Shown: positions 1-64,000 of the stretch, piece after piece
How the letters are laid out: every line of letters starts with the position of its first letter
Position numbering within the stretch: position 1 is the first letter of the stretch
Sequence record: MK327931.1
DNA length: 64,000 nucleotides
Origin: Escherichia phage vB_EcoM_G17
Reading direction: 5' to 3' (one strand)
Made by a program: the position numbers and the translations under genes
Notes under the pieces: generated by a model
Databases searched by the model: none
The model's input: the letters and a program-made list of their open reading frames with translations, nothing else
What the model was told of the DNA's origin: nothing

Positions 1-292
1 ATACTATCAGTGTATGTGATTGTTTTTAGAAATGATTTTATATTTCTATTAAACCAATACCACTTTTTGTTTTTATTATAACAACTATACCATTTCTTCA
101 ATATATCAATTGCTTCAGAATTAATTTTTAAAGCAAATTCATCAATTAAAAACATATGATGGTAAAAAATATCACTTTGTTCTTCAGTTAAATTATATTG
201 CTGCATATTCACCTACCCTAGTAACAATGATTCCTTGGGTATTTAGCTCATATAGATCAAAATATGATCAATGGAAAATTGATATACAGCAA

Positions 293-322
293 TAAAAATA
301 GGAATCCCATGATAGGATTCCT
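293..322 (-). terminator. rho-independent terminator downstream of gene 333..779
   Basis: Inverted repeat AGGAATCC / GGATTCCT (300-307 / 315-322), 7-nt loop; T-run follows on minus strand (plus 293-299). Confidence 0.5.
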
Positions 323-332
323 TTTCACAATA

Positions 333-779
333 TTATTTTTGATATGGGGTGTACTGATATTTTTCACAATCAGAAACAGTTAGAACACCTTCATCATAAC
401 CATATTGAAGTACAAGGTCAAATGCTTTATCAACCATAGCAACAACATCTTTATAACGAACAATCTTATGAGATTGATTCTCAACTGCTTTCATAATCCC
501 CATTAGCAACCAGCGACCTTCATCGGTGTGTAATTTAGCAAAGCGTGGACGCTTTGTCGCTGCCATAATATCAGTCCATTCAGCTTTAAAAATGTGTGGA
601 CGTTTTGGAATATCATATAGTGTAGTAGGGAAAGTTACATTATTTTTCTTCATTGCTTCTGCTTGTGCTGCACGATAGCCCTGACGATATAATGGATGCT
701 GCATTTTTAGCTGTTCAGCACTTAGAACTACTTTTGCTTTGTATGCGTCATAACCATCTTTATATTGTGCATTGGACAT
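333..779 (-). CDS. hypothetical protein (148 aa)
   Basis: Uninterrupted minus-strand ORF, co-oriented and tightly packed with neighbours; no motif recognised. Confidence 0.55.
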   Translation of the reverse strand: MSNAQYKDGYDAYKAKVVLSAEQLKMQHPLYRQGYRAAQAEAMKKNNVTFPTTLYDIPKRPHIFKAEWTDIMAATKRPRFAKLHTDEGRWLLMGIMKAVENQSHKIVRYKDVVAMVDKAFDLVLQYGYDEGVLTVSDCEKYQYTPYQK

Positions 780-780
780 A

Positions 781-1098
781 TTATTCTTTTACCTCATCAG
801 TTTGAATGTATTTTTTGTCAGAGAATGTACCGTGTTCTTTACGCACAGCTTCTGCATGTTGAACCGCATCAACTGGATTAATGTTCTTTTTAATTAGTAC
901 TTCATTCATTAATTCAAGTACAATTGCAAAACCATTCAGCACACGCTCAGATTCATCTACATTTTTTAATTCAAGTGCTACTGCACTAATTTGATCGAAC
1001 GCAACATTAATAAAATCGGAATCTTCTAATACATTTGCTACTTCCGTATTATTACGTACTAGTACTTTCATATAATCTCCACAAAGATGATGCCCCAT
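781..1098 (-). CDS. hypothetical protein (105 aa)
   Basis: Minus-strand ORF ending 1 nt before the next gene start; no motif recognised. Confidence 0.5.
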   Translation of the reverse strand: MGHHLCGDYMKVLVRNNTEVANVLEDSDFINVAFDQISAVALELKNVDESERVLNGFAIVLELMNEVLIKKNINPVDAVQHAEAVRKEHGTFSDKKYIQTDEVKE

Positions 1099-1119
1099 AT
1101 TGAGGCATCAAAATCTATC

Positions 1120-1815
1120 TTACACCCACTCTTCTACACCACCGCGACGCTTAACTAAGTACTTGCCTTCTTCGTTACGTGGACCAAGAATAATACCATC
1201 AATGAAACCATGTTCACCATATTCAAGTGCTTCTTCTGCATTTAACCACAAATCGCGGTCAGCATCTTTTAGTAATTGTTCATGTGATACACCTACAGCT
1301 TCTGCAATTTCTTTGGTCAACAATGTATTCAGTGCATCAGAATGTTGTAGGGAAATCTTCTGGTCTGTAATTAGACCTTGTGTACCAGAACTTACTTGGT
1401 GACACATGAAGTATGAGCGTTTACCACCTAAACGGAAACCTTTAGTCCCAATAACAGATTGTGTATAGCAACCCATTGATGCTGCATAGCCCATTACTAC
1501 AGTGCGAATTGGCGAAATACAAGACTTAGCAACATCTGCAATACCCAAACCTGCGTGTACTGAACCACCCGGTGAACTAATGTAGAATGTAATAGGGGAA
1601 TCACCTTGTGAGTCTAACCATACCAATTGTTGTTTGATGATATGTGCCATTTGATCATTGAAATCAGTATCAAGGAAAATGATACGGTCTTGCATCATAC
1701 GAGATGCTAGATCATATGTACGTTCTGAACCATTAACTTTCTCAACTACGTAAGGAATAGAAATGTTACGTACTTCGCCATTAGCATAACCACCAAACAT
1801 GAATTGTTCAACCAT
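1120..1815 (-). CDS. clpP: ClpP-family serine protease homologue
   Basis: 231 aa; ClpP/S14-like core: 'ISSPGGSVHAGLGI' (GGS nucleophile region), 'MGYAASMGC', 'MCHQVSSG' (His region). Confidence 0.7.
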   Translation of the reverse strand: MVEQFMFGGYANGEVRNISIPYVVEKVNGSERTYDLASRMMQDRIIFLDTDFNDQMAHIIKQQLVWLDSQGDSPITFYISSPGGSVHAGLGIADVAKSCISPIRTVVMGYAASMGCYTQSVIGTKGFRLGGKRSYFMCHQVSSGTQGLITDQKISLQHSDALNTLLTKEIAEAVGVSHEQLLKDADRDLWLNAEEALEYGEHGFIDGIILGPRNEEGKYLVKRRGGVEEWV

Positions 1816-1879
1816 TATTAATTTCCTCTATTATTTCGTTGTTGTGAGTATTATATCACTAAGATTTAAAATGTCCAAA

Positions 1880-2320
1880 CTATTTTACTGGAATATTTGA
1901 AAAGAAATCAGTCATCCAATACGCCGTCTCTTTGTTGAATAATACTGGATCAAACTTAAGTAACTCAACATGACTTGTATCATACACGCTTGTATCGGTA
2001 ATGTCAAACAAAGTTTTAGTACTGAATAGTGGATTACTCACTAGAAAGTAGTAATCAGCAGTAGTGCTAATGTCATCATAAAACACACCGTCATACCATC
2101 CATCATCATATACATAAACAGAATCGTCATGAAGATAGTAAACTTCTATATGTAAACTCAAGTTCTTCATGGTTTCAATCATTTTTGCCGTATGAGGATT
2201 TAACTTATTGACATTTTCAAACACATAAGAGTGTTTTTTATTCATATCAACAAATGAAAATATTCGTACTGAACGTATATTCATATTACTCCAAATAAAC
2301 AAGTGAATTAATGAAATCAT
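1880..2320 (-). CDS. hypothetical protein (146 aa)
   Basis: Minus-strand ORF; no motif recognised. Confidence 0.5.
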   Translation of the reverse strand: MISLIHLFIWSNMNIRSVRIFSFVDMNKKHSYVFENVNKLNPHTAKMIETMKNLSLHIEVYYLHDDSVYVYDDGWYDGVFYDDISTTADYYFLVSNPLFSTKTLFDITDTSVYDTSHVELLKFDPVLFNKETAYWMTDFFSNIPVK

Positions 2321-2669
2321 ATTTCAATTTATCATCAACATAATTCAAATCAACTTTAATCATCGGAGCATGGGAACGTATAGACAGTGTTTCCATAAAG
2401 TACTGATTAAGTTTGTATGTATGGAAAAGATGAATATCTCGTTTCAATACCACCATTACTTCCCCGAACAGATCACAGAGTTCAACTTCAGTGTTAGTTG
2501 GGTCAAACCCATAACGATTCTTTAATGTACGTGGTTCTTTATTTCGATAATAATGCACAGCTTTATTACTATTCACTAACAAGTGATGATATGCATTACT
2601 ATAAACTGAGCAAATAACTCGGCTTGGATAATTGGTATATTCTGGCAGTTCAAAATAAATTAATGACAC
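2286..2669 (-). CDS. hypothetical protein (127 aa)
   Basis: Minus-strand ORF; overlaps the downstream gene by 35 nt, so start/stop context is uncertain. Confidence 0.45.
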   Translation of the reverse strand: MSLIYFELPEYTNYPSRVICSVYSNAYHHLLVNSNKAVHYYRNKEPRTLKNRYGFDPTNTEVELCDLFGEVMVVLKRDIHLFHTYKLNQYFMETLSIRSHAPMIKVDLNYVDDKLKYDFINSLVYLE

Positions 2670-2681
2670 AATATCCTCTCA

Positions 2682-3485
2682 TTAAATTTCAAATACAAAT
2701 TTAGGATTGTAATCAAAATTCTCACAAGCTCCACTGTATGATTCATAGCCTCGTGGATTACAAATGATACGTGTCTTACCAATGTGGTAGTCAAAACTAC
2801 TATGAACATGACCATGAATCCAAACATCAGCACCCAAATCTTCAATGTACTGATCCATATCGGAACAGTAACAACCATTCAGTGAATCATTTTTATATTT
2901 TGGTGAAACACTTTGATAACTTGGTGCGTGATGGGTAACCACGATGACCTTGAAATCATTATCATGCATAAAGCGAACTGTGTCAATAGAATTTTTGATA
3001 AATTGTTTATCTTTGTGATGCATAAACTCAGTATCATCTGGTGTCAGTTTCTTACGCCAAGGCTCTGATGTTGTTCCATGACGGATATGTTTGTAATCGT
3101 TCATCTTCAGACGAGCATCAAACTTCGTCAAAGAATTACCTTTATCGAAGTCTGTCCACAGAGTACTACCAACAAGCAGTACTCCGTCCAGCCATACAAA
3201 TTTGTTTTGCAAAAAGATGAAATTTGGAATCTCATCTTGCATATCGGACAGTACTTTATGCGTTTTGTGGATATTGGAACCATAATATTCATGATTGCCA
3301 GGAACCAGTACTACATTCTTAAACTGCTTACATAGTGATTCTATACCAGTACGGTAACGACTGCGTTTAACTTCATCGAAGTCCCCAGCAATAATCAGTA
3401 CTGTATCACTGTAATCACCACTATGGAGGTAATCAGTCCCACCGTGTACATCAGATGTTACAACAAATTTCATAATCACCTCCAA
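2682..3485 (-). CDS. calcineurin-like metallophosphoesterase
   Basis: Metallophosphatase motifs 'SDVHG', 'IAGDFDE', 'PGNHEYY', 'VVTHHAP', 'HGHVHSS'. Likely true start is the second Met (MKFVV, 3473). Confidence 0.7.
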   Translation of the reverse strand: MEVIMKFVVTSDVHGGTDYLHSGDYSDTVLIIAGDFDEVKRSRYRTGIESLCKQFKNVVLVPGNHEYYGSNIHKTHKVLSDMQDEIPNFIFLQNKFVWLDGVLLVGSTLWTDFDKGNSLTKFDARLKMNDYKHIRHGTTSEPWRKKLTPDDTEFMHHKDKQFIKNSIDTVRFMHDNDFKVIVVTHHAPSYQSVSPKYKNDSLNGCYCSDMDQYIEDLGADVWIHGHVHSSFDYHIGKTRIICNPRGYESYSGACENFDYNPKFVFEI

Positions 3486-3492
3486 TAAATGG

Positions 3493-4911
3493 TTAACCTA
3501 ATGCGTCAATAATACTGTTTGAGAACACTTCAACAGCACTCTCACGAATTTCTAAGATACGAGTATAATCATCACAAGTGTTTTTGTCAAATCTAAATTC
3601 AATAAACACTGGTAAGAACAGTGATGGCTCACCAGTACGCTTGTCGAATACAATGTCATTACACTCAACTGTAACCACTTTACCAATAAGTTCTTGCATT
3701 CTTTCCCAAATGGTTTTAAATGTCCATTCAGCATCTTTCTCTTTGATACCAGTACCCACATTAACTTTCAATGAACCACAAGCACTTTCCAGTTGTAAAG
3801 AACCTAGGCTTCCTTTACGTTTACCTTCACCTTCATTGAAACCAACAATACGTAAGTCCAGTTGCATTTTCAATTTCATTTTCAACTGCTTAGGTGAAGT
3901 ATGAGATTTCCAGATACCATCTTCACATTTCAGTACTGAACCCTCTTCACCTTCGTTCATTAGTTCACTATTGTACTCAAATGCTTCTTTGATGTTTAGA
4001 ACTTTACGGAATCCAACCATACGAACAAAATCACTATTGAGTTCGTTAATTGCATCTACTAAGATCTCGCGACGTTCTTTACGTTTTACATCCCATACAC
4101 CTTCACAAAATGCATCATATGGAACAACATCCCATAGAACGAATACAGTACGCATTGCTTCATTCTGACTGATGCTATCTTTACCAGCTTTCTGAATTAT
4201 ACCGTTGCCAGTAGTGCGTGGGAGAATGGTTTCTCCATCATTGTCCAGTACTACACCTTCCCCCATAAAGACTACACCACTACTAAAACGTTCATCTTTA
4301 CTTTGGATGATGTGAGCAAGACCTGCCATCTCACCATCACGACAACCCAGGAAGTCGTATAGTTTACCATTACGGGATGTAGAAGTTAATGAACCATTAA
4401 TGACAACGTGGTTTAAGTACTGACCATCCATTTTCACTTCTGATATAGCGTAACCATAATCTTTGAAGTTGATGTTCTTTGCAGTCTTTTTGTCAATCAA
4501 AGAACAACGCATATATGGTTCGTCTTTGATGAATCCTTTACCAAACACATCATTGCAGTTCTTCTCCTGAATACCACAATCAAGGTTCTTAGTGAGCATT
4601 CTACGTAGAACTTCCTGATCATCTTCAGATACAGAACCCAGTACTGAAGCAATGAAATCACGCCCCGCATTTCCTGTCACATCACGCTTGTAAATGCATT
4701 CTAGCTTATCAATTGCTTCATCTAACGTCATATGTTGATATACGTCATCAGCGGCAGGGAGCTTCTTATAGCCACTAACGATAGAAGGGTCTAGAGTATA
4801 TTTCAGTACTTTTTGTAAAGTTACATTATCTTTATTTTGTTCAAGAATAGCCTTTTTGCCCAGAGTACTGCTAGTATTTTTAATGCTTTCAAGAATTGCT
4901 AAAATGCTCAT
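3493..4911 (-). CDS. 30: ATP-dependent DNA ligase (T4 gp30-like)
   Basis: 472 aa; N-terminus 'ILAILESIKNTSSTLGKKAILEQNKDN' parallels T4 gp30 as recalled; adenylation motif 'KMDGQ'; 'EGVVLD'-type motif. Confidence 0.85.
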   Translation of the reverse strand: MSILAILESIKNTSSTLGKKAILEQNKDNVTLQKVLKYTLDPSIVSGYKKLPAADDVYQHMTLDEAIDKLECIYKRDVTGNAGRDFIASVLGSVSEDDQEVLRRMLTKNLDCGIQEKNCNDVFGKGFIKDEPYMRCSLIDKKTAKNINFKDYGYAISEVKMDGQYLNHVVINGSLTSTSRNGKLYDFLGCRDGEMAGLAHIIQSKDERFSSGVVFMGEGVVLDNDGETILPRTTGNGIIQKAGKDSISQNEAMRTVFVLWDVVPYDAFCEGVWDVKRKERREILVDAINELNSDFVRMVGFRKVLNIKEAFEYNSELMNEGEEGSVLKCEDGIWKSHTSPKQLKMKLKMQLDLRIVGFNEGEGKRKGSLGSLQLESACGSLKVNVGTGIKEKDAEWTFKTIWERMQELIGKVVTVECNDIVFDKRTGEPSLFLPVFIEFRFDKNTCDDYTRILEIRESAVEVFSNSIIDALG

Positions 4912-4922
4912 TGTATATTCCT

Positions 4923-6125
4923 TTATAGATAATACTTTCCAATATAAAGTGGATTACTAATTGATAGTTGAACGTGACATGGTTTGTCTTGGTAGTAACG
5001 AGTGCTTGATGTTTTGCGTTCATTTGGTGGGAAGAATGGGGAACGATAGCCATTCCATGTACTAAATGATGAGTGTTCATTAATATCAACATCCATTACC
5101 ATAATCCCATTATCATCAATTTGAACTGGATATGCACTAAAGCGTTCAAATTTATCATTATAATGGATATTATAATCTCCACTACGCCCATAATAACTAC
5201 GCGTTGTATTATTACTTACACCAAAAAATACGCGATATGTTTGTTCATTATCTTTAGTCATAAATGGTACGTTCTCGTTGAAACGTCCATTATTCATAAG
5301 ATCATCAACATTTATTTCTTCGTATTTAATTTTAAGGTCTTTTGCTTTAAATGATTTATTGTGTACCAGTACTGGAATGTTAGATTCACCTAATGGGTTA
5401 TGTCTGTTTGTTCTATAGCTTTGCCAAAATTCATTAGCAAGTTTAATTTCTTCATCTGCCGTAGTCTTCTTATTCAAGAGTGCACGAGGTTCAAGATTGT
5501 AATTATCCAAACGTTGATTCAATGCATAAGTTCCACGAGTACTGTTAAAAAGTAAATGATAAACTGAACTTTTGTCGGGATATGCAAATTCTTTAGTTTT
5601 CTTTATACAAATTGCATGTACTTTACCGCAGTAATAGTAATCTTCTTTAAGATAAGTGAAACCATCACCAACTTTAAGACCTGCTACAGTTTCTTTTTGT
5701 TGTTCTTTTTTATTTTCTTTTTCAACTAACTTAGCAAACGTTTTTGTTTTACCATTAATTAATTCTAAGTTATTGTTGAAAAACATTGGGTCTACAAAAA
5801 CACCTTTGATTATATCGTTATTGATAATTAAATCATTCATGTTTTTTGCACTAATCATAAATTCAAATCCTTCTGGGTGACGGATCGTGAAATATGTTTC
5901 TCGTGCATGAGTTGTTAATTTATCAACTACACAAAATCCCGTAGTTGGAACGTTGTCAATATATAACGATGGAAGATTGTTCTTCTTTGCCCAGTACTCT
6001 GCTCTCTCTTTCTTTGTTTCAAACGCTTTTGTATGTGATTTTGTTGCATCGATAATAAAACCATCAACTTGGTTGTGGTTTACATAGGAACGTGCAACAA
6101 ATAACTTCTCTGGAAAATCCATCAA
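4923..6125 (-). CDS. hypothetical protein (400 aa), immediately upstream of ligase
   Basis: Long minus-strand ORF; no catalytic motif recognised. Confidence 0.55.
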   Translation of the reverse strand: MMDFPEKLFVARSYVNHNQVDGFIIDATKSHTKAFETKKERAEYWAKKNNLPSLYIDNVPTTGFCVVDKLTTHARETYFTIRHPEGFEFMISAKNMNDLIINNDIIKGVFVDPMFFNNNLELINGKTKTFAKLVEKENKKEQQKETVAGLKVGDGFTYLKEDYYYCGKVHAICIKKTKEFAYPDKSSVYHLLFNSTRGTYALNQRLDNYNLEPRALLNKKTTADEEIKLANEFWQSYRTNRHNPLGESNIPVLVHNKSFKAKDLKIKYEEINVDDLMNNGRFNENVPFMTKDNEQTYRVFFGVSNNTTRSYYGRSGDYNIHYNDKFERFSAYPVQIDDNGIMVMDVDINEHSSFSTWNGYRSPFFPPNERKTSSTRYYQDKPCHVQLSISNPLYIGKYYL

Positions 6126-6541
6126 ATTGTCCTCATTGTGCTGATTGCTTTTAATGTGTCAAACAATGCACCATATTTTACTTGCATTAGTTGATCACCA
6201 GCAGGAAGATTCATACGCATAACAGCCATGTCTTCAATCATTTCAGACGTACACAGTACTGCTACACAGGTAATAGCATCATTCAATCCAGCTTCATTGA
6301 ATTTGGCAAACGGAACTTTTCCCTGTTTGCTAAGGTTGTTATAATAAGAATTTAACTTATCATGTCCACCAGCATTTAGTACTACAATAGTTTCGTGTTC
6401 ATAGTACCATTCATCAATAATAGTACTGAAAGCAGTACCTTCATATTCTTTAATTAGTTTAACACCAGCATGGAATGCTTGAATACCAGCTTGGACACCT
6501 TGGCAGTACATATTAGTTAAGCAATACAATTTCATTTCCAT
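6122..6541 (-). CDS. hypothetical protein; weak resemblance to Pth2-type peptidyl-tRNA hydrolase
   Basis: 139 aa; 'GVQAGIQAFHAGV' and 'ETIVVLN...EAGLNDAITCVAV' loosely recall Pth2 motifs. Tentative. Confidence 0.4.
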   Translation of the reverse strand: MEMKLYCLTNMYCQGVQAGIQAFHAGVKLIKEYEGTAFSTIIDEWYYEHETIVVLNAGGHDKLNSYYNNLSKQGKVPFAKFNEAGLNDAITCVAVLCTSEMIEDMAVMRMNLPAGDQLMQVKYGALFDTLKAISTMRTI

Positions 6542-6759
6542 ACCTCTTGTTTTTCTACGTAGCCTTTCCCATCACAGTGTGGACAAGCATAAAAGCTGCG
6601 GTAATCTTCTGACGGTACTTGTTGTGTTCCATTACATGTAGGACATACTTTACGTGCACCAGAAATAATACGTTCATGGTGTTCAGCTTGTTTAGCTGAA
6701 TCAAAAATACGACCATCTTCAGTTTGGTATTTTTCTACCATAACTTGAATTACTTTCAT
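6532..6759 (-). CDS. small Cys-rich (zinc-finger-like) protein
   Basis: 75 aa; two CxxC pairs 'CPTCNG...CPHCDGKG' (DnaJ-type CxxCxG spacing). Confidence 0.5.
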   Translation of the reverse strand: MKVIQVMVEKYQTEDGRIFDSAKQAEHHERIISGARKVCPTCNGTQQVPSEDYRSFYACPHCDGKGYVEKQEVWK

Positions 6760-6769
6760 TTCTATTTCC

Positions 6770-7039
6770 TTATAAAAATGTTAAATCTTCAGTACTTAAT
6801 TGTGATAATTTACCATCATATTCTATTTCAACATATACATCTTGGTCATAAACAGCAACTACACGTTTAATAACTCCAACCTTCACGACATTCTTTTTGT
6901 AGTTGAACTCAACTGAACAACCAATAAGTTTATTTGATAGAATCTCACGTATTTGATTTGCATGGTCTTTTAGGATAGAATTAATAGATTTTTTCATAAT
7001 ATATCTATCATTCAAATATTTTTTAACTACATCATGCAT
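6770..7039 (-). CDS. small hypothetical protein (KYxGKxV-like family)
   Basis: 89 aa; 'NKLIGCSVEF' fits the motif seen in several ~90-aa paralogues. Confidence 0.45.
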   Translation of the reverse strand: MHDVVKKYLNDRYIMKKSINSILKDHANQIREILSNKLIGCSVEFNYKKNVVKVGVIKRVVAVYDQDVYVEIEYDGKLSQLSTEDLTFL

Positions 7040-7044
7040 AATTA

Positions 7045-7803
7045 TTACCTTTTGAAACGATTGAATGAGTACTCATCTTTTTCTTTACGTAAGTATCTCA
7101 TCCCACCACTTTGTGGAGTAGCGAGAGTTAAGTCACCCGTCAAGAACTGACTATCAATCCAAATGCGATTACCGTAAATGAGTGGGTCTGTAACTGCTGT
7201 ATGTCCACTAAAGACACAATGCACTCCATCTAACTTAGGTGCATAATATGTATTATTAGTTCTACAATAATCGAATGTTTTTCTATCCCACAAGCACTTA
7301 TCAATTATATCAGCACTAAGTGATTTTGTCCCATTAACAAATCGTTCCCATGTTGTATATTCCAACGGAACTCCAGCATGAACTAACCCAATCTTCAATC
7401 CTCGGTGATTGATTTGGATAATCATAGGGAGATCCTTTAAGTACTGACGAAAGAATTGAATGCCTGTTCCTCCAACTTCATCAAGGAATTTATCACCACC
7501 ATTACTTATCCAACAATGATACCAATCTCGAAGTGTTTCCGAATCAACGCACATCATCTCATGATTACCCGCAATCATGTAACGATTTTCTCCGAACAAA
7601 AATTCAAAAAGGAGCTTTGAATTTTGTTCTCCACGGTCGATAATATCACCTACACTGAAAACATAATCATTGTGTGTAATACCAAATTCTTTCACTGTAG
7701 CATCCCATAGTTTACCATTACCATGCAAATCACCTACAATGTATAAATCTTTATCATCAGGTACAGTTACTTCTAAGAAGTGTTTCATTATTACTCCAAC
7801 CAT
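7045..7803 (-). CDS. PPP-family Ser/Thr phosphatase-like metallophosphoesterase
   Basis: Motifs 'GDLHGN', 'GDIIDRGEQ', 'GNHEMM' (GDxHG / GDxxDRG / GNHE). Confidence 0.75.
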   Translation of the reverse strand: MVGVIMKHFLEVTVPDDKDLYIVGDLHGNGKLWDATVKEFGITHNDYVFSVGDIIDRGEQNSKLLFEFLFGENRYMIAGNHEMMCVDSETLRDWYHCWISNGGDKFLDEVGGTGIQFFRQYLKDLPMIIQINHRGLKIGLVHAGVPLEYTTWERFVNGTKSLSADIIDKCLWDRKTFDYCRTNNTYYAPKLDGVHCVFSGHTAVTDPLIYGNRIWIDSQFLTGDLTLATPQSGGMRYLRKEKDEYSFNRFKR

Positions 7804-8042
7804 ATAATATTAGTGTGTTTAGTAACTTGTGTTCCAGCAAAAGAACCATCTTTAAGATAAGTATTAATTTTAAAACGCCATTCACCACCACTAATATACA
7901 TATCAGTAATAATATACTTTCCATACCCTCTGGAGTTTATTAATCGTACTTCTTGACCAATATATTTTGGCTTCAGATCATTTATAAAATCATCAGCCAA
8001 AGACATAAGATATCGCAAATGTGATAAGTCAGTGTTGAACAT
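7791..8042 (-). CDS. small hypothetical protein (KYxGKxV-like family)
   Basis: 83 aa; 'KPKYIGQEVRL'. Confidence 0.45.
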   Translation of the reverse strand: MFNTDLSHLRYLMSLADDFINDLKPKYIGQEVRLINSRGYGKYIITDMYISGGEWRFKINTYLKDGSFAGTQVTKHTNIIWLE

Positions 8043-8257
8043 TATTTCTTTCTCTTATATTTGTTAATAATATCTTGGGTAAGTGAAATAAAAATATATA
8101 CTAATGTTACAGGCCAAATAATAGCCATCAGTGCTGCTGTTTGGAGATTCATGATAATCATGATTTCATCTTTAAAACAACCCCAATTAAGTACTAGAAA
8201 GTTGGTTATAAATGTAACAAATGCTACAAAACCATATATTGCAAAAAATGTTATCAT
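8042..8257 (-). CDS. small membrane protein
   Basis: 71 aa; two hydrophobic helices. Confidence 0.45.
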   Translation of the reverse strand: MITFFAIYGFVAFVTFITNFLVLNWGCFKDEIMIIMNLQTAALMAIIWPVTLVYIFISLTQDIINKYKRKK

Positions 8258-8259
8258 AA

Positions 8260-8589
8260 TTATTCCTCATCATCCACTAAAACAAGATAATCCAAACTTA
8301 ACTCGGTATCTATGTAACAATCACAATTCAAGTACTCAATTTCAGCACCTATAGTTCTCCCATTCTTAAATATCTCAATGATTTTCATTCTAGTATTGGG
8401 ATTAATGTGTTCAATGTCGTATTCGTATTCAGGGTCAATATACTCACTTGTCATACGTTTGATGTATTGTTCCGAATATCGTACAGTTTTACCTATAAGA
8501 TCATTACTCAACGTCTGATAAAAATCATCTTGAATTTTGAATAATGACCTATAAAAAATATTATGTTGAATTAGTGGTTTCATTGACAT
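8260..8589 (-). CDS. small hypothetical protein (KYxGKxV-like family)
   Basis: 109 aa; 'NDLIGKTVRY'. Confidence 0.45.
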   Translation of the reverse strand: MSMKPLIQHNIFYRSLFKIQDDFYQTLSNDLIGKTVRYSEQYIKRMTSEYIDPEYEYDIEHINPNTRMKIIEIFKNGRTIGAEIEYLNCDCYIDTELSLDYLVLVDDEE

Positions 8590-9230
8590 TAATCACAACT
8601 TCCAGACGATGAACTTGAATCAGAACTAGAGCTATCATAGGAACAAGAATCAGAGGAAGAACTGCTGTGACGGCTATAATCACTGTAATCATCATTGTTG
8701 TAGATTGGTGATGTTACGATTGCTGCTGCGGTCGCTGCCGTTGCAATTTGTGCAGTATGGTCATGAACACCTAGTTGTGGTTCATCCTTAGATTTACCTT
8801 TGTTCTTACCTTTAGTGTAACGAGCTTTCTTTGCAGTTTTAGTATTTTTCTGTACTTTAGGAGCTTTTGGTTTCACATCTTCAACGACTGGAACTACATT
8901 CACTACAACTTTAGGATCAGTTTCTTCAAGTGTATTATACACTTTAACTTGCATTTGAACTTCAACTTCTTTAACTTCTTCTTTAACTTCTTCTTTAACT
9001 TCTGGAATAACTGTTTCTGGTGCTGGAGTGATTTTATCAAGTTCTTTAGTAATAAAGAAGCTTGTATTTTTCTCACCTAGCATAACAAGAAGACCAATGG
9101 CAATCACTGGACTTAGTACTGTACCAAGTACTACATAACCTAGAACACTTCGGTTATAGTTATATGCAAGCATACCAGAAATAATAATACCGATTACATA
9201 TGCACTGCTAAGAATAATTGGGGTTAACAT
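8589..9230 (-). CDS. membrane-anchored protein with EVKEEVK repeats and Ser/Asp-rich tail
   Basis: 213 aa; N-terminal TM segments, 'EVKEEVKEEVKEVE', basic patch, C-terminus 'SSSSSDSCSYDSSSSDSSSSSGSCD'. Confidence 0.55.
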   Translation of the reverse strand: MLTPIILSSAYVIGIIISGMLAYNYNRSVLGYVVLGTVLSPVIAIGLLVMLGEKNTSFFITKELDKITPAPETVIPEVKEEVKEEVKEVEVQMQVKVYNTLEETDPKVVVNVVPVVEDVKPKAPKVQKNTKTAKKARYTKGKNKGKSKDEPQLGVHDHTAQIATAATAAAIVTSPIYNNDDYSDYSRHSSSSSDSCSYDSSSSDSSSSSGSCD

Positions 9231-9534
9231 ATTCTACTCCTTTGTATATAAATTTACTAACTTCTTCGATGTATAAAGACAACCCTGAACGTTCATTTAG
9301 AACTAACCAAGCACCAAAACCACATCGAATCTCGGATATATGAAACTCTTCTACACTATAAATTGAATACGCGTTAAATGGACATATTTCATCAGATATA
9401 CTTACCACATAGTTATTATTAATTGAATCTAACACCTGGGTATTGTATAAATTATTAGTACTGAAAATCTGCATTAACGAGCTAGAAAGCATCTCGGTTG
9501 TCTTTTCTAATATTGTTAAAAACGAACCATTCAC
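9208..9534 (-). CDS. hypothetical protein (108 aa)
   Basis: Minus-strand ORF. Confidence 0.4.
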   Translation of the reverse strand: MNGSFLTILEKTTEMLSSSLMQIFSTNNLYNTQVLDSINNNYVVSISDEICPFNAYSIYSVEEFHISEIRCGFGAWLVLNERSGLSLYIEEVSKFIYKGVEYVNPNYS

Positions 9535-9591
9535 TTCAACTTCTCCCTATTGGTGATGTAATCAAATTATATCACCGAATTCTGATACGTC

Positions 9592-9897
9592 TCATGATAT
9601 TCGCATTTCATCTATATATAATGAACATGATTCAGAATTATCGTCTAAACTTAAACCTAAATCGACCATCAAACCGCAATGCGTTCCCCAGAATTTCTTT
9701 ATGTATAGTTTTTTGCTATTATTACCTAAATCATAAACATATTCATTTTTAAATATACTTTTTAATTCTTCACATATACATTTTATTATCTTCATTACTT
9801 GATTATGATATTCGTATGGTATTCCATCAAGTTCGTTAATTATTAATGCAAAACCATCATCATAGTACTTAAGTTTATTGAATGTTTGTATATCCAT
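9592..9897 (-). CDS. hypothetical protein (101 aa)
   Basis: Minus-strand ORF. Confidence 0.45.
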   Translation of the reverse strand: MDIQTFNKLKYYDDGFALIINELDGIPYEYHNQVMKIIKCICEELKSIFKNEYVYDLGNNSKKLYIKKFWGTHCGLMVDLGLSLDDNSESCSLYIDEMRIS

Positions 9898-10194
9898 TTA
9901 ATATATAATCTCACTAGCTTCTATTGTGTAGACACCATCATCAGTCATTAATCTAACTGCAACTTTAATATTATTAGACATTCGTGTAACTATCAATCCA
10001 ATAATTACACCATTCTTTAAAGTACCGTTATGGTATCTTACTTGTACTTTAGTTTTGTTATCAATTAGGTATCTTCGAATTTGATGAATTTCAGTTCTAA
10101 ACAGTTCTAAATAAACTTCACTATATTCCTTATCTGAACCGTCTGAACACCAGTACAATAAATTTACTTGTTCAAATAATTTTTTTATATTCAT
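9898..10194 (-). CDS. small hypothetical protein (98 aa)
   Basis: Minus-strand ORF abutting its neighbour. Confidence 0.45.
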   Translation of the reverse strand: MNIKKLFEQVNLLYWCSDGSDKEYSEVYLELFRTEIHQIRRYLIDNKTKVQVRYHNGTLKNGVIIGLIVTRMSNNIKVAVRLMTDDGVYTIEASEIIY

Positions 10195-10550
10195 AAAAAT
10201 CTCACAGATTTAATATTACTGGTTACATGATTTACCCAAGTGTTATCGAACTTGTAAACAATTGTATTAAGTGATTTATGAAAATTAACCTCGCACACTA
10301 ATGCCTTGGAACCATTGATTGTACAGACCGTGGATGGTAAGTTGTTTGCTAATATCTCTTTTTCATCTAAACATAGTGAACTAATACAATCATAATAGAG
10401 AGGTTCAAGAACTTTTTCAGTACTGAGAAATTCAAAAGAAAGATCATCTATTAGTTTTATGTAATCGAATAAATTATGATAATATTCATTCATTGCAGAT
10501 CCTTTTAAATTTAGCATTATTAGAATATGTATATGAATGACCGAAATCAT
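10191..10550 (-). CDS. hypothetical protein (119 aa)
   Basis: Minus-strand ORF; 4-nt overlap downstream. Confidence 0.4.
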   Translation of the reverse strand: MISVIHIHILIMLNLKGSAMNEYYHNLFDYIKLIDDLSFEFLSTEKVLEPLYYDCISSLCLDEKEILANNLPSTVCTINGSKALVCEVNFHKSLNTIVYKFDNTWVNHVTSNIKSVRFL

Positions 10551-10740
10551 TTACACCATGTACATTTAGTACACCGTCACTGAAATAAATTCGATCAATA
10601 GTGAGTTCACGTTTATAATCCCAATCATCATACCAGCACAGAACACGAATACCTTTGTACTTTGTAGTTAAATCATTTTCTAATATAGTCAAGTAATCAA
10701 TATGACTTTTGAATATCTCTAAGTCCTGCTCAAACATCAT
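10486..10740 (-). CDS. small hypothetical protein (KYxGKxV-like family)
   Basis: 84 aa; 'TKYKGIRVLCW'. Confidence 0.4.
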   Translation of the reverse strand: MMFEQDLEIFKSHIDYLTILENDLTTKYKGIRVLCWYDDWDYKRELTIDRIYFSDGVLNVHGVNDFGHSYTYSNNAKFKRICNE

Positions 10741-10997
10741 TGTTCCTCGTATAATTCTATATCATCAACACCAACTTGGCGAATTGCAGTACTTCTGTTG
10801 AATGTATTTTTTTCAAACAAACATACTGTTAAACGTATTTCACACTTCAATGCACTATAATAAATCATATCAATAACACCATATGTTTCATACATTTCTA
10901 CGTATACATTTCGACCTAAATACTTTTCTTCTAAATCAGTAATTAGACTATTGATAAGATTACCTATCTGTGTTATATCTGTGTGAAATTTATCCAT
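10737..10997 (-). CDS. small hypothetical protein (KYxGKxV-like family)
   Basis: 86 aa; 'EKYLGRNVYV'. Confidence 0.45.
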   Translation of the reverse strand: MDKFHTDITQIGNLINSLITDLEEKYLGRNVYVEMYETYGVIDMIYYSALKCEIRLTVCLFEKNTFNRSTAIRQVGVDDIELYEEQ

Positions 10998-11185
10998 TAT
11001 AATAAACCTCTCACATAAAACATTGATGAAAATAGATAATCATCAGTACTGGAATTTAGTAGTTTATCAAAACTATAATTTTTATGCTTATTTTCATACA
11101 AAGACAATCTATAGTATCGTTCTATATTTTCTAAGTAGTCTTTTTGTAATAACATCTGTGTTGTTACATTCACTATAATGTACCT

Positions 11186-11220
11186 TAAAAGAAAAAGGGA
11201 CCAATATATGATCCCTTTTG
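11186..11220 (-). terminator. rho-independent terminator downstream of polynucleotide kinase gene
   Basis: Stem AAGGGA / TCCCTT (11195-11200 / 11212-11217); T-run follows on minus strand (plus 11191-11196 A-run). Confidence 0.5.
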
Positions 11221-11222
11221 TA

Positions 11223-12155
11223 TTAGAAATTTCCTTCAGCCACTTGGAAAACTTTCAACCCAAGTAGCTTACGCCACATGAATACAACTTGATCGCGGTC
11301 ATCATATACCTTTTTAACATCGTAATGATCAACCACATTTTTCATGTACAGGTCGAATTTTACAACATCATCAGGACGTTTATCATCGATATCTCGCATA
11401 AACAATGCATCGTAAGGAACACCCCAATTCTTAAGCCACTGTTCGGTATCAGCACGACACCCTTCAGTACGCCCACTCATGACGATAATCTTGCGTTTAT
11501 GAAAAACTGCTTCAGCGATAATAGACAAAATAACTTCTTCATCAGGTGTATCCTGAAGAACAGTACTTTCATCGTAAGGATTACGACCCCATTTATGAGC
11601 AAGAGTTCCATCGATATCAACGATGATAGCAGCTTCGCGTGAATTACCATAGTAACCAATGTGTAATGCCTTACTATAATAGTACGTATCTGCCATTGTG
11701 TCAATGATATCATCTTGTACTGAACGCTCACGCTGGAGGTTATATTTCTTACAAAGTTTTACGAACTCTTTAATCTTAAAGAATTCATGAACATCTGCAC
11801 CACGGTCTTCATTAGGTACAAAATCATCATAGAAGTTCTTTTCTTTGTAATCATAACCATTATCTTTAGCCCATACTTTCCAGAGATTACGGAAATGTTG
11901 TTTAAGGTTTGTATCGGATATGATGATGTTCCAACCATTCTCTGCTGCTGAATTTGCTGCACTGAACTGTAAATTAGTTACGTACTGCTCATTAGCATCG
12001 TTGAATTTGTAAGCATCATGTGACCCAGCCATAGATTCACGAATATCATCACGGTTGATGTTGATAGTCTTGGATTTGGCATTTTTAATTTCTTGAACTG
12101 CCCATGTGGTTTTACCACACCCAGGTAATCCAACTGTTAGTGTAATAGTTGGCAT
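11223..12155 (-). CDS. pseT: polynucleotide 5'-kinase / 3'-phosphatase (T4 PseT-like)
   Basis: 310 aa; N-terminal P-loop 'GLPGCGKTT'; C-terminal HAD motif 'IVDIDGTLA'. Confidence 0.85.
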   Translation of the reverse strand: MPTITLTVGLPGCGKTTWAVQEIKNAKSKTININRDDIRESMAGSHDAYKFNDANEQYVTNLQFSAANSAAENGWNIIISDTNLKQHFRNLWKVWAKDNGYDYKEKNFYDDFVPNEDRGADVHEFFKIKEFVKLCKKYNLQRERSVQDDIIDTMADTYYYSKALHIGYYGNSREAAIIVDIDGTLAHKWGRNPYDESTVLQDTPDEEVILSIIAEAVFHKRKIIVMSGRTEGCRADTEQWLKNWGVPYDALFMRDIDDKRPDDVVKFDLYMKNVVDHYDVKKVYDDRDQVVFMWRKLLGLKVFQVAEGNF

Positions 12156-12167
12156 TATTACTCCTTG

Positions 12168-12482
12168 TTACTCAATGAATTCTACATCTTCGAGTTTGTG
12201 CCATCCTCTTGAAAGGTTTCTTGTTCCGTTATTGTATTCAGTGTATACAAAGCATTCACCATTTACTAAATTACCAATAGCAGTACGCGATACTTTAACA
12301 TCAAGAATTATAGTACTGAACCATTCTCTGATTGTATGATCCCAGCATTTAACTTTACATCCAATCAATGTTTTCTTAAAATCGAAAACGTAATCTTCGA
12401 CCATTGATTCGACAGATTCTATTAGTTCCTTTTCAATGTACTTTAACTTTTCGATCCTCTCAAATGCAAGTTCTTTATTCAT
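12168..12482 (-). CDS. small hypothetical protein (KYxGKxV-like family)
   Basis: 104 aa; 'KKTLIGCKVKCW'. Confidence 0.45.
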   Translation of the reverse strand: MNKELAFERIEKLKYIEKELIESVESMVEDYVFDFKKTLIGCKVKCWDHTIREWFSTIILDVKVSRTAIGNLVNGECFVYTEYNNGTRNLSRGWHKLEDVEFIE

Positions 12483-12488
12483 ATGTCC

Positions 12489-12743
12489 TCAATTATCTAG
12501 AACATCCACTATCAAACAAGCTTCAATAACGAAACAATCATCTAATTCAAAGAGTAATTGATAGTCATCAGAAAACTTCACTTTAGTAATGTAAGCACTT
12601 TCAATTCCACCACTATGATAAGAACTATATAAAATACATTTACCTGTATATTCCTTACGGATACGACTAAATTCTTCATATAAATGAGTAATAAACGTAT
12701 CCGCAGTTTTGTTGTAGTATTTTAGGTCACTTACTGTGCTCAT
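12489..12743 (-). CDS. small hypothetical protein (KYxGKxV-like family)
   Basis: 84 aa; 'KEYTGKCILY'. Confidence 0.45.
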   Translation of the reverse strand: MSTVSDLKYYNKTADTFITHLYEEFSRIRKEYTGKCILYSSYHSGGIESAYITKVKFSDDYQLLFELDDCFVIEACLIVDVLDN

Positions 12744-12957
12744 TAACTTTTCCTACTCCAAATCGTTTGGAGATTTTCACAAGTACAGATTCATCACAAC
12801 GAATACTAGCAGTATCATTGGATGAACTGTACTTTAATGGGGTCCACTGTAATTGAGATTCTTCTAGGAACTTGATACATCTGAAGTAATCTTTCAGAGA
12901 AAGAAATTTAACTACTGACATATCCTGAACAATACTATGCTGAACTTCAACTTTCAT
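12727..12957 (-). CDS. small hypothetical protein (76 aa)
   Basis: Minus-strand ORF. Confidence 0.4.
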   Translation of the reverse strand: MKVEVQHSIVQDMSVVKFLSLKDYFRCIKFLEESQLQWTPLKYSSSNDTASIRCDESVLVKISKRFGVGKVNEHSK

Positions 12958-12966
12958 ATGAACTCC

Positions 12967-13224
12967 TTATAGTGGATCAAATTTATTTTCACGTTTCGAT
13001 GTATAGCGAGTTACATCATGTATTCTCGGCTTAACACCTTTTGGTTTCCTTTTCTTCTTGTATTCAGTACTACTACATCCGAAGGTATTCTCGATTCGTT
13101 TCTTACTTATCTTCACACCTTTCATTGAGCGTTTGTGCTGTAATTCATCGATTTCTTCTTGTATTTTCCTGAACTCAGTCGGAGAAAGGGAACCGTCATT
13201 TTTATACTTAGGTTTAGCCATCAC
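12967..13224 (-). CDS. small highly basic protein (possible nucleic-acid binding)
   Basis: 85 aa, Lys/Arg-rich ('KKRKPKGVKPR'). Confidence 0.45.
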   Translation of the reverse strand: MMAKPKYKNDGSLSPTEFRKIQEEIDELQHKRSMKGVKISKKRIENTFGCSSTEYKKKRKPKGVKPRIHDVTRYTSKRENKFDPL

Positions 13225-13251
13225 TTCTCCTTGTGCTTAGGCTAGATAGTA

Positions 13252-14394
13252 CTAAAAATCCTTTAGTACAATTTTCATGTATTTTATAAGAGTCTCTTTG
13301 TAATCAACTTTCTTATTGTTATACATTGCAAAGGCCAAGCCCTGACGATTCAGTTCATTAGTTAAACACTCCTGAACCTTCATTGCGAATTCCTTTCGCT
13401 CCAAGTGCTTGTGTTCCTTGACGAAGCTTTCTACTTCATCTTGTAATGCATTATAGCACGAAAATACCAATTGTTCCATTCTTAATATCTTTTGCATAGC
13501 ATATTCATCAGTACTGAACAATTGTTTTAAATCATCACTTGAACCATTTAATACTGCTTCATATAAATGAGAATCAATAATAATACTATCTTTTGTAAGA
13601 TGTAATGAACTGTACCAGTCAGTCTTTATTTTACACATTGTCCCATTATTTAGGATGCACACAAAACCCTCAATATCAAGCATTTTATGAACTTCCTCCA
13701 CGCTTTCACGGAAGGTATTTCGTACCGGAAAAGTGTGATGAATATCTTTTCCAGTCATATTAGTACTGTACTGTGCAAGACATGGAAACTTATCACGTAG
13801 TGCTTTACCACATAGCAACTCACCACTCACACGATGACGAACGTTCAGTACAAACAGTTGTTCTACCTGATATGGTAATACAATTCGGTACTCTGGGCTT
13901 GTATACTCCATATTAACTGTGTAACCTAAACGTTCCGCTTCGTCGATGTACTGATACAAATTCTGGTTCTCGTTAATAAGTCGAGTACTGTTAATCGCAT
14001 GGTCAGAATACAATGCAGTATGTGATTTACAACGAATCTCACCATCATTATCACGGTAAGTACTGATAATCGAACCATCCAACTTAGGCATCACTACCGC
14101 AATGTCATCGCATGTGGTGTTAGCAGGGAACATTGTAGCAGGATTCTCGTAAGCATTGAAGAACTTTTTCATTGTACGTGCTGCACAACGTATCATTTCA
14201 CCTTCTTCATCAATTTCCCACATAGAGCCACGGGTTTCCAACGCATTTGGTTGCATGAAATCAGTGTATGATGCTAGACGATAACTGAATACACGATACG
14301 TGCCACCAGCAGGACTTTTATGATCCACATAAAAGAATGCATCGTTTGTATTACATAAGTGCATTAAATCTTCATATATTTGCAAAAGGGTCAT
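13252..14394 (-). CDS. rnlA: RNA ligase 1 (T4 RnlA-like)
   Basis: 380 aa; N-terminus 'FFYVDHKSPAGGTYRVFSYRLASYTDF...ALETRGSMWE' parallels T4 RnlA as recalled; 'KLDGS' adenylation motif; 'KIKTDWYSSLHLTK'. Confidence 0.85.
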   Translation of the reverse strand: MTLLQIYEDLMHLCNTNDAFFYVDHKSPAGGTYRVFSYRLASYTDFMQPNALETRGSMWEIDEEGEMIRCAARTMKKFFNAYENPATMFPANTTCDDIAVVMPKLDGSIISTYRDNDGEIRCKSHTALYSDHAINSTRLINENQNLYQYIDEAERLGYTVNMEYTSPEYRIVLPYQVEQLFVLNVRHRVSGELLCGKALRDKFPCLAQYSTNMTGKDIHHTFPVRNTFRESVEEVHKMLDIEGFVCILNNGTMCKIKTDWYSSLHLTKDSIIIDSHLYEAVLNGSSDDLKQLFSTDEYAMQKILRMEQLVFSCYNALQDEVESFVKEHKHLERKEFAMKVQECLTNELNRQGLAFAMYNNKKVDYKETLIKYMKIVLKDF

Positions 14395-14699
14395 TTTATT
14401 ACCTCTATATCTACATCAGTTCCATAATATGATATTAATCCATCATCAGATTCACACTGAATAGACAACTCAGATTCATAGTATGTTACTTTATTCACTG
14501 TTAGTACTTGTTCTTCAATTACTCCAGAAAAATAATTCATCTCACGTACACGAACTTTAGTTCCTTTAGGTAGTTCATCTGAGATTTTTCGAACAAGATC
14601 ATAAGCAGCCTGTTCAAGTGTGTACAGTAATTGTAATCTATCTTGAATATTCATATTATTTCCACCAACTGGTATCACGTCCATTAGACAAAGATTCAT
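14391..14699 (-). CDS. small hypothetical protein (KYxGKxV-like family)
   Basis: 102 aa; 'LPKGTKVRVREM'. Confidence 0.45.
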   Translation of the reverse strand: MNLCLMDVIPVGGNNMNIQDRLQLLYTLEQAAYDLVRKISDELPKGTKVRVREMNYFSGVIEEQVLTVNKVTYYESELSIQCESDDGLISYYGTDVDIEVIK

Positions 14700-15345
14700 T
14701 GTACTGATGCCTAAAATTAGTTTTTGGATTATTGTTCATAGTACTAATAAAATCAAATTTAACATTCTCTTGAATATATTTTTTAACACTATCTTTAAAT
14801 TTAATAGTACTGAAGTCTAAATCTAGATGTTCATACAATACCGGATGACAAAACTCATGTGTACGCAACGCTGGCATGGTATCCTTAATGTATTGCACAG
14901 TGTTAATCATTGCATTGTATTCCGGCATAGCACGCATCATCATTAGCTGAAAGTGTTCTTCCTCTGACATTGACTCATCCAAATCAATAACGACTTCATC
15001 ATTTTTAGAGTCATAAACTTTAATGGTACTCTTGGTTGGATCAAGCATAGCCCACTCTGGATACAGGCATGTTTTCCAAAAAGGATTATTGCACTGAAAC
15101 ATACTAATGAGATTTTGATCTTTATCAAAAATAGCAAATCCAAGATCCGAACTTGGTTGTACTTCACATACACAAATATCGTAAGACGAGTCTTCAGTAC
15201 TGAGTGAACCAACTACATTTGATATATGTGAATATGGAGTTTCTCTTGACTCCAACTGAAATGTACTTTCAATTCGATTGATTTGTGGATGTAATGTAAT
15301 TACACCCCTTAGTACATATAAAATTCTATCTAAATCTTTAATCAA
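14656..15345 (-). CDS. hypothetical protein; distant FQxS-family relative
   Basis: 229 aa; 'SEEEHFQLMMMR'. Confidence 0.45.
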   Translation of the reverse strand: MIKDLDRILYVLRGVITLHPQINRIESTFQLESRETPYSHISNVVGSLSTEDSSYDICVCEVQPSSDLGFAIFDKDQNLISMFQCNNPFWKTCLYPEWAMLDPTKSTIKVYDSKNDEVVIDLDESMSEEEHFQLMMMRAMPEYNAMINTVQYIKDTMPALRTHEFCHPVLYEHLDLDFSTIKFKDSVKKYIQENVKFDFISTMNNNPKTNFRHQYNESLSNGRDTSWWK

Positions 15346-15920
15346 AATTCTATCCCCGTATCAGTTAATTTCGTTCCGTCCATGTACTTAACAGTTATTT
15401 CAATGCGTCGATCAGTACTCAATTTTTGAAGATCATTGTAGTACAATTTAAATTCTTCAAAGAACTCAAGTGGTGGAATATCGTATAAAGTACTAATCTG
15501 GAAGTGCTCAGGTAATCCAAATTCCAATATATCAATCTTAGGCATAAGTCCATCGGCTGCTGCACCTTCTGGAGTACTGCTATCTGCTACATAAAACATA
15601 GAATTACCATGACGCTGGATAACGAATATGCAATCATCTTCACTTACATAAATCATATTTCCAAGGTATGGATCGTTATCACACCAATTATCATGGACGA
15701 GTTGTTCAACTTGAAGTAAATCTTTTATAATTCCCTGACCACTATCGTCAACTAGAATATGTAAACCAGAACAATCTTTGCTCAACCAGCGGTATCTTGC
15801 ATCACATCCTGATTCCATAAATGGATATTTTGAAAAATCCATATCAGTACCATTATAAAACCAATCGTACCACTCATTACGCATACTAATCAGCTTAGTA
15901 CTTAATTCTAATACATTCAT
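15342..15920 (-). CDS. hypothetical protein (192 aa)
   Basis: Minus-strand ORF with ATGA-type overlap to neighbour. Confidence 0.5.
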   Translation of the reverse strand: MNVLELSTKLISMRNEWYDWFYNGTDMDFSKYPFMESGCDARYRWLSKDCSGLHILVDDSGQGIIKDLLQVEQLVHDNWCDNDPYLGNMIYVSEDDCIFVIQRHGNSMFYVADSSTPEGAAADGLMPKIDILEFGLPEHFQISTLYDIPPLEFFEEFKLYYNDLQKLSTDRRIEITVKYMDGTKLTDTGIEF

Positions 15921-15927
15921 TTTAGTT

Positions 15928-16230
15928 TTATCCTCTTAATTTAATAGTACTGGCTGGATATTCTACAAAAGTATTATCTGGTAATCCTATACAGTAATAA
16001 GGTAAATACCCCATCTTTATATTAATACCAATTAAAATTCCTGTTTTATATGAAGTATTAATTCCATAGTAATCGTCTATATCAACAGCAAGTCCATATA
16101 ATGATATGTTACAATCCTTGATGTATCGGTCAAACATTTTATACATTGATGGATATAAAGTTCCATTGGATTGTCTCACCAAATCAGCCAACATTTTGAT
16201 AGTACTGTTAATTAAATCTATACTGAACAT
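15928..16230 (-). CDS. hypothetical protein (100 aa)
   Basis: Minus-strand ORF. Confidence 0.45.
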   Translation of the reverse strand: MFSIDLINSTIKMLADLVRQSNGTLYPSMYKMFDRYIKDCNISLYGLAVDIDDYYGINTSYKTGILIGINIKMGYLPYYCIGLPDNTFVEYPASTIKLRG

Positions 16231-16274
16231 CTTTGTACCTGCGAAAAAAGACCAGCAAACGCTGGCCTAAGAAT

Positions 16275-16556
16275 TTAAATTATTTCATAAAGACAATATA
16301 CACCATCAACGCCAGCATCAGGAAAATCAACATAGAAATTCACACTAACAGTGTCGTAATCTATATCAGTGATTCGTCCGGTTTTACCTACACTTTTTAC
16401 AAATATATCAGACCCAAGATACACAAACTCGAACTCGTCAGCATACTCTTTTATGATATCTGCGAACCTACAACCACACCTAGGTTCTGTGTTAATAATT
16501 TCAAGATATAATGTAATATATTGTTCGTATGTCCATGTGTGTAGATAAAAATCCAT
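16275..16556 (-). CDS. hypothetical protein (93 aa)
   Basis: Minus-strand ORF. Confidence 0.45.
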   Translation of the reverse strand: MDFYLHTWTYEQYITLYLEIINTEPRCGCRFADIIKEYADEFEFVYLGSDIFVKSVGKTGRITDIDYDTVSVNFYVDFPDAGVDGVYCLYEII

Positions 16557-16566
16557 AGAAGTTTCC

Positions 16567-17304
16567 TTAGAAATATATCATACCCATCAATTCAGAATCG
16601 GCGGGGCGAGTATAACCTTGCTTCTTAACTTTAAAATAGAATGATTCATGCTCTTCTAAATTATAACGTTTTTTCAAGCAACGAGTGTATGTCTGACAAT
16701 TTGGGTGAACCCATTCATAAATGTGAATGCCATTTTCGTCATAACCATTTATACTACAACGATTTCCTTCATGCTTCATGAAGTTTTTACTTTTTTCAGT
16801 AAATTCTTTCACTGTAGTTGTATATGGGGATTTGTATTCAAAAGGAACTTCAGTCATACGAAAATAATAGTATTCTTCGTCTTCATCATATCCCAAGAGC
16901 ACTGTGTTAGTTTCACGTACATTGTAATGATTCTTACTTTTTAATTCATTTTCGTATATATCTTTCAGTACTTCTGCAAAAACTTCCTCGCTTGATGCAT
17001 TAGGATTAGATACACCTGATACTCGGCGTTCAATAATAAAATCAGTGAATTTACGGTCTTCGGCAATATCTTCGTTCATATAAAGACTAACAAACTTATC
17101 CTTATATGTCTTTACACTATATTGCTTACTTTGCACTTCACTATAAACATCTGCTAACATATTCTCCTGACCACACTGCACACCACTTACAGAATAAGCA
17201 CATGCATGTTCAGCCATTACTGATGTTAACATTTGGAAATTTGCCATGTTTAATTCATTCGCCATCTCTGTAGCGAAACGGATACGGTCAAGCATTTCAC
17301 ACAC
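16567..17304 (-). CDS. hypothetical protein (245 aa)
   Basis: Minus-strand ORF; no motif recognised. Confidence 0.5.
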   Translation of the reverse strand: MCEMLDRIRFATEMANELNMANFQMLTSVMAEHACAYSVSGVQCGQENMLADVYSEVQSKQYSVKTYKDKFVSLYMNEDIAEDRKFTDFIIERRVSGVSNPNASSEEVFAEVLKDIYENELKSKNHYNVRETNTVLLGYDEDEEYYYFRMTEVPFEYKSPYTTTVKEFTEKSKNFMKHEGNRCSINGYDENGIHIYEWVHPNCQTYTRCLKKRYNLEEHESFYFKVKKQGYTRPADSELMGMIYF

Positions 17305-17353
17305 TCCTTGTGTTAATTATTGTTCCTTACCCATTATTATATCATGAATTAAA

Positions 17354-17650
17354 CTATTGTCCCTGTTTATAGCAATAAAGATTCTCTAATTTAAAATCTA
17401 CTAGATCACATTCAGAACGTACTCGATTCTTGTTCCAGAATAAAATACGAATCCTTTCATAATCACGATAAACACTAATAATGCTTCTGTGCTTGGATTT
17501 GTAGTAATCCTGTACTATCCCCAGATACACAGTCCTCAATAAAGACTTAGTTGGATAGGGCATATTCTGTGCTGACGTGATATCGTAAATCATCTTCATT
17601 GTTTCAGCAACAAGTACTTCATTTGTTCTCATTGTAATCCTTACATACAC
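17354..17650 (-). CDS. hypothetical protein
   Basis: Minus-strand ORF; true start may be the internal 'MRTNEV' Met at 17632. Confidence 0.4.
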   Translation of the reverse strand: MYVRITMRTNEVLVAETMKMIYDITSAQNMPYPTKSLLRTVYLGIVQDYYKSKHRSIISVYRDYERIRILFWNKNRVRSECDLVDFKLENLYCYKQGQ

Positions 17651-17795
17651 TATGTAAAGTAAATCCTAATCCAACACCGACAAATGGAAATAGTAAATTG
17701 ATATACCAAGTATTAATTGATGAAAGTAAACAAATCCCACATACTGTCAGTACTGCCAATGAAAAAAGACTCCAGATAAAAAATACTGCTCTCAT
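17619..17795 (-). CDS. small membrane protein (58 aa), below the 60-aa track cutoff
   Basis: My translation: 'MRAVFFIWSLFSLAVLTVCGICLLSSINTWYINLLFPFVGVGLGFTLHSVCKDYNENK'; two hydrophobic helices; ATGA overlap with upstream gene stop. Confidence 0.35.
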   Translation of the reverse strand: MRAVFFIWSLFSLAVLTVCGICLLSSINTWYINLLFPFVGVGLGFTLHSVCKDYNENK

Positions 17796-18082
17796 AAAAA
17801 TGTTACCTCATCAAATGAAAAGTTTAAGTACGTTGTTGAATCTTGGTCTAAAGTATGAATAGTAATATGACCATTGAAATAAAAAGAAACATCAACTATT
17901 TGAAGTTTTGGGTATTTTCTAGTACTGAAATACCTTCCTACTACTAAGTCAGAAAACATATTTCTGTATTCTTGTGTTACGTTTTTGTATAGGTTATGTA
18001 GAGCACTTTCTTGTGAATCGAAAGTAATGGAATAATCTTTCACCAATATAGCATATGTTTTCTGCATTAAAATGATATTCAT
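17792..18082 (-). CDS. small protein, IQFTYK-type family
   Basis: 96 aa; N-terminus 'MQKTYAILVKDY'. Confidence 0.45.
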   Translation of the reverse strand: MNIILMQKTYAILVKDYSITFDSQESALHNLYKNVTQEYRNMFSDLVVGRYFSTRKYPKLQIVDVSFYFNGHITIHTLDQDSTTYLNFSFDEVTFL

Positions 18083-18342
18083 AAATCTCCTAATATCTCA
18101 AAAATTATTGATATTGGGTATACTGGGTTATCAGATGAAGTAACACATACTATTAGTACGTTTTTTCCAGGTGCTACATCCTTTACCGTGAAATTAATAT
18201 TATTAAGAATCAGTGATTTACCAATATAATGCTCTTTCAATAATTCAACAAAATAATCCAGTACTGGATTATCTGCACTATATGATAACTCAGTACTTGA
18301 TATCATTTTATATGTATGAACTATTAGTTCAGCTTTAGTCAT
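18079..18342 (-). CDS. small hypothetical protein (KYxGKxV-like family)
   Basis: Track ORF runs to 18465; likely start is internal Met 'MTKAEL' at 18342, avoiding overlap with the zinc-ribbon gene. 'EHYIGKSLIL'. Confidence 0.4.
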   Translation of the reverse strand: MTKAELIVHTYKMISSTELSYSADNPVLDYFVELLKEHYIGKSLILNNINFTVKDVAPGKNVLIVCVTSSDNPVYPISIIFEILGDL

Positions 18343-18535
18343 GAACACGCTCACAATTAAGGCAATAAATGCACTCAATGTCAGGTCGCCATGATTTATC
18401 AAAATCTTTGTGTTGTTCTTCGGTGTATTCCGCATCATCATTAATAGGGAAGAAATCACCAGCACCAGTCGCCCAGTCTGAATCTAAACGGAAACGAGCT
18501 AATTGAGTACTGTTACAATATGGACATTTATTCAA
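18335..18535 (-). CDS. small zinc-ribbon protein
   Basis: 66 aa; 'CPYCNS ... CIYCLNC' (CxxC x2). Confidence 0.5.
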   Translation of the reverse strand: MNKCPYCNSTQLARFRLDSDWATGAGDFFPINDDAEYTEEQHKDFDKSWRPDIECIYCLNCERVHD

Positions 18536-18812
18536 AATTTATTCCTTCTAACTGATATACGTTTAATGAAAATGACCCACTATTATTATCGCATCTGAAA
18601 CACAGTGTTAAAGAACCATTAAAACTAACTACATCCGTACAGATACATTTTTCACCATTGGATATGATAGATTTTCCTATATATAAATCTCTTACTATAG
18701 TACGGTAATGTTGCCATAAAAAATAATACACACTTTCATAGTACTCATCTTTTACATATGATAAGTATAAGAATTTATAAAATACTTGTATTTCCTTTAA
18801 GTTGTTTTTCAT
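18528..18812 (-). CDS. small protein, IQFTYK-type family
   Basis: 94 aa; 'KEIQVFYKFLYLSY'. Confidence 0.5.
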   Translation of the reverse strand: MKNNLKEIQVFYKFLYLSYVKDEYYESVYYFLWQHYRTIVRDLYIGKSIISNGEKCICTDVVSFNGSLTLCFRCDNNSGSFSLNVYQLEGINFE

Positions 18813-19086
18813 TCTTCAATTCCAGTAAATTTACACCAATCCAATCAACATCACTATCAGTACTTAATTCCAATCGTAGCTTACCGCTATGACTAACAAT
18901 ATCGCGGAATTTGTATATTTTATTATCACGAACTATACACAAATCATGGTAATATTCATGTAATTCATCCAAAAACTTTATCCATACCGAACGATAGATT
19001 TCACTGTAGAGATATTCTCCAGCATCAACCGTAGCGTATTGGATATACAAAAATTTGTATGTGAATTGTATATCATTTAATAACAT
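18775..19086 (-). CDS. small protein, IQFTYK-type family
   Basis: 103 aa; 'LNDIQFTYKFLYIQY'. Confidence 0.5.
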   Translation of the reverse strand: MLLNDIQFTYKFLYIQYATVDAGEYLYSEIYRSVWIKFLDELHEYYHDLCIVRDNKIYKFRDIVSHSGKLRLELSTDSDVDWIGVNLLELKNEKQLKGNTSIL

Positions 19087-19096
19087 ATGTAACCTC

Positions 19097-19408
19097 TTAT
19101 AAATTCACCAACTTCACAACTTTAATCTCGATAAATCCCCTATCGGTTATTTCCTGAAATTGAACATGGATTATACCATTATATGATTGCACACCATAGA
19201 AATCGAATTTATCATTTCCATCGATAAAAGTACTGTAATTCTTTTTTATATATTCACCTACTGAATCTAAGTACTCAATATATAAATCAATAAATGGTTG
19301 TTCTTTGGATCGGTTATGTGAACCTATGTTGTTACTAACAAGGTATACATCATACAAATCATATAGGATCTTATAAGTGAATTGTATATCATTTAAATTT
19401 AATCCCAA
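19097..19408 (-). CDS. small protein, IQFTYK-type family
   Basis: 103 aa; 'LNDIQFTYKILYDLY'. Confidence 0.5.
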   Translation of the reverse strand: MGLNLNDIQFTYKILYDLYDVYLVSNNIGSHNRSKEQPFIDLYIEYLDSVGEYIKKNYSTFIDGNDKFDFYGVQSYNGIIHVQFQEITDRGFIEIKVVKLVNL

Positions 19409-19665
19409 GGGAATATCTCCAACGGAATACTGGTAAATCCAAAATCAGTGTAGTACTGAACCTCAACTTTACCATCACGTCTAATGATTATATCAGAAAA
19501 TTCTGCATGGTCATCACCAATAATAACAGTACTGAATTTTTTTTTAATCTTACCACGAATCGTATGAATCATTTCAGTGCATGTGTCTTCTAGACTAGGG
19601 CTATCATTGTCGTGTGCTAAATCTCGAATAATCTTGTATGTTAGTAGGAAATCTTTATAATTCAT
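19399..19665 (-). CDS. small protein, IQFTYK-type family
   Basis: 88 aa; 'KDFLLTYKIIRDL'. Confidence 0.5.
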   Translation of the reverse strand: MNYKDFLLTYKIIRDLAHDNDSPSLEDTCTEMIHTIRGKIKKKFSTVIIGDDHAEFSDIIIRRDGKVEVQYYTDFGFTSIPLEIFPWD

Positions 19666-19937
19666 ATGTCCACCAAATCTATACTATATCTTTCATTAGT
19701 ATTACTATCTATAAATGATAGTACTAATTTACCACCAAAACTATTAACTTGTTCTATCTTCTGTTTTTTACCACGAATGATTATCTCACTATTAACAAAA
19801 TATTCACGTATCATTATTAAGTGATTAATCCAGATAGTATGAGTGAATGTGTTTTCTCGTATTGTATTGAGATATCTTCCATTGTGATGTAAATCAAACA
19901 AAACACTGTATGTATATTGTAGAACTTTATAATTCAT
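19662..19937 (-). CDS. small protein, IQFTYK-type family
   Basis: 91 aa; 'KVLQYTYSVLFDL'. Confidence 0.5.
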   Translation of the reverse strand: MNYKVLQYTYSVLFDLHHNGRYLNTIRENTFTHTIWINHLIMIREYFVNSEIIIRGKKQKIEQVNSFGGKLVLSFIDSNTNERYSIDLVDI

Positions 19938-19949
19938 ATATCCCCTTAC

Positions 19950-19978
19950 AAAAATAGCCCGAACTTATGTCGGGCTAT
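19950..19978 (-). terminator. rho-independent terminator
   Basis: Stem AGCCCGA / TCGGGCT (19956-19962 / 19970-19976); T-run follows on minus strand (plus 19950-19955 A-run). Confidence 0.55.
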
Positions 19979-19983
19979 GTACA

Positions 19984-20670
19984 TTATTCATCGTCGTCAT
20001 CGTCATCTAGATCGATATAGATACTATCATCACCATCATCAAAGTACTCCACAATAACTCCTGGAATATTAAGGGCAGTAAACATTGCATCATATTTCTC
20101 ATCAGATGGAATCAAAACAAATTCGTCAATGTTTTGAACTTCTGGCATTTTATCTTCGGGGATACCCATATCAACAAGTGACTGAATAATCTTTTCTTTG
20201 AATTCTAAAAACTTCTCTTCAGATTCAAAATCCATAATAAGCTGTGCAACATATCCTTCATCGTTACCGAATGAAATTGACATTTGTGCATCAGTACCGA
20301 CATAGCACCAAACACGTTTACCTGTGTGCTGCTCAATAAAGTTTTGAATCTGTAACACAATGTCATGGCGAGAACTGTTAGCAATGTTGTTAAGATTTTC
20401 TACACCAGCATTAATTCCAGTACTGTCATTTGTTTCTTCAAATTCACCATAATCACCCAATACATACTGTACACCTTCATGATGTAATGCATATGCATAG
20501 TCAAGGTCAGCGAGTGAATCGCACTTTCCACGGATCGGACGTAGGGAAAGACCTAAGCGAAGATAACGGAAGTATGTATTAGTATTTGTATTTGTCAACG
20601 TAATGCTCCTTAACAATATAAAAGTAGTTGCTGTTATTGTCAAAAAAGATAACCATCCCTTTATAGACAT
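19984..20670 (-). CDS. hypothetical acidic protein
   Basis: ORF with poly-Asp/Glu C-terminus 'DLDDDDDDE'; start uncertain (overlaps upstream ORF, no early Met after the first). Confidence 0.45.
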   Translation of the reverse strand: MSIKGWLSFLTITATTFILLRSITLTNTNTNTYFRYLRLGLSLRPIRGKCDSLADLDYAYALHHEGVQYVLGDYGEFEETNDSTGINAGVENLNNIANSSRHDIVLQIQNFIEQHTGKRVWCYVGTDAQMSISFGNDEGYVAQLIMDFESEEKFLEFKEKIIQSLVDMGIPEDKMPEVQNIDEFVLIPSDEKYDAMFTALNIPGVIVEYFDDGDDSIYIDLDDDDDDE

Positions 20671-20878
20671 TTACACCAATTTTGATTTCACATATGTTAT
20701 TTGATTTACTCGCTTCAGTCAATAACATTTTGTGCTCTTTACTGAAAGTGTGGAACAGTGGTTTGACATGCCACATTTCGATACCATCCAGTACTGAAAA
20801 TTTTTCACTAAATTTAATCATTGATTCTTGTAAAAAATATCCTGTAAGATTTATTTCATCACACATGCAAGTTTCCAA
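20579..20878 (-). CDS. hypothetical protein (99 aa)
   Basis: Minus-strand ORF. Confidence 0.4.
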   Translation of the reverse strand: METCMCDEINLTGYFLQESMIKFSEKFSVLDGIEMWHVKPLFHTFSKEHKMLLTEASKSNNICEIKIGVNVYKGMVIFFDNNSNYFYIVKEHYVDKYKY

Positions 20879-21152
20879 GAAAATTAATCACATCTGCATG
20901 TGATAATGTATCATTACCTTCTAGTACATTAATGATAAACGGCACTTGACGATATAGTTCAGCCAGGAATTGTACCTCATCAGATGTGTAAGAATATCCC
21001 ATAGGAACAACCTGTGCAGTCCAGTTTCCTAGAGTTTTGTTAGCAATAATTGCAACTACAGTATTACCTTTGTATTCAACATGGATGGAACGAAATCCTG
21101 ATTGCTCATTTTGATCCCAAAGTACTGGATTGGTTTTGAACAGTACTGACAT
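20859..21152 (-). CDS. hypothetical protein (97 aa)
   Basis: Minus-strand ORF directly downstream of the NMNAT-like gene. Confidence 0.45.
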   Translation of the reverse strand: MSVLFKTNPVLWDQNEQSGFRSIHVEYKGNTVVAIIANKTLGNWTAQVVPMGYSYTSDEVQFLAELYRQVPFIINVLEGNDTLSHADVINFLGNLHV

Positions 21153-21154
21153 AA

Positions 21155-21688
21155 TTATTTCCTCATGTATTTTATAACGTCTTCAAATAATTGTATTTTT
21201 AAGTCCTCGTCATTTCCAGGTAAAAACTCACGAAAACTATCAAAATCTTCATTTTTTGCGAAGTTACGCATTTGTGTTGAGCTATATTGACTTACATTAC
21301 GGTCAATACCTGCCTGAATTGCTTTTATACTACAAAAATTATACAACTTACCATTGTACATGTCAAGAGTTTTTTGAAAAGAATCAATACGGTCAGAACC
21401 ACAAATGAAAAGAACATCTAAGTACTTTCCATCCAGTTCTCTCATTATATCAAATAGATTGTCTTCTGTGTAGATGTTCTCTTGCACTGAAGGATAGAAT
21501 CCCTCTGTATAATACATTTTTAGTTCAGGTGGGAGTGGGTTTTTTATATTGTCAGTACTGGTGCTTAGATATATTTTTAAATCAGCATTGTACTGTTCTT
21601 GTAATGTTTTGGCCTTTTCAAAAACTAAACCATGTCCACGATGTACAGGATTAATACGACCAAACGTTAATACACATGTTTCTTTCAT
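21155..21688 (-). CDS. NMN/NaMN adenylyltransferase-like nucleotidyltransferase
   Basis: 177 aa; 'GRINPVHRGH' matches the GRFxPxHxGH signature; 'SSTQMR' matches SxTxxR. Confidence 0.65.
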   Translation of the reverse strand: MKETCVLTFGRINPVHRGHGLVFEKAKTLQEQYNADLKIYLSTSTDNIKNPLPPELKMYYTEGFYPSVQENIYTEDNLFDIMRELDGKYLDVLFICGSDRIDSFQKTLDMYNGKLYNFCSIKAIQAGIDRNVSQYSSTQMRNFAKNEDFDSFREFLPGNDEDLKIQLFEDVIKYMRK

Positions 21689-22206
21689 AAATTCTTCATC
21701 ACCAATCCGAGAGATTTAAGATAATTAATTTTAGCAGTGGTTAAGTACTTATCCAGTACTATCAGACACGAAGGAAATGGTGCTGAATCTGTTTTCTTAT
21801 CGGGTTCTTCTGGTATACCAAATCGTAATCTTCCCTTAATAAAACAAATACAATCACATATTTTAGCAGCATAATCCTGAAAAGCAATTGTGTCGGTTCT
21901 TGAGGGTACAAGAATAACTACAGTTGCCCCGTTATTATATGCATCTACTGCTTTAGATAACCAAGTTTTCAAATCACTGTATGGTGGATTCAACCAAACT
22001 ATATTATTTCCCCAATCCTGTGATAGTGAATCATCTTCTGGAGTGAAAAAATTATCACACAATGCAGTCTCATCAACACAAGCAGCATCAAGTGTAAATC
22101 CCCATAACTCATCCAAATCTTCAAAGAAATCTTTGGGAGTTGTCCAGTTATCTTTTCCAGTACTGAAATGTACTGAATGTTTTTTCGAAGCATCCTTCTT
22201 CGACAT
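21685..22206 (-). CDS. DNA N6-adenine methyltransferase (small phage Dam-like, NPPY motif)
   Basis: 173 aa; catalytic 'NPPY' in 'IVWLNPPYSD'; 4-nt ATGA overlap with the NMNAT-like gene. Target sequence unknown. Confidence 0.65.
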   Translation of the reverse strand: MSKKDASKKHSVHFSTGKDNWTTPKDFFEDLDELWGFTLDAACVDETALCDNFFTPEDDSLSQDWGNNIVWLNPPYSDLKTWLSKAVDAYNNGATVVILVPSRTDTIAFQDYAAKICDCICFIKGRLRFGIPEEPDKKTDSAPFPSCLIVLDKYLTTAKINYLKSLGLVMKNL

Positions 22207-22222
22207 TATATAATTCCTTTTG

Positions 22223-22843
22223 TTAGAGACAGTTGTGTACTATCTTATCAAAAGTACTACTGTCAATGTTATATTCATATAAAAATTTAAAATGTGAACC
22301 GTAACGCATCATCAGATTAAACTCTTCTTCAGTATTGAACTTGTAATCATGAATAGTCTCAGGGGTACATTTTAAACCCAAGAACTCTATAATTTCAGAT
22401 GTTACATCATATCCTGAATTGAAGTATTTAACCCAAACACATTTTCCTTGTGGGTTGTATTTTCTATATTCTCCTTCTAGTTCTCCTTTAATAATATGAG
22501 CCTTAACACTTATTGAATTATTACTATATCTTTCTTCAAAATAATTACCATACTGGGCTTTTGATATTGTTGGTTTTTGAGTAGGAAGTAATTTAACTGA
22601 AGTTACTTCAATTCCATTTTGTAATTCCTTTATATAAGAAATGCATCCTTTTTCTTTAATAACCACATATCCAGTAAAGATATCTTCGTCTTGTGATTGA
22701 TTAATGCAATCATCAAAATTCAAAGTTTTATAAGTAACAGTTTTTTCTTTTCTAATAAATGCCATCATTATTCCTATGGAAACATCAATGAATATACGTG
22801 ACGTTGATTGCATCAACATCAGTAGAATTATCATGCTACGCAT
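22223..22843 (-). CDS. hypothetical protein (206 aa)
   Basis: Minus-strand ORF; no motif recognised. Confidence 0.45.
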   Translation of the reverse strand: MRSMIILLMLMQSTSRIFIDVSIGIMMAFIRKEKTVTYKTLNFDDCINQSQDEDIFTGYVVIKEKGCISYIKELQNGIEVTSVKLLPTQKPTISKAQYGNYFEERYSNNSISVKAHIIKGELEGEYRKYNPQGKCVWVKYFNSGYDVTSEIIEFLGLKCTPETIHDYKFNTEEEFNLMMRYGSHFKFLYEYNIDSSTFDKIVHNCL

Positions 22844-23448
22844 GTCTAATTCTACACAAGTACTATTTTCTTTTAATTAATATTGACGGGGTTTGCTTGA
22901 GCATATTTCATCCCCCCGCAGGGGAAAGAACAAAAAAATTTGACGCTGGTGGCCTTCACATAGTTCATATCACGAATTCTCTTACGAGACGAAAGCGGGT
23001 TGCTCTGTTTCTCTCTATCGCGGTTCTTGTAGCAACGGTCGTCGGTCTTAAACATCCCGACACATAATACAAATACCATATGACCAGTACTTGTATTTGA
23101 TTTCACAAAATTTGGACGCAACTATATTGTATAATTCCGACCGCATATTTCTTATGAAATCTCCCTTAGATAATTGGTAAGGTGCGATCCTTATATGTCT
23201 ATCGAGGAACTCTCTTTATCCTATTGGAGTTCTTTATACAGCCGCATTGCCGTGAGTGGTTCAAACTATGCCATCATCTAACGGGTTTCATCTGCTGTTC
23301 GTACTGAAAGGACTACTCATCTACCCTCTACATTTTCGAGTGGATTAGGCTTTTAATCATTTCCTTATGGGAACCTTTCAGGATTAAAAAAAGGTGACTA
23401 ACATATTATGTTGTCACCTTATATTATATCATTAACTTATCATTTGTC
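22844..23448. other. ~600-bp non-coding island with locally elevated G+C
   Basis: No convincing ORF; G/C-rich tracts ('CATCCCCCCGCAGGGG', 'GCGGGTTGCTCTG', 'CGGTCGTCGG') in an otherwise AT-rich genome; local hairpins. Confidence 0.4.
23384..23422 (-). terminator. rho-independent terminator downstream of gene 23449..24303
   Basis: Stem AAGGTGAC / GTCACCTT (23391-23398 / 23413-23420); T-run follows on minus strand (plus 23386-23392 A7). Confidence 0.6.
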
Positions 23449-24303
23449 TCAGTTATATTCGGTTTTTTCTGTGAAATTTGTTAGTATATCAACACTAAAA
23501 CTTCGAATAACCTCAATCCTGCTTGGCATGAAACGATGTTTATTTTTAATATACAACTCATCATCTTCAATAAAAGACGTAAAAATAAATGTCATATCTT
23601 CACGTGGAATTTGTAAAATATCACACATTTCATTTGCCGATGCTACTGGTGAATCGTTGTAGTACTGAGAGTATGCACTAGATTGGCGACCGATTATAAT
23701 AGAATTTCTGATTAGAAAATTACTACAGTACTGAAAATCTTTGTAGTACTTTTCAATAATGTAAGGCATAAGTGCTTCTTTCACGTCTTCATAACCATTA
23801 GTACTATCAATTGCTATACAGTAATCTTCACGTTCTTTTTTCTCATGATGGTAATCATAAACATACTCAAAGAATGAATTTTTATTTAATGAATCATTTA
23901 AACCAACTGACCCACTATAGTATGATTTTCTATCATTCATTCGATCATCTGGGCATGATGCATACATAGAAGTGTCATGTGATGATGTACCAATATAAAT
24001 TTTCTTAGTAATATGATTATACGCTATGTAATCATAATCTTGAACTCCAGTCAGCATTAACTGGAACATTAAATCATCAGGAACATCAATTAACGGGTAC
24101 TCAAACTTCGAATATCTACTGCGGCAGAAGTTCTTTTCAAATGCTCGGTATGCGATAAAATCTTTTAGATTTTTACAAGATTCATGTTCATGAGCACTAC
24201 TGCTACGTACATTGACATTAGTCGATGTGCAATATCCATCCGAATCTTCGGTGAAGTTACCAGCATAATCCTTATTGTAGTCAACGATTAGATAAAGTTT
24301 CAT
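23449..24303 (-). CDS. hypothetical protein (284 aa)
   Basis: Minus-strand ORF bounded by terminators on both sides. Confidence 0.55.
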   Translation of the reverse strand: MKLYLIVDYNKDYAGNFTEDSDGYCTSTNVNVRSSSAHEHESCKNLKDFIAYRAFEKNFCRSRYSKFEYPLIDVPDDLMFQLMLTGVQDYDYIAYNHITKKIYIGTSSHDTSMYASCPDDRMNDRKSYYSGSVGLNDSLNKNSFFEYVYDYHHEKKEREDYCIAIDSTNGYEDVKEALMPYIIEKYYKDFQYCSNFLIRNSIIIGRQSSAYSQYYNDSPVASANEMCDILQIPREDMTFIFTSFIEDDELYIKNKHRFMPSRIEVIRSFSVDILTNFTEKTEYN

Positions 24304-24313
24304 ACATCTCCAG

Positions 24314-24348
24314 ACAAAAAAAAGGACGAGATAACAAATCCCGTCCTT
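24314..24348 (-). terminator. rho-independent terminator
   Basis: Stem GGACG / CGTCC (24324-24328 / 24342-24346); T8 run follows on minus strand (plus 24316-24323 A8). Confidence 0.6.
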
Positions 24349-24355
24349 TGGTTTA

Positions 24356-24661
24356 TTAGTGACTTGCCCAGCAGTAAACAGGACGTAGATTTTCCATTGG
24401 ATTTACTTCAGGCTTCAGTACTGTTACACGTACTTCATATGGAGTTCCATCTGCGTGATGGAATGTTTCATAATGAATACTTTCAATAAATGTTTCGTAT
24501 TCTTCTTGTGAACGTGAACGTACTGATGATGAATATTTCTTTTTAGAATCTGCTTTAAGTGTAACACTAACTAGTTCTGATTCCTCACCTTCTTCAAGTT
24601 TGTTGAAATCGAACTCTGGTACACCTTCAAACATATCAAATTTCATTCCATTGTCTTCCAT
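24356..24661 (-). CDS. hypothetical protein (101 aa)
   Basis: Minus-strand ORF. Confidence 0.5.
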   Translation of the reverse strand: MEDNGMKFDMFEGVPEFDFNKLEEGEESELVSVTLKADSKKKYSSSVRSRSQEEYETFIESIHYETFHHADGTPYEVRVTVLKPEVNPMENLRPVYCWASH

Positions 24662-24710
24662 TTTTAAATTCCTTTTATATAATGTTAATTAGATATTTTT
24701 AATAAGCAGA

Positions 24711-25097
24711 TTAGATTGTGTCATACTGTAGTGTTCCGTGACGGAATTTTTCAAGTCGTGCTAGAACTTCTTTTCGTTCAACAATTTCTGGAACATCTTC
24801 TTGTAGTTGATCACAAACTTCAACAATGAAGTCCCAATCACTCTCACAACTTTGTCGTACCGCCTCAATTGTTTTCCAATCAGTACTGATATCACCATCA
24901 GCATTTTGATATACAGGCCAAACTTTTCCATAATCAGCAATGGATTTGTCATTTAGAATACGAATGGCATTGAAAATCTGACCAGTACTGAAGTGTTTTG
25001 TATTCTTCATATCTTCTAAACAGCATAGCTTTGGCTCACCTTTTACTTCAATGAGTAAAACACCACCAATTGCTTTTAGGACTGAACTTGTATTCAT
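24711..25097 (-). CDS. hypothetical protein (128 aa)
   Basis: Minus-strand ORF. Confidence 0.5.
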   Translation of the reverse strand: MNTSSVLKAIGGVLLIEVKGEPKLCCLEDMKNTKHFSTGQIFNAIRILNDKSIADYGKVWPVYQNADGDISTDWKTIEAVRQSCESDWDFIVEVCDQLQEDVPEIVERKEVLARLEKFRHGTLQYDTI

Positions 25098-25169
25098 CTA
25101 TATCTCCGTTATCAAAAAAAAGATGTGAACATTATATCACAAGAATCTAATATGTTCACATTATTTTCA

Positions 25170-25463
25170 TTAGATTTTAATAATATTGTACCAGTTATCA
25201 AAATCCTCAATTGCTAGAATGAACATATTTTCATCATTGAAATCTAAAATATGTTCATTGTATAGGTAACTAATGTACTTGTTTTTGCATAGTCTAGCAT
25301 TCATTAGTAACATTTCTACTGCACGTTCATAAGAACAAGGAACAAGGTATAACTTAGTACCATCTTGGTGAATAATTTCCTCAGCACCATGTGGTATAAA
25401 ACGTTCTGCTGTATGTGGAATATACGGCTTAGTTTTAAAAATAATTTTGAATTTAGTATCCAT
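25170..25463 (-). CDS. hypothetical protein (97 aa)
   Basis: Minus-strand ORF. Confidence 0.45.
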   Translation of the reverse strand: MDTKFKIIFKTKPYIPHTAERFIPHGAEEIIHQDGTKLYLVPCSYERAVEMLLMNARLCKNKYISYLYNEHILDFNDENMFILAIEDFDNWYNIIKI

Positions 25464-25479
25464 ACCAAATCCTCCAGAT

Positions 25480-26334
25480 TTATAATGTTTCTTTTATGTT
25501 ATGTAACATAGTATTAACTATGCACATCTTACCACCTAACTTGTAGTAATATTCTAACTTATTAATAATATTACTTTTTAATATATCAAATATTTGATAT
25601 TCATTTGGATCGAAACTAAGTTCGAATTGGAATGTATATAAATTGTTAAAGAGGTGAACTAATGATGCATCTGGTGATTCCATTGTAACTGTATATTTTT
25701 CACGATAACCAGTACTAATCACTACTTCGGATATATCACCTTTCATGTATATGTCAATATTGTACATCATTGGTCTGCCTGTGGCAATATCTTTCATGCG
25801 AAAGAATGCAGTACTACGATATACAATGCCTTCTGAAACCTGTTCTTGTATAGTGATATTTGAAACTTCACTCTCTTGGAATTTGGACTCGAATGAATGA
25901 GTGTAATTTGTTTTTTCATTATCCGTGTGCATAGTACATGTGTATTTTCCAAAATCATCTCTAGATGTATATGATTTATCACTGCTAGTTTTATAGAACG
26001 AAACACCATTAATATGTTGTTCTTTATACATCATCGTGTCATGGGATTTGTAGTATGAACAATTAGGTGTTGAAAGAGATTCAAACTTGTTCACGTCATG
26101 ACAGTAAGAAATAGAAGAATCGCTATACATTACTACATCACGAATTGCAACTTCTTTTGTAAAACCTTTTTTGACGGAAATTTGAAAGTCATTGTATGGG
26201 AAGATTGTATATCCATCGTATGCATCTGATGTACTGATACCAAATGGTGTAGTAGAATTCAGAAATTCGTTGATATGTTCAAGTACTGAATACTTTTTAA
26301 AATTAAGAAAATCTGAAATATCTAACATATACAA
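25480..26334 (-). CDS. hypothetical protein (284 aa)
   Basis: Minus-strand ORF. Confidence 0.5.
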   Translation of the reverse strand: MYMLDISDFLNFKKYSVLEHINEFLNSTTPFGISTSDAYDGYTIFPYNDFQISVKKGFTKEVAIRDVVMYSDSSISYCHDVNKFESLSTPNCSYYKSHDTMMYKEQHINGVSFYKTSSDKSYTSRDDFGKYTCTMHTDNEKTNYTHSFESKFQESEVSNITIQEQVSEGIVYRSTAFFRMKDIATGRPMMYNIDIYMKGDISEVVISTGYREKYTVTMESPDASLVHLFNNLYTFQFELSFDPNEYQIFDILKSNIINKLEYYYKLGGKMCIVNTMLHNIKETL

Positions 26335-26349
26335 TCCTCATAAATTTAG

Positions 26350-26381
26350 ACAAAAAATTAGTCGAGAATAAATCTCGACTT
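26350..26381 (-). terminator. rho-independent terminator
   Basis: Stem AGTCGAGA / TCTCGACT (26360-26367 / 26373-26380), 5-nt loop; T-run follows on minus strand (plus 26352-26357). Confidence 0.55.
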
Positions 26382-26491
26382 GTGTTTTACTTTACCATTT
26401 TTCATTTCTTTTTTACGATCCACATGTGTCTGAGGCTTGTTAAACTCATTCATGTGTTTCTGTACGAAATTGTTTACTTTCTTAGCCATAC

Positions 26492-26965
26492 TTACTCCAA
26501 ACTGGGATCTTTAACTGTTAGACTTTCTATGTCACTCGCATAAAGAACTACATTGGATTGATTTTCAGACACTTTAAAGTCGTGATAACTGTCTTTGACG
26601 ATAAAATTATCTAATATAAACCCTTTACTACAGCACATCATAATTTTATCATCTTTGATTGTGTAGGTGTTTTTCTTTTTACGTACTTCAGATTGTGGCG
26701 TAATACTATCGTTATTACGAATAACACAATCAATATATTGTTCATTTGTACTCATAGGCATACCCATGATAAACGAGTTTTCAGTACTGATTGTTAGTAT
26801 AAAAACGTTAGTATTTGGGTTGTGAAAAAAATCATGCATTGTCTTGCTACACAAAAATAGACATTGAATAATGTCCTTCACATTAAACATTATATCATGA
26901 ACTTTGAATGCGTCCAACTCTAAAATGTCATCAATTTTCCCATTTTCAACAGTTTTAATCTCCAT
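26492..26965 (-). CDS. hypothetical protein (157 aa)
   Basis: Minus-strand ORF. Confidence 0.5.
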   Translation of the reverse strand: MEIKTVENGKIDDILELDAFKVHDIMFNVKDIIQCLFLCSKTMHDFFHNPNTNVFILTISTENSFIMGMPMSTNEQYIDCVIRNNDSITPQSEVRKKKNTYTIKDDKIMMCCSKGFILDNFIVKDSYHDFKVSENQSNVVLYASDIESLTVKDPSLE

Positions 26966-27007
26966 GATCTATCCTTGATCTTCTAATGCACTCCATGTGC
27001 GTTTTTA

Positions 27008-27505
27008 TTAAGTCACTGCATTATACTTCTCTATAGCATTAGTAATATTTAATATAGCTTCAGGAACCATTTCTTTATTGTATTCACGTTTTAAATTTTC
27101 CATTTTCTTAATAATTTCCAAGAAAAATGGCAAAATACATGAAGTATCTGTAAAATTACATGAGTACAAAGTACTCATTTGAAATAATTCACCTGAATCA
27201 ATATTAAGAGATTTGTATTCCTTAACAATGTTTTCGTTTGTATTGAAAATATGAAATACTGTTCCCATGTGATGAAGATATACACCATTCTCATTTTGAA
27301 TATGGCATGGTGTGATTACAATAGCAGTGTTGTCAATATTATTTACTATTGATAAACGTAGACTATGTAAACCTAAAATAACAGTACAATCACTTGAACT
27401 GCTTTGAATTTGGTCAGCAGTTTGTGTAACACTTGTAATATTTTCCCCATCAAGACAACTCTTGATTTTATCAAATGAATTTTTCATTGATTTAGTTAGA
27501 TACAT
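27008..27505 (-). CDS. FQxS-family paralogue
   Basis: 165 aa; motif 'SGELFQMSTLY'. Confidence 0.55.
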   Translation of the reverse strand: MYLTKSMKNSFDKIKSCLDGENITSVTQTADQIQSSSSDCTVILGLHSLRLSIVNNIDNTAIVITPCHIQNENGVYLHHMGTVFHIFNTNENIVKEYKSLNIDSGELFQMSTLYSCNFTDTSCILPFFLEIIKKMENLKREYNKEMVPEAILNITNAIEKYNAVT

Positions 27506-27909
27506 TTATGAACACCTTCGAAATATTTGATTAATGATTTTATCATATCGCTACTAATGCCATGTAAGTCAACACCTAAACACTCGTATTGAAAAAAATC
27601 AATATCCTCCAGTGTGTTTAGATCAATTTCCACCTTATCATGACCCAACGAATTCATAATAACGTTTTTATCATTAATTGTCAAGAAAGTTTTTTTATCT
27701 GAACCTAAAAAGATTTTTACATGTTTTTTTGGCATTACATCATAAGATAAAGATTGTGAACCATAAATGTATATGCCTTCCATTGAACCAATATCTATAA
27801 AATATAGACGAATCCCTTTGTGGTATTTTGACTCCTTAGTGATCGCCTCTATTAGTTCATCTGTGGTTGTTAACCTTGTTTCTTTCTTCTCTAAATTGCT
27901 CAAATGCAT
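27496..27909 (-). CDS. hypothetical protein, possible divergent FQxS-family member
   Basis: 137 aa; 'DIDFFQYECLG'. Confidence 0.45.
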   Translation of the reverse strand: MHLSNLEKKETRLTTTDELIEAITKESKYHKGIRLYFIDIGSMEGIYIYGSQSLSYDVMPKKHVKIFLGSDKKTFLTINDKNVIMNSLGHDKVEIDLNTLEDIDFFQYECLGVDLHGISSDMIKSLIKYFEGVHKCI

Positions 27910-28330
27910 AAAATAATACCTTGATCATTTGTAATGTTTCTGACATTACATCAGCAGAAAATTGAACATCAGTGTATTTTACCATAGTACTTTGAGTAAA
28001 GAAAGTAGCTTCAATATCTTCAAGGTCAAATGGTTCATCAAATAAATTAGTACTGAACATATCAGTTTTTTTCTTATAAGTCAACATAAACTTAGCACTG
28101 TATCTCAATACAATTTCATCTTTACTTACTAAAATTCGTGCAATGTTCTGTCTACCCAGTGTTGTAATGTTAACATTAAACGTATTCTTTCGTGCCTCAA
28201 CAATATCAACGAAATAACCATCACCTTGGTAAACGTTATGACGAACTTCTAATCCTTGTTGAACTGTATTGAACAGTGCGTCCTGGATAAAATAATTTGC
28301 AGTATCGATGTTTCCTAAAATATCTAACAT
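27857..28330 (-). CDS. FQxS-family paralogue (divergent)
   Basis: 157 aa; 'EATFFTQSTMV'. Confidence 0.5.
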   Translation of the reverse strand: MLDILGNIDTANYFIQDALFNTVQQGLEVRHNVYQGDGYFVDIVEARKNTFNVNITTLGRQNIARILVSKDEIVLRYSAKFMLTYKKKTDMFSTNLFDEPFDLEDIEATFFTQSTMVKYTDVQFSADVMSETLQMIKVLFYAFEQFREERNKVNNHR

Positions 28331-28860
28331 AACTTCTCCTTTATAGCTGTCATATTTAGAAGAAATTCAGTAAGCAATTCCTCCGTAACATGCTCTGTAT
28401 ACCAGAATATCACAATATCTTTTGAAAGTCGTGTATTCATAAAAATATCTACTAACTCTTTGTAGAACTCTAGTGTTTCGAGATTTGTGAGAATTAACGA
28501 GTACTGAAAGAGTAATTCTTCCGTTAGATTAAATTCTGGATAAAGTAAATCATTGAACTCATGTGATGCAGTTTGAACTTTAATTTCTTTGAAGTTATTG
28601 GTTATACAACCGGAATAAATATTTCGGTGCAACTCTCTGTACAACGCAGCATAATCTATGAATTTTGCTTTAGGGTTAAAATCAAGAACACTTTCACCTT
28701 TATATGACAATCGGTGGAACGCCGAGAACATAGTCACTTCCCACGGTTGCTTAATATCTAGCTCAGTAATATCAATATTATTGGACAGAAGAACCGTAAA
28801 AATCTCACCAATCTTTAATAGTAACTTAGTACGTGCCAGTGCTACCATCGGGTCAGTCAT
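28324..28860 (-). CDS. FQxS-family paralogue
   Basis: 178 aa; 'EELLFQYSLIL'. Confidence 0.55.
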   Translation of the reverse strand: MTDPMVALARTKLLLKIGEIFTVLLSNNIDITELDIKQPWEVTMFSAFHRLSYKGESVLDFNPKAKFIDYAALYRELHRNIYSGCITNNFKEIKVQTASHEFNDLLYPEFNLTEELLFQYSLILTNLETLEFYKELVDIFMNTRLSKDIVIFWYTEHVTEELLTEFLLNMTAIKEKLC

Positions 28861-29273
28861 TATACACCTTCATATTCATCAAGAAAATCTTCGATAATCA
28901 TTTCAGCTTCATCCATATGCATAGCATCAACTTCAATGATGCGAACTTTAGATGCATCCCAAATCATAAAGCTAGGAACATTATCAGGCTCGTAGTCATT
29001 TTTGTACTGAACAGCATCATAACCTTGAGCAGTGCAATTCTCAATAAGTGAACGCCACTCATCATCACTGCCTAAATCTTCACACAGAAGCACGTTATCA
29101 ACATCAACTTCTAAGGTATGCAAGTATACTGTACATGCGTCTACTACGTTCAGTGGGCTTCTCAGCTTGCGTAATGCAGCTTCCAAAGCACTGTGTTTAC
29201 CTCCCATATGAAGACCACCATACGGGATATAAAAGTTATCAATTTTTACAGTACTCGCATGATACAGTTTCAT
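28860..29273 (-). CDS. hypothetical protein (137 aa), not a family member
   Basis: Minus-strand ORF starting 'MKLYHAST'; lacks the FQxS motif. Confidence 0.5.
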   Translation of the reverse strand: MKLYHASTVKIDNFYIPYGGLHMGGKHSALEAALRKLRSPLNVVDACTVYLHTLEVDVDNVLLCEDLGSDDEWRSLIENCTAQGYDAVQYKNDYEPDNVPSFMIWDASKVRIIEVDAMHMDEAEMIIEDFLDEYEGV

Positions 29274-29282
29274 ATTTCATTC

Positions 29283-29867
29283 CTATTTCAGTACTTTAGT
29301 CAATGCTTTCACAGCGGTTTCGAGTTGAGCATAGTCGTTAATTGTAAGGTAATGAATACCATGTGCCTTCATTTCAGCATCTATTTTACTATATAAATCA
29401 AACATGTCAAGGATATGATTGTATGCATATGAAGTATTTGAAACACACAATTCTTGGAACAAACGTTCTTCCAAGTCATTCACAACTTCTCCATGAATGT
29501 CAAGTACTACACCATCTTTGTAAGTGTAGTACTCTTCACTCCACTCTTCAGAAAGTCGGAACAGTAACGGATTCCCGCCGAACACTTCCATGTCATAGGA
29601 ATTTATCTCACTAAGTAGTGTTTCACCTGGTTCTGGTGTGAAGTCAAAATATGCGAGTGTTGTACCATCATAGTCCTTGAGTGATATACCAGTATGATTT
29701 AAGGTTACTTCACCATAATTATTATTCTTGAACTTGATTTTGATATTAATCTCAATGTATTTTATTGTCTCATCATCACTGAAATTGTAATCAACTTTAT
29801 ACTTTTTCCAAAGAAGTTTGATATCTTTGAAGTACTTTAATTTACTTTCAATTTCTTTAAAGTCCAT
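29283..29867 (-). CDS. hypothetical protein, possible FQxS-family member
   Basis: 194 aa; 'EERLFQELCVS'. Confidence 0.5.
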   Translation of the reverse strand: MDFKEIESKLKYFKDIKLLWKKYKVDYNFSDDETIKYIEINIKIKFKNNNYGEVTLNHTGISLKDYDGTTLAYFDFTPEPGETLLSEINSYDMEVFGGNPLLFRLSEEWSEEYYTYKDGVVLDIHGEVVNDLEERLFQELCVSNTSYAYNHILDMFDLYSKIDAEMKAHGIHYLTINDYAQLETAVKALTKVLK

Positions 29868-30459
29868 CTGGAACCACCATTTCTTGAATGTGCTTACATT
29901 TTATATTTGCCATATTGGTATGTAATATAATGCTGTGTTTACGCAATGATTTTACTTTGTAGCACTCATTGAGTACTGAAATAATTCCCCATAACTCTTC
30001 TACACTAATAGTGATAGGTTCACTTGTACTCAGTTGCATCAGTGCTGCTTGAACATCATCTTTGTTATTAATAGTGAACTGGATTCCTCTTTTGAGAATT
30101 TTAGTTTTTGGATTGTACTCAGCTAATACATCACCTTCTGGATAACCCTCATGAAGTAATAATGTTGTTTCAAAATCACCGCAGTTGAAGTTAATTTCAT
30201 CATAATCAGGTACACAAATGTTCCCTTCCCCGTACTCATTAGGTTCAGATTCTAGTGTTAAAATACGCTGAGTCTCATTGCTCAGGATGATAGAATCATT
30301 CCAGTACTGGGTAGTGAATGCTCTACGTTTCTTTTGAAAGCACATACTCGACATTGAACCATACTTCTTGTATATGGACTTCTTGAACTCAATAGCAGCA
30401 GGAGCCACCTTGATAACTTCACGAATTAAGTCAATAGCTTCTTGATAACTTTTTCTCAT
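29857..30459 (-). CDS. hypothetical protein (200 aa)
   Basis: Minus-strand ORF in the array; motif not evident. Confidence 0.5.
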   Translation of the reverse strand: MRKSYQEAIDLIREVIKVAPAAIEFKKSIYKKYGSMSSMCFQKKRRAFTTQYWNDSIILSNETQRILTLESEPNEYGEGNICVPDYDEINFNCGDFETTLLLHEGYPEGDVLAEYNPKTKILKRGIQFTINNKDDVQAALMQLSTSEPITISVEELWGIISVLNECYKVKSLRKHSIILHTNMANIKCKHIQEMVVPDGL

Positions 30460-31007
30460 TTATCGTATCCATATAAAATATGATCTAGTGTACTTTGTAC
30501 TTCTTCATGAAAGAATGAAGGGTAAACTTGTATCAATTTATCTTTAAGTTCAAGGGAATGGCATAGTTCTAATGTTTTGTAACAATCCTCGTACTGTGCC
30601 AGATCATGTAATGTACTTAACTGAAAATGTTGTTCTTCGGAGTACAATAAATCATAAACCATATTATCGGATAAAAGATTAGATTTGATTGAAGGATCAA
30701 GTACTGTCTGGTGGTGACCAACCCAAAAGATAGCTTTTGAGTTAATGTTATTACAACCCCATCCTTTCCCCATCTTTTGGTGAATAGCAAATACACAGGA
30801 ATCATACAAATTAATGCTCAGACGTTCTTCGTCTGCATGGATAGTTACACCATCAATAGATAGTGTATATTTGAAATCCATAGCCCCCTCACTTCGTGCA
30901 CGAGAACTAAAGACCAGATATCGATGAATTATGGTATTGATTTTATCTGTCCATCCATCAACACATTTGGATGCACATAATGTAAAAAGATCATGATTGT
31001 AGTTCAT
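30456..31007 (-). CDS. FQxS-family paralogue
   Basis: 183 aa; 'EEQHFQLSTLH'. Confidence 0.55.
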   Translation of the reverse strand: MNYNHDLFTLCASKCVDGWTDKINTIIHRYLVFSSRARSEGAMDFKYTLSIDGVTIHADEERLSINLYDSCVFAIHQKMGKGWGCNNINSKAIFWVGHHQTVLDPSIKSNLLSDNMVYDLLYSEEQHFQLSTLHDLAQYEDCYKTLELCHSLELKDKLIQVYPSFFHEEVQSTLDHILYGYDK

Positions 31008-31068
31008 AAAATTCTCCTTTAGGACAATGTATCATACAAAAATACCAGAGTCAACCCCTGGTACGAAT

Positions 31069-31650
31069 TTAATCCATCATAAGTGGGATAATTGCCCATA
31101 TCTTTTTCATAATCATATCTTCAGTAAAAACAAATGTTTTAGGAGCAGTATATGATATTGACACACCAAATGGAAGTTTGATTGCATCATCAATTATATT
31201 ATGAATATCAAACCATGTTTTAACATAATCATACGGTGGAAGTTCATGAATTGTACTTAACTGAAAGTAATTCTCTTCACCAAAATCACTATATTCAATT
31301 TCACAAATTTTAGTGAATTGATGATTCCATTTAGATATAATACTATTTTTATTATTGTACATAGTAGTTCTATGCATAAAACCATTTTTGCTAGTATGAT
31401 TTGATATTACGTTTTCTTCAATGTCAGTATCTATTTTAAAATTCATATCAAAGTTGTAGTACGGACTTGACGATTCTTTGAATTTTAAATGTAAATTGCG
31501 ATTGTTATTAATTTCAATTTCAATACAAAACACATCTGAATCAAAACGATTAAACTTGTAATCGTTATCTTCCGGTAGATTCTGTATTTTTTTCATAATA
31601 CTAAGCATAGGGTGTACTACACTTTTAATAAAATCATTTGTTATTTTCAT
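31069..31650 (-). CDS. FQxS-family paralogue
   Basis: 193 aa; 'EENYFQLSTIH'. Confidence 0.55.
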   Translation of the reverse strand: MKITNDFIKSVVHPMLSIMKKIQNLPEDNDYKFNRFDSDVFCIEIEINNNRNLHLKFKESSSPYYNFDMNFKIDTDIEENVISNHTSKNGFMHRTTMYNNKNSIISKWNHQFTKICEIEYSDFGEENYFQLSTIHELPPYDYVKTWFDIHNIIDDAIKLPFGVSISYTAPKTFVFTEDMIMKKIWAIIPLMMD

Positions 31651-32143
31651 AGTATTCCTTTAGAACTTTATATGATTCAACAATACTATCTTGTGTATAA
31701 TTTGAACTATATACAACAGCACTTGTTTTAGTTGACCATAGATATGACATAAAGGTTATAACACTACTACATGGACTTAATGTATTGTTTTGAAATTCAA
31801 TTTCTTCAATGTTATCAGTACTGGTATAGATGAATTGGAAAGTACCCATTGATTTATTGGACAGCGATACTATAGTAGAATCCGTACCAGGACTATACAT
31901 GAATGTCTCATTACTAATTGAACTATCATTAGTATATGATGGTTTGGGAATATAAATCAAACGCATGATATCGCGTTCAAGACCTGACTTATTACTTTCC
32001 ACCAAAGAAATCATATCTATATTTGATATATGTTCAACACTGACATGGAACTTTTTGTCGAGAATCACATCTCCATGAGAATTTTTATATGAAGACAAAA
32101 TCTCATACATCTCAACTAATTCGCGTGCATTTAATAAACTCAT
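31634..32143 (-). CDS. hypothetical protein, possible FQxS-family member
   Basis: 169 aa; 'EEIEFQNNTLS'. Confidence 0.45.
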   Translation of the reverse strand: MSLLNARELVEMYEILSSYKNSHGDVILDKKFHVSVEHISNIDMISLVESNKSGLERDIMRLIYIPKPSYTNDSSISNETFMYSPGTDSTIVSLSNKSMGTFQFIYTSTDNIEEIEFQNNTLSPCSSVITFMSYLWSTKTSAVVYSSNYTQDSIVESYKVLKEYYENNK

Positions 32144-32568
32144 GTTTTGTCTCTTAATGAAAGAATATCCTTAGTATAAACTGAAACAGAAATATGATTA
32201 TATTTCATCATTAATTTATACACATAAGAAGCTAGTACTAAATCGTAAATTAATTTAGTATTATACAGTACTTGGTATTGTAACGCAAGTGAATCAATAT
32301 CATCTTTACTTTCAATATCCAGAAATGTACCGAAAAATGTAGTACCGTAGAGATGAAAAGTGGAATTAATGCAATCAATGCATTCATTGTCCAATAGAGT
32401 AGATGCTGATGCCCTCGGTGAATCCCAAATAGTCACTGCGTGTATGCCCTCAACGAACAAATCTATCCATATTTTGTGTCGTTGTCTTTTTTTTGTTTTA
32501 TAATTTTCTGGATTTGAAAGTGTAGTTTCAATTATATCCCATATGTACAAACAATCATCTCTTGTCAT
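32140..32568 (-). CDS. hypothetical protein (142 aa)
   Basis: Minus-strand ORF in the array; motif weak ('LALQYQVLY'). Confidence 0.45.
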   Translation of the reverse strand: MTRDDCLYIWDIIETTLSNPENYKTKKRQRHKIWIDLFVEGIHAVTIWDSPRASASTLLDNECIDCINSTFHLYGTTFFGTFLDIESKDDIDSLALQYQVLYNTKLIYDLVLASYVYKLMMKYNHISVSVYTKDILSLRDKT

Positions 32569-33146
32569 TATATAACCTTATCCATTGCTGCATTTAATGC
32601 TTTTAAACGATCTACATTCAAATTATTGAAGATGTACGTTCCTAACATGTGGAAATCGAACTGGTTCTTTTTGTATTCATGATAAATTAAACTACAAAAA
32701 ATAATAGTACTAAGAACCTCTTCAGGTATAACAGTGCTCATCTGGAACAGTTCTTCTTCAACTGTACTTGAATCTGGATTGATAGATTTTAACACATACT
32801 CTTCATCACCGAATAGTACTTTAATATTATATAAAACACCAACAGTACTAATATGGAATGGGTGGTGTGAAAAACTTCCATCATCCTTAATTTGTATATC
32901 GGTTCTAATCTCACACTCTTCATTACTTTTACTTTTATTTTTTACAATACAAATATTTCTGGCCCCAGAAATAGTAAGAATACCGTGGTCGTAATATTCA
33001 TTTGACCAACATTTGGATGAAATTGATACATCACGGATGAGATATTGTTTTTCAATTTCTTTCGCACTACCAACAATTGATAGCATTTTTTTACTGATAT
33101 CATATAATAACTGATGGCGTTCTGTCATATAACTATAAGCGTTCAT
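32568..33146 (-). CDS. FQxS-family paralogue
   Basis: 192 aa; 'EEELFQMSTVI'. Confidence 0.55.
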   Translation of the reverse strand: MNAYSYMTERHQLLYDISKKMLSIVGSAKEIEKQYLIRDVSISSKCWSNEYYDHGILTISGARNICIVKNKSKSNEECEIRTDIQIKDDGSFSHHPFHISTVGVLYNIKVLFGDEEYVLKSINPDSSTVEEELFQMSTVIPEEVLSTIIFCSLIYHEYKKNQFDFHMLGTYIFNNLNVDRLKALNAAMDKVI

Positions 33147-33717
33147 ATTTTTCCTTAACAGATTCTATATTTTGAAGTAGTGTATTCAGAACATCAGTCT
33201 TGCAATTGATAAAATCATTGTACATAACTAGTTCACCACAATCAAGAATTTTTGCAGTATCGTAACAAAGCATTAAGTACTCGAATTCTTTGTAATTGTC
33301 CAACAAGGATTTCTGGAAAATGAATGCATCTCGAATATCTTCACTTTGGTCTAATTCTGGTGGAACATCCAACCCAATAAATCCATCATCTTCACTGAAA
33401 TTAGATTCTACAATTTTATTCATTTTTTCATGTAATGCATTCGCAAATACCATATTAGAAGAAATAGAACCAATACGTTCACGATTTCTGGATGTGCGAA
33501 TGTACATAGTAATCGTATCCCATGAACTTTTAATTTTTTTAGAAAATTCATAAGTTTTATATACATCCAACTGAACTGATCCAAAACGATGTTTGGATTT
33601 GTTTTCAATTTTCAGTCGATAATCATCAAATTCAACAATTTCTGTAATGTCATGAATCTCTGAAAGTTCTGCAATGTCATGCATGAGTCTCAAAATTTTA
33701 GTTCTGATATGGTTCAT
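33133..33717 (-). CDS. FQxS-family paralogue
   Basis: 194 aa; 'DAFIFQKSLLD'. Confidence 0.55.
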   Translation of the reverse strand: MNHIRTKILRLMHDIAELSEIHDITEIVEFDDYRLKIENKSKHRFGSVQLDVYKTYEFSKKIKSSWDTITMYIRTSRNRERIGSISSNMVFANALHEKMNKIVESNFSEDDGFIGLDVPPELDQSEDIRDAFIFQKSLLDNYKEFEYLMLCYDTAKILDCGELVMYNDFINCKTDVLNTLLQNIESVKEKYERL

Positions 33718-34292
33718 TGTGCATCCTCGAATTTAACAGGTACATGTTCATTAATGAAATTCTTAAGAGCCTGTACTAAATCCTCTAATTCTTTTGTACT
33801 GTATTTTAAAATAGTTTTAAAGTGAATCAAATCTTTTCTTTCCATGATCTTTGGAATTTTATATGCTAACTCTAAACAGCGTACAGTACTGGCATCATAC
33901 AAAAGGTTTGCGTTGAACATTAGAACATTGTATTCATCAGATGAAATTTTATAATTATATGTATCAATCACTTCATGTGTGTATAAATTCTTATACACAA
34001 TTTTATTCTCACTGAAGTTTGAGCAAACACACAGATGATCGTTGTAAAATGAAGAACGATAATCTTGTTTACGTTGTACATCTGCTATGATTTGTAATAC
34101 TGTATATTTTTCTTCAGAATCCAACTCAATGTTTGCATAACTGCTCGCAGTTTCAGATACAAGGATATTGATGTTATATTTCTCATTAACTTTAATGTAC
34201 TGGCGTGAGCCAGTATCAGGAATGAACTTAAAACAATGCTTCAGAAGTAATGTGACTTCTTTAATTAATTCAGTACTCATAGATTCCTCCAA
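33714..34292 (-). CDS. hypothetical protein, possible FQxS-family member
   Basis: 192 aa; 'YNVLMFNANLLYD'. Confidence 0.45.
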   Translation of the reverse strand: MEESMSTELIKEVTLLLKHCFKFIPDTGSRQYIKVNEKYNINILVSETASSYANIELDSEEKYTVLQIIADVQRKQDYRSSFYNDHLCVCSNFSENKIVYKNLYTHEVIDTYNYKISSDEYNVLMFNANLLYDASTVRCLELAYKIPKIMERKDLIHFKTILKYSTKELEDLVQALKNFINEHVPVKFEDAQ

Positions 34293-34344
34293 CTCTAGTT
34301 AAAATCAAGTATAACACACCTGAATGCTCTTGTAAAGCCATAAA

Positions 34345-34367
34345 CACAAAAAGACCCATACGGGTCT
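34345..34367 (-). terminator. rho-independent terminator immediately after the stop of gene 34368..34934
   Basis: Stem AGACCC / GGGTCT (34352-34357 / 34362-34367), 4-nt loop; U-rich run on both strands (possibly bidirectional). Confidence 0.55.
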
Positions 34368-34934
34368 TTATTTTGGTAAAACACTGTCGATGTACGCTAG
34401 AACCTCATCTCGAAGGTACGTTCCATCTATAGTTAGGTAATAGTTCATGGGAATATCACTCCCAACCTTCTCATAAATTTTCATACATGATATCACATCT
34501 TCATCACAAATGGTACTCAATTGAAAAATAACTTCATCGGTTAACGGTACGATATCATGTTTAGATAGGGGATTTGTATTTTCATTCAACACAATATTAA
34601 TCAAGTTAGGAGTATTCTTTGACGAAATATAACGATGCTTACTACGAATTACCATTCTCGATAGTGAAATACTGGAACTCCATCTTGGATCAACATCTTC
34701 ATATGATAACGATATTAACATCTCGTGAAAATCTTGAAATTTCATTGACGCATAATATGTTTTATCCTCACCGTACATACCAAATGATTTAAATTCAATA
34801 TCCCCCACTTTGTATGTATCGACATCATTATTTGAGAACTTTATTAAACTATTAATTAGTCTAATTAGAATATCATCTTTATCCATTCTTAAATAACTCC
34901 AAGTGCATGTCGTATAAATCTCTGAAGTCTTCAT
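34368..34934 (-). CDS. FQxS-family paralogue
   Basis: 188 aa; 'DEVIFQLSTIC'. Confidence 0.55.
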   Translation of the reverse strand: MKTSEIYTTCTWSYLRMDKDDILIRLINSLIKFSNNDVDTYKVGDIEFKSFGMYGEDKTYYASMKFQDFHEMLISLSYEDVDPRWSSSISLSRMVIRSKHRYISSKNTPNLINIVLNENTNPLSKHDIVPLTDEVIFQLSTICDEDVISCMKIYEKVGSDIPMNYYLTIDGTYLRDEVLAYIDSVLPK

Positions 34935-35442
34935 AGAAATCTTTTTCTTCGAGAATATTCTTTAAACTGGGAATCTCTTCCATAATTTCATCTATATCTG
35001 ATTCTATGAAAAATCCTGATGGATTATCGTAGTTTTGTAACAGATAACTGAAAGTAATAATGTAAAGAAGTTCATTAGGATTGTGAATTAAACTTAGCTG
35101 GAACATAGCTGATTCTAAATCTGATTCAGTACTAAGATCAACCCAACGTGAATTTCTATAATCAATTCGTACTTGACTTGTATTTGGATTCCATGTGAAG
35201 CAATGTGTACCAATATGACCTATACAACCAACCCTTGTACTGTCTCCGGTATCAACACTGATATCAACAAATAGTTCAATACCGATATCGGTTGATGTTA
35301 CACGACCTTTTTTCAGAAATAAATCATTATCCTTACGAAATTGTTTGGATGAAAGAGTGTCAATGATGCACATCAATGTTTTTGCAAATGCAACACAATG
35401 ACGAAATTCAAGCCTATGAAATTGGTAATCATTGATATTCAT
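34879..35442 (-). CDS. FQxS-family paralogue
   Basis: 187 aa; 'ESAMFQLSLIH'. Confidence 0.55.
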   Translation of the reverse strand: MNINDYQFHRLEFRHCVAFAKTLMCIIDTLSSKQFRKDNDLFLKKGRVTSTDIGIELFVDISVDTGDSTRVGCIGHIGTHCFTWNPNTSQVRIDYRNSRWVDLSTESDLESAMFQLSLIHNPNELLYIITFSYLLQNYDNPSGFFIESDIDEIMEEIPSLKNILEEKDFYEDFRDLYDMHLELFKNG

Positions 35443-35981
35443 AATTCAACCCTCAATATTTTATCAGCAATAGATATAACCTTATCATTGAATACATTAC
35501 CAATCTCAATCCTTATATACATAGCAGGTGGAATCTTTCCTTGTAGTGAATAATATGTTTGTATACCTAAGTACTCATTATCTGATAATGAAAATTTGAT
35601 TCTCTCCATATCAATGTCTGTTACTGGTAAATCTATCATTTCATAATGGTAGTCAACGTTTTCATTGTATATTTTATCGAAGTAATTTGAATAATCACTA
35701 CTAATGTAGATGCTATCATCACGAATAATTACTTTATAATCAGAAGGTTCAAATTTATCTTTACAGGAAAAGAATGCATCATCTATTTTCTCTTCTCTTA
35801 TGCCAAATAACATTCTACCATCATATTTTACATCAAGAATACTACCTAGTATATTAATGGTACAATGCTCATCAATATTATGATGTAATGAACGTTTTTT
35901 GTATTTTGGGTTAATGAAAATTTTCATTAATTTTATACAAATTTCAGTAATGCATTTTACATTCTCATTTTCTATGTACAT
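35439..35981 (-). CDS. hypothetical protein (180 aa)
   Basis: Minus-strand ORF in the array; motif weak. Confidence 0.45.
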   Translation of the reverse strand: MYIENENVKCITEICIKLMKIFINPKYKKRSLHHNIDEHCTINILGSILDVKYDGRMLFGIREEKIDDAFFSCKDKFEPSDYKVIIRDDSIYISSDYSNYFDKIYNENVDYHYEMIDLPVTDIDMERIKFSLSDNEYLGIQTYYSLQGKIPPAMYIRIEIGNVFNDKVISIADKILRVEL

Positions 35982-36468
35982 TAAAAGCCCTCTTTAATTC
36001 TTTTACATTTTTAATGAATACTTTCATTGCAGAAATCTCAAAAGATAATGTATTAAATTTGCAGTACTTTTTAAAGTACGACATAATATATAACATTTTG
36101 AGTTCTTTTTCTGTATAAATTAAACTGTTTTGAAAGTAACTTTCTTCGGAAATGTCCGTAAGAAAAGAATAAAATGTATTTTGCTTGTGCACAATTTTAA
36201 TACTATCAGACCAAGATTTGTATGAAACGTAATCAGTACGTGCAAAATCATATAGTGAATTAGATGTATCTGTGTATGTTTCCGAGAACACAATCTTATA
36301 TATCTTATCTTGAATTCGAGAACATATGTACCTATGGTCATCTGTCTCACTGATTGCAATGTATCTATGGAGTAAATCTTTATGAGCATTGATGAACTCA
36401 AACACTTCTAAACACTCCCTAGCGAACTTCATAGTTTCTCTGTACTTTCGGTTCATTAGTCTCTCCAA
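35965..36468 (-). CDS. FQxS-family paralogue
   Basis: 167 aa; 'EESYFQNSLIY'. Confidence 0.55.
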   Translation of the reverse strand: MERLMNRKYRETMKFARECLEVFEFINAHKDLLHRYIAISETDDHRYICSRIQDKIYKIVFSETYTDTSNSLYDFARTDYVSYKSWSDSIKIVHKQNTFYSFLTDISEESYFQNSLIYTEKELKMLYIMSYFKKYCKFNTLSFEISAMKVFIKNVKELKRAFNVHRK

Positions 36469-36869
36469 ACTTTACCAGGGAAGTGTTTCTCGTAGTACTC
36501 ATCATCACTTAACATATAATCAGGAGTTTCTACTTCTATGGTTTTGAAGATTGTTTCTGGAATGTGTGTGACTTTATTGGGTTGTACTTTATGTTCGCGT
36601 AAAACCTTCTGTATCGCTCCTAGACGTTGTAAATCGATACATGTAGGAAAGACTAAGCTGTACTGAAATAACTCATCAGGGGTCATTATAGACACATCTT
36701 TAGCTTGTTTGATTTGATAATTAGTACTAATGAATATATCAAATCCTTGTACAGCATTATAGCTTACATAGGTTGTTTTATTTTTGTCAATAGGAGCACT
36801 TAAACGATATCCATATATCCCGTGTTGGTCAACAACACAACGTTGCATAATTTTAATCATTTCTAACAT
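36456..36869 (-). CDS. FQxS-family paralogue
   Basis: 137 aa; 'PDELFQYSLVF'. Confidence 0.55.
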   Translation of the reverse strand: MLEMIKIMQRCVVDQHGIYGYRLSAPIDKNKTTYVSYNAVQGFDIFISTNYQIKQAKDVSIMTPDELFQYSLVFPTCIDLQRLGAIQKVLREHKVQPNKVTHIPETIFKTIEVETPDYMLSDDEYYEKHFPGKVWRD

Positions 36870-37215
36870 AATTTACCTCATATGTATTGTAACACCACGG
36901 TTTAACAATATCGATTTGTATATCATTTGCTTCATGAAAATGTTTAAGTACCTTCTGGTATTCCATTATTTCGTACACATCTTCAGTACTGATAGTGCTC
37001 TGCTGAAACAATTCCTCTTCTGATAAAGTACTATAATCAGGGATTTTTATTTCTGAATATATATCATTTATCTTTCCATTATATTGATAAATCTGGATAT
37101 AAAATTGATTGTATTCTGGAATATAGGTCACATAATGGTTGTGGTTGATTACATATCTTGAAACAAAGTATTCAGTACCATCAGTCATGTACTGAATTGT
37201 TGTCGTATTTTTCAT
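36853..37215 (-). CDS. FQxS-family paralogue
   Basis: 120 aa; 'LSEEELFQQSTIS'. Confidence 0.55.
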   Translation of the reverse strand: MKNTTTIQYMTDGTEYFVSRYVINHNHYVTYIPEYNQFYIQIYQYNGKINDIYSEIKIPDYSTLSEEELFQQSTISTEDVYEIMEYQKVLKHFHEANDIQIDIVKPWCYNTYEVNYVRND

Positions 37216-37675
37216 TCAAATAATCCACGCATTTATAGTATACTACTAAATCTAAAAAGAATCGTTGTTTGTATTTGTAATGATGAAGTAGTGCACCATA
37301 AAATAACATAGCATTAAGTACTTTTACATCATGAATACAAGAACCCTGAAAGTACATTTCCTCTGACATGAACACTAAATCATCATACTTAACAAATACT
37401 GCTTCTCTATAATTGTCAATATTAATCTTCAAATCAGACCCAGGGCAATATGAAATGTATCCGGCTTTGTAATGAAAGTCATTGTCATCAAAGTACTCGG
37501 CATAGATTTGATTACCTCTTTCATTAGTAAACGCAAGTCTTCCTTTGGATGAACTAAACTCATCGTATTCGAACATACCACCAAATGGGTCAGGACTTCT
37601 GAACTCCTTTGCAATGCGATAGATATTTTCTGCAAATTCTAAAACACCATCGTAATCATATTCTGTAGTAATCAT
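37181..37675 (-). CDS. FQxS-family paralogue
   Basis: 164 aa; 'EEMYFQGSCIH'. Confidence 0.55.
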   Translation of the reverse strand: MITTEYDYDGVLEFAENIYRIAKEFRSPDPFGGMFEYDEFSSSKGRLAFTNERGNQIYAEYFDDNDFHYKAGYISYCPGSDLKINIDNYREAVFVKYDDLVFMSEEMYFQGSCIHDVKVLNAMLFYGALLHHYKYKQRFFLDLVVYYKCVDYLNEKYDNNSVHD

Positions 37676-38148
37676 AAACCATTTTTCTCCAGGTACTCAA
37701 TAATACAATCGAGATTGTTCAGGTCCAAGTAGAAATGATCACTATCTGAATTTAGTTCATTTTTAAGGGCAGTGTAAATCACTGAACTGAAAACAATCCT
37801 CTCTGGATACACAGTACTGTACTGGAAGAACTCTTCTTCAGTGTTAATTTCAGCCGTATCAAATCCTTCATTTATAAGATGATGATTGTAGTATTTGAAA
37901 TTATCTGAACTTGGGAAATGGTATGAAATAAAATCACCACTTGGTACTTCATCAAGCACTCTAATACTACAAGTTGATTCATCTGAACTATAGAGTAACC
38001 CATCCATAAAGGAAAGGTATCCATTTCGTTTTTTGACTGTATGTTTGCCTACGGAAAAATCTTCAGTAACATTTGTAAGGAATTTATAAACCCTGATAAT
38101 GTCTTTTGCTATTTTTTGTGCATTGCTAAATGATAGGTCTTTGGACAT
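37672..38148 (-). CDS. FQxS-family paralogue
   Basis: 158 aa; 'EEEFFQYSTVY'. Confidence 0.55.
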   Translation of the reverse strand: MSKDLSFSNAQKIAKDIIRVYKFLTNVTEDFSVGKHTVKKRNGYLSFMDGLLYSSDESTCSIRVLDEVPSGDFISYHFPSSDNFKYYNHHLINEGFDTAEINTEEEFFQYSTVYPERIVFSSVIYTALKNELNSDSDHFYLDLNNLDCIIEYLEKNGL

Positions 38149-38207
38149 TGTGATATAACCCTTTACAATTAATATAAAGAGATTATATCACAAAGAATCG
38201 GAGGGTG

Positions 38208-38792
38208 TCAAGATGGGTTGCGAAGTTCTACCATTTCTTTCCAAACTAATTGGTAATCTTCTAAGTCCAGATAGAAGTCTTCATTCCAGTGCTCATGAAA
38301 GTACTTATACATGAATAGAACTCCTAAATCGTATGCAGGAAACAATAATGATAGTTGAAAGTAGTATTCCTGATTTAAAACTATATCAATAAACTCTAAT
38401 GTACGTATGCCACCTTTCGATGAACGTATCTCAATGTGTGAGGTATCCTTCATACTGTAACACATGAAACCACCTCTAAATTCTGGATCATATTCACATT
38501 CGAACTGCTCACTGTTGTTATAGAAATCTCTCCCACTTTCTTGATCTTTCGGTCTACGTACTGATACATGAATATTTTTATCACGGTACATTGAACGATT
38601 TAGTATTTTCAAACATTTGAACTTATCTTCTTTAATGAACTTGATAATATCAATTATATCTTGTGCTGTACTGATAGCTGATTCGAATGTATCCAACTTA
38701 AGATGATTATATTGGGTTCCAGAGTTCATTTTTTTATCTAACATATAAACCTCATAATTCATACATTTTTGATTTGAACTGCATATGACCAC
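38208..38792 (-). CDS. FQxS-family paralogue
   Basis: 194 aa; 'QEYYFQLSLLF'. Confidence 0.55.
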   Translation of the reverse strand: MVICSSNQKCMNYEVYMLDKKMNSGTQYNHLKLDTFESAISTAQDIIDIIKFIKEDKFKCLKILNRSMYRDKNIHVSVRRPKDQESGRDFYNNSEQFECEYDPEFRGGFMCYSMKDTSHIEIRSSKGGIRTLEFIDIVLNQEYYFQLSLLFPAYDLGVLFMYKYFHEHWNEDFYLDLEDYQLVWKEMVELRNPS

Positions 38793-39093
38793 CTATTTCA
38801 CATGGATAACAATTCATAATTTTGTTCAATAGAATCTGGTATTTTTTAATAACTTCTATATCAATTTTTATATTACTATTAAAAACTAATGATTCTTGAA
38901 ATAATTCCCCCTCGTCAAGTGAAGTAAAATCATTTATCTTCAAGGGTATATTGTTGCATCGCAAGGAGAATGTATTTTCATCACGAATTAAAGTATAGAA
39001 ATCATTATGTTTTTTATTATAATCAAATTTAACAAGTAGTAGTTTAATATGAGTAGCGTACATTACTTTAACTAATTCAGATTCACGTCGCAT
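38752..39093 (-). CDS. FQxS-family paralogue
   Basis: 113 aa; 'EGELFQESLVF'. Confidence 0.55.
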   Translation of the reverse strand: MRRESELVKVMYATHIKLLLVKFDYNKKHNDFYTLIRDENTFSLRCNNIPLKINDFTSLDEGELFQESLVFNSNIKIDIEVIKKYQILLNKIMNCYPCEIGGHMQFKSKMYEL

Positions 39094-39515
39094 ACAATAC
39101 CTCTCTTATGATGCAAACATTCTTGCATAATGTGTTGTATTTTTCGTAACAGAAACACATCCAGTTCATTAAAAACAGTACTGTACTGGAACATCTCTTC
39201 TTCCCCGTACTCAGTTAAATCATCAATTTCATCTCTAGAAACAGCTACAATATTAAAACCACGTGTACTACAATAACCCTTAGTAAGATAATATATGTAC
39301 TTGTACTCTCCGTTGATATCTAAGAGATCTTGTGTGATACAGAAGCTTTTGGGTGACAGTTTATCATCAGGAACCATATGCCTTGCTTGTACATAGCAAC
39401 GGATACCATCACCTATACTATATGTAATAACTTCAAATTCAATCTTCATAGGTGAATATAATCCTTTTATATTGCTCAGGTGCAGTACTGAAACGTTTGA
39501 TTGGATAATTATCAA
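39072..39515 (-). CDS. FQxS-family paralogue
   Basis: 147 aa; 'EEEMFQYSTVF'; start may be the internal Met (MKIEFE). Confidence 0.5.
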   Translation of the reverse strand: MIIIQSNVSVLHLSNIKGLYSPMKIEFEVITYSIGDGIRCYVQARHMVPDDKLSPKSFCITQDLLDINGEYKYIYYLTKGYCSTRGFNIVAVSRDEIDDLTEYGEEEMFQYSTVFNELDVFLLRKIQHIMQECLHHKRGIVCDVNLN

Positions 39516-39801
39516 AGATTCTTTTCATTTCTTTCTGGATTAAACATAAGAAATCAAAGTTACAATCGTACTTATTATCCCATACTAAACTTTCTTGGAA
39601 TAACTCATCCTCTTGCATTAGTGTAGTGTCAATTACATCTTCACGGACATAGCTATATACTTCATAGCTCTTGAAGCCATCTTCTGATAATTCTAATTCA
39701 TATGCAGCCATATCAAACATATCATCATGGTTTGTCTTCAAAGATATTAAACAAGTAACTAATTTTTTAGTTGTATAGTATGTAATACTTAATGTGTTCA
39801 T
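39439..39801 (-). CDS. FQxS-family paralogue
   Basis: 120 aa; 'EDELFQESLVW'. Confidence 0.55.
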   Translation of the reverse strand: MNTLSITYYTTKKLVTCLISLKTNHDDMFDMAAYELELSEDGFKSYEVYSYVREDVIDTTLMQEDELFQESLVWDNKYDCNFDFLCLIQKEMKRIFDNYPIKRFSTAPEQYKRIIFTYED

Positions 39802-39806
39802 TTGTT

Positions 39807-40409
39807 TTATACCTCAGTATATAGCTTACAATAGCTTTCATCGAAATTACAAACACTTCTCAAGTACTGACACAGGTCATTGAAAATATTTACATTTGAT
39901 ATATATACATTATCAAATTCTGTTCGTTGAAAGAATGTATACATAGAATTTGTAATATATCGCATTGCATCTTCACGTCCCATAGTTATATCATTTGTGA
40001 ACATTGCATCTTCATCAGTACTGATGTGTTCTATTTTAAATGATTTCATAAATGGAATACTCTTTCCTAGGGCATAACCATCACCATATGATGCTTCTAC
40101 TGCACCTTTAGAATAAAGGAATTGATATAAGTCCGAATCACGATTATAAAAAGTACGACATACGGAGGAACATAATTTATTATCTATATGAAATAAAAAT
40201 CTTTTAGCATTTTTGTCTAATACTATTCGCAATGCATCACTCTCTAGAAATATATCACCATCAAGCATAAATGAGAACTGTACTAATGCTTTTTCTAAAT
40301 CCGCTCGTTTGTGATAAATCATTTCCTGCATATATATAATATCATTTGCTAATTTCTTAAAAAACAAATGCACATCTGCACTACAACATTTATTTGCATT
40401 TATTGACAT
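39807..40409 (-). CDS. hypothetical protein (200 aa)
   Basis: Minus-strand ORF in the array; motif not evident. Confidence 0.5.
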   Translation of the reverse strand: MSINANKCCSADVHLFFKKLANDIIYMQEMIYHKRADLEKALVQFSFMLDGDIFLESDALRIVLDKNAKRFLFHIDNKLCSSVCRTFYNRDSDLYQFLYSKGAVEASYGDGYALGKSIPFMKSFKIEHISTDEDAMFTNDITMGREDAMRYITNSMYTFFQRTEFDNVYISNVNIFNDLCQYLRSVCNFDESYCKLYTEV

Positions 40410-40960
40410 AATAGTTCCTTATACATATGATGTACTTTACAAATCTCATTATAGTATTTCATATCAATGTCATTTGTATTAAAAACGGAAACAGACAATA
40501 CTGCTAACTTATCAATTAAGTAATTATTATCGGCGTACTGTTTTAACTTATTGAACATATAGATGCATTTTATACTTAATTCATCATGCAACACACTGTT
40601 CTGAAAAATATTCTCTTCAGTATTAGGAGATAAGTAATCTTCAATTATATACGATAAACTACTATCGCAATCTTTATAGATTGAAATTGATGGATGTAAT
40701 GTGTCATACATTACACTAAACAGATCACCGTCATATGTGGATATTAAACTATTATTGGAAACAGTAGGATGATAATATTTCAGTACTGAAAACTTTGAAC
40801 AATCAGTGCAGTAAAAATGATCCATCCCTCGACGACTTTCGTATGAGAATAGTTTACTTGTATATTCAATCCCTTTGGTGCGACGGATTGTTTCATGCAT
40901 TTCTGCACATTGCATTAAAATTACCATACGTTCAAACGCAAGATCTAAATCATCGTACAT
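40400..40960 (-). CDS. FQxS-family paralogue
   Basis: 186 aa; 'EENIFQNSVLH'. Confidence 0.55.
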   Translation of the reverse strand: MYDDLDLAFERMVILMQCAEMHETIRRTKGIEYTSKLFSYESRRGMDHFYCTDCSKFSVLKYYHPTVSNNSLISTYDGDLFSVMYDTLHPSISIYKDCDSSLSYIIEDYLSPNTEENIFQNSVLHDELSIKCIYMFNKLKQYADNNYLIDKLAVLSVSVFNTNDIDMKYYNEICKVHHMYKELLCQ

Positions 40961-41141
40961 AACGGATATCCTTCTTCAACGAATTAATATATTCCAAAAT
41001 AACTTGTTCCTGATATTGGGTTCCCAAGTACATCAGTACTTTCAACTCTTTGAATTCAGTACTATATGAGTCTGTTTGCATCATTCTAGTAGAATATATA
41101 TTGAATAGTTTAGCAATATCATCTTGGTCTATTATTTTCAT
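40950..41141 (-). CDS. LGTNYQE-family small protein (copy embedded in the FQxS array)
   Basis: 63 aa; 'MYLGTQYQEQ'. Confidence 0.5.
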   Translation of the reverse strand: MKIIDQDDIAKLFNIYSTRMMQTDSYSTEFKELKVLMYLGTQYQEQVILEYINSLKKDIRYVR

Positions 41142-41337
41142 TAACCCTCTTCTGTATTAGTTCCTGTAAGTGCTGAATATAACCCTTCATTGCAACATCC
41201 TGTTTGTTAGAGCCAACGAAGAACAAGAGCTTAAAGTCATGGTAATCCATTTTTGGTTTAGTAGTGAACCATATGTCCCACACTGCACTCACAGTTCTCA
41301 TGTATTCAATTCGATTAAATGTTTTTGAATACTTCAT
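41119..41337 (-). CDS. LGTNYQE-family small protein (divergent, embedded copy)
   Basis: 72 aa; 'FFVGSNKQDV'. Confidence 0.45.
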   Translation of the reverse strand: MKYSKTFNRIEYMRTVSAVWDIWFTTKPKMDYHDFKLLFFVGSNKQDVAMKGYIQHLQELIQKRVNENNRPR

Positions 41338-41851
41338 CGATGTTCATTGCCAATAAGTTAATATACAAATTACTGTTAAATGCTATCTGCAATTCCATAT
41401 AGAACTGAATGATTGCATAGTCAGGGTCAGTACACGATAGTTGAAAACACTGTTCGTCGAATGCATTGTAATTGTACTTAGGGATGTGAATTTCACGCTT
41501 CAAATCAGGTTGCCCCCACTTCATCGCGTACACACCAATGTTATTGTTCTTTTTCCTTTTCTTAAATGTTAATTGTTGAATATTTCCTGCGTTATCCAGG
41601 AAAATAGAATTATTCGACACAGGTGCACCAATAGAAAACAATGATGTATCAATTACGTGTTTCTCACGTACATCACACTTCTGAAATGCACCTGTACCCT
41701 GTAATACACGATGAAAATTGTACTTCTCATTAACAACAGTACTAGGATCAATTAAACCAGTACTGCATTTTTTGAGTACTGGTACGATGATACGAATCTT
41801 TTTTGATAAATCTTGTAATGCATCAAAGTCATTGATGTTAACTTTCATCAC
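41315..41851 (-). CDS. FQxS-family paralogue
   Basis: 178 aa; 'DEQCFQLSCTD'. Confidence 0.5.
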   Translation of the reverse strand: MMKVNINDFDALQDLSKKIRIIVPVLKKCSTGLIDPSTVVNEKYNFHRVLQGTGAFQKCDVREKHVIDTSLFSIGAPVSNNSIFLDNAGNIQQLTFKKRKKNNNIGVYAMKWGQPDLKREIHIPKYNYNAFDEQCFQLSCTDPDYAIIQFYMELQIAFNSNLYINLLAMNIDEVFKNI

Positions 41852-42297
41852 TCAAATGTGGCCTCTTCAGTAGTAACAAAATTGATTAGTGTATCCAGTT
41901 CAGCAGTGTCAAGATAAAATACATCCAGTACTGATTTCTGATATATTACACTGAATGTGCATAGATTGTCAAGCGTTCCTTGTTCATAAACAGTACTACC
42001 CTGGAAGTACCCTTCTTCAGTACTCAGGGATAAAATGTCTGAAATTTTAAAAGATTCTTCAGTCGCATGTCTTTCTATATTAACTAAATGTCCGTTTCGG
42101 TTCAATGAAATATAATCGTATGCTAACTCAATTAGACTATAATTATCCGCATTAGTGTCAAATAAAGCGACAATTTTTCGTCTCAATCTCTCATCGTGAT
42201 CATGGTTTTCATCAGCTAAGTATTCAGGATTTTCTTTGAAGAACTGAACAACTTTTAGAATATCATTTGCTTTCTTGATTGCACTTTCGTAACTCAT
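41848..42297 (-). CDS. FQxS-family paralogue
   Basis: 149 aa; 'EEGYFQGSTVY'. Confidence 0.55.
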   Translation of the reverse strand: MSYESAIKKANDILKVVQFFKENPEYLADENHDHDERLRRKIVALFDTNADNYSLIELAYDYISLNRNGHLVNIERHATEESFKISDILSLSTEEGYFQGSTVYEQGTLDNLCTFSVIYQKSVLDVFYLDTAELDTLINFVTTEEATFE

Positions 42298-42602
42298 AAT
42301 AATTCAACCACTCCATCTCTAAAGTACATATAACTACCACCATTGGATACCTTGAATTCTATTGTCCCCAATAATATATTATATTTTTTTATTTCACATG
42401 TAGTACTGGTAGTGTAAGGCTCACCATCTCCTAAGTACATTGACATATGACATAGAACTTTTCTACCTGCATATTTCTCTTCAAACGATTGTTCAAAACT
42501 ATGCATAATTTGATTTAAAGCTGAAATGTAATTAATAAAGTCAGGTATTTCTGTCAATGAATTATAAACCGTACAAAGTGAATCAAATTCATTTTTAGTC
42601 AT
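42294..42602 (-). CDS. small protein, KYxGKxV-like family (embedded in the FQxS array)
   Basis: 102 aa; 'EKYAGRKVLCH'. Confidence 0.45.
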   Translation of the reverse strand: MTKNEFDSLCTVYNSLTEIPDFINYISALNQIMHSFEQSFEEKYAGRKVLCHMSMYLGDGEPYTTSTTCEIKKYNILLGTIEFKVSNGGSYMYFRDGVVELL

Positions 42603-42916
42603 TATATTTCTATCTCAATGTAATCCTGTGTGATTAAGTAATCCCAATGATACTTCACCTGCTTTTGTAATTCAATTAACGTAAAGAAGTTGATCGATTT
42701 ATCCCATACGAGCGATTCCTGGAAAATAAATGATTCATGTTCATCGTAATAATCACACTCTAAAAAATCAGGTATATATTCACTATCGTGAATGTATTCA
42801 ACAAACGAACTAGCTTGGCATTTCTTTACTACTAGTAATAATGAATTATCATGATCAAACAGATACAATAAACTAATTTCACCAGGGACGTACTGAACAC
42901 TGAATAAGTTTTTCAT
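42602..42916 (-). CDS. FQxS-family paralogue
   Basis: 104 aa; 'ESFIFQESLVW'. Confidence 0.55.
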   Translation of the reverse strand: MKNLFSVQYVPGEISLLYLFDHDNSLLLVVKKCQASSFVEYIHDSEYIPDFLECDYYDEHESFIFQESLVWDKSINFFTLIELQKQVKYHWDYLITQDYIEIEI

Positions 42917-43365
42917 TCTATACCTTCTGGATCTTTACGAAGTTCTTCGAAATCCAAATAAAATCGAGGACAGTTAACACTCTTTAAGTACCACATAATA
43001 ACTAATGCTTCAAGTACTTCATCATCGTAAACAGTACTGTTTTGGAAGTAATACTCTTCACTATCCCACGGACCATCCAGTACTTCATAATTCAAAATTA
43101 ATGGTTTTTTGCGATTAATAAAACGAATGCTACCATTTTCAACATAACTAATAAATTCTGCATCTCTATTGTATTCAGAAAACGATATAGGACTATTGGA
43201 ATTCAACCCAAGAATAACCCTTACACCCACGGAGTTATTATACATTTCATCTTTGTAGTAGTTGCCGTTCTCGGCTTTGTACACTTCTTTGAACTTTCCT
43301 GCCTTTATATCGTCAAAGTATCCATGTAGTTCTTTTGCTTTTTCAAGAGCACTTTGTAATGACAT
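42913..43365 (-). CDS. FQxS-family paralogue (EEYYFQ subgroup)
   Basis: 150 aa; 'GPWDSEEYYFQNSTVYDDEVLEALVIMWYLKS'. Confidence 0.6.
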   Translation of the reverse strand: MSLQSALEKAKELHGYFDDIKAGKFKEVYKAENGNYYKDEMYNNSVGVRVILGLNSNSPISFSEYNRDAEFISYVENGSIRFINRKKPLILNYEVLDGPWDSEEYYFQNSTVYDDEVLEALVIMWYLKSVNCPRFYLDFEELRKDPEGIE

Positions 43366-43831
43366 TACCTTCTCCTACAGTATTCTCTACATATTCATAA
43401 TCAAAATAGAAACTACTGGAGTCAATACTTTTGAAATACCACATAATTACAATAACATCTAATTCTTCTTCATTGTACAACGTACTATTCTGGAAGTAAT
43501 ATTCTTCACTATCCCACGGTCCTTCCAGTACTGAATAAGGAATGATAGTGTCATCAGCATCACTATCTGTGTTGTAGATGGTAATATCTTCATTACGGCA
43601 ATAACTAATGTACTGATTGTACATATGATATTCACAGTTATCACTGTCACCAGTATCAGTGTGCAGTACTAATGTTTCTGCACATATCTCGGACTCGTCA
43701 TAATCGTCACGGTCTTTTACAAAAAATTCAGTATCAGATGTTTTATATACACCTGGTACTGAACCTTCCTGTACCATAATCATGTACTCATGAATCTTCT
43801 TTGCTTCTTTCAATGCACTTTGTAATGACAT
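43343..43831 (-). CDS. FQxS-family paralogue (EEYYFQ subgroup)
   Basis: 162 aa; 'GPWDSEEYYFQNSTLYNEEELDVIVIMWYFKS'. Confidence 0.6.
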   Translation of the reverse strand: MSLQSALKEAKKIHEYMIMVQEGSVPGVYKTSDTEFFVKDRDDYDESEICAETLVLHTDTGDSDNCEYHMYNQYISYCRNEDITIYNTDSDADDTIIPYSVLEGPWDSEEYYFQNSTLYNEEELDVIVIMWYFKSIDSSSFYFDYEYVENTVGEGNVITKCS

Positions 43832-44274
43832 TACAAATCCCCTGTACTTAAATATTCACATGCTCCCCAGTCAAGAAAGAATGGTTCAAAATTCAATTCC
43901 TTAAAGTACCACAACACAACCAAGGAATCAAGAATTTCTTGGTTAAAAATGAGACTCTGTTGGAAGTAATACTCTTCAGTACCCCACGGGCCATCAAGTA
44001 CCCCGAAGTCAACAGGTGTATTTGTTGTGTCAAAAGTAATCTTAGTACCTGGAATATATACAAAAAAATTAGTATATTGACTACATGAAGAGTACTGTAT
44101 AGTATTGTCTTTATCCTGTCCCATAAGTAAAATATCATCAGAGTATGTCTTTATACCTGATAGATAATACTCATCACCAAATGCACTTACTTTATCACCA
44201 TAGAACCCACTTTTTATGTTATCGTGGAAGTGATGTATTCTGTGTGCTAGTTCAAGTGCACTTGCTAAACTCAT
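43831..44274 (-). CDS. FQxS-family paralogue (EEYYFQ subgroup)
   Basis: 147 aa; 'GPWGTEEYYFQQSLIFNQEILDSLVVLWYFKE'. Confidence 0.6.
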   Translation of the reverse strand: MSLASALELAHRIHHFHDNIKSGFYGDKVSAFGDEYYLSGIKTYSDDILLMGQDKDNTIQYSSCSQYTNFFVYIPGTKITFDTTNTPVDFGVLDGPWGTEEYYFQQSLIFNQEILDSLVVLWYFKELNFEPFFLDWGACEYLSTGDL

Positions 44275-44741
44275 ATATCCTCTTTAATAACTCGTAGTAG
44301 ATCCAAGTCCAAATAGAAGCTAGGACAATCTGTATTATTAAAGTACCACAGAATGACAAGCTTGTCAAGTACATCTTCCTCGTAGATAGTATTCTGCTGG
44401 AAGTAGTACTCTTCACTTCCCCAGTCATTATCCAGTACTGAATACGGAAGATGTTTCTCTGCTGCACCAGATATAATGTCAGAATCTTGTATTAAAATAT
44501 CAGCATCACGACAGAAGTACATGTAATTATCTTCCAAATTAACATCACACCCATTGAGTGTTGTTTCAGAAGAATCTAAGTTTTCTTCATACATGTGAAT
44601 GTACTCACTACTGTCATCGTATCTCATTCGACAATATGATTTACCTTCCTTGAATAGATATCCATTAAGACAATTTGCTACAATTTCTTTGCTGCATAAA
44701 TCAATTAACTTCGCAATCTCTAATGCTCTTTCTAAACTCAT
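44271..44741 (-). CDS. FQxS-family paralogue (EEYYFQ subgroup)
   Basis: 156 aa; 'NDWGSEEYYFQQNTIYEEDVLDKLVILWYFNN'. Confidence 0.6.
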   Translation of the reverse strand: MSLERALEIAKLIDLCSKEIVANCLNGYLFKEGKSYCRMRYDDSSEYIHMYEENLDSSETTLNGCDVNLEDNYMYFCRDADILIQDSDIISGAAEKHLPYSVLDNDWGSEEYYFQQNTIYEEDVLDKLVILWYFNNTDCPSFYLDLDLLRVIKEDI

Positions 44742-44742
44742 T

Positions 44743-45234
44743 TCAACCCCTGTTAATACCGTTATCTACAGTTTTCTTTACGTATTTGTAATCGAAATAG
44801 AAGTTCCCAGAACCAATACTTTTAAAGTACCACATAATTATAATAACATCAAGTACTTCATTATCATATACAGTACTTTGTTGGAAGTAATACTCTTCAC
44901 TATCCCACGGACCTTCCAGTACTTCACTCGGAATTATAATGTCATTGGAATCGCTGTCAGTACTGTTGATGGTATCTGTATCATTAATATAGACCATGTA
45001 CTCATTATGCATATTAATGAAGCATTCATAATCATTAGGGTCGGTATCTAGTATGCACGTTTCTGTATCCAGTACGCACGTTTCTGTATCTGAGCAGTCA
45101 TTATAAAGGAGGTTATCCGGTACATAATATTGAGTACTTGTGTCTTTGAAAACACCGTAAACTGAACCTTCTTTTGCCATATTCATGTACTCATGAATCT
45201 TCTTTGCTTTTTCCAATGAACTCTGTAATGTCAT
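44743..45234 (-). CDS. FQxS-family paralogue (EEYYFQ subgroup)
   Basis: 163 aa; 'GPWDSEEYYFQQSTVYDNEVLDVIIIMWYFKS'. Confidence 0.6.
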   Translation of the reverse strand: MTLQSSLEKAKKIHEYMNMAKEGSVYGVFKDTSTQYYVPDNLLYNDCSDTETCVLDTETCILDTDPNDYECFINMHNEYMVYINDTDTINSTDSDSNDIIIPSEVLEGPWDSEEYYFQQSTVYDNEVLDVIIIMWYFKSIGSGNFYFDYKYVKKTVDNGINRG

Positions 45235-45243
45235 TTTATAATC

Positions 45244-45603
45244 TCATATATTGAAATAATAATTATTCGTTCTTGATGGGGATGGATTAAATACGTTTTC
45301 TTTTTCAAATCTCTTCATTTCATTTTGCAAAGAAACCATTTCTTCAAATGTACAGGAGTACTTATTCTTATCAAACACTAATGCAGCCTGAAATAGTTCC
45401 CCATCGTCCAGTACTGTATAATCTATAAGACTCTCAGATTCATAGTCATAGTCGTCATGTGATACATGAATAAATTTAAAACAAGAATCTTTGTAATGCA
45501 TATATAAACTCAACTCATGTTCCGAGTCGCCCTTAATAAGATTACAGCACAAGTCCCATCCTTTAGGTAACTTATAATAGTACATAGAATAATCATATGT
45601 CAT
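45244..45603 (-). CDS. FQxS-family paralogue (short subgroup)
   Basis: 119 aa; 'YTVLDDGELFQAALVFDKNKYSCTFEEMVSLQNEMK'. Confidence 0.6.
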   Translation of the reverse strand: MTYDYSMYYYKLPKGWDLCCNLIKGDSEHELSLYMHYKDSCFKFIHVSHDDYDYESESLIDYTVLDDGELFQAALVFDKNKYSCTFEEMVSLQNEMKRFEKENVFNPSPSRTNNYYFNI

Positions 45604-45956
45604 TCTTGAATTCCTAAATTGAATTTGTATTCTTGATTAATACTTGCATTGGGTTTATGCAAAGCAGCATACTCTTTCATTTCATTTTGTATTGCAATAA
45701 CTTCTTCAAATGTACACAAGTACTTCTTATCAAATACTAATGATTCTTGGAATAGTTCTGCGGTATCCATTAATGTATAGTCCGGCATATCTTGGTGTGG
45801 ATACTGTAATGAACTGTAATCAATGAATGTAAATTTACCCTGAGTGTAATGAATATACTCATTTGCACTGTGCATTAAATCACCTTTGTTTAAATTACAA
45901 AAGTACTGATAACTGTGCTTGAAAGTATGTACTGATATTAAAAAATCAAATTCCAT
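45600..45956 (-). CDS. FQxS-family paralogue (short subgroup)
   Basis: 118 aa; 'DTAELFQESLVFDKKYLCTFEEVIAIQNEMK'. Confidence 0.6.
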   Translation of the reverse strand: MEFDFLISVHTFKHSYQYFCNLNKGDLMHSANEYIHYTQGKFTFIDYSSLQYPHQDMPDYTLMDTAELFQESLVFDKKYLCTFEEVIAIQNEMKEYAALHKPNASINQEYKFNLGIQE

Positions 45957-45959
45957 CAG
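45878..45959. repeat. 82-bp direct repeat, copy 1 (covers the 5' end of gene 45600..45956)
   Basis: Matches 46406..46487 with 2 mismatches by eye ('AAATCACCTTTGTTTAAATTACAAAAGTACTGATAACTGTGCTT...AAAAAATCAAATTCCATCA'). Confidence 0.7.
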
Positions 45960-46327
45960 TACTCAACCTCTACATAAATAGATTCAGGAAACTTAGTCAT
46001 ATAATCTTCTGGATAGTTCTGCATTACTTTGATCATTTCTGCCTGTGTAGCACGGACGTATTCAATTGGTGCTCCTGGTAAATTCCAGACAGTACTTTCC
46101 TGAAAGAATTCCTCTTCTGACAGTACTGTCAGATTTACAAAATCATTACGGTAATTTTTTGAATCATCATATGTGAAGATTTTAAAAGACCCATTTTCAT
46201 ATAGTACAAGAACAAAATGGGAGAATTTTTGTAATGCACCACCAAGGCTTTCCACGACCGCATGATTCAGTGTACAGATGACCTCTTTTTTCCTCATACC
46301 GAATTGAATTCTAATTTCTTTTTTCAT
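45956..46327 (-). CDS. FQxS-family paralogue
   Basis: 123 aa; 'LSEEEFFQESTVW'. Confidence 0.55.
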   Translation of the reverse strand: MKKEIRIQFGMRKKEVICTLNHAVVESLGGALQKFSHFVLVLYENGSFKIFTYDDSKNYRNDFVNLTVLSEEEFFQESTVWNLPGAPIEYVRATQAEMIKVMQNYPEDYMTKFPESIYVEVEY

Positions 46328-46329
46328 AA

Positions 46330-46490
46330 AATCTCCTTCAGATTAGTACTGAATTTGTACAGAATATTAGAACTGTATACAGCCTCTGTATCTGTATCCA
46401 TAATCAAATCACCTTTGTTTAAATTACAAAAGTACTGATAACTGTGCTTAAAAGAATGTACTGATATTAAAAAATCAAATTCCATCACAC
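46330..46490 (-). pseudogene. truncated duplicate of the 5' end of gene 45600..45956 (~53 codons)
   Basis: My translation: 'MEFDFLISVHSFKHSYQYFCNLNKGDL...' then diverges and stops; reproduces the N-terminus of the downstream paralogue; contains direct-repeat copy 2. Confidence 0.45.
46406..46487. repeat. 82-bp direct repeat, copy 2
   Basis: Near-identical to 45878..45959 (2 mismatches by eye), 528 bp apart. Confidence 0.7.
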
Positions 46491-46862
46491 TTCCCCTAGA
46501 TTGAAATGATTACAAAAATCATCTTCACCAGTACTGCACCAGATATCTATACATTCCCTGTGAATACATTTAATTCTACGCTGTAATTCAATCATCTCTT
46601 CTAATGTACAGATGTACTTCTTATCAAATACTAATGCCGCCTGAAACAGTGCAGCATCATCAAGTACTGTATAGTCCAACATCTCGGTTGCTTTACCCCT
46701 AAACCCAGTACTAAAATCCATCAAATAAAAGTCAGCATTCCAGTACTTTAAAATCTTGTCCCTAGCGTAGTTTAAATCACCCTTGTATAAGTTAGAGTGC
46801 GTAACTAACTCACCAGTGTACATCCATGTCCTTGCACAAAATTCATTATATTTTATTTCCAT
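46485..46862 (-). CDS. FQxS-family paralogue (short subgroup)
   Basis: Track ORF extends to 47048 through a low-complexity leader; probable start is Met 'MEIKYNEF' at 46862. 'LDDAALFQAALVFDKKYICTLEEMIELQ'. Confidence 0.55.
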   Translation of the reverse strand: MEIKYNEFCARTWMYTGELVTHSNLYKGDLNYARDKILKYWNADFYLMDFSTGFRGKATEMLDYTVLDDAALFQAALVFDKKYICTLEEMIELQRRIKCIHRECIDIWCSTGEDDFCNHFNLGEV

Positions 46863-47060
46863 CTTAATCTCTACTATAATTAATAAGGTAAACTCCAATA
46901 TAAGGAGAACGTTCGGCGGCGGGGTATTTTTTGTTTCAAGAAACATGAACTGTACTCTGAAAAACACAATATAAAACTTTATATTAAACATATACCTTAG
47001 CATGTTTTTCAGCGGAAATTTTTTTGACCCCCCCCTGCGGCCTGTCAAAATGAAACGTCT
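46863..47060. other. ~200-bp non-coding island with G/C-rich tracts
   Basis: 'GAACGTTCGGCGGCGGGG' and 'TTGACCCCCCCCTGCGGCC' in an AT-rich context; no credible ORF. Confidence 0.35.
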
Positions 47061-47285
47061 CTATTTATTCAGCCTAGAAACCTTGATTTCTTCAATCCTT
47101 TTCATTGCACAAAGCCTTCGACTCGTCCTCTCGTATATATTCAATACTCGCTGTAATGCATTATCTGTATTATCTGCAACTGCAATCTGAACCAAATATG
47201 TATCCTTCAAAATAGAATCCATCATGAATTCAAAACCTTTCACACTAAAGCAATATGCCACTTCCGGCTCTTCAAACGTAATCAT
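47061..47285 (-). CDS. small hypothetical protein (74 aa)
   Basis: Minus-strand ORF; 'DNALQRV' resembles the unlisted small ORF at 47465..47641. Confidence 0.45.
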   Translation of the reverse strand: MITFEEPEVAYCFSVKGFEFMMDSILKDTYLVQIAVADNTDNALQRVLNIYERTSRRLCAMKRIEEIKVSRLNK

Positions 47286-47502
47286 AATTCCAATCCCCTA
47301 TTCCCTCTAACCTTCTAAGATATCTTGCGTAAATTATTTCGAAATATCTGTGCAACGAAATTACGGATTGCTCATAATCATCATTCCTGTACATTGTGCA
47401 TGTCAGAAAATCATTTAACCCAAAATCTAAACTGCACTTGAACTTCTCCTTTGCAATATCACTATTACTTGCACTTTTCATAATAAACCCTTTGTACCGC
47501 AT
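47272..47502 (-). CDS. small hypothetical protein (76 aa)
   Basis: Minus-strand ORF; start uncertain. Confidence 0.4.
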   Translation of the reverse strand: MRYKGFIMKSASNSDIAKEKFKCSLDFGLNDFLTCTMYRNDDYEQSVISLHRYFEIIYARYLRRLEGIGDWNYDYV

Positions 47503-47663
47503 TGGTGTACTGTGAACTCAGCACCACTAATAGGTAATCTATATTGTAAGCACGATTTCCTCGTTGACTAGCACGGCTGGAATAAAGAATATTATCCACA
47601 TATGTATTGAACTGATCTTCAAATAACTCTTTCATCAGCATTATACCATCACATAATCATACA

Positions 47664-48287
47664 TCATACATTAACAACTTTATCGATGTAATCTTCTAAC
47701 ATATCAATATATCTGGTATTGGTTCTAACTAAAAGGTATGCAAATCCAGAAAACTCCTGTGTATAATGCTTTACAGCGTACATACAACGAAGCTTATCAT
47801 TGTCATACATTGTACTGTACTGAAACAAACTCTCGTCTGATAGCTCTAATAACGCTTGGGCTTCACTTCTCGTGAACTTCATAGGGTCATGTACTGCATC
47901 ACAAAAACAAACCTGTGTCTCGCTATTGAAACCCTGTGATAGATATATACCTTCACACTCTGAACGCACCGATACTGCATTATAACTATGTGTTGCCCCC
48001 ATCATATCTGAACTCAAAACTAAAATCAACCCATTTTTATTTTTAATCAACAAATCTGACTTAAGGGATTTGATCTCCGTATGGGAAATATCACCAAATC
48101 TTCCTGGGACTTCAAACTTATCAACGTTGTATACAATCTTTTGTACTTGCTCTTTTAAACGCTTAATTGCACTTCTGTCTTTTTCTAATGTATCTAATAA
48201 ACTCATTGAACTCATTGTACTTTCCTTACATATTTGTACCGAACAAAACGGAACTTTGAATGCCATTAATCGACACTTCATGTACAT
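47664..48287 (-). CDS. FQxS-family paralogue
   Basis: 207 aa; 'LSDESLFQYSTMY'. Confidence 0.55.
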   Translation of the reverse strand: MYMKCRLMAFKVPFCSVQICKESTMSSMSLLDTLEKDRSAIKRLKEQVQKIVYNVDKFEVPGRFGDISHTEIKSLKSDLLIKNKNGLILVLSSDMMGATHSYNAVSVRSECEGIYLSQGFNSETQVCFCDAVHDPMKFTRSEAQALLELSDESLFQYSTMYDNDKLRCMYAVKHYTQEFSGFAYLLVRTNTRYIDMLEDYIDKVVNV

Positions 48288-48570
48288 ATATATTTTGTCT
48301 GAACAAAGGAACTAATTGAACTAAACTCGTTTGCATAATAATATGCATATGTACATTGTCATATGCCGTTTCGTATTGGAATCGTGCAGCTTCATCTTCT
48401 ATGAAATTCGGAACTTGGACTGGATTCTCAAAATTTGTCCTTGTACTGAACTGTACATCATTGTCCTGTACCTTAATACCATATGAATTATCATTGTTAT
48501 CAACTACATCAAATTCAATTAAACTACCATCTTTACTGACGTTTACTATATAAACCGAAAATCGACTCAT
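48226..48570 (-). CDS. FQxS-family paralogue (divergent)
   Basis: 114 aa; 'EAARFQYETAY'. Confidence 0.5.
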   Translation of the reverse strand: MSRFSVYIVNVSKDGSLIEFDVVDNNDNSYGIKVQDNDVQFSTRTNFENPVQVPNFIEDEAARFQYETAYDNVHMHIIMQTSLVQLVPLFRQNIYVHEVSINGIQSSVLFGTNM

Positions 48571-49082
48571 AAACCTATTTCCTCTAAATCTTTGACAAAT
48601 GTATCATAATCCGATAATGACAAAAATATGTCTGTACTGATGTTTTGACGTAATGTATTAAACAAATTATGTACCTGTAATAAATCAGGTGCATAAATCA
48701 GGGATTGCTGGAAATACGATTCTTCTGTATCTAATATATCCCTGCACTCAATTTCACGAACTCGTTGGTATATTGAATTTAATAATACATTTTCATCTTT
48801 GAGCATTGGAAGGTATCGGATGTACATGTGCTCCATCAACTCATCCTGGATTGAACCCCTGAACTGCAACACGTATTCAAAACACATCACTACATCTTGT
48901 AGGTAATTGGCACTGTAATTATTGCTGTAAACAATCTTATGACTTCTGAACTCATCATCATTTCTGAACCAATTGTCACCTACTTTGGTGTACTTATGAC
49001 TAAGCTTCCCATCCTCCAACGCTCGAATGAACTTCATAATGTTAATTGCAAAATCATATGAATGATGCTTGTGTTGATGCAT
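48567..49082 (-). CDS. FQxS-family paralogue
   Basis: 171 aa; 'DTEESYFQQSLIY'. Confidence 0.55.
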   Translation of the reverse strand: MHQHKHHSYDFAINIMKFIRALEDGKLSHKYTKVGDNWFRNDDEFRSHKIVYSNNYSANYLQDVVMCFEYVLQFRGSIQDELMEHMYIRYLPMLKDENVLLNSIYQRVREIECRDILDTEESYFQQSLIYAPDLLQVHNLFNTLRQNISTDIFLSLSDYDTFVKDLEEIGL

Positions 49083-49090
49083 TTTTTACC

Positions 49091-49285
49091 TCAATTCTGT
49101 CCGAAAAAATAACCAAAATGTTTAAAGCAAGAAAGCATTACTATGTTCATCACTCTATCATCAAATTCATCTTGTGTTTCTGCACATAATGTTTCACAGA
49201 TATTCAAATGTAATAATTCAAGCTGGAAACTGTCGGTGAACCAATCAAACTTACGGTATTTTTGTTTAACATCAACTGTAAGCAT
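49091..49285 (-). CDS. small hypothetical protein (64 aa)
   Basis: Minus-strand ORF filling the gap between two paralogues. Confidence 0.4.
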   Translation of the reverse strand: MLTVDVKQKYRKFDWFTDSFQLELLHLNICETLCAETQDEFDDRVMNIVMLSCFKHFGYFFGQN

Positions 49286-49286
49286 A

Positions 49287-49910
49287 CTATATATCCAACC
49301 CTTTTACAACATCTACGAAATGTTCAAACACTTCTTTTGAAAAATAACCACCTTCACAAAAAAGCATACTAAACGGTGGCAGCATGTCCGATAACTCTTT
49401 AGCTAAATTGATTTCTGCTCTTAACTCTTGAACATCAATGATATCATGTACTAAAGATAATTGAAACATGAATGCATCTACATCTTCATTCATTTCTGAA
49501 TTGTAATATAACTCTTCAGGGAATTTGTCGGTTTCGTAATAATAAAAAACTTTATTGTTGAACACACCACTAATAGGAACATCATTTTCATCTTTCTTTG
49601 AAATGTTTGTTTCCCATGACTCTATATTATTAGGAACAAAAAAATCATAGGCTGATTTTGAACCCTGTACTGAATCCAACTTTATTCCATAATATTCCGT
49701 ATCCATGTATTTCTGCTGTAATGTAATACCACGTGTACTGACATTCACTTGGAATATATCATCTTTATCTGGAACACTAAATGGAATACATAACACTGAA
49801 TTCTCAGGGTATTTGGCAATGAATGCATCCAGCACTTTATTAAGCACCGGAATGGCAATTTTACTGTACTGCATCAAATCATACATTTTAATTCTGGTCA
49901 TATCATTCAC
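49287..49910 (-). CDS. FQxS-family paralogue
   Basis: 207 aa; 'VDAFMFQLSLVHD'. Confidence 0.55.
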   Translation of the reverse strand: MNDMTRIKMYDLMQYSKIAIPVLNKVLDAFIAKYPENSVLCIPFSVPDKDDIFQVNVSTRGITLQQKYMDTEYYGIKLDSVQGSKSAYDFFVPNNIESWETNISKKDENDVPISGVFNNKVFYYYETDKFPEELYYNSEMNEDVDAFMFQLSLVHDIIDVQELRAEINLAKELSDMLPPFSMLFCEGGYFSKEVFEHFVDVVKGLDI

Positions 49911-50442
49911 CTGTGTATGTTTTCACCCTTAGCGATTCAAAATCCCATACATCACTGATTGTACCATTGTGCCTGTAATCATAATATTCTACTAATACAT
50001 TATACAATAACTTCAACGATACAAATTCATGATTCCACGGAGCTTTATTGTCATGAACACATTTGGTGATATAAGGTATAATATATAAACTAAACAACAC
50101 TAATGGTGAATGTATACATTGCATTTGAAAATATTCTTCTTCTTGCATACAATGTTCAGGAATAATTAGATCATAATGTGTCTCAAATAAATGTAAACCT
50201 ATTGTGGTTTTTTTCGTATCACATGCGTACCATATTGTACTATCCGAAATAAATGGAATGATACCATTATTGTTTGCAATGTACATCATATGGTAAGAGC
50301 GATTTGTCTTGTTAAATATCTCGATACTTTCGATATTACTACAAATCATGTATTCAAGGCAATCAATGATCTTATCTTTAAATGTACCAATTTCATTGAA
50401 TGACATTGCTTTCTGTACTTTTGATACTGTTGTACTGCTCAT
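49903..50442 (-). CDS. FQxS-family paralogue
   Basis: 179 aa; 'QEEEYFQMQCIH'. Confidence 0.5.
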   Translation of the reverse strand: MSSTTVSKVQKAMSFNEIGTFKDKIIDCLEYMICSNIESIEIFNKTNRSYHMMYIANNNGIIPFISDSTIWYACDTKKTTIGLHLFETHYDLIIPEHCMQEEEYFQMQCIHSPLVLFSLYIIPYITKCVHDNKAPWNHEFVSLKLLYNVLVEYYDYRHNGTISDVWDFESLRVKTYTGE

Positions 50443-50981
50443 ATGTTCTCCTTAAAAAAATCCAAATACTCTTCATTGAAAGCATATGTATCATCTTTTA
50501 TGTTATGCACCACATAATCATAAAGAGCTATGAATGCAGGGATTATGATCTTACATGATTTATTATTGTATTTGTACTGCTCCAAATCAACGGTGTTCAA
50601 TTTAGCAATAAGCATAGCAGCAAAGATATCTTCATGGCGGTGTACTGTGCTGTACTGAAAATACTCATCCTCTCCAATATCGGGATGATATAACGGTATA
50701 ACCAAATTATTACGAATTGACATTTTATATTTTTGTAATGCAGCTAAATGCATGAACCACAATCTATCTTCATGGAAAGATGGAAAAATAATTTTGTCTG
50801 TGCTAATAAAAATTTCTTCATTTCGATTATTTGTCACAAGAGGTGCATACATTTTAATTTTTGCAGATTTAATAATTAAATTAAAAATATAATGAATCTT
50901 ATGAACTGCACTTGATGCATCTTCGTATGTACTTGGGATTATGAAACTCACTATATGTTCTCCTTTAAAATGAATACACAT
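50439..50981 (-). CDS. FQxS-family paralogue
   Basis: 180 aa; 'GEDEYFQYSTVH'. Confidence 0.55.
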   Translation of the reverse strand: MCIHFKGEHIVSFIIPSTYEDASSAVHKIHYIFNLIIKSAKIKMYAPLVTNNRNEEIFISTDKIIFPSFHEDRLWFMHLAALQKYKMSIRNNLVIPLYHPDIGEDEYFQYSTVHRHEDIFAAMLIAKLNTVDLEQYKYNNKSCKIIIPAFIALYDYVVHNIKDDTYAFNEEYLDFFKENI

Positions 50982-51011
50982 GATAACAGCTTTGGTCTTC
51001 TATGTCAATAC

Positions 51012-51056
51012 CAAAACGAAAAAAGCCCATATCTTACGATACAGGCGTTATGGGCA
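51012..51056 (-). terminator. rho-independent terminator overlapping the stop of gene 51034..51540
   Basis: Stem GCCCATA / TATGGGC (51025-51031 / 51049-51055), long loop; T-run follows on minus strand (plus 51017-51024). Confidence 0.45.
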
Positions 51057-51540
51057 TGTTGATTTGAATTTCATTGTACAAATCATCAATATATAGACAT
51101 GAAAAAAACACACTATCTTGTACTATATTGTTGTGATAAAGCATTTTAAATACTACATAAAAAAATAAATCAATATCATCGTGGACTAAATTCTGCTGGA
51201 ACCACCACTCGTCTGTTAAATCTTGTGCATTAAAATCATCAGGAACTTCAATGAACGACATATCACAATCTTCTTTGTACTCAAACCACATGTCGTCATT
51301 CGGATAACGTTCATGCTTCTCTGGGTAACAATTGCTGGGATTAAATGTTAAAATATTAAACCCCGTAGAGCAACGTTCTTTATTTAAAAATGTATTATTC
51401 CATACCTGATATTTTTCACCAACATCAAGCTCTTCTGTTACTGATTTTATTGCACATAATGTACTGTATATTGTTTCTATCTTGTGAACATATTTAAATG
51501 CAGCATCTAAGCTGAACTCTAAATCATACATGTACTGCAT
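51034..51540 (-). CDS. FQxS-family paralogue
   Basis: 168 aa; 'TDEWWFQQNLVHD'. Confidence 0.55.
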   Translation of the reverse strand: MQYMYDLEFSLDAAFKYVHKIETIYSTLCAIKSVTEELDVGEKYQVWNNTFLNKERCSTGFNILTFNPSNCYPEKHERYPNDDMWFEYKEDCDMSFIEVPDDFNAQDLTDEWWFQQNLVHDDIDLFFYVVFKMLYHNNIVQDSVFFSCLYIDDLYNEIQINMPITPVS

Positions 51541-51860
51541 AAAATTACCTCAACTAAAGCAAGAACTGTATTAAATTCAACTATACTTGTAATTCCTTGA
51601 AGGTACATGTACTTTGCTACTACATATTTCTGTACTAAATTATAATTATTAAATTCCTCAAAATTGTAATTTAGAACAAAATCTGTACTCAAAAATATCT
51701 TATGCATCTCTAATGCACTTTGATAATACGCGTACAACTCACGGATATCAATACTGGTTAAATTATATTGTTCATATCTATGATACGGGATGGCTTCAAT
51801 TTCAATACTATAAAACCATTCTCTTAACTTATTAATATCAAATGTATTATTCAGCTTCAT
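51519..51860 (-). CDS. hypothetical protein (113 aa)
   Basis: Minus-strand ORF in the array; motif not evident. Confidence 0.45.
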   Translation of the reverse strand: MKLNNTFDINKLREWFYSIEIEAIPYHRYEQYNLTSIDIRELYAYYQSALEMHKIFLSTDFVLNYNFEEFNNYNLVQKYVVAKYMYLQGITSIVEFNTVLALVEVILCSTCMI

Positions 51861-52413
51861 AACTCAATACCTCCATTAAACACTCATACACACCATCAAT
51901 CGCATAAGCACAAAAATTGAAATTAATTTTGTGATTCTTGTGTAATGGACTATTGTGTACTGTACTCATTATGACATTATAAAATAACAAACGCACTGGT
52001 ACAAGCATTGAACCTTGGAAAAATTCTTCCTCTGATTTATATGTATTGTACTCTATTGTTTTGTTCGTTTCTTTATCATATGTTACCATTACTAATGGGG
52101 AATTTTTATTATACCATGCGTACTCTAAATCATTCTTTCCAATAACAGCACCAGGTGCGAAATCCAAAAGACCAATAACACTACGGGCATTTGGTATATC
52201 TGGTGTATTGAATCGTTTATCAAAATGACTCGTGCACGCAATATATGTATTGTACTTCGATGGAATAATACCAATACATTTGTGGAAATGACGCTTGTGA
52301 TATTTCTGGGCATTATATAAGGATGCAACAATACAAGCTAACTTTTGTCCCATAAGGATTGCATTAGCGTAGGTGTACTGAATTTCATTGCTGGTACGGT
52401 ACTTCGAGGTCAT
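51847..52413 (-). CDS. FQxS-family paralogue
   Basis: 188 aa; 'SEEEFFQGSMLV'. Confidence 0.55.
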   Translation of the reverse strand: MTSKYRTSNEIQYTYANAILMGQKLACIVASLYNAQKYHKRHFHKCIGIIPSKYNTYIACTSHFDKRFNTPDIPNARSVIGLLDFAPGAVIGKNDLEYAWYNKNSPLVMVTYDKETNKTIEYNTYKSEEEFFQGSMLVPVRLLFYNVIMSTVHNSPLHKNHKINFNFCAYAIDGVYECLMEVLSYEAE

Positions 52414-52696
52414 AATATTTCCTTTGCCATATCATGGGCTTAAAATCAATAACAGCTTTCTGTATCTTTTTTAATAATAAGACATCATAACCACCCGTGT
52501 CAATCACTAATTGCTGTTGGAACAATTCTTCATCGGATAATGTATTGAAATCTACAAAATAATCTGTAACTATCGAATCATTTAAATGTGCCATGTACCA
52601 ACCTGAACTTCTTGAATAAATCAAATTCCACCCATCGTCATCATCTTCTAATTCAACATAAATCATATCTGGGGTATACATCATTTTATACTTCAT
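52385..52696 (-). CDS. FQxS-family paralogue
   Basis: 103 aa; 'LSDEELFQQQLVID'. Confidence 0.55.
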   Translation of the reverse strand: MKYKMMYTPDMIYVELEDDDDGWNLIYSRSSGWYMAHLNDSIVTDYFVDFNTLSDEELFQQQLVIDTGGYDVLLLKKIQKAVIDFKPMIWQRKYYDLEVPYQQ

Positions 52697-53234
52697 AACT
52701 ATATCCTTGCATTAATAAATCATAAACTACATGGACTAAATTTAATTGAATATAAAATTTTAAACCTTTAATTAATGAATTCAAATGCATTGTACTGAAT
52801 AACATTAGATACATCATCTCATGCGGTTTTGTGATTAATGATTTTTGAAATACGCCAGCTTCATCATAAGGGTCTATGAACTGAAATTTGTCTTCATCAT
52901 AATTTGTATTGGAATGCTGATATATAAAATAATCATCATTGGTATTGTACCACAAATATCCTTCGAATCCTGTACTAACATCTTTGGTCAATGGGGATGC
53001 TGATACTGGATTTGAACTGATTAATGCACCTACATCAACAATCCCCGTTGTATCATATTCGATTTCAACATCAATATCAATGTATTTCCTTGCGATATCT
53101 GCGTTTATGGACAAATATAAACTACCACCTGTCCTCTGACTCAGGATTCCATCTATATGCGATATAGGATGGTTGTTATTGAGGATAAGCATTATTGTAC
53201 TTATCTTGTGTGCTAATAACTCTATCTCATTCAT
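52686..53234 (-). CDS. FQxS-family paralogue
   Basis: 182 aa; 'DEAGVFQKSLIT'. Confidence 0.5.
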   Translation of the reverse strand: MNEIELLAHKISTIMLILNNNHPISHIDGILSQRTGGSLYLSINADIARKYIDIDVEIEYDTTGIVDVGALISSNPVSASPLTKDVSTGFEGYLWYNTNDDYFIYQHSNTNYDEDKFQFIDPYDEAGVFQKSLITKPHEMMYLMLFSTMHLNSLIKGLKFYIQLNLVHVVYDLLMQGYSYEV

Positions 53235-53434
53235 AATTTACCTATCGATGGATACCTAGGATTTGTAGGATGTAAAATCCTGTCCTGTACTGAAAGGTGC
53301 TCAAATGTAATTAAACTCAAATAATAATCGTAATTATCAATACCACCCTTCAAATGTATATTGTAATACATCTTAATACTATCTAATAATGAATCCTGTA
53401 ATGCATTTAATGTTATCGTATTAATCTTTTGCAT
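53231..53434 (-). CDS. small hypothetical protein (67 aa)
   Basis: Minus-strand ORF. Confidence 0.4.
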   Translation of the reverse strand: MQKINTITLNALQDSLLDSIKMYYNIHLKGGIDNYDYYLSLITFEHLSVQDRILHPTNPRYPSIGKL

Positions 53435-53582
53435 TAATGTTCTTCTCTTAAAAATCGTTTGATAGCATAATCTAAATAAAATTCATAACACATGCTATCT
53501 CTGTTCTTTATCCATATTTTGTAATCGGATTTTATATTACGCAACAAATAATTTGTATTAATTGTGTAATAATCTAATCGCC

Positions 53583-53975
53583 CTAATCTTTCCATTTAAT
53601 AGGATACTCCTTTCCTTGTACTATATATGACAAAATCCATCCGTAATGAATAGGATGATTTTTGTCTGAATCAGGAATAAAATATAAAGCTGTACTTGGA
53701 TTATGACTGAATAAATCTTTATTGTCAAATGTAAAATGTGATAATATAATTTTCCTTGCACTTGGACGAATAACATTCTTAACACTGAACTCTGAACCTT
53801 TGTATTTCTCCGATAATTCAAATAATGCATCTGTAATTAAATCACTGATCTCTTGGATTACAAAATTCTGATAAAATGCATTAATCTCTTTTAACTCTGT
53901 ATACAATTCACTTCTGGTATTCAAAAGAAATATTACTTTTTTAAGATCCTGAACTATTTCTGGATTCATATTCAT
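53583..53975 (-). CDS. hypothetical protein (130 aa)
   Basis: Minus-strand ORF. Confidence 0.45.
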   Translation of the reverse strand: MNMNPEIVQDLKKVIFLLNTRSELYTELKEINAFYQNFVIQEISDLITDALFELSEKYKGSEFSVKNVIRPSARKIILSHFTFDNKDLFSHNPSTALYFIPDSDKNHPIHYGWILSYIVQGKEYPIKWKD

Positions 53976-54207
53976 TTATCTCATTCTGTAACTTAAGCAT
54001 CAAAATTTGCATATTAATTTTTTGTAAAAGGTGCTTGATAAATTTCTGTGCCATTTCTTCTTGTTCTTTTGTACCAAGATAAAATAACAGATTAAATTCT
54101 GATAATCGCAAAGAAAAATCTTCATCACCACCCTTTAAACAAAAATCCCTGTACTTTGTAGCGTACAAATATTGGTTTACCTTTTTATAATACCCTGTGT
54201 TTTGCAT
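53941..54207 (-). CDS. LGTNYQE-family small protein
   Basis: 88 aa; 'FYLGTKEQEE'. Confidence 0.5.
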   Translation of the reverse strand: MQNTGYYKKVNQYLYATKYRDFCLKGGDEDFSLRLSEFNLLFYLGTKEQEEMAQKFIKHLLQKINMQILMLKLQNEINEYESRNSSGS

Positions 54208-54395
54208 ACTATCTCCGTTCGCAACGAATTTATATAATAATGAACAAATTGTTCTTGTGAACGTGTTCCAAGAAAAATAAACATATCAAACTCTGTTGTT
54301 TTTAAATTCAATGCATCTTTTGTAAAATTCCTGTTGAATTCCCTGTACTTTTGGGTCTTCCATTCTTGATTAATTGTCTTGTATATCGATTTCAA
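54177..54395 (-). CDS. LGTNYQE-family small protein
   Basis: 72 aa; 'IFLGTRSQEQ'. Confidence 0.5.
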   Translation of the reverse strand: MKSIYKTINQEWKTQKYREFNRNFTKDALNLKTTEFDMFIFLGTRSQEQFVHYYINSLRTEIVCKTQGIIKR

Positions 54396-54696
54396 TGATT
54401 CTCCCTGATGTACCTTGTATTAGCTTATCATACATATCGAGCATCACTTTTTGAATACTAATTAGTACTGGCATCGTGCAAATATCAATGTCGTATACTA
54501 AGCTGTACTGGAATAATTCATCTTCCTGCATTTGTACTAAATTAGGTAAAGGATAATTGTCTGCCTCTTCATCCTGGTACTTGAAATGCATAACACCATC
54601 CTTTTTGTACAAAAGAATGTCAATATCACCTAACTCATCAGCATAACCAAAAATACATATACTCGATGTTTTTGCTATATTAAATTTCATCTCCAC
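54370..54696 (-). CDS. FQxS-family paralogue
   Basis: 108 aa; 'MQEDELFQYSLVYD'. Confidence 0.55.
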   Translation of the reverse strand: MEMKFNIAKTSSICIFGYADELGDIDILLYKKDGVMHFKYQDEEADNYPLPNLVQMQEDELFQYSLVYDIDICTMPVLISIQKVMLDMYDKLIQGTSGRIIEIDIQDN

Positions 54697-54932
54697 CTCT
54701 CTCCGTCAGCACAAGAGTACTGGTACGTTGTCGTTAGGGTAGGGACCATGTTTGTAATGGGCATATTATTAACAATAACGGTAACAGGCATAAGAATCGT
54801 CTCTACTCTACTCTGTCCTGTCCTTGTACAATTCATCTTCTGCATTTCATCTGAATCCATGAAATACAATACAAATGGTGCAATCCCAAGAACAATACAC
54901 AAGACGATAAGGAAATTTAAAAAATTTAACAT
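54687..54932 (-). CDS. small membrane protein
   Basis: 81 aa; N-terminal hydrophobic helix 'FLNFLIVLCIVLGIAPFVLYF'. Confidence 0.45.
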   Translation of the reverse strand: MLNFLNFLIVLCIVLGIAPFVLYFMDSDEMQKMNCTRTGQSRVETILMPVTVIVNNMPITNMVPTLTTTYQYSCADGERWR

Positions 54933-54991
54933 AATTTTTACCCTATGATTAACGTTAGTGTACTATATCAGTAATGAAAAGTACTGTCAAG

Positions 54992-55396
54992 CTAGTATTG
55001 CACTGTTCTAATGAAAGTACCTTTACTCATGGATTTAAGCTTATGAACCTCTTCCTGCATACCCTTAATTAACCCTAAAGGTATAGGTAAATCATGTACT
55101 AAGCTGTACTGAAAGTATTCTTCTTCAGATAAAGTACTAACATCTGGAACGCCAATTTTAGTTATATAATCTTGATGTGTTGACCAATAAATTATATCTT
55201 CAGTACTATTGTACTCCCCATATACTGAACAATATTGATGAATATCTTTCCTGTACCCTTGAGCAATAAAGAACTTATCTAATGCATTACCAGCATTAAT
55301 AGAATTTACTTCGATTGTCACAGTACTTGAGCTTGTATAACTCTTAATATTATCAGTACTCTTAATACTCAACGATGTGTTCTTCATAATCACCAT
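54992..55396 (-). CDS. FQxS-family paralogue
   Basis: 134 aa; 'LSEEEYFQYSLVHD'. Confidence 0.55.
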   Translation of the reverse strand: MVIMKNTSLSIKSTDNIKSYTSSSTVTIEVNSINAGNALDKFFIAQGYRKDIHQYCSVYGEYNSTEDIIYWSTHQDYITKIGVPDVSTLSEEEYFQYSLVHDLPIPLGLIKGMQEEVHKLKSMSKGTFIRTVQY

Positions 55397-55706
55397 TAGG
55401 CTCCTGTTTAGATTCTTTCATTAGTACTATCATCTTATGTACTAATGGCATAGGGAACTCTAAATCCCATACTAATGATTCCTGGAAGTATTCCTCTGGT
55501 GATAAAGTACTTAAATCTTTAATATCAACGTGCTTGTATATTTTATTTTCGTAATTAACAAATGATATATATAAATCACTAACATAAGAATCATAGGTAA
55601 TTGTGAATGGCTTACCCTTGTAATCCATTACATCTCTACATAGACTACTTTTGATATATGTATGTTCAAATGATTTATATACCTTGAGTTGTATATTAGT
55701 TTTCAT
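55362..55706 (-). CDS. FQxS-family paralogue
   Basis: 114 aa; 'LSPEEYFQESLVWD'. Confidence 0.55.
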   Translation of the reverse strand: MKTNIQLKVYKSFEHTYIKSSLCRDVMDYKGKPFTITYDSYVSDLYISFVNYENKIYKHVDIKDLSTLSPEEYFQESLVWDLEFPMPLVHKMIVLMKESKQEPNGDYEEHIVEY

Positions 55707-55971
55707 ATTTCTCTTTATTAGCTTGTTTGGTTTTATAGTGAATTAAATCTATTAATGTAATCAAGTACAACGTCAAATAGTACTCTTGTTGATCTGTACC
55801 TAATGATACAAAGAACTTGTGCTCATAGATTAAAACCTGTTTCTCTTCAAATGGACATTTAATCCTCTGTATAGGCTTAAGTAAATGATAGTACTTATTA
55901 AATCTATGATACATTTCTAGTTCTGTCAGTACTTTCATATTAAACACATACTCCATTAGCTGTAGCATCAC
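55696..55971 (-). CDS. LGTNYQE-family small protein
   Basis: 91 aa; 'FVSLGTDQQEY'. Confidence 0.5.
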   Translation of the reverse strand: MMLQLMEYVFNMKVLTELEMYHRFNKYYHLLKPIQRIKCPFEEKQVLIYEHKFFVSLGTDQQEYYLTLYLITLIDLIHYKTKQANKEKYEN

Positions 55972-56161
55972 GTAAAGCTGTCAAATACTTCTGTACGGCT
56001 TGCTCTTGCTTATTTGTACCTAAAAGTATATACATCCATAATTCACTGTAATGTACATCTTGTGTATAAGGGTCATTGTAACTTTTTGATAATATAGCAT
56101 CAAATTCAGATGCATGAACCCTTGTGAACTTAAGAATATCTTGTTGTGTTATGATTCTCAT
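55940..56161 (-). CDS. LGTNYQE-family small protein
   Basis: 73 aa; 'ILLGTNKQEQ'. Confidence 0.55.
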   Translation of the reverse strand: MRIITQQDILKFTRVHASEFDAILSKSYNDPYTQDVHYSELWMYILLGTNKQEQAVQKYLTALRDATANGVCV

Positions 56162-56373
56162 ATCTTTTCCTGTACAATCTGTATAAGAATACCTATGTGT
56201 GAATTAACAGTTCTCTCTTGATGCTGTGTTCCTAAGAGTGTCAGTACTATCATATCTGAACGCAAAAGATTTTTTTCAAGTTCACTTATATCAGTTCTTG
56301 AATCAAGTGCCATATATTTGTGATTATTCTTCCTGAATAGTGCCAAGTACTCTTGGTTTGATATTATCTTCAT
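56158..56373 (-). CDS. LGTNYQE-family small protein
   Basis: 71 aa; 'TLLGTQHQER'. Confidence 0.55.
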   Translation of the reverse strand: MKIISNQEYLALFRKNNHKYMALDSRTDISELEKNLLRSDMIVLTLLGTQHQERTVNSHIGILIQIVQEKI

Positions 56374-56585
56374 AGTTTACTTTTAATTTCCATTAAAAGT
56401 GCTCTAATATGCTCATTGACAAATCGCTCTTGGGAATCTGTGTCTAGGGTGAGAAGCATTCTTAAATCGGAACCTCTGATGGTATATTCTAAATCATTCT
56501 TTGATTCTCGCATAAGTTTCTGAAAGGATGAGAAGTGTAATCCCATGAGTTCAATGTATTCTGCTGTTCCTAGTGGTTTTGGCAT
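56370..56585 (-). CDS. LGTNYQE-family small protein
   Basis: 71 aa; 'LTLDTDSQER'. Confidence 0.5.
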   Translation of the reverse strand: MPKPLGTAEYIELMGLHFSSFQKLMRESKNDLEYTIRGSDLRMLLTLDTDSQERFVNEHIRALLMEIKSKL

Positions 56586-56803
56586 TTTAGTTCAATAGCT
56601 CGTTTAAGTGTATTAATATAATCTTTAATGTCGTGTTCTTGATAGTTCGTTCCAAGGGTAGCTAGAACATAGACTTCATTTCTCTTAATAATTTTATCCA
56701 TATCTGGTATATCTGATGTGTTAATGACGAAGAGCTTCAAAAACAGTCCATTTATGATTGTTAGGTATTCTACATCGGTAATGATTTTCATTTGCATTTG
56801 CAT
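56570..56803 (-). CDS. LGTNYQE-family small protein
   Basis: 77 aa; 'ATLGTNYQEH'. Confidence 0.55.
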   Translation of the reverse strand: MQMQMKIITDVEYLTIINGLFLKLFVINTSDIPDMDKIIKRNEVYVLATLGTNYQEHDIKDYINTLKRAIELKCQNH

Positions 56804-57009
56804 TTTCTCAGTACTGATTCTTTAAGTTCATTGATGTAGCACTCTACATATTCTTCTTGTAGGTTTGTTCCGATATGTAACAGTACTCTTAAATCTGCTC
56901 TCAGTACTTCTTTGTCATCTTCATCTATATCAGACAGTGTTATGTTTAAGAATTTACTTGAACTCTCTATAAGTAATATTACTGAATCACCTTTGCTTAA
57001 AATTTTCAT
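56788..57009 (-). CDS. LGTNYQE-family small protein
   Basis: 73 aa; 'LHIGTNLQEE'. Confidence 0.55.
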   Translation of the reverse strand: MKILSKGDSVILLIESSSKFLNITLSDIDEDDKEVLRADLRVLLHIGTNLQEEYVECYINELKESVLRKCKCK

Positions 57010-57217
57010 AATCTCTTTTTGCTTTCCTCGCCAAAAGGTACATATACGATTCTTCGTATTGTGCTTGGTAGTTTGTGTTTAAGAGTCGAAACAACTTCTG
57101 TTCTGCTAGAACTAGTTGCTTATCTTCATAACAACGGTAGCGTATCAACTTTTTGTATTCGATGTTGATTACATCCATTACTATAAGCCCATGTTCATCA
57201 TCTGTCAAGTGTTTCAT
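56987..57217 (-). CDS. LGTNYQE-family small protein
   Basis: 76 aa; 'RLLNTNYQAQ'. Confidence 0.5.
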   Translation of the reverse strand: MKHLTDDEHGLIVMDVINIEYKKLIRYRCYEDKQLVLAEQKLFRLLNTNYQAQYEESYMYLLARKAKRDYENFKQR

Positions 57218-57456
57218 GCATTTTTTCTTTTTCTTATATGTTTAGTTAAAAGGTATATTAGTTTTCTGATGTATTCTTCTTGATAGTTTGTTCCTAAGAG
57301 TGCAAGAAGTTTTGCTTCAACTAAAGCTAGTTGTCGTTCTTCGAATGTGTGTTCCAGTATGTACTTGGGGTTTGATTTTTTAGCGTAAGCACTATTAGTC
57401 TTCATTACAATCTTATGATATTCATTAGCTGTTAGGATTTTTAAATACTTGATCAT
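57214..57456 (-). CDS. LGTNYQE-family small protein
   Basis: 80 aa; 'ALLGTNYQEE'. Confidence 0.55.
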   Translation of the reverse strand: MIKYLKILTANEYHKIVMKTNSAYAKKSNPKYILEHTFEERQLALVEAKLLALLGTNYQEEYIRKLIYLLTKHIRKRKNA

Positions 57457-57676
57457 GTATCTTTTCCTTTATAGAGAATTTAAGATATCGAAGCATACTT
57501 TCAATGTAATACTCTTGTCTGTCAGTGCCAAGAAAGTACATGAGTTGAATGTATAAAACTTCTGCACTCCTTTCCGCTGGAGACTTGTTTGTGTCGTTTG
57601 GAAGTTGATTTGTATGTTTTCTTGATTTAATTAGTCGTTCTTTTAACTCATCGTCTGTTAAGTATTTCATTTTCAT
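57425..57676 (-). CDS. LGTNYQE-family small protein
   Basis: 83 aa; 'PAERSAEVLYIQLMYFLGTDRQEYY'. Confidence 0.55.
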   Translation of the reverse strand: MKMKYLTDDELKERLIKSRKHTNQLPNDTNKSPAERSAEVLYIQLMYFLGTDRQEYYIESMLRYLKFSIKEKIHDQVFKNPNS

Positions 57677-57902
57677 TTACTTTTTCCTTAATAGTGATTT
57701 TAAGATATCTAATCATACGTGCAACATATTCCTCTTGTCTATCAGTTCCCAGAAGATATGGTAGTGATTGGAATAATACTTCTGCACTCCTTTCTGCTGG
57801 GGTTTGGTTTAGGTCAATTGGACGTTTATTGGTATATCTCTTGGCACGAACTAATCTCTCGACGTATTCATTATAGGTTAAGTATATCATTTCATTTTGC
57901 AT
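57648..57902 (-). CDS. LGTNYQE-family small protein
   Basis: 84 aa; 'PAERSAEVLFQSLPYLLGTDRQEEY' (close to the preceding copy). Confidence 0.55.
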   Translation of the reverse strand: MQNEMIYLTYNEYVERLVRAKRYTNKRPIDLNQTPAERSAEVLFQSLPYLLGTDRQEEYVARMIRYLKITIKEKVNENEILNRR

Positions 57903-58122
57903 TTACTTTTTCCTTAATACTCATTATAAGATGTTCAATCATATTTTGAACCATAAATTCTTGTTTATCAGTTCCAAGAACGTATGGTAGCTTCTGAAAC
58001 AATACATTTGCAGATACTTCAGATATTGATTGATTTGGAACGAACTTAAGAGTAATGTTTTTGGTTTTTAACATCTTCTCTTGAAATTCTTCATTCGTTA
58101 AGTATATCATTTCATTTTGCAT
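57892..58122 (-). CDS. LGTNYQE-family small protein
   Basis: 76 aa; 'YVLGTDKQEF'. Confidence 0.55.
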   Translation of the reverse strand: MQNEMIYLTNEEFQEKMLKTKNITLKFVPNQSISEVSANVLFQKLPYVLGTDKQEFMVQNMIEHLIMSIKEKVNAK

Positions 58123-58338
58123 TTACATTCTCTCATATATATTTTGGGTTAAAAGGTCAATCCAGATTTCCACATATCGTTGTTGGTGTTGCGTCCCTAA
58201 CAGTACACCCAACTTAGCTTCACACTCTAATAACAATCTGGTTTTGTATGGTAGACTTTGGAATCCTATAGTAGCATCTAATTTGGTAATTGCATAGTTG
58301 ATTCGGATGAATCTTTCTTGCAATGTGATGTTGTTCAT
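58123..58338 (-). CDS. LGTNYQE-family small protein
   Basis: 71 aa; 'VLLGTQHQQR'. Confidence 0.55.
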   Translation of the reverse strand: MNNITLQERFIRINYAITKLDATIGFQSLPYKTRLLLECEAKLGVLLGTQHQQRYVEIWIDLLTQNIYERM

Positions 58339-58625
58339 TTCTTAGTACACCTCAGTGGTTGGGTCATTTGATAAAAGTACAGCTTACCTTTGATTTCCAG
58401 TAGTAACTCCGCGATTAAGCGATTTACTTCTGTATCTTGATAGTTTGTTCCTAAGAATACACCCATCTTTAACTCACGCATCATAATCATTTTCTTACTG
58501 TGTTGAATTTCTGGGTTGTGATAGATTGTATTACGTTTGTGCGTAATTTTTGTCATACGCTCGGTATATTCATCTTTACTTAAATTGATCATTTGCATGT
58601 TCATCAACCTCACATTTATTTTCAA
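58335..58625 (-). CDS. LGTNYQE-family small protein
   Basis: 96 aa; 'VFLGTNYQDT'. Confidence 0.55.
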   Translation of the reverse strand: MKINVRLMNMQMINLSKDEYTERMTKITHKRNTIYHNPEIQHSKKMIMMRELKMGVFLGTNYQDTEVNRLIAELLLEIKGKLYFYQMTQPLRCTKK

Positions 58626-58627
58626 TA

Positions 58628-58894
58628 CTATTCTTTAGTTTGTAGATATAGTTTTCTTCCAATGTATCTCTTAAGTGCGATTATGTATTCATCTACATAA
58701 TACTCCTGATAGTTTGTTCCTATGAATGCACCCACCTTTAACTCAAGTTTCATAATCATCTTATTTCCGTGTTTAATGACTTCTCCGTGATGGATTTCAT
58801 TAAGTCCAGGTGCAATTTTCACCAGGCGTTCTTTATATTTTGCTTGAGATAATTTAATCATTTTCATGTTAATTACCCTTACATTTATTTTCAA
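58628..58894 (-). CDS. LGTNYQE-family small protein
   Basis: 88 aa; 'AFIGTNYQEY'. Confidence 0.55.
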   Translation of the reverse strand: MKINVRVINMKMIKLSQAKYKERLVKIAPGLNEIHHGEVIKHGNKMIMKLELKVGAFIGTNYQEYYVDEYIIALKRYIGRKLYLQTKE

Positions 58895-59099
58895 TACTAT
58901 TCATGAGTTCTATAAGATAGTTTTCTACCTTACCTTCCTGATAGTTAGTCCCTAGGAAGTTGCACAACACGGCTTCTATGATTTTGATTTTCCTGATATC
59001 AGGCTTCAATCTTTTGTTATTGAATATTTGAATCCTTATATCTCTGGATGCATTTAAACGTTTTTGATATTCATGGTAAGTTAAATGAATCATTTTCAT
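58869..59099 (-). CDS. LGTNYQE-family small protein
   Basis: 76 aa; 'NFLGTNYQEG'. Confidence 0.55.
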   Translation of the reverse strand: MKMIHLTYHEYQKRLNASRDIRIQIFNNKRLKPDIRKIKIIEAVLCNFLGTNYQEGKVENYLIELMNSIENKCKGN

Positions 59100-59314
59100 T
59101 TACGTTTAACCTCTCGCTGGAGGGCATCAATTAACATCAGTACAGCATTCTCTTGATAGTTTGTTCCTAAGACTGAAAGCATCTTTATCTCATTTACTAA
59201 AATCAACTTCTTTGAGGGTTCAATAATGTGACTATCATAAACGGCCTTACGTGCTGGATAAGTTTTCGCCAGTATAACATAAAATTCGTCTTTACTTAAA
59301 TTAATCATTTGCAT
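59096..59314 (-). CDS. LGTNYQE-family small protein
   Basis: 72 aa; 'SVLGTNYQEN'. Confidence 0.55.
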   Translation of the reverse strand: MQMINLSKDEFYVILAKTYPARKAVYDSHIIEPSKKLILVNEIKMLSVLGTNYQENAVLMLIDALQREVKRK

Positions 59315-59523
59315 TTACTTTTAACCTCTTTCTGTAGAGCGTCAATCCATAGATCTACATACATTTGTTGATAGTTTGTGCCTAAGAGTGCACCTACATA
59401 GAGTTCAGTTACTAGTGCGTGCTTAAGGTTAGCTTGGATGCTCTTATCGCTTGATATCATTCTCCTTCTGCTTCCACATGTTTTCAGGAGTCTGATGTAT
59501 TCAAAGCCTTGTAAATTTCTCAT
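59305..59523 (-). CDS. LGTNYQE-family small protein
   Basis: 72 aa; 'ALLGTNYQQM'. Confidence 0.55.
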   Translation of the reverse strand: MRNLQGFEYIRLLKTCGSRRRMISSDKSIQANLKHALVTELYVGALLGTNYQQMYVDLWIDALQKEVKSKCK

Positions 59524-59735
59524 ATTTTGGATACCACCTTGTTACGTAAGGAACTTAATAATACGTCAGTGTAGATGTTTTGATAGTTTGTCCCTACGAA
59601 TACACCCAACTTCATTTCAGCTATTATAACACATTTGTCCTCTTGTGCAATAGATTTGTTTAACACAATACTATACACTTTTGATTTGATAGTTTGTAAC
59701 CTCCAATGATACTGATACTCATTAAGGATTATCAT
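59520..59735 (-). CDS. LGTNYQE-family small protein
   Basis: 71 aa; 'VFVGTNYQNI'. Confidence 0.55.
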   Translation of the reverse strand: MIILNEYQYHWRLQTIKSKVYSIVLNKSIAQEDKCVIIAEMKLGVFVGTNYQNIYTDVLLSSLRNKVVSKI

Positions 59736-59982
59736 TCTCTTTCCTCCAGATTTCGGTTCTCATGTGTTGGCAGTGTGCATCAATATATTGCTCTATCGAT
59801 CTGGCGATTGCTGTTTTATCAGTGCCTGTCATCAGTACAAGCATCTCGGCCTCACAGTGAAGTAAACGCATGATATCATAGGGTAATATTTCAGATACCG
59901 TGTCATAGTGTTTCTGTGCCAGTGTCTGCAATAGTTTACAATACATTTTGTGATTTAGTCTTTGTCGCATTGTTTCTTCCAT
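59722..59982 (-). CDS. small protein, divergent LGTNYQE-family member
   Basis: 86 aa; 'LVLMTGTDKTAI' in the equivalent position. Confidence 0.45.
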   Translation of the reverse strand: MEETMRQRLNHKMYCKLLQTLAQKHYDTVSEILPYDIMRLLHCEAEMLVLMTGTDKTAIARSIEQYIDAHCQHMRTEIWRKENDNP

Positions 59983-60227
59983 TCTCTTCTGGCTTGGCGG
60001 GTTTTATCTGATATTTCGTTTCTCAATGCAGAGATATATCGTAGAGTGAACAGTTCTTGATAGTTAGTCCCTATGAATTTATTAAGATATACATCAGCGT
60101 TGACGATATCAGCTTCACGGGAATTATAAAGTTTATTGTTAGTGCGAAGGGTGTTTAGAAGAGAGAAGAGGGCAGTCTGATACTCAGTGCTTGATAAAGT
60201 TTTCATATTTTTCCACAATTCGTTCAT
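59955..60227 (-). CDS. LGTNYQE-family small protein
   Basis: 90 aa; 'KFIGTNYQEL'. Confidence 0.55.
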   Translation of the reverse strand: MNELWKNMKTLSSTEYQTALFSLLNTLRTNNKLYNSREADIVNADVYLNKFIGTNYQELFTLRYISALRNEISDKTRQARREWKKQCDKD

Positions 60228-60441
60228 TTAGTTTTATCTGTATAAGATCCATTAGTTGTTCAAGATAATCGGTACAATATTTCTCTTGATATTGGGTTCC
60301 CACAAAGTACAGCAACCATAGCTCATGAACTTTAACTTTCATCTCGTTCCATGAAAGTGCATCGTCATCGTAGATTACTCTTGCTTCTGGGGTGAGCTTT
60401 CGAATTCTAAGTGAATATTCATCGTCCGTCAAGTGTTTCAT
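60184..60441 (-). CDS. LGTNYQE-family small protein
   Basis: 85 aa; 'YFVGTQYQEK'. Confidence 0.55.
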   Translation of the reverse strand: MKHLTDDEYSLRIRKLTPEARVIYDDDALSWNEMKVKVHELWLLYFVGTQYQEKYCTDYLEQLMDLIQIKLNERIVEKYENFIKH

Positions 60442-60596
60442 TTACATTTATCCCTTATTAGATTTGTGAGTGCAACTATGTGTTCATGGATATAAAAATT
60501 TTGATGAGAAGTTCCAAGAAAGTACAGCATCCATCCCTCACTCTGCTCGACTTCTAGTTTAGTATCGAGTTGGTCAGATATGTTAATGAAAACCAT
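60438..60596 (-). CDS. LGTNYQE-family small protein (52 aa, below track cutoff)
   Basis: My translation: 'MVFINISDQLDTKLEVEQSEGWMLYFLGTSHQNFYIHEHIVALTNLIRDKCK'; fills the 60.44-60.60 kb gap; ATGA / TAATG overlaps with neighbours. Confidence 0.4.
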   Translation of the reverse strand: MVFINISDQLDTKLEVEQSEGWMLYFLGTSHQNFYIHEHIVALTNLIRDKCK

Positions 60597-60853
60597 TAGT
60601 TCTTTTCCTTTCTTTCTATTTGTTTCATAAGAACATCGATATACTCACCCGCAAACCTATTCTGATACTGCGTCCCCATGAATTCCAACATCCATACTTC
60701 AGCAACCTTTTCTTCAATTTCAGTCCATTGTAAGTACATCATAGTGAAGTAAATGGTGTTCTCTTTTTTTCTGGCACTCTTAGCACGGGCCTCGTATTCA
60801 AAGTTATTAATGATGTTCATTACATTTGTCCATAATGTAATTCTTGAGTGCAA
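60596..60853 (-). CDS. LGTNYQE-family small protein
   Basis: 85 aa; 'EFMGTQYQNR'; start may be internal. Confidence 0.5.
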   Translation of the reverse strand: MHSRITLWTNVMNIINNFEYEARAKSARKKENTIYFTMMYLQWTEIEEKVAEVWMLEFMGTQYQNRFAGEYIDVLMKQIERKEKN

Positions 60854-61034
60854 CTATGTGTGCAATAACATACTCTTCCTGGAAGTTCGTCCCCAGTACA
60901 GCCAACATGCGTACATCGGTGGTGTTTATCTTGTGTTCCAATCGAGTTAAACCTTTTATTTGTAAAAGGGTATCGTATTTGTTTAATGCATCAATGATAA
61001 TTCTCATCTTCTCAATATTACTTAAATGTTTCAT
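60807..61034 (-). CDS. LGTNYQE-family small protein
   Basis: 75 aa; 'AVLGTNFQEE'. Confidence 0.55.
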   Translation of the reverse strand: MKHLSNIEKMRIIIDALNKYDTLLQIKGLTRLEHKINTTDVRMLAVLGTNFQEEYVIAHIVALKNYIMDKCNEHH

Positions 61035-61243
61035 AGTTTACTCTTAATGTAGTTCTGAAGTTCAATTAAGTATTTCCCTACATAATACTCCTGAAAGTCT
61101 GTATCCAAAAATGCACCCAAAAGTAAATCCTTCTCCATTGCCCTTGATAAGTTAAGGTCTGCATTTGAAAGGTATATAAGTAATATTTCAGTCTGGACAG
61201 AATTAAAACGTTTCTTATATTCTTCAGGTGTTAATATAATCAT
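61031..61243 (-). CDS. LGTNYQE-family small protein
   Basis: 70 aa; 'LNLSRAMEKDLLLGAFLDTDFQEYY'. Confidence 0.55.
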   Translation of the reverse strand: MIILTPEEYKKRFNSVQTEILLIYLSNADLNLSRAMEKDLLLGAFLDTDFQEYYVGKYLIELQNYIKSKL

Positions 61244-61455
61244 AATTTGCTCCTGATGTATTTCTCAAGAGATGACAAATACTTTTCCTCATAATACTCC
61301 TGATAGTCTGTTCCCAAGAATGCACCCATAAGTATTTCATTTTCCAATACCTCGGCTAAGTTTAAATCAGACGTCTCTTCGTATATTATGAGGATTTCAA
61401 GTTGTCTGGCAGCGATGCGTTCAGTATATTGATATGAGTTTTCTATAATAATCAT
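61240..61455 (-). CDS. LGTNYQE-family small protein
   Basis: 71 aa; 'LNLAEVLENEILMGAFLGTDYQEYY' (close to the preceding copy). Confidence 0.55.
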   Translation of the reverse strand: MIIIENSYQYTERIAARQLEILIIYEETSDLNLAEVLENEILMGAFLGTDYQEYYEEKYLSSLEKYIRSKL

Positions 61456-61661
61456 ATTTTACTCTTAATATCTTCTATTAAAAATCGAATCCATTCTTCA
61501 ACATAATCTTCCTGATGGTTTGTGTTCAGTACAGCCAACATGCGGATCTCTGCTCTTGCAACTTCAATTTCAGTTTTAGGCAGGTCTTTGCTGATATCCA
61601 CCATTAAGTCCATGTATTTCAAGATAAGACCGTATGATTGGGTTCGTGTTATAGTTTTCAT
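61452..61661 (-). CDS. LGTNYQE-family small protein
   Basis: 69 aa; 'AVLNTNHQED'. Confidence 0.55.
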   Translation of the reverse strand: MKTITRTQSYGLILKYMDLMVDISKDLPKTEIEVARAEIRMLAVLNTNHQEDYVEEWIRFLIEDIKSKI

Positions 61662-61858
61662 TGTTTCCTCGTGGACAATATTTTATTTTTCAATGTATCC
61701 ATATATTGCCACACCCATCTACCCTGATAGTTTGTTCCCAATGTAATCAAAAGGTATAACTCCATTCGTTCTACGTGTGTGTCTGTGTTGTAAATCTTTA
61801 CGTAGTTTTTACGTAACAGTGATTGATATTCTTCTTTATTTAAAATACGCATTTTCAT
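61658..61858 (-). CDS. LGTNYQE-family small protein
   Basis: 66 aa; 'ITLGTNYQGR'. Confidence 0.55.
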   Translation of the reverse strand: MKMRILNKEEYQSLLRKNYVKIYNTDTHVERMELYLLITLGTNYQGRWVWQYMDTLKNKILSTRKQ

Positions 61859-62082
61859 AGTTTACTCGTTATATCTTCAATTAAATACCAAATCCAATCG
61901 TTGACATACCTTTCCTGAAAGTTAGTTCCAATGAATAGTGCCATAATTAATTCACGCTTATAGGCAATACCACGGTCATGGGACTTATACATTATCATAG
62001 CCATGTTATTGATAAGTCTTTCGTGGTGCTGTTCTTTAGTTAAAATACGCATAGGGACTCCCTTAAAATTAATATCAATCAT
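61855..62082 (-). CDS. LGTNYQE-family small protein, first gene of the array
   Basis: 'LFIGTNFQER'; probable start is Met 'MRILTKEQ' at 62052, preceded by RBS AAGGGAG. Confidence 0.5.
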   Translation of the reverse strand: MIDINFKGVPMRILTKEQHHERLINNMAMIMYKSHDRGIAYKRELIMALFIGTNFQERYVNDWIWYLIEDITSKL

Positions 62083-62110
62083 ATTTTATACGATTCATAT
62101 AAAAAGTCAA
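62083..62110 (-). promoter_or_regulatory. candidate sigma70-type promoter heading the LGTNYQE-family array
   Basis: Minus strand: TTGACT (plus 62105-62110) - 16 nt - TAAAAT (plus 62083-62088), ~25 nt upstream of RBS/ATG at 62052. Confidence 0.4.
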
Positions 62111-62203
62111 TAACATTTTATTCGTAATACCCCTTTATCGAAGTCGCTAAGGTTACCCGCCCTTTAGCCCCCTACGCATTTTGCCATAGTCCAATCCCTT
62201 TTA

Positions 62204-62268
62204 TTTCAAAAAAGTCAAGGGATTACCTATGCATTTTTTTAACGCATAATTTTAAAAACGCCTTGACT
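62204..62268. repeat. 13-bp perfect inverted repeat flanking a 38-bp A/T-rich core
   Basis: AAAAAAGTCAAGG (62204-62216) and CCTTGACTTTTTT (62256-62268); nearby triple 'ACGCATT' motif. Possible operator upstream of the array promoter. Confidence 0.4.
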
Positions 62269-62301
62269 TTTTTCTGAATCAGTACTAGATCCCTTTACGC
62301 A

Positions 62302-62511
62302 TTAATCCTTCGTTACGCTAACGATTATCTGTGTATCCCCGTAGTCCTGCCATACTTCCACGCCATCGGTCGCCCTGGTTAGTCGTGCTGTCATCTGCTT
62401 AATGGTCTTAGGCTTTAGTGGAACCTGTTGCAGTACTGTACGCATAGCATCATTGACGTTATCATGTACGCCTGCAATAGTACCTAGAACGCTGTATACT
62501 GTATAGAACAT
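62302..62511 (-). CDS. small hypothetical protein (69 aa)
   Basis: Minus-strand ORF in a locally G+C-richer segment. Confidence 0.45.
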   Translation of the reverse strand: MFYTVYSVLGTIAGVHDNVNDAMRTVLQQVPLKPKTIKQMTARLTRATDGVEVWQDYGDTQIIVSVTKD

Positions 62512-62579
62512 ATGTATGCCCTCCTGATATAGTTAAGGCCGCTACAAGGCGGCCTATGATGTTTGGTGATGTGTAACGC

Positions 62580-62981
62580 TTACAGTCCTAAGATAGTGCG
62601 TGCTTCGTTACGTTCCGTACACAGCTGCATGATGTGAGCAAGTAAGTCCTTGCTAATGTATCCGGTGTTCATAGCTTCACGAATAGATACATCATACGCA
62701 CCGAACCCCGTGCGAACGATACGCACATCATTCAGGTTAGTATTATAGATACCGCCGAGATCAACGGCTTCGAATACTACATCAACAGAATATTCATTGT
62801 TGCCATCGTGGAAGTTTTCCAGTGCAATAGTATTGGATACCGCCCAACGTTTGCAGTTTCCAATGATGCGGCACTGTTCCGGTTGGATAGTACCATTACT
62901 TACAGCGTACTCCAGTGCATCTTTACCAAAAGTCCGAGCCAGTACTAAAACGTCAGCGAAGGAATTGATTGAGAAGGTCAT
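62580..62981 (-). CDS. hypothetical protein (133 aa)
   Basis: Track ORF extends to 63014; RBS AAGGAG sits 8 nt upstream of the internal Met 'MTFSINS' (62981), so that is the likely start. Confidence 0.55.
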   Translation of the reverse strand: MTFSINSFADVLVLARTFGKDALEYAVSNGTIQPEQCRIIGNCKRWAVSNTIALENFHDGNNEYSVDVVFEAVDLGGIYNTNLNDVRIVRTGFGAYDVSIREAMNTGYISKDLLAHIMQLCTERNEARTILGL

Positions 62982-63000
62982 GATAAAACTCCTTAATTTA

Positions 63001-63063
63001 GGAGGGAGAACCATTTCCCCCTCTCTATGTAAAACATTATACTTGATTCTAAGTACTATGCAA
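63001..63063 (-). promoter_or_regulatory. sigma70-type promoter plus conserved leader hairpin (copy 1)
   Basis: Minus strand: TTGCAT (plus 63058-63063) - 16 nt - TATAAT (plus 63036-63041), then conserved 'GTTTTACATAGAG', then hairpin AGGGGG/CUCCCU (plus 63003-63022), then RBS and ATG at 62981. Confidence 0.55.
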
Positions 63064-63070
63064 GTACTTT

Positions 63071-63403
63071 TTACATTTTAATACCTGGATTCAGGTAGCG
63101 GTGAGATCCATATTCTGGATCGGTTTCGGTCCAGTACTGTAAATCGATAGTACCTTTCGCGTTAATCTTGTCTACCAGCTTATTCATCTTAGTGTATACT
63201 ACGTCAGCATCGATGCGTTTAAAGCCAGTAGCTTTAGTGAAGTAGTAGTGATTTGCTTCACTATCATTAAGGATATACCGAGCACCGTTTGCAGTCTGTG
63301 CGATAATGATTGAGTATTCTACTTCCCGATCCAGACCGTCGATGAATACAGATGAAACATTGGTACGGATGAAAGCTTTAACGATAGCGATTGAAGTACT
63401 CAT
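63071..63403 (-). CDS. hypothetical protein (110 aa)
   Basis: Minus-strand ORF; higher local G+C than the paralogue arrays. Confidence 0.55.
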   Translation of the reverse strand: MSTSIAIVKAFIRTNVSSVFIDGLDREVEYSIIIAQTANGARYILNDSEANHYYFTKATGFKRIDADVVYTKMNKLVDKINAKGTIDLQYWTETDPEYGSHRYLNPGIKM

Positions 63404-63649
63404 TTTGAATCTCCTAACTTTGTGGGCCGTCGCACCATTGCCGCCCTACGAGATACATTATTGCAGTACTGATATACTTTGTCAATACTTTTTTTATTAA
63501 TAGTTTTCACCCCACCAGCAGATAGTTACTCACCGTTATTAACTATATATTTTAGATACACTCCTGCACCCAGTGGGCTAGTTTTTGTCTATGCGTATAT
63601 AATAGCAAAGGGACTGACCGGAGTCAATCCCTTTTTTTATTCTTTTTTG

Positions 63650-63850
63650 TTAGATGATTCTCCAATCTTCTACGATCATGGTAAGATAACGGACCATCGA
63701 TTCAAGTGATTCGAATTCCCGATAGTCTGCCGCTCCACCAGCGGTACAAGTACAGCCGATTAAACCATTTTGTAATTCCTTAATCTGTACATCGATAAGG
63801 TTGGCTTTAGCTTCTTTCAGTACTTCAACCAGGGCGATAGCGATAGACAT
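63650..63850 (-). CDS. small hypothetical protein (66 aa)
   Basis: Minus-strand ORF immediately downstream of promoter/leader copy 2. Confidence 0.5.
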   Translation of the reverse strand: MSIAIALVEVLKEAKANLIDVQIKELQNGLIGCTCTAGGAADYREFESLESMVRYLTMIVEDWRII

Positions 63851-63871
63851 AATGTTTTACTCCAAACTATT

Positions 63872-63933
63872 GACGGGAGAACTATTCCCCCGCTCTATGT
63901 AAAACATTATACATTACTGGTTAGTACTGTCAA
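63872..63933 (-). promoter_or_regulatory. sigma70-type promoter plus conserved leader hairpin (copy 2)
   Basis: Minus strand: TTGACA (plus 63928-63933) - 16 nt - TATAAT (plus 63906-63911), same 20-nt 'GTATAATGTTTTACATAGAG' block, hairpin CGGGGG/CUCCCG (plus 63874-63892) with compensatory closing pair versus copy 1. Confidence 0.6.
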
Positions 63934-64000
63934 ATAGTTTTATGAAATATCTTCGATGTAGTCGGCCCATTTCATTTTTTCAGTACTGTCAATGGCTACC

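What the first reader, a model, noticed from the sequence alone, without database searches (positions are those of the whole stretch)
27008..55706. Hyper-expanded tandem array of ~50 paralogues sharing an 'EE-x-F-Q-x-S-(T/L)-V' motif
From 27.0 to 55.7 kb almost every minus-strand ORF (100-200 aa) carries the same short signature about 40-60 residues from its C-terminus: one or two acidic residues, an aromatic/hydrophobic residue, then F-Q-x-S-(T/L)-(V/I/L), often followed by an aromatic and D. Examples are SEEYYFQNSTVYD, EEMYFQGSCIHD, EDELFQESLVWD, EEQHFQLSTLHD and LSEEEYFQYSLVHD. I count about 47 clear members plus several divergent ones and one distant copy at 14.7 kb. N-terminal halves are highly variable while the motif and a following amphipathic stretch are retained. 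Nearly half of this window is devoted to one lineage-specific family, which is the pattern expected of a diversifying host-interaction or counter-defence repertoire. The motif also happens to resemble the E-x-x-Y-F-Q|S/G recognition sites of 3C/NIa-type proteases (TEV: ENLYFQ|S); that is only a resemblance, and it may instead be a structural core.
Basis: partly seen in the sequence, partly recalled or inferred. Interest (0 to 1): 0.9.

Follow-up and report, generated by a model that had tools for sequence, protein, structure and literature searches.

The report
Forty-seven-gene early protein family in jumbo phage
Nearly half of this stretch of a 350-kb E. coli jumbo phage (Sharanji, a RaK2/121Q-type phage) is a real tandem array of 47 related small genes of an undescribed protein family, whose shared 'EE..FQ.S' signature is best read as a folding core, not a protease site, and whose job is untested but most plausibly early host manipulation.

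Summary
The window is Escherichia phage Sharanji (Asteriusvirus). Forty-seven minus-strand ORFs of 103-229 aa carry the motif: 45 lie in 27008-55706 and two at 14656-15920. Shuffled proteins give about 0.1 such ORFs.

- **One family.** A single seed recruits 38-42 of them. F and Q are invariant.
- **Motif.** AlphaFold places it in a confident, N-capped helix that turns into a second helix lying on a beta-sheet. That is a structural core, not an exposed cleavage site.
- **Age.** RaK2 (about 34 copies), Munch (about 23) and other Asteriusvirus phages hold colinear arrays, and about half of best matches are cross-genus.
- **Selection and variability.** Selection is purifying (dN/dS 0.27, motif 0.14). 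Alleles are nevertheless hypervariable and mosaic: median 39.5% identity to phage A4 versus 76% for neighbouring genes, with presence/absence differences.
- **Expression setting.** The genes are tightly packed in units headed by sigma70-like promoters, just inside the terminal repeat. They are absent from the phAPEC6 virion proteome.

Most likely this is an early, non-structural set of host-interaction proteins; that function is inferred, not shown.

The parts
55362..55706 (-). FQxS member, short type, 114 aa, SPEEYFQESLVWD; first of the array in transcription order; AF2 model 2
   Evidence: HMM E 1.4e-14; AF2 pLDDT 71, five strands + motif helix 70-79 + helix 86-98 + strand
54992..55396 (-). 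FQxS member, short, 134 aa, SEEEYFQYSLVHD
   Evidence: HMM E 4.2e-12; absent from 4 of 7 Asteriusvirus genomes compared
54370..54696 (-). FQxS member, short, 108 aa, QEDELFQYSLVYD
   Evidence: HMM E 1.2e-15; best match is RaK2 18912-19247
52686..53234 (-). FQxS member, long, 182 aa, DEAGVFQKSLITK
   Evidence: HMM E 1.3e-21
52385..52696 (-). FQxS member, short, 103 aa, SDEELFQQQLVID
   Evidence: HMM E 7.2e-12; allele 100% in PBECO4 but 54% in 121Q
51847..52413 (-). FQxS member, long, 188 aa, SEEEFFQGSMLVP
   Evidence: HMM E 2.8e-22
51034..51540 (-). FQxS member, long, 168 aa, TDEWWFQQNLVHD
   Evidence: HMM E 1.6e-17
50439..50981 (-). FQxS member, long, 180 aa, GEDEYFQYSTVHR
   Evidence: HMM E 3.9e-13
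49903..50442 (-). FQxS member, long, 179 aa, QEEEYFQMQCIHS
   Evidence: HMM E 2.8e-18
49287..49910 (-). FQxS member, long, 207 aa, VDAFMFQLSLVHD
   Evidence: HMM E 8.4e-5
48567..49082 (-). FQxS member, long, 171 aa, TEESYFQQSLIYA
   Evidence: HMM E 2.5e-24
48226..48570 (-). FQxS member, short, 114 aa, DEAARFQYETAYD
   Evidence: HMM E 1.8e-9
47664..48287 (-). FQxS member, long, 207 aa, SDESLFQYSTMYD
   Evidence: HMM E 7e-14
46485..47048 (-). FQxS member, 187 aa as the longest ORF (relatives 109-160 aa), DDAALFQAALVFD
   Evidence: HMM E 2e-17
45956..46327 (-). FQxS member, short, 123 aa, SEEEFFQESTVWN
   Evidence: HMM E 5.6e-12; absent from 4 of 7 genomes compared
45600..45956 (-). FQxS member, short, 118 aa, DTAELFQESLVFD
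   Evidence: HMM E 1.6e-16
45244..45603 (-). FQxS member, short, 119 aa, DDGELFQAALVFD
   Evidence: HMM E 1.7e-10
44743..45234 (-). FQxS member, long, 163 aa, SEEYYFQQSTVYD; part of the recent five-gene tandem block
   Evidence: HMM E 6.5e-30; blastp 1e-60 to 43343-43831; no orthologue in vB_Ec-M-J
44271..44741 (-). FQxS member, long, 156 aa, SEEYYFQQNTIYE; recent block
   Evidence: HMM E 4e-28
43831..44274 (-). FQxS member, long, 147 aa, TEEYYFQQSLIFN; recent block
   Evidence: HMM E 3e-30
43343..43831 (-). FQxS member, long, 162 aa, SEEYYFQNSTLYN; recent block
   Evidence: HMM E 3.3e-31
42913..43365 (-). FQxS member, long, 150 aa, SEEYYFQNSTVYD; recent block; jackhmmer seed
   Evidence: HMM E 5.5e-33; seed
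42602..42916 (-). FQxS member, short, 104 aa, HESFIFQESLVWD
   Evidence: HMM E 1.4e-4
41848..42297 (-). FQxS member, long, 149 aa, TEEGYFQGSTVYE (literal ExxYxQG)
   Evidence: HMM E 1.8e-27
41315..41851 (-). FQxS member (divergent), 178 aa, FDEQCFQLSCTDP
   Evidence: Motif only in the HMM test; hhalign probability 40% versus <1% for controls; RaK2 orthologue at 4e-15
40400..40960 (-). FQxS member, long, 186 aa, TEENIFQNSVLHD
   Evidence: HMM E 3.3e-11
39439..39801 (-). FQxS member, short, 120 aa, QEDELFQESLVWD
   Evidence: HMM E 8.3e-14
39072..39515 (-). FQxS member, 147 aa, GEEEMFQYSTVFN
   Evidence: HMM E 2.6e-15; absent from 4 of 7 genomes compared
38752..39093 (-). FQxS member, short, 113 aa, DEGELFQESLVFN
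   Evidence: HMM E 9.1e-14
38208..38792 (-). FQxS member, long, 194 aa, NQEYYFQLSLLFP
   Evidence: HMM E 1.4e-32
37672..38148 (-). FQxS member, long, 158 aa, TEEEFFQYSTVYP; AF2 model 1
   Evidence: AF2 pLDDT 75, pTM 0.73; motif helix 104-111 and helix 116-131 have the highest confidence
37181..37675 (-). FQxS member, long, 164 aa, SEEMYFQGSCIHD (literal ExxYxQG)
   Evidence: HMM E 3.7e-29; RaK2 orthologue at 3.5e-14
36853..37215 (-). FQxS member, short, 120 aa, SEEELFQQSTIST
   Evidence: HMM E 6.7e-15
36456..36869 (-). FQxS member, short, 137 aa, TPDELFQYSLVFP
   Evidence: HMM E 9.2e-10
35965..36468 (-). FQxS member, long, 167 aa, SEESYFQNSLIYT
   Evidence: HMM E 1.8e-26; allele 99-100% in 121Q and ECO103 but 62-66% in PBECO4, UE-S1, MJ and TH47
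34879..35442 (-). FQxS member, long, 187 aa, LESAMFQLSLIHN
   Evidence: HMM E 7.9e-22; RaK2 orthologue at 8e-16
34368..34934 (-). FQxS member, long, 188 aa, TDEVIFQLSTICD
   Evidence: HMM E 6.6e-16
33133..33717 (-). FQxS member (divergent), 194 aa, RDAFIFQKSLLDN
   Evidence: Motif; hhalign probability 8% versus <1% for controls
32568..33146 (-). FQxS member, long, 192 aa, VEEELFQMSTVIP
   Evidence: HMM E 2.2e-14
31634..32143 (-). FQxS member (divergent), 169 aa, IEEIEFQNNTLSP
   Evidence: Motif; hhalign 12%; RaK2 orthologue at 1e-12
31069..31650 (-). FQxS member, long, 193 aa, GEENYFQLSTIHE
   Evidence: HMM E 1.9e-10
30456..31007 (-). FQxS member, long, 183 aa, SEEQHFQLSTLHD
   Evidence: HMM E 1e-7
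28324..28860 (-). FQxS member, long, 178 aa, TEELLFQYSLILT
   Evidence: HMM E 8.5e-12
27496..27909 (-). Weak candidate member, 137 aa, EDIDFFQYECLGV
   Evidence: Motif only; neither the HMM nor hhalign supports it
27008..27505 (-). FQxS member, 165 aa, DSGELFQMSTLYS; last of the array
   Evidence: HMM E 1.4e-5; RaK2 orthologue at 3.8e-13, colinear last position; Munch 35703-36188
15342..15920 (-). Outlying FQxS member, 192 aa, GLPEHFQISTLYD
   Evidence: hhalign 60%; scored 4e-23 against the seed-set profile of which it was itself a seed
14656..15345 (-).
   Evidence: HMM E 3.6e-8
38182..38211 (-). Perfect sigma70-type promoter TTGACA-N18-TATAAT (with TG) in the gap upstream of 37672-38148
54962..54990 (-). 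Sigma70-like promoter (11/12, TG) in the gap 54933-54991
50980..51008 (-). Sigma70-like promoter (11/12, TG) in the gap 50982-51033, next to a terminator-like hairpin at 51025-51046
34308..34336 (-). Sigma70-like promoter (10/12, TG) in the gap 34293-34367, next to a terminator-like hairpin at 34350-34369

Best explanation
The array encodes 47 paralogous small (103-229 aa), mostly acidic, non-virion alpha/beta proteins of a family confined to RaK2-like jumbo phages.

Motif (predicted). The shared signature is a folding core.
- An N-cap residue (S/T/D/N) and two glutamates start a short helix.
- An aromatic residue and the invariant Phe point into the core.
- The invariant Gln and the conserved Ser sit at the end of that helix.
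- L/T, V/I/L, an aromatic residue and D/N lead into a second, amphipathic helix.
- Both helices lie on an antiparallel beta-sheet.
- Short members consist of this core. Long members add an N-terminal and a C-terminal helix.

Genomic setting (shown). The genes sit in tightly packed, overlapping units headed by host sigma70-type promoters. They lie directly downstream of the roughly 20-kb terminal repeat and of a second, 31-copy family.

Timing (inferred). They are probably transcribed early by host RNA polymerase.

Evolution (shown). Each paralogue is an old, separately retained gene. Order is colinear with RaK2 and Munch, and selection is purifying. Alleles are nonetheless highly divergent and mosaically exchanged between related phages, with some presence/absence.

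Function (inferred, not shown). Most likely this is a battery of early host-interaction proteins. Each would bind a different host or competitor target through its variable sheet and loop surfaces, for host takeover, counter-defence or host range.
For: - **Family and motif.**
- **Selection acts on the protein, not the DNA.** Synonymous codons are used freely at the motif: F is TTC 22 / TTT 21, Q is CAG 26 / CAA 17, and Ser uses both AGY (24) and TCN (13).
- **Structure.** Two AF2 models (pLDDT 75 and 71) share the sheet plus motif-helix plus second-helix architecture, and the motif region has the highest confidence. In the logo, position -5 is S/T/D/N in 85% of sequences and -4/-3 are E in 78%/75% with some Pro at -4, which is the classic make-up of a helix N-terminus.
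- **No known fold or domain.**
- **Ancient and retained.** RaK2 has about 34 copies and Munch about 23. 37 of 80 best hits are cross-genus and colinear.
- **Purifying selection.** dN/dS is 0.27 for the family against 0.13 for downstream genes, and 0.14 in the motif.
- **Hypervariable, mosaic alleles.**
- **Not in the virion.** The phAPEC6 virion proteome lists nothing between gp347 and gp549. gp421c-gp445c are family genes, and the whole array extrapolates to roughly gp405-470.
- **Early-type context.**
  - 74 of 94 gene junctions overlap, and 5 of 12 gaps carry sigma70 matches of at least 10/12 on the coding strand (p=0.0035).
  - Perfect sigma70 consensus occurs 3 times against 0.21 expected, always on the coding strand.
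  - TATAAATA, the T4-type late promoter proposed for this clade, occurs 0 times against 14.4 expected.
  - The terminal repeat is adjacent.
  - Terminal-repeat genes are early in the relative PA5oct.
  - The CBB authors infer an early host-takeover region of short hypothetical ORFs next to the terminal repeat.
Against: - No expression, interaction or phenotype data exist for any member.
- Similarity outside the motif is weak, so the claim of a common fold rests on two medium-confidence models.
- The absolute invariance of F and Q across about 250 sequences that are otherwise about 15% identical is stronger than a plain core position usually shows. It could mark a shared binding site.
- No positive selection is detected, which an arms-race repertoire might be expected to show.
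- Overall promoter-like counts do not exceed shuffles.
Confidence: 0.5

Rival explanations
1. Constant-handle adaptor library. The invariant helix (EE-x-aromatic-F-Q-x-S) would be a docking surface for one shared partner, such as the phage ClpP-type protease system, host RNA polymerase, the sliding clamp or a chaperone. The variable sheet would pick different targets, so the family delivers many targets to one effector.
For: - F and Q are invariant, S is 85% conserved, and the motif is under the strongest constraint (dN/dS 0.14) while everything else drifts.
- A bona fide Clp protease gene (PF00574, E 4e-41) lies on the same strand at 1120-1815, outside the head module.
- 'Q-x-S-L-hydrophobic-aromatic' loosely recalls the clamp-binding QL[SD]LF. 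That resemblance is recalled from my own knowledge, not tested.
Against: - The pattern of N-cap, buried aromatics and small Ser is what a folding nucleus looks like.
- The position after Q is hydrophobic in only about half the sequences.
- The motif is predicted to lie inside a folded helix, not in a flexible tail.
- No partner has been identified.
Confidence: 0.12
2. Phage-internal function. The paralogues would be subunits or chaperones of a non-virion intracellular assembly (a replication or assembly factory, or a genome-handling scaffold) rather than host-directed proteins. Their number would reflect hetero-oligomeric complexity.
For: - Each paralogue is retained as an orthologue across genera in fixed order under purifying selection.
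- The shared helix pair could be an oligomerisation interface.
Against: - Core machinery would not show 25-45% identity between congeneric phages, allele swapping and presence/absence of individual members.
- The location is among promoter-driven accessory genes next to the terminal repeat.
Confidence: 0.15
3. Weakly selected duplicates. The array would be largely dispensable genomic ballast that a very large capsid tolerates, and the motif merely what is left of common ancestry.
For: - dN/dS is twice that of neighbouring enzymes.
- Several members are missing in some genomes.
- Possible degenerate copies lie in the array (29283-29867 and 32140-32568; hhalign 7-10%).
Against: - dN/dS of 0.27 is far below 1.
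- ORFs are intact and overlapping in every genome examined.
- Colinear orthologues persist across three genus-level lineages.
- Ser is kept through both codon families.
Confidence: 0.1
4. Protease-processing signal. ExxYFQ|x would be cleaved by a 3C/NIa-like or other glutamine-specific protease, releasing a C-terminal peptide of about 50 residues from each member.
For: - The P6 Glu, P3 aromatic, P2 Phe and P1 Gln pattern matches.
- Three members read literally ExxYFQG or ExxFFQG: 37181-37675, 41848-42297 and 51847-52413.
Against: - P1' is variable (Y30, L19, E16, Q9, N9 %) and the conserved Ser is at P2'.
- The motif is in the most confident, helical part of both models.
- The only protease seen in the window is ClpP, and the Sharanji paper mentions only a prohead protease.
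- No 3C-type protease is known to me in tailed phages.
Confidence: 0.03

Closest known systems
Terminal multigene families of large eukaryotic DNA viruses (ASFV MGF360/505, poxvirus host-range families); comparison drawn from my own knowledge
   Same: Tens of tandem paralogues sit next to the terminal repeat. Copy number and alleles vary between isolates. The proteins are non-structural.
   Different: These are eukaryotic viruses with unrelated folds. Their early expression and roles in host range and immune evasion are demonstrated experimentally, whereas nothing is tested here. Here the paralogues are also unusually stable as orthologues across genera.
Lineage-specific expansion of about 35 zinc-ribbon proteins in Bacillus phage G (PMC7824862)
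   Same: A single small-protein family is expanded to tens of copies within one jumbo phage lineage.
   Different: That domain is a recognisable zinc ribbon with a proposed DNA-binding or transcription-factor role. This family has no recognisable domain, no Cys/His ligand pattern, and is shared by several genera.
RaK2 'paralogues' (about 10% of gene products; PMC3622015) and the PHROG families these ORFs match, e.g. 9317, 12674, 13866, 15629, 19795, all 'unknown function'
   Same: These are the same proteins. The literature notes paralogy in general terms, and PHROGs holds the members.
   Different: No paper I found names or describes the family, its motif, its size or its fold. PHROGs splits it into many separate families.
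TEV/NIa protease site ENLYFQ|S/G
   Same: Acidic residue at P6, aromatic at P3, Phe at P2 and Gln at P1. A few members match literally.
   Different: P1' is not conserved and the Ser is at P2'. The motif is predicted helical and buried. No cognate protease is seen.
Sheet-plus-helices platform folds (MHC-I-like platform including viral UL18/2L, p32/Mam33, polo box)
   Same: The general two-layer architecture: an antiparallel sheet with helices on one face. These folds commonly serve as binding platforms.
Early/pre-early regions in or beside long terminal repeats (T5 first-step-transfer DNA, from my own knowledge; PA5oct terminal-repeat genes; CBB early region)
   Same: Many short ORFs of unknown function lie next to the terminal repeat and are read from host-type promoters.
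   Different: Those regions are collections of unrelated ORFs, not one 47-member family.

Membership tests
3C/NIa (TEV-type) protease cleavage site | Glu at P6, aromatic at P3, Gln at P1 | tested here: met
   Logo over 244 sequences: -4 is E in 78%, -1 is Y/L/F in 75%, and F and Q are invariant in the 244 sequences anchored on FQ (244 of the 247 the profile recruited).
3C/NIa (TEV-type) protease cleavage site | Small residue (S/G/A) at P1' | tested here: not met
   The position after Q is Y30, L19, E16, Q9, N9 %. The conserved Ser (85%) is one residue further on, at P2'.
3C/NIa (TEV-type) protease cleavage site | Site lies in an exposed, extended linker | tested here: not met
   By prediction only. 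The motif is helical (residues 104-111 and 70-79) and lies in the highest-pLDDT part of both AF2 models.
3C/NIa (TEV-type) protease cleavage site | Cognate chymotrypsin-fold cysteine protease encoded by the virus | tested here: inconclusive
   The only protease domain found among the window ORFs scanned is ClpP. The Sharanji paper mentions only a prohead protease. The whole 350-kb genome was not scanned.
Any curated protein family (Pfam-A, NCBIfam) or solved structure by sequence | Significant profile match | tested here: not met
   Pfam: no hit above cut-off for 10 members. NCBIfam: 48 members, only isolated chance hits. PDB profile search: best E 0.69.
Terminal multigene family of a large DNA virus (as a kind) | Tandem paralogue array adjacent to the terminal repeat | tested here: met
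   The terminal repeat is annotated in vB_Ec-M-J, followed by the small-ORF family and then the FQxS array, all on one strand. The layout is the same in the window and in Sharanji to its right.
Terminal multigene family of a large DNA virus (as a kind) | Copy-number and allele variation between isolates | tested here: met
   Identity matrix over 7 Asteriusvirus genomes: abrupt allele switches and missing members. Median identity to A4 is 39.5% against 76% for downstream genes.
Terminal multigene family of a large DNA virus (as a kind) | Early expression | tested here: inconclusive
   Sigma70-type promoters are enriched in gaps, the late-type octamer is absent, and there is analogy to PA5oct and CBB. 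No transcript data exist for this phage.
Terminal multigene family of a large DNA virus (as a kind) | Role in host range or immune evasion | not testable with these tools
   Needs genetics and infection assays.
Virion or internal head proteins | Detected in the purified-virion proteome | tested here: not met
   The 62-protein phAPEC6 virion list has no entry between gp347 and gp549. gp421c-gp445c are family genes, and the whole array extrapolates to about gp405-470.
Beta-clamp-binding motif QL[SD]LF | Q, hydrophobic, S/D, L, F pentapeptide in a flexible region | tested here: not met
   The second position is hydrophobic in only about half the sequences. The fifth position is V/I/L, with the aromatic one residue later. 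The motif is predicted to lie in a folded helix. The consensus itself is recalled from my own knowledge.

The most novel reading that the evidence does not exclude
The invariant helix would be a common docking handle, and the family a library of adaptors that bring many different host proteins to one effector. One candidate effector is the phage's own ClpP-type protease encoded on the same strand, which would amount to phage-directed targeted degradation.
Probability: 0.08. Interest if true: 0.85.

Novelty: new variant of a known kind. Interest (0 to 1): 0.62.

Why it matters
RaK2/121Q-type jumbo phages are candidates for therapy against E. coli, Klebsiella and Salmonella, and more than 80% of their genes have no known function. 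This work makes several things concrete and testable.

- **One family, not dozens of orphans.** About 8% of the genome (29 kb of 350 kb) is one undescribed protein family with its own fold, rather than dozens of unrelated orphans. Together with the neighbouring 31-copy family, two families fill about 35 kb.
- **An unusual evolutionary regime.** The paralogues are ancient and individually retained, yet their alleles are swapped like cassettes between related phages.
- **A defined target set.** It gives a set of genes for deletion, toxicity and interaction screens.

If the proteins turn out to be host-takeover or counter-defence factors, the array would be a phage counterpart of the terminal multigene families of poxviruses and ASFV. 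It could also be a source of new inhibitors of bacterial proteins.

Tried and rejected
- **Motif masking.** The seed then recruits only its 4 closest paralogues, so family membership leans heavily on the motif block. I kept the single-family reading because profile coverage, the two models and cross-genus orthology agree.
- **Single-sequence and word-indexed searches.** These returned only orthologues. The exhaustive profile search was needed.
- **afdb50 fold library.** Unavailable.
- **Testing seven motif-less ORFs inside the array as degenerate members with hhalign.** Only 29283-29867 and 32140-32568 rise slightly above the controls (7-10% against <1%). The others are left unassigned.
- **Nucleotide-level explanations (recombination site or RNA motif).** Rejected, because synonymous codons vary freely.
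- **Positive selection.** Pairwise and minimum-spanning-tree dN/dS, split by structural region, show none.
- **Charge.** The family is acidic (median pI 4.9), but only slightly more so than other window ORFs (5.3). That is not enough to argue for DNA mimicry.
- **Literature.** I found no description of the family.

Full report
**Source.** The window is Escherichia phage Sharanji (OR545507.1; Asteriusvirus, the 121Q/PBECO4 group of RaK2-like jumbo myoviruses). Window 1-12000 matches it at 100%. Window 36000-46449 matches record 339630-350079, and window 46373-64000 matches record 1-17628. The window therefore runs across the arbitrary start of the deposited record. That record's first and last 77 bases coincide.

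**Observation.**
- All genes in the region are on the minus strand.
- A strict motif regex hits 39 of 151 non-overlapping ORFs. Shuffled proteins give 0.1 on average.
- With a looser anchor, 47 ORFs carry '[acidic]..FQ': 45 within 27008-55706 and two at 14656-15920.
- From one seed, jackhmmer recruits 38 ORFs. On a pooled database it recruits 42, none on the other strand or in other frames.
- F and Q are invariant in the 48-sequence alignment A1.
- The logo over 244 family sequences is as follows:
  - position -5: T/S/D/N in 85%
  - -4: E 78%
  - -3: E 75%
  - -1: Y/L/F
  - F and Q: invariant
  - +3: S 85%
  - +4: L or T
  - +5: V/I/L
  - +6: aromatic or His
  - +7: D/N
- Masking the motif leaves only the seed's four closest paralogues detectable, so the rest of the sequence is very divergent.
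- Even so, the profile aligns over most of its length (at least 110 of 144 positions) in about 20 long members.
- There are two subtypes: 33 'long' members (147-229 aa) and 14 'short' ones (103-137 aa).

**Protein-level or DNA-level conservation.** Synonymous codons are used freely at F, Q and E. Ser uses both the AGY and TCN codon families. Selection therefore acts on the protein.

**Known families.**
- Pfam-A, NCBIfam and a PDB profile search give nothing.
- PHROGs holds the members, but splits them over many 'unknown function' families.
- An exhaustive profile search of 1.84 billion representative proteins finds 159 clusters, all 65-348 aa. 156 of the 157 sequences then held (this search's hits plus the orthologues) carry the motif.
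- The named members come from RaK2, A4, JNE01, EJP2, SD-1_S14 and phage genomes filed as E. coli assemblies.
- 87 of about 149 clusters are under 40% identical to the Sharanji, vB_Ec-M-J or RaK2 copies.

**Structure.**
- The long member 37672-38148 gives an AF2 model with pLDDT 75 and pTM 0.73. It has an N-terminal helix, a seven-strand meander, the motif helix (104-111), a turn, a helix (116-131), a strand and a C-terminal helix. Confidence peaks at 88-95 across the motif and the following helix.
- The short member 55362-55706 gives pLDDT 71. It has five strands, the motif helix (70-79), a helix (86-98) and a final strand.
- The common core is therefore a sheet carrying two helices.
- The residues at -5 to -3 (S/T/D, then E or P, then E) are what helix N-termini typically carry. 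This point rests on established knowledge of helix capping.
- BFVD returns only family members.
- I could not inspect coordinates, so burial of individual side chains is inferred from helical periodicity, not measured.

**Genomic setting and expression.**
- In vB_Ec-M-J the annotated 21.5-kb direct terminal repeat is followed, on one strand, by a run of roughly 70-aa ORFs and then by the FQxS array.
- Termini and repeats of about 20 kb are experimentally supported for fEgEco12 and reported for Sharanji.
- In the window, 74 of 94 gene junctions overlap. Of 12 gaps of 30 nt or more, 5 hold sigma70 matches of at least 10/12 on the coding strand (binomial p=0.0035). Two of these sit beside terminator-like hairpins.
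- The perfect consensus TTGACA-N16-18-TATAAT occurs three times against 0.21 expected, always on the coding strand.
- The T4-type late octamer TATAAATA is absent from both strands of all 64 kb, against 14.4 ± 4.1 expected. A similar motif is proposed as the late promoter in CBB and GAP32.
- In PA5oct, a relative, terminal-repeat genes are early and depend on host RNA polymerase.
- No family member appears in the phAPEC6 virion proteome.
- Early, non-structural expression is thus well motivated but not shown.

**Evolution.**
- RaK2 (Alcyoneusvirus) has 25 profile hits and about 34 motif-bearing ORFs in the syntenic position.
- Salmonella phage Munch has about 23, A4 has 38, and vB_Ec-M-J has at least 38.
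- In a Sharanji-RaK2 comparison, 37 of 80 proteins have their best match in the other genome, and these pairs are colinear. The expansion therefore predates the split of these genera, and individual paralogues persist.
- Only 42913-45234 is a recent tandem block. It has five copies here and four in vB_Ec-M-J.
- Pairwise dN/dS against vB_Ec-M-J has a median of 0.26, against 0.13 for downstream genes.
- On minimum-spanning-tree branches over eight genomes, dN/dS is as follows:

| Gene set or region | dN/dS (95% CI where computed) |
|---|---|
| FQxS family, whole | 0.27 (0.24-0.30) |
| Downstream genes | 0.13 (0.11-0.17) |
| Motif | 0.14 |
| Second helix | 0.22 |
| N-terminal helix | 0.27 |
| Sheet | 0.29 |
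| C-terminal tail | 0.30 |

- Between congeneric phages the alleles are nevertheless extremely different and mosaic. Identity to A4 is bimodal (about 25-45% or 77-93%) with a median of 39.5%, against 76% for downstream genes.
- Single genes switch between near identity and about 55-65% across genomes, and several members are missing in some genomes.

**Interpretation.**
- The motif is best explained as the folding nucleus of a new small alpha/beta domain.
- The array is best explained as an old, individually maintained, recombinationally shuffled set of early accessory proteins.
- Host takeover, counter-defence or host range is the most economical function given position, promoters, non-virion status and variability. 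No step of that function is demonstrated.
- The protease-site reading fails on P1', on predicted conformation and on the lack of a cognate enzyme.
- A shared-partner 'handle' model is not excluded, and is the most interesting alternative.

**Literature.** The RaK2 paper notes that about 10% of its gene products are paralogues. CBB lists 22 paralogous ORFs. A comparative survey reports a roughly 35-copy zinc-ribbon expansion in phage G. No paper I could search describes this family or its motif.

Noticed in passing
55696-62082, plus 40950-41337 and 53941-54395: A second, separate tandem family: 31 ORFs of 63-96 aa sharing 'L-G-T-N/D-x-Q-E...Y-I..L'. It lies between the FQxS array and the terminal repeat, and four copies are interspersed in the FQxS array. 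Only non-significant Pfam hits (E>0.01, below cut-off); PHROG 4148, unknown function. dN/dS is 0.37, the highest of the gene classes. It coincides with a strong AT-skew shift (-0.22).
   Followed up: partly
whole window, both strands: The T4-type late-promoter octamer TATAAATA is completely absent: 0 occurrences against 14.4 ± 4.1 expected from dinucleotide shuffles. This suggests purging of late promoters from this 64-kb region.
   Followed up: partly
46373-46449: The deposited Sharanji record starts and ends inside the array. Its first and last 77 bases are the same sequence, which looks like an assembler k-mer overlap from circularisation rather than a physical end. The physical end and the terminal repeat lie to the right of the window.
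   Followed up: partly
28860-29273: A non-family gene embedded in the array (137 aa, starts MKLYHASTVKIDNFY...). It is 91-100% identical in all seven Asteriusvirus genomes, including A4, and has a homologue in Munch, which makes it by far the most conserved gene of the array. No Pfam hit; PHROG 11632, unknown function.
   Followed up: partly
18528-19937: A third small paralogue cluster: five tandem ORFs of about 90-103 aa that link to each other by blastp.
   Followed up: no
1120-1815; 2682-3485; 7045-7803: A bona fide ClpP-family protease (PF00574, E 4e-41) outside the head-morphogenesis module, and two calcineurin-like phosphoesterases, all on the same strand downstream of the array. Relatives annotate DNA ligase, RNA ligase and polynucleotide kinase here.
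   Followed up: partly
L006 25130-26542 (phage A4 gene A4_379): In phage A4 a 470-aa ORF annotated 'methyl-accepting chemotaxis protein' sits inside the array where Sharanji has ordinary members. It could be an insertion or a fusion.
   Followed up: no
L007 23189-37432 (Sharanji 40817-55060): Beyond the terminal-repeat-like region, on the opposite strand, lies another run of about 12 similar-sized (about 380 aa) ORFs, one annotated as an RCC1-repeat protein. phAPEC6 gp003-010, listed as virion 'DNA condensation' proteins, may be the counterparts; this was not checked. It may be a further paralogue family.
   Followed up: no
21338-21366, 38182-38211, 63906-63933: Three perfect sigma70 consensus promoters (TTGACA-N16-18-TATAAT), all on the coding strand, against 0.21 expected.
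   Followed up: partly

What the first reader, a model, noticed from the sequence alone, without database searches (positions are those of the whole stretch)
40950..42602. Members of the other small-protein families embedded inside the FQxS array
Two LGTNYQE-type genes (40950-41337) and one KYxGKxV-type gene (42294-42602) interrupt the FQxS array, while two FQxS genes (54370-55706) sit among LGTNYQE genes at the array boundary. The families are interleaved by recombination rather than each being a clean block.
Basis: seen in the sequence. Interest (0 to 1): 0.4.

Follow-up and report, generated by a model that had tools for sequence, protein, structure and literature searches.

The report
Stray genes inside phage gene arrays
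In a giant E. coli phage, three unrelated families of small genes form long tandem arrays next to the genome end, a few members of each family sit inside another family's array, and one of these is a recent exact gene-for-gene swap; this is ordinary mosaic phage evolution, and what the proteins do is unknown.

Summary
The window is Escherichia phage Sharanji (Asteriusvirus, 350 kb jumbo phage). All genes lie on the minus strand and all are annotated as hypothetical.

Held-out HMMs with shuffled controls confirm the family assignments:
- 40950-41141 and 41119-41337 belong to the LGTNYQE family.
- 42294-42602 is a distant but significant KYxGKxV-type gene.
- 54370-55706 holds three FQxS genes, not two, plus an unrelated 81-aa membrane-type ORF.

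Profile-profile comparison finds no relationship between the three families.

Comparative genomics splits the strays by age. The LGT pair has positional orthologues in every lineage checked, so it is old. The KYG gene occurs in only 20 of 35 Asteriusvirus records. In SP27 (same species as PBECO4) and Ecwhy_1 the slot holds an FQxS paralogue, and homology breaks exactly at the start and stop codons.

One-gene indels, a relocated gene, dimorphic alleles and region-to-region phylogenetic conflict all point to cassette exchange by recombination.

The arrays start about 70 bp inside the 20-kb terminal repeat. They are tightly packed and have sigma-70-like promoters in the rare gaps, so they are probably early genes. 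No function can be assigned: Pfam, PDB sequence and fold searches all found nothing.

The parts
40950..41141 (-). Embedded LGTNYQE-family gene 1 (63 aa, 'LGTQYQE'); Sharanji gp579
   Evidence: Held-out LGT HMM E 6.7e-12. phrog_4148 E 4.4e-17. Positional orthologues in Ecwhy_1 (87% aa) and A4.
41119..41337 (-). Embedded LGTNYQE-family gene 2 (72 aa, degenerate motif 'VGSNKQD'); Sharanji gp580
   Evidence: Held-out LGT HMM E 6.8e-8. phrog_4148 E 4.7e-4. 97% aa identity to Ecwhy_1, with 6 nt and 2 aa differences. A4 orthologue forms a clade with it in the tree.
41315..41851 (-). 178-aa unclassified gene that travels with the LGT pair in all three lineages
   Evidence: Reciprocal best hits of 93% (Ecwhy_1) and 39% (A4), always next to the LGT genes. 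No hit to the FQxS full or core HMMs.
41848..42297 (-). FQxS gene (149 aa) just downstream of the swap slot; paralogue of the gene that fills the slot in SP27 and Ecwhy_1
   Evidence: FQS HMM E 1.2e-26. Shared N-terminus MSYESAIKKAN versus MYESDLKHAEE.
42294..42602 (-). KYxGKxV-type gene (102 aa, 'EKYAGRKV'); clade-specific cassette that replaces an FQxS paralogue; Sharanji gp583
   Evidence: Held-out KYG HMM 25.2 bits against decoys of at most 12.8 bits. Found in only 20 of 35 Asteriusvirus records. No other homologue in 5.8 billion or 1.84 billion protein libraries. Homology breakpoints at 42297 and 42600.
42602..42916 (-). Short-type FQxS gene upstream of the slot ('FIFQESLVWD')
   Evidence: FQ-core HMM 25.3 bits. 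Alignment A2.
39072..39449 (-). FQxS gene that is a one-gene indel, absent from SP27 and Ecwhy_1
   Evidence: Alignment to SP27 jumps from window 39080 to 39436. Ecwhy_1 annotation skips the 121Q gp384 homologue. No reciprocal best hit.
27008..53234 (-). Main FQxS stretch: about 39 of the 42 family members in the window, plus about 20 unclassified ORFs
   Evidence: Invariant F-Q in alignment A2. AF2 model has pLDDT 92.
53583..53975 (-).
   Evidence: Recruited to the KYG HMM at E below 1e-3. Orthologues in Ecwhy_1 (69%), A4 (56%) and E9.1.
53941..54395 (-). Two LGT genes (53941-54207, 54177-54395) on the FQxS side of the border
   Evidence: Held-out LGT HMM E 3.2e-7 and 5.3e-12. They are each other's closest paralogues.
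54370..55706 (-). Three short-type FQxS genes (54370-54696, 54992-55396, 55362-55706) and one 81-aa membrane-type ORF (54687-54932)
   Evidence: Held-out FQS HMM E 3.9e-8, 1.1e-9 and 2.8e-11. The 81-aa ORF is 98% and 86% conserved in Ecwhy_1 and A4.
55696..62082 (-). Main LGTNYQE array, 29 tandem genes of 52-96 aa
   Evidence: AF2 four-helix model has pLDDT 96.
6770..16556 (-). Home region of the KYxGKxV-type family: 8 detected members scattered among other genes
   Evidence: KYG2 HMM.
54962..54990 (-). Sigma-70-like promoter (TTGACA-17-TATAGT, with TG) in a 59-bp intergenic gap at the border
   Evidence: This is a consensus match only.
38182..38211 (-). Perfect sigma-70 consensus (TTGACA-18-TATAAT, with TG) in a 59-bp gap inside the FQxS stretch
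   Evidence: This is a consensus match only.
62083..62301 (.). 219-bp gap that contains the inner edge of the direct terminal repeat (about window 62151), just upstream of the first LGT gene
   Evidence: In E9.1, positions 1-20107 equal the right end at 100% identity. Mapping that edge onto the window gives about 62151.

Best explanation
The finding lies in the long, one-directional, terminal-repeat-proximal block of phage Sharanji. This block carries three unrelated, lineage-restricted multigene families of small proteins:
- LGT: 33 copies, predicted four-helix protein.
- FQxS: at least 42 copies, a predicted alpha/beta fold with no match among solved structures.
- KYG: at least 10 copies.

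Each family grew mainly by tandem duplication and divergence, which explains the blocks. The blocks are not clean because single genes behave as cassettes bounded by overlapping stop/start codons (ATGA, TAATG). These cassettes are inserted, deleted, relocated or replaced. Homologous recombination between co-infecting relatives in the conserved flanks then spreads the variants.

The KYG-type gene at 42294-42602 is a recent event of this kind. It replaced an FQxS paralogue in the PBECO4/121Q/Sharanji sub-clade. The two LGT genes at 40950-41337 are old residents that predate the divergence of the genus lineages sampled.

Shown: family membership, that the families are unrelated, the swap and its breakpoints, the indels, and the mosaic identity pattern.

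Inferred: the molecular mechanism of the original insertions (illegitimate recombination followed by selection for intact, translationally coupled neighbours). Also inferred: that the arrays are early, host-RNA-polymerase-transcribed genes whose products bind host or defence targets.
For: Family membership was tested with held-out HMMs and decoys and with an independent PHROG model. hhalign finds no relationship between the families.

The swap:
- tblastn finds the KYG gene in only 20 of 35 records.
- Homology to Ecwhy_1 and SP27 ends at 42297 and resumes at 42600, exactly at the codon overlaps. Those phages carry a 149-157-aa FQxS gene there.

Other cassette events:
- One-gene indel at 39081-39435.
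- Extra LGT and FQxS genes at the border in Ecwhy_1 and A4.
- 45956-46327 is 93% identical to an A4 gene that sits in a different slot.

Mosaicism:
- Orthologue identity between Sharanji and A4 ranges from 23% to 93% from one gene to the next.
- LGT gene 60184-60441 is 95-100% identical in some near-identical phages and 59.5% in others.
- SP27 is closer than 121Q in window 1-8000 (99.5% against 95.5%) but further in 40-44 kb (87.5% against 97.4%).

Age of the LGT pair: orthologue clades hold the same position in three lineages.

Early-gene inference:
- The array starts about 70 bp inside the terminal-repeat edge.
- 38 of about 95 junctions overlap by 4 or 1 nt.
- Most gaps of 30 bp or more hold extended -10 sigma-70-like sites.
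- No gp41x-gp52x protein appears in the phAPEC6 virion proteome.
- The equivalent region of the related phage CBB was proposed to be early (PMC5259590).
Against: - No donor for the KYG gene was found. Its only relatives are distant paralogues in the same genome, so the direction and source of the swap rest on which phages carry it.
- No conserved DNA motif flanks the cassettes that could explain the precise breakpoints. The precision may simply reflect selection.
- Promoter-like sites are not enriched overall in the region (106 found against 120 expected). Only their placement in gaps is suggestive.
- There are no expression or functional data for any member.
- The nearest-paralogue relationships of the embedded LGT genes are unresolved (bootstrap at most 97 of 200), so their origin cannot be reconstructed.
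Confidence: 0.7

Rival explanations
1. The embedded ORFs only resemble the other families by a short chance motif and are really diverged FQxS genes or orphans. On this view there is no interleaving.
For: The second LGT gene has a degenerate motif (VGSNKQD). The KYG gene scores only 25 bits, and PHROGs places it in its own family.
Against: Held-out HMM scores are two to four times the best of thousands of decoys. The alignments span most of each protein, not only the motif. The independent phrog_4148 model hits both LGT genes. None of the three hits the FQxS HMMs.
Confidence: 0.05
2. The three families share an ancestor, and the strays are local copies that drifted toward another family's sequence. 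This would be in-situ divergence without any gene movement.
For: All three are small, AT-rich, tandem and lie in one transcription block. Each motif sits where one predicted secondary-structure element ends and the next begins.
Against: hhalign probabilities are 0.05-0.2% for all three pairs. The predicted folds differ: four helices for LGT against helix, seven strands and helices for FQxS. The KYG slot holds a bona fide FQxS gene in sister phages.
Confidence: 0.03
3. The placement is functional rather than accidental. The embedded LGT or KYG genes work with their FQxS neighbours, for example as partner or regulator pairs in one operon, and selection holds them there.
For: The LGT pair plus the 178-aa gene have kept the same position in three diverged lineages. 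An LGT-LGT-KYG group also sits beside FQxS genes at the border in all lineages. The genes overlap, which suggests translational coupling.
Against: The KYG gene is dispensable at its slot, since 15 of 35 records lack it. Border composition varies between lineages. Position can be conserved simply because nothing has disrupted it.
Confidence: 0.15
4. The pattern is an assembly or annotation artefact of repetitive arrays.
For: The Sharanji record has a 77-bp end overlap typical of a short-read assembler. The arrays are paralogous.
Against: The paralogues are only about 15-40% identical in protein, so they are not repeats for an assembler. The same order is found in more than 30 independently sequenced phages.
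Confidence: 0.01

Closest known systems
Hyperplastic regions and PeSL-mediated modular shuffling in T4-type phages (Arbiol et al. 2010, PMC2839356; Comeau et al. 2014, PMC4122927)
   Same: Closely related phages differ by insertion, deletion or replacement of single small early genes of unknown function. Breakpoints fall at gene borders, and the variable genes are concentrated in particular regions.
   Different: Here the swapped cassette has no flanking early-promoter or stem-loop motif. The junctions are overlapping stop/start codons with no intergenic DNA. The variable genes also belong to very large paralogous families, which is not the usual T4 picture.
Putative early region of Rak2-like phage CBB (Buttimer et al. 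2017, PMC5259590)
   Same: CBB is a related jumbo phage group. It has a long stretch of short hypothetical ORFs with RpoD-like promoters next to a roughly 22-kb terminal repeat, which was proposed to be the early, host-takeover region. FQxS-fold proteins occur in RaK2, GAP32, Serratia phage BF and Yersinia phage fHe-Yen9-04.
   Different: That paper lists only 22 paralogous ORFs and does not describe these families or their interleaving. By BLAST the LGT family was found only in Asteriusvirus.
Terminal-repeat-associated early gene modules of T5 (pre-early genes) and SPO1 (host-takeover module). Recalled from my own knowledge, not tested here.
   Same: Many small genes sit next to or inside a long direct terminal repeat, are read from strong host-type promoters, and enter the cell first.
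   Different: The arrays here lie just inside the unique region, not in the repeat. Entry polarity and expression timing are unknown for Asteriusvirus.
Terminal multigene families of African swine fever virus (MGF110/360/505) and poxvirus 'genomic accordions'. Recalled from my own knowledge.
   Same: Several unrelated paralogue families lie near the genome ends, are partly interleaved, and vary in copy number between strains through recombination.
   Different: Those are eukaryotic viruses with no sequence or fold relationship to these families. An immune-evasion role is established there and only guessed here.
Lineage-specific expansion of a zinc ribbon (about 35 copies) in Bacillus phage G (Iyer et al. 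2021, PMC7824862)
   Same: A jumbo phage carries tens of copies of one small protein.
   Different: It is a different fold and phage. No interleaving or cassette exchange was described.

Membership tests
LGTNYQE family (phrog_4148) | Significant match to a family profile that was built without the candidate | tested here: met
   40950-41141 scores E 6.7e-12 and 41119-41337 scores E 6.8e-8. The best decoy scores 9.1 bits. phrog_4148 gives 4.4e-17 and 4.7e-4.
LGTNYQE family (phrog_4148) | Motif L-G-T-x-x-Q-E at the turn before the last helix; T, Q and a downstream L are at least 90% conserved | tested here: met
   40950-41141 has LGTQYQE. 41119-41337 has VGSNKQD, which keeps G and Q and has conservative T-to-S and E-to-D changes. 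See the alignments.
LGTNYQE family (phrog_4148) | Four-helix fold | not tested
   Only the core member 58869-59099 was modelled (pLDDT 96). The embedded genes align over their full length but were not modelled.
FQxS family | Held-out profile match plus the invariant F-Q pair, preceded by acidic residues | tested here: met
   54370-54696, 54992-55396 and 55362-55706 score E 3.9e-8 to 2.8e-11. F-Q is invariant in all 39 aligned members.
KYxGKxV-type family | Held-out profile match | tested here: met
   25.2 bits, E 4.8e-7. The next non-member scores 13.5 bits and decoys at most 12.8 bits.
KYxGKxV-type family | Recognised as one family by an external classification | tested here: not met
   PHROGs places every member in a separate family. 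The embedded gene is phrog_11429. There is no Pfam family.
KYxGKxV-type family | Recent intragenomic copy of an array member | tested here: not met
   The closest paralogue is 29% identical. tblastn at E 0.01 finds no paralogue.
T4-type PeSL modular shuffling | Variable genes flanked by a conserved early promoter plus stem-loop motif | tested here: not met
   The junctions at 42297 and 42600 are ATGA and TAATG codon overlaps with no intergenic DNA. The start contexts show no conserved junction sequence beyond an A-rich ribosome-binding region.
T4-type PeSL modular shuffling | Single-gene insertion, deletion or replacement between close relatives, with breakpoints at gene borders | tested here: met
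Terminal-repeat-proximal early / host-takeover module (T5, SPO1, CBB-like) | Position next to a long direct terminal repeat, in one orientation | tested here: met
   E9.1 has a 20,107-bp direct terminal repeat. Its inner edge maps to window about 62151, and the first LGT gene ends at 62082. All genes are on the minus strand.
Terminal-repeat-proximal early / host-takeover module (T5, SPO1, CBB-like) | Host sigma-70 promoters | tested here: inconclusive
   Strong consensus sites with TG extension occupy most gaps of 30 bp or more. Overall counts are not above those of shuffled sequence.
Terminal-repeat-proximal early / host-takeover module (T5, SPO1, CBB-like) | Early expression and an effect on the host | not testable with these tools
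   A literature search for an Asteriusvirus transcriptome returned nothing relevant.

The most novel reading that the evidence does not exclude
The three arrays (at least 85 genes, about 45 kb, roughly an eighth of the genome) may form a terminal-proximal, fast-turnover arsenal of early binder or inhibitor proteins built on three private scaffolds. One of these, the FQxS scaffold, has a predicted fold with no match among solved structures. On this reading the repertoire is reshuffled one cassette at a time between co-infecting phages, as in the multigene families of large eukaryotic DNA viruses. Individual paralogues would neutralise different host defence or housekeeping targets.
Probability: 0.3. 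Interest if true: 0.6.

Novelty: new member of a known kind. Interest (0 to 1): 0.33.

Why it matters
Mosaic exchange of small early genes is a familiar feature of large lytic phages, so the interleaving itself is not surprising.

The useful by-products are:
- A clean definition of three large uncharacterised families in Asteriusvirus, two of them with confident structure models that match no solved structure.
- A naturally occurring, codon-exact allele swap (KYG gene versus FQxS gene in one slot) between phages of the same species.
- The location of the arrays right at the inner edge of the terminal repeat.

Together these give concrete handles for testing whether such arrays are host-takeover or anti-defence repertoires, and how gene cassettes move without intergenic recombination signals.

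Tried and rejected
- Apparent 926-bp insertion in 121Q, BF17 and others. This was a BLAST joining artefact caused by paralogous N-termini. The 121Q gene order is identical.
- Donor of the KYG gene. The word-indexed 5.8-billion search and the exhaustive 1.84-billion phmmer search returned only the gene itself, plus short spurious stretches in long repetitive proteins.
- A profile search with the FQxS alignment found only Asteriusvirus-like sequences, with no names or domains.
- Common origin of the families, including the idea that long FQxS proteins are a KYG-like N-domain plus a short FQxS domain. hhalign rejected this.
- Segmental duplication linking the embedded LGT pair to the border LGT pair. 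Nearest-paralogue bootstraps are weak and inconsistent in gene order, so this is left open.
- Proteolytic processing at the TEV-like E-x-x-Y-F-Q-G/S motif. This is rejected as unlikely because the motif lies in a confidently folded helix.
- The 178-aa gene 41315-41851 as a diverged FQxS member (it has 'CFQLS'). The full and core HMMs do not support this.
- Literature on paralogue families or transcriptomes of Asteriusvirus. Nothing specific was found.
Full report
**Identity of the window.**
The window is 100% identical to Escherichia phage Sharanji (OR545507.1, genus Asteriusvirus, 350,079 bp). It runs across the arbitrary start of that record. Window positions up to 46449 equal record position minus 303,630. 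From about 46373 onward they equal record position plus 46,372. The two record ends overlap by 77 bp. Every gene is on the minus strand and every one in the region is annotated as 'hypothetical protein'.

**Checking the observation: clustering.**
An unbiased all-against-all phmmer clustering of 157 minus-strand ORFs gave four clusters:
- An FQxS cluster of 38 members, including 54370-54696, 54992-55396 and 55362-55706.
- An LGT cluster of 33 members, including 40950-41141, 41119-41337, 53941-54207 and 54177-54395.
- A small cluster joining 42294-42602 with 7791-8042 and 10737-10997.
- A five-member cluster at 18528-19937.

**Checking the observation: held-out profiles.**
I then built profiles that excluded the genes under test.
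- LGT. A profile from 27 core genes scores the two embedded genes at 38.8 and 26.0 bits. The best unrelated real gene scores 5.1 bits and the best of 3,140 shuffles 9.1 bits. phrog_4148, an external model, agrees.
- FQxS. A 35-gene profile scores the three border genes at 27-37 bits, with the best decoy at 15.4 bits. All carry the F-Q pair that is invariant in a 39-sequence alignment.
- KYG. This family is much more diverged. A two-sequence profile gave only 14.3 bits. A 29-sequence profile built from Sharanji, Ecwhy_1 and A4, with 42294-42602 held out, gives 25.2 bits (E 4.8e-7). The next non-member scores 13.5 bits, 10,101 decoys at most 12.5 bits, and 5,000 shuffles of the query at most 12.8 bits.

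First, 54370-55706 holds three FQxS genes plus an unrelated 81-aa ORF. Second, the border also contains two LGT genes (53941-54395) and a second KYG-type gene (53583-53975).

In transcription order, the 85 classified genes change family 11 times. The minimum possible is 2, and random orderings give about 50.

**Are the families really different?**
Profile-profile comparison of the three alignments gives probabilities below 1% for every pair. AlphaFold2 models built from the paralogue alignments are confident and unlike each other:
- FQxS 42913-43365: an N-terminal helix, seven strands, then helices (pLDDT 92).
- LGT 58869-59099: four helices (pLDDT 96).

The strays are therefore foreign to the array they sit in.

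**How old are the strays? The LGT pair.**
I compared Sharanji with progressively more distant Asteriusvirus genomes: 121Q (97% nucleotide identity), SP27 (about 88-91% here), Ecwhy_1 (about 80%), and A4 (mostly unalignable at the DNA level).

The LGT pair, together with the adjacent 178-aa gene, is present at the same place in all of them. In a family tree, each embedded gene forms an orthologue clade with its positional counterparts from Ecwhy_1 and A4. The pair is under purifying selection: 41119-41337 differs from Ecwhy_1 by 6 nt and 2 aa. It is therefore ancient. Its relationship to other paralogues is unresolved, so how it got there cannot be reconstructed.

**How old are the strays? The KYG gene.**
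tblastn finds this gene in only 20 of the 35 Asteriusvirus records, always at 96% aa identity or more. Neither the 5.8-billion-protein index nor an exhaustive phmmer search of 1.84 billion representatives finds any other homologue.

In SP27 (classified in the same species as PBECO4) and in Ecwhy_1, DNA homology to Sharanji ends at window 42297 and resumes at 42600. These positions are exactly the ATGA and TAATG stop/start overlaps that bound the gene. The slot is filled by a 149-157-aa FQxS gene that is a paralogue of the next gene downstream. This is a codon-exact gene-for-gene replacement that is polymorphic within a species-level group.

**More signs of cassette turnover and mosaicism.**
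- Gene 39072-39449 is a one-gene indel.
- Ecwhy_1 and A4 have an extra LGT gene between the border FQxS genes. The number of FQxS genes there also differs between the lineages.
- 45956-46327 is 93% identical to an A4 gene located in a different slot.
- Orthologue identity between Sharanji and A4 swings between 23% and 93% from one gene to the next.
- LGT gene 60184-60441 is 95-100% identical in some phages but 59.5% in others that are otherwise 99.5-99.8% identical to Sharanji in window 40000-44000.
- SP27 is closer to Sharanji than 121Q in window 1-8000 (99.5% against 95.5%) but much further in 40-44 kb (87.5% against 97.4%).

These patterns are what recombination between co-infecting relatives produces.

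**Mechanism of movement.**
In T4-type phages such shuffling is mediated by promoter/stem-loop cassettes called PeSLs (PMC2839356, PMC4122927). I looked for an equivalent and found none. The junctions of the swapped cassette have no intergenic DNA. Of about 95 junctions in the arrays, 38 are 4-nt or 1-nt overlaps. The start contexts share only an A-rich ribosome-binding region.

My reading, which is inference, has two steps. Original insertions arise by illegitimate recombination and survive only when they leave the tightly coupled neighbours intact. Homologous recombination in the conserved flanks then spreads them.

**Genomic context and likely role.**
Phage E9.1 carries both copies of a 20,107-bp direct terminal repeat. 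Its inner edge maps to window about 62151, in the 219-bp gap just upstream of the first LGT gene. The Sharanji paper reports a 20,668-bp repeat (PMC11895373). No member of the three families lies in the repeat.

From the genome end, the order is therefore: repeat, LGT array, mixed border, FQxS stretch, miscellaneous genes, then the KYG region and enzymes. All are read in one direction.

Most of the intergenic gaps of 30 bp or more contain sigma-70-like sites with a TG extension. One is a perfect consensus at 38182-38211, and another scores 11 of 12 at 54962-54990. Such sites are not enriched overall, however.

None of the phAPEC6 homologues (gp432c, gp433c, gp436c and their neighbours) appears in the published virion proteome (PMC7247149). 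The equivalent stretch of short ORFs in the related phage CBB was proposed to be the early, host-takeover region (PMC5259590).

I therefore think these are early, non-structural proteins. Each family keeps a conserved scaffold and otherwise varies widely in sequence, so they may act as binders or inhibitors of host or defence components. This is inference at roughly even odds. No homology-based function exists: Pfam, PHROGs, PDB sequence profiles and Foldseek against PDB found nothing. The FQxS fold recurs only in uncharacterised proteins of Rak2-like jumbo phages.

**Verdict.**
The phenomenon is a new instance of a known kind, namely modular mosaicism of early accessory genes, so it is of modest interest in itself. 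The more interesting possibility is that these arrays form a terminal, cassette-shuffled arsenal comparable to the multigene families of large eukaryotic DNA viruses. That remains open and can be tested by experiment.

Noticed in passing
window 41848-42297, 37181-37675, 51847-52413 and other FQxS genes: The family motif often reads E-E-x-Y/F-F-Q-G-S (for example EEGYFQGS and EEMYFQGS), which matches the TEV/NIa protease recognition pattern E-x-x-Y-x-Q-G/S. In the AF2 model it lies in a short, confidently folded helix (residues 103-109), so cleavage seems unlikely.
   Followed up: partly
L011 681-5472 (E9.1 record 342680-347471), outside the window: A fourth tandem array of about 22 genes of roughly 60 aa sits just inside the right terminal repeat. 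It is interrupted by a 229-aa gene (L011 2684-3373) carrying 'EEEFMYSTVIDNPELY', an FQxS-like motif with M in place of Q.
   Followed up: no
window 60184-60441: This LGT gene is dimorphic among near-identical phages. It is 95-100% aa identical in PBECO4, slurp01, the SD phages and CRJP21, but 59.5% in phAPEC6, SHEFM2K, E9.1, BF17 and others.
   Followed up: partly
window 46373-46449: The two ends of the Sharanji GenBank record overlap by 77 bp, as happens with an assembler k-mer overlap. The record start falls inside the FQxS stretch, so it is not a physical genome end.
   Followed up: partly
window 62083-62301 (about 62151): By homology to E9.1, the inner edge of the roughly 20-kb direct terminal repeat falls here. 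Window 62151-64000 therefore belongs to the repeat, and the LGT array begins about 70 bp inside the unique region.
   Followed up: yes
window 50980-51046: A terminator-like hairpin (51046-51025) is followed by a promoter-like site (51008-50980) in the 52-bp gap between two FQxS genes. This is the only terminator-promoter pair seen in 38-57 kb. The -10 element abuts the annotated start codon.
   Followed up: no
window 54687-54932: An 81-aa ORF with an N-terminal hydrophobic helix sits among the border FQxS genes, directly downstream of a strong promoter-like site. It is 98% conserved in Ecwhy_1 and 86% in A4, far more than its neighbours in A4.
   Followed up: no
window 14656-15345 and 15342-15920: Two larger genes in the KYG region carry FQ-type motifs (EEHFQLMMM, PEHFQISTLYD) and score marginally with the FQxS profiles: 13.5 and 11.3 bits against a best decoy of 11.3. 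15342-15920 joined the FQxS cluster by phmmer. They may be FQxS strays in the third region.
   Followed up: partly
window 42913-45234: Five consecutive long-type FQxS genes share an 'MSLxSALExAK' N-terminus and patches of 70-88% nucleotide identity, which suggests a younger tandem sub-expansion. A4 has four of them, two of which are 92-93% aa identical to Sharanji while the flanking genes are 27-38% identical.
   Followed up: partly
window 18528-19937: A separate five-member tandem family of 88-103-aa proteins ('NDIQFTYK...') forms its own phmmer cluster. It falls just below the KYG profile threshold.
   Followed up: no

What the first reader, a model, noticed from the sequence alone, without database searches (positions are those of the whole stretch)
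42913..46862. Most recently duplicated subclusters inside the array
Five consecutive genes (42913-45234) share a long, nearly identical C-terminal block ('GPWDSEEYYFQNSTVYDDEVLEALVIMWYLKS' and variants) and begin with the same 'MSLQSALEKAKELH/MSLASALELAHRIH' helix, yet differ in their central regions. The next four (45244-46862) form a shorter subgroup ('VLDDGELFQAALVFDKNKYSCTFEEM...'). High similarity at both ends with variable middles suggests recent duplication plus localised diversification.
Basis: seen in the sequence. Interest (0 to 1): 0.6.

Follow-up and report, generated by a model that had tools for sequence, protein, structure and literature searches.

The report
Old paralogue subclusters in jumbo-phage gene array
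These genes are the least-diverged members of a 40-copy family of small acidic proteins of unknown function found only in RaK2/121Q-type jumbo phages, but their duplications are ancient rather than recent, and the family is kept by selection and reshuffled between phage strains.

Summary
The window is an Asteriusvirus jumbo coliphage (121Q/PBECO4 group), with all genes on the minus strand.

**Subclusters.** Five genes (42913-45234) form one subfamily (phrog_9317, 29-56% amino-acid identity, against 15-30% background). Only three of the "next four" (45244, 45600, 46485) form the second. Gene 45956 is an outlier, and a 53-aa relic ORF (46324-46485) was missed.

**Age.**
- They are the most similar members of a family of at least 41 copies marked by an invariant Phe-Gln.
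- They are not recent. Synonymous sites are near saturation in every pair.
- The 4-5-copy subcluster is present in all 35 phage records that match, all of them Asteriusvirus-type.
- RaK2 carries at least 30 family members.

**Selection.** Orthologue dN/dS is 0.09-0.52. The variable middle is relaxed (0.11-0.44), not positively selected.

**Recent change.**
- An 85-nt repeat, 96% identical, flanks a 529-bp cassette that is present in some strains only.
- Gene-by-gene allele mosaicism is seen among 13 relatives.

**Function.** Unknown. My inference is a diversified set of non-virion host-interaction binders.

The parts
42913..43365 (-). Long-form paralogue 1 (150 aa, pI 4.66), phrog_9317. Modelled structure: N-terminal helix, seven β-strands, the FQ helix, a long helix and a terminal strand.
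43343..43831 (-). Long-form paralogue 2 (162 aa, net charge -26). Its closest relative is 44743 (56-58% amino-acid identity).
43831..44274 (-). Long-form paralogue 3 (147 aa).
44271..44741 (-). Long-form paralogue 4 (156 aa, net charge -21).
44743..45234 (-). Long-form paralogue 5 (163 aa). It is absent from 5 of 13 relatives, where a 61-aa ORF plus a fourth short-form paralogue take its place. It carries an internal 21-nt tandem duplication at 45041-45082.
45244..45603 (-). Short-form paralogue 1 (119 aa), phrog_15629. The model has five strands, the FQ helix, a long helix and a terminal strand, with no N-terminal helix.
45600..45956 (-). Short-form paralogue 2 (118 aa), phrog_15629. Its first 28 codons are duplicated at 46403-46487.
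45956..46327 (-). Family member of a different subfamily (123 aa, phrog_13866). It is part of a 529-bp cassette found in only 4 of 13 relatives.
46324..46485 (-). Relic ORF (53 aa). It combines the 28-aa N-terminus of a 45600-like paralogue with unrelated residues. The 121Q version (74 aa) still holds 'EFQNS'; here a further 63-bp deletion has removed it.
46485..46862 (-). Short-form paralogue 3 (125 aa), phrog_15629. The start at 46862 agrees with the phAPEC6 and PBECO4 annotations.
45874..45958 (.). Copy 1 of the 85-nt direct repeat (96% identical to copy 2). This is the one truly recent duplication in the interval.
   Evidence: (D9)
46403..46487 (.). Copy 2 of the 85-nt direct repeat. Together the two copies bracket the 529-bp cassette that is present in some strains only.
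15342..55706 (-). Extent of the whole Phe-Gln family in the window: at least 41 members by HMM, interspersed with other small genes. Consensus motif: D-Φ-x-x-L-[TS]-E-E-x-[YLF]-F-Q-x-S-[LT]-[VIL]-[YHWF]-D.

Best explanation
**Shown**
- The interval holds two old subfamilies of a large tandem multigene family. I call it the FQ family, for its invariant Phe-Gln.
- The family is specific to RaK2/121Q-type jumbo phages, with at least 41 copies in this window.
- The genes encode small (about 100-200 aa), soluble, mostly acidic proteins.
- No family member appears in the published phAPEC6 virion proteome.
- The subclusters are the youngest surviving duplications in the family, but they predate the divergence of Asteriusvirus.
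- Every copy examined is under purifying selection, strongest on the FQ block.
- The array turns over by birth and death and by exchange of whole-gene cassettes or alleles between related phages. Evidence is the relic ORF, the gene replaced in 5 of 13 strains, and the 529-bp cassette bracketed by an 85-nt repeat.

**Inferred from the models**
- The conserved N-terminal helix, the FQ helix and the long C-terminal helix form one layer packed on an antiparallel β-sheet.
- The variable 'middle' is that sheet.

**Inferred function (about 0.35)**
- The family is a diversified repertoire of early, intracellular binders of host proteins, serving host takeover or counter-defence.
- A constant helical scaffold, possibly a shared partner site around E-E-x-x-F-Q-x-S, carries a variable β-sheet recognition surface.
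- Copy number and alleles are shuffled between strains as hosts differ.

Confidence in the evolutionary and structural description is about 0.85. The overall figure given blends the two.
For: **Identity of the phage**
- The interval matches SHEFM2K and Sharanji at 100%, and 121Q, PBECO4 and phAPEC6 at 93-99%.

**Family size and motif**
- define the family in the window.
- All 186 retrieved sequences contain FQ, including one evident false positive, P0147.

**Restricted distribution**
- Only 159 clusters at 50% identity reach E ≤ 1e-3 among 1.84 billion proteins.
- Word-indexed hits all come from roughly 350-kb phage contigs.
- RaK2 has at least 30 members in 40 kb.
- Foldseek against BFVD finds only RaK2, GAP32, 121Q, SP27, fHe-Yen9-04 and Serratia BF proteins.

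**Age**
- Synonymous sites are near saturation.
- There are 4-5 copies in nearly all of the 35 matching phage records.

**Selection**
- Orthologue dN/dS is 0.09-0.52, with the C block lowest.

**Turnover**
- The presence/absence and allele matrix shows it.
- So do the 85-nt repeat and the relic ORF.
- A replacement by a short-form paralogue is seen.

**Structure**
- The two models have pLDDT 90.7 and 87.6, and pTM 0.85 and 0.83.

**Protein properties**
- The proteins are acidic and lack transmembrane segments.
- None is in the phAPEC6 virion proteome table.

**Promoters**
- σ70-like and extended -10 sequences lie in intergenic gaps of the same strand.
Against: - There is no experimental or homology-based evidence for any function. 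Pfam, PADLOC, PDB sequence and PDB fold searches are all empty or weak.
- No expression data for this phage group were found.
- The generic promoter scan of 40-50 kb is not enriched over shuffles.
- I could not inspect model coordinates. 'Exposed variable sheet face' and 'buried Phe' are deductions from secondary structure only.
- A constellation of conserved polar residues (E, E, Q, S, D) could equally mark a catalytic or ligand site rather than a scaffold.
- dN/dS was a pooled pairwise Nei-Gojobori estimate on recombining sequences. It would miss positive selection acting on a few sites.
Confidence: 0.55

Rival explanations
1. One reading: recent tandem duplication, followed by positive diversifying selection focused on the central region.
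For: - Neighbours are more alike than distant members.
- The middles are far more divergent than the ends.
- dN/dS is usually higher in the middle than in the C block.
Against: - pS is 0.55-0.90 in all pairs, and the best pair is only 70% identical in nucleotides.
- The same 4-5 copies exist in nearly all of the 35 matching phage records.
- dN/dS in the middle is 0.11-0.44, well below 1.
Confidence: 0.08
2. Concerted evolution. The conserved N- and C-terminal blocks look alike mainly because gene conversion or unequal recombination between paralogues keeps homogenising them. The middles escape this or are swapped as cassettes. The unit of exchange runs from the 3' block of one gene into the 5' block of the next.
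For: - Within the five genes, synonymous codons at identical residues are shared far more often than codon usage predicts, but only in the conserved blocks. The figures are 70% against 46% expected in the C block, 61% against 40% in the N helix, and 49% against 48% in the middle.
- Minor codons (TAC, TTC, CTG, GAG) are shared by 4-5 of the five genes.
- The family as a whole shows no codon preference at the invariant Phe: 21 TTT to 20 TTC.
- The 85-nt, 96%-identical repeat shows that recombination does occur at 5' ends of genes.
- A comparable offset 'unit of evolution' has been reported for a bacterial tandem paralogue cluster (PMC2568036; abstract seen).
Against: - pS in the C block is still 0.53-0.55, so any conversion is old or patchy.
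- The roughly 20-aa tail between the C block and the next gene's N helix is not conserved (28% identity), so the conserved unit is not contiguous.
- Identical residues in the poorly alignable middle may be chance matches, which alone would push codon sharing to the random level.
- The low orthologue dN/dS of the C block shows protein-level constraint regardless of conversion.
Confidence: 0.2
3. The family is a set of small enzymes or ligand-binding 'sponges'. The invariant E-E…F-Q-x-S…D constellation would be a shared active or ligand site, not a scaffold.
For: - F-Q is invariant in all 186 retrieved sequences, at 10-20% overall identity (one of them, P0147, is a false positive).
- The flanking polar residues are strongly conserved: E 130/184, E 132/184 and S 153/184.
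Against: - No match to any enzyme or sponge family by sequence or fold at significant level.
- [ST]-E-E at the start of a predicted helix is what a helix N-cap looks like (interpretation from general knowledge).
- Forty paralogues with one identical site and different surfaces are hard to explain if there is a single ligand.
Confidence: 0.1
4. The genes are neutral filler: duplicated DNA that merely pads a head-full genome, with decaying copies.
For: - Tandem duplication was proposed as a route to jumbo genome expansion, and an array of more than 30 similar genes was noted in 121Q (PMC5646251).
- One relic ORF exists.
- Gene presence varies between strains.
Against: - The ORFs are intact in 13 genomes, with dN/dS 0.09-0.52.
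- The family is retained with at least 30 copies in the distant RaK2.
- The predicted folds are confident.
Confidence: 0.04
5. The E-x-x-Y-F-Q-x-S motif is a proteolytic processing site, resembling the TEV (ENLYFQ/S) or 3C (LFQ/G) sites. The proteins would be substrates, for example packaged internal proteins.
For: - Superficial motif resemblance (my recollection of the TEV and 3C sites, which is a lead only).
- The window encodes a ClpP-family protease at 1120-1815.
Against: - The residue after Gln is variable (Y, N, Q, L, E, F). Ser sits two positions after Gln, not immediately after it.
- The motif lies inside a confidently predicted helix.
- No family member is in the phAPEC6 virion proteome.
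- ClpP is not a Gln-specific endoprotease (general knowledge).
- No 3C-like protease was seen in the window (searches covered only some proteins).
Confidence: 0.03

Closest known systems
Tandem gene arrays noted in jumbo phages 121Q and G (Hua et al. 2017, PMC5646251; repeated for phAPEC6 in PMC7247149)
   Same: Same genomes and same phenomenon. Dozens of tandem paralogous small genes were read as products of tandem duplication.
   Different: [quoted passage not shown]
- They may refer to the other array in this window, the 30 tiny genes at 55.7-62.1 kb, rather than to the FQ family.
PHROG families phrog_9317, phrog_15629, phrog_13866 and phrog_12674 (all 'unknown function')
   Same: The nine genes match these profiles over their full length, at E 1e-41 to 1e-66.
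   Different: PHROGs splits into separate, unannotated families what is shown here to be one superfamily. That superfamily has a common invariant FQ core and a common fold.
Hyperplastic regions of T4-like phages, multigene families of large eukaryotic DNA viruses (ASFV MGF360/505) and poxvirus 'gene accordions'. Comparison from general knowledge, not tested here.
   Same: - Blocks of small, non-structural, strain-variable genes.
- Copy number and alleles differ between close relatives.
- In the well-studied cases, the genes modulate host interaction or host range.
   Different: - No sequence or fold relationship.
- The copies here are ancient and individually conserved, not a recent amplification of one gene.
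- A host-interaction role is only inferred.
β-sheet-plus-helix binding platforms: polo-box domain, p32/gC1qBP/Mam33, RNA polymerase β lobe, and the ATP-grasp subdomain of rifampin phosphotransferase
   Different: - This is topological resemblance, not demonstrated homology.

Membership tests
phrog_9317 (PHROGs v4, unknown function) | Full-length match to the family profile | tested here: met
   All five genes 42913-45234 match at E 2e-55 to 9e-66 and cover the profile almost from end to end, positions 1 to 155-158 of 160.
   Genes 45244, 45600 and 46485 match at E 3e-56 to 8e-60. Gene 45956 matches only at E 0.0035 and belongs to phrog_13866 (E 2e-41). Its pairwise identity to the other three is 21-25%.
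FQ superfamily (defined here) | Invariant Phe-Gln within [ST]-E-E-x-Φ-F-Q-x-S-[LT]-Φ-Φ-D, followed by a long helix and a terminal strand | tested here: met
   All nine full-length genes have it. The relic ORF 46324-46485 lacks it. Both AlphaFold models place the motif in a helix.
Recent tandem duplicates | Near-identical nucleotide sequence, unsaturated synonymous divergence and lineage-restricted copies | tested here: not met
   The best pair has 70% nucleotide identity and pS 0.61; the others have pS 0.55-0.90. There are 4-5 copies in nearly all of the 35 matching phage records. Only the 85-nt repeat (96% identity) qualifies.
Genes under diversifying selection | dN/dS > 1 in the variable region among orthologues | tested here: not met
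   dN/dS in the middle region is 0.11-0.44 for all nine genes. The method was pooled pairwise Nei-Gojobori, and site-level tests were not run.
TEV/3C-type protease cleavage site | Gln at P1, followed directly by Ser or Gly, in an exposed extended segment | tested here: not met
   The residue after Gln is variable (Y 46, N 25, Q 24, L 18, …). Ser is at the next position, in 153 of 184 sequences. The motif lies in a predicted helix with pLDDT above 90.
Virion or internal head proteins | Detection in the purified-virion proteome | tested here: not met
   The phAPEC6 orthologues are gp438c-gp447c. Text searches of the phAPEC6 paper, including its virion proteome table, found no gp36x-gp47x entry.
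Any curated protein family or known defence or anti-defence fold | Significant match in Pfam, PADLOC, PDB sequences or PDB folds | tested here: not met
   - Pfam gives no hit above the curated thresholds.
- PADLOC gives none at E < 0.01.
- The PDB profile search gives a best E of 0.3.
- NCBIfam and an anti-defence-specific library were not searched.

The most novel reading that the evidence does not exclude
The FQ family is a previously undescribed protein fold, expanded to 30-45 copies per genome in all RaK2/121Q-type jumbo phages. This amounts to about 6% of the genome, by my own estimate of roughly 40 genes of about 0.5 kb in a 350-kb genome. It would work as a combinatorial repertoire of host-factor or defence-system inhibitors. 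A constant helical module built around the invariant Phe-Gln would engage one shared partner. A hypervariable β-sheet face would select different targets. Strains would exchange cassettes to track host diversity, making this a phage counterpart of the multigene families of large eukaryotic DNA viruses.
Probability: 0.25. Interest if true: 0.7.

Novelty: new member of a known kind. Interest (0 to 1): 0.42.

Why it matters
- RaK2/121Q-type phages spend tens of kilobases on one gene family that nobody has characterised.
- This work shows that the copies are ancient and individually kept by selection. They are confined to this phage clade and confidently predicted to fold into a structure with no solved counterpart.
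- That turns 'hypothetical filler' into a defined target for functional work: 40 variants of one scaffold, with natural presence/absence variation between therapeutic phage candidates.
- If the family governs host takeover or defence evasion, it would help explain host-range differences among these phages.
- For the scan itself, the lesson is that similarity between neighbours in such arrays marks the least ancient duplications, not recent ones.

Tried and rejected
It is uninformative because synonymous sites are saturated. I replaced it with orthologue dN/dS from 13 genomes.
2. **A physical genome end or direct terminal repeat boundary inside the interval.** The Sharanji record ends at window position 46449. 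However, its two ends overlap by 77 bp (window 46373-46449) at 100% identity, so the record is an arbitrarily opened circular assembly. The idea was dropped.
3. **Protease-site reading of E-x-x-Y-F-Q-x-S.** Rejected on the position of Ser, the helical context and absence from the virion proteome.
4. **Nucleotide-level selection on the FQ codons.** Rejected: 21 TTT to 20 TTC across the family, which fits background usage (p = 0.26).
5. **Generic σ70 promoter and terminator scan of 40-50 kb.** Counts are no better than in shuffles. No tRNA genes and no Rfam family were found.
6. **Foldseek against afdb50.** The library was unavailable.
8. **Literature searches for a function or for transcriptomics of this phage group.** They found only passing remarks on tandem arrays.
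9. **P0147, a 348-aa hit at E 6e-5.** It is an unrelated repeat protein. Hits near E 1e-4 therefore include false positives.


Full report
**Source and setting**
- The 3.95-kb interval is 100% identical to Escherichia phages SHEFM2K and Sharanji. It is 93-99% identical to 121Q, PBECO4, phAPEC6 and other Asteriusvirus jumbo phages of about 350 kb. Thirty-five phage records match, all from E. coli or Salmonella hosts.
- Nearly all long ORFs in the 64-kb window lie on the minus strand. GC content is 30-35%.
- The few genes with recognisable domains lie at the low-coordinate end:
  - ClpP, 1120-1815
  - DNA ligase, 3493-4911
  - polynucleotide kinase/phosphatase, 11223-12155
  - RNA ligase 1, 13252-14394
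  - two metallophosphoesterases
- The rest is small ORFs, tightly packed or overlapping.

**Check of the observation**
- The nine ORFs exist as described.
- All-against-all BLAST and an HMM built from the hits show one large family with at least 41 members between 15.3 and 55.7 kb. The only invariant residues are a Phe-Gln pair.
- Within that family, the five genes 42913-45234 are 29-56% identical to each other, against a background of 15-30%.
- Those five share an N-terminal helix and a roughly 45-residue C-terminal block. All five match phrog_9317.
- At DNA level a 145-nt block recurs five times at 66-77% identity.
- Neighbour similarity in the array is significant only because of this interval: permutation p = 0.017 with it, 0.68 without it.
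- Two corrections are needed:
  - The C block is 61% identical on average, not 'nearly identical'.
  - The second subgroup has three members, 45244, 45600 and 46485 (36-40% identity, phrog_15629). Gene 45956 is an outlier at 21-25% identity and matches phrog_13866.
- A 53-aa ORF at 46324-46485 was overlooked.

**How old are the duplications?**
- Codon alignments of all paralogue pairs give pS 0.55-0.90. Even the closest pair (43343/44743; 58% amino-acid and 70% nucleotide identity) has pS 0.61.
- A tblastn search with the 42913 protein finds 4-5 copies in nearly all of the 35 matching phage records. Two of the three most distant ones, whose best copy is only 36-39% identical, show only two places.
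- The family HMM finds at least 30 members with the same motif in a 40-kb stretch of Klebsiella phage RaK2, a member of Alcyoneusvirus.
- The subclusters are therefore the least ancient duplications of an old expansion. They are not recent.

**Selection**
- I extracted orthologues from 13 related genomes and computed pooled pairwise Nei-Gojobori estimates.
- Whole-gene dN/dS is 0.09-0.52.
- The C block is the most constrained, at 0.05-0.37. The middle is at 0.11-0.44.
- The variable middle is relaxed but not under detectable positive selection. The genes are clearly maintained.

**What is really recent**
- The orthologue matrix is mosaic:
  - Gene 42913 comes in two allele classes, 92-100% and 68-69% identical, which do not track the other genes.
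  - Gene 44743 is absent from 5 of 13 genomes. There it is replaced by a 61-aa ORF plus a fourth short-form paralogue.
  - Gene 42294 is absent from 7 of 13 genomes.
- Gene 45956 and the 53-aa ORF form a 529-bp cassette present in 4 of the 13 relatives.
- That cassette is bracketed by an 85-nt direct repeat, 96% identical (45874-45958 and 46403-46487). The repeat encodes the first 28 residues of the 45600 protein.
- The 121Q version of the small ORF is 74 aa and still carries 'EFQNS'. In the window a further 63-bp deletion removed it. It is a decaying family member.
- In UE-S1, the orthologues of 46485 and 45600 are annotated as one in-frame 243-aa fusion.
- Together these point to birth-and-death turnover and cassette exchange by recombination within the array.

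**A hint of concerted evolution**
- Among the five long genes, identical residues use the same codon more often than codon usage predicts, but only in the conserved blocks:

| Region | Same codon observed | Expected |
|---|---|---|
| C block | 70% | 46% |
| N helix | 61% | 40% |
| Middle | 49% | 48% |

- Minor codons are shared at invariant positions. The family as a whole shows no preference at the invariant Phe.
- This may be residual common ancestry, or old gene conversion limited to the conserved ends. It may also partly reflect chance alignment in the middle. I could not separate these.

**Structure**
- AlphaFold2 with paralogue and orthologue alignments gives confident models.
- The long form (42913, 150 aa) has pLDDT 90.7 and pTM 0.85. 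Its elements in order are helix 3-21, seven strands (28-91), a short helix, the FQ helix 103-110, helix 115-129 and strand 135-138.
- The short form (45244, 119 aa) has pLDDT 87.6 and pTM 0.83. It has five strands, the FQ helix 67-76, helix 86-103 and a terminal strand, and lacks the N-terminal helix.
- Foldseek against viral models returns only uncharacterised proteins of RaK2-like and related jumbo phages.

**Distribution and annotation**
- A full HMMER scan of 1.84 billion representative proteins finds only 159 clusters at E ≤ 1e-3. All but one are 65-215 aa, and all contain FQ. The exception, P0147, is a false positive.
- The consensus motif is D-Φ-x-x-L-[TS]-E-E-x-[YLF]-F-Q-x-S-[LT]-[VIL]-[YHWF]-D.
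- Pfam, PADLOC and PDB sequence searches give nothing.
- The 'amidohydrolase 3' label on the phAPEC6 orthologue of 46485 has no support.
- The proteins are acidic, with a median pI of 4.9. The five long ones have pI 4.05-4.66 and net charge -10 to -26. None has a membrane segment.
- None appears in the phAPEC6 virion proteome.
- The literature only notes that 121Q and phAPEC6 contain tandem arrays of related genes.

**Interpretation**
- What is shown: an ancient, clade-restricted tandem family that is selectively maintained. It encodes small, soluble, acidic, non-virion proteins with a confidently predicted fold that has no convincing solved counterpart. It evolves by birth and death and by exchange of cassettes between strains.
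- What is inferred: the proteins act inside the infected cell as a diversified set of binders for host takeover or counter-defence. The helices would be a constant module and the sheet the variable recognition surface.
- This rests on analogy with strain-variable accessory regions of other large viruses and on the weak resemblance to binding platforms. I put it at about one in three.
- Rivals are concerted evolution as the main cause of the conserved ends, a shared catalytic or ligand site, neutral filler, and a protease site. Each is weighed in its own section.

**Verdict**
- 'Recent duplication plus localised diversification' is not the right reading.
- The array itself is known in outline but uncharacterised. 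Interest is moderate.

Noticed in passing
window 55696-62082 (also 40950-41337 and 53941-54207): A second, unrelated tandem family of about 30 tiny genes (63-90 aa) with an 'LGT-x-x-QE' motif. Median identity is 27% and the best pair is 55% identical. [quoted passage not shown]
   Followed up: partly
window 1120-1815 (-): A phage-encoded ClpP-family protease (PF00574, E 4e-41), separate from the T4-type prohead protease annotated elsewhere in these genomes. Its role is unknown.
   Followed up: no
window 11223-12155 and 13252-14394 (-): A polynucleotide kinase/phosphatase and a T4-type RNA ligase 1. Together they form the classic tRNA-repair pair that counters anticodon nucleases. A DNA ligase lies at 3493-4911.
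   Followed up: no
window 38149-38207, 25098-25169, 9493-9591, 54933-54991, 31008-31068 (minus-strand sense): Intergenic gaps carry extended -10-like 'TGTGATATAAT' or TTGACA…TATAAT-like sequences. These are candidate host-σ70 promoters heading blocks of the array.
   Followed up: partly
window 45041-45082 (inside gene 44743-45234): A 21-nt tandem duplication (86% identical) encodes the repeated peptide 'TETCVLD/TETCILD' in the variable middle of the protein.
   Followed up: no
window 46373-46449: The Sharanji GenBank record starts and ends here with a 77-bp overlap at 100% identity. This is an arbitrarily opened circular assembly, not a physical genome terminus.
   Followed up: yes
L007 (phage UE-S1) 4169-4897: The orthologues of 46485 and 45600 are joined in frame into one 243-aa two-domain protein ('…NLGERVMEFDF…'). 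This is either a real fusion of two family members or a sequencing error.
   Followed up: partly
L005 (phAPEC6) 5573-5950: The orthologue of 46485-46862 is annotated 'amidohydrolase 3'. Neither Pfam nor any other search supports this label.
   Followed up: yes
window 46300-48300: SHEFM2K, phAPEC6 and ECO103 4-12-1 span about 420 bp more than the window across this stretch, with the match split in two pieces. This is a further indel polymorphism just upstream of the interval.
   Followed up: no
window 42294-42602 (-): This 102-aa gene, not detected as a family member, is missing from 7 of 13 relatives. A 444-450-bp gene sits in its place there.
   Followed up: partly
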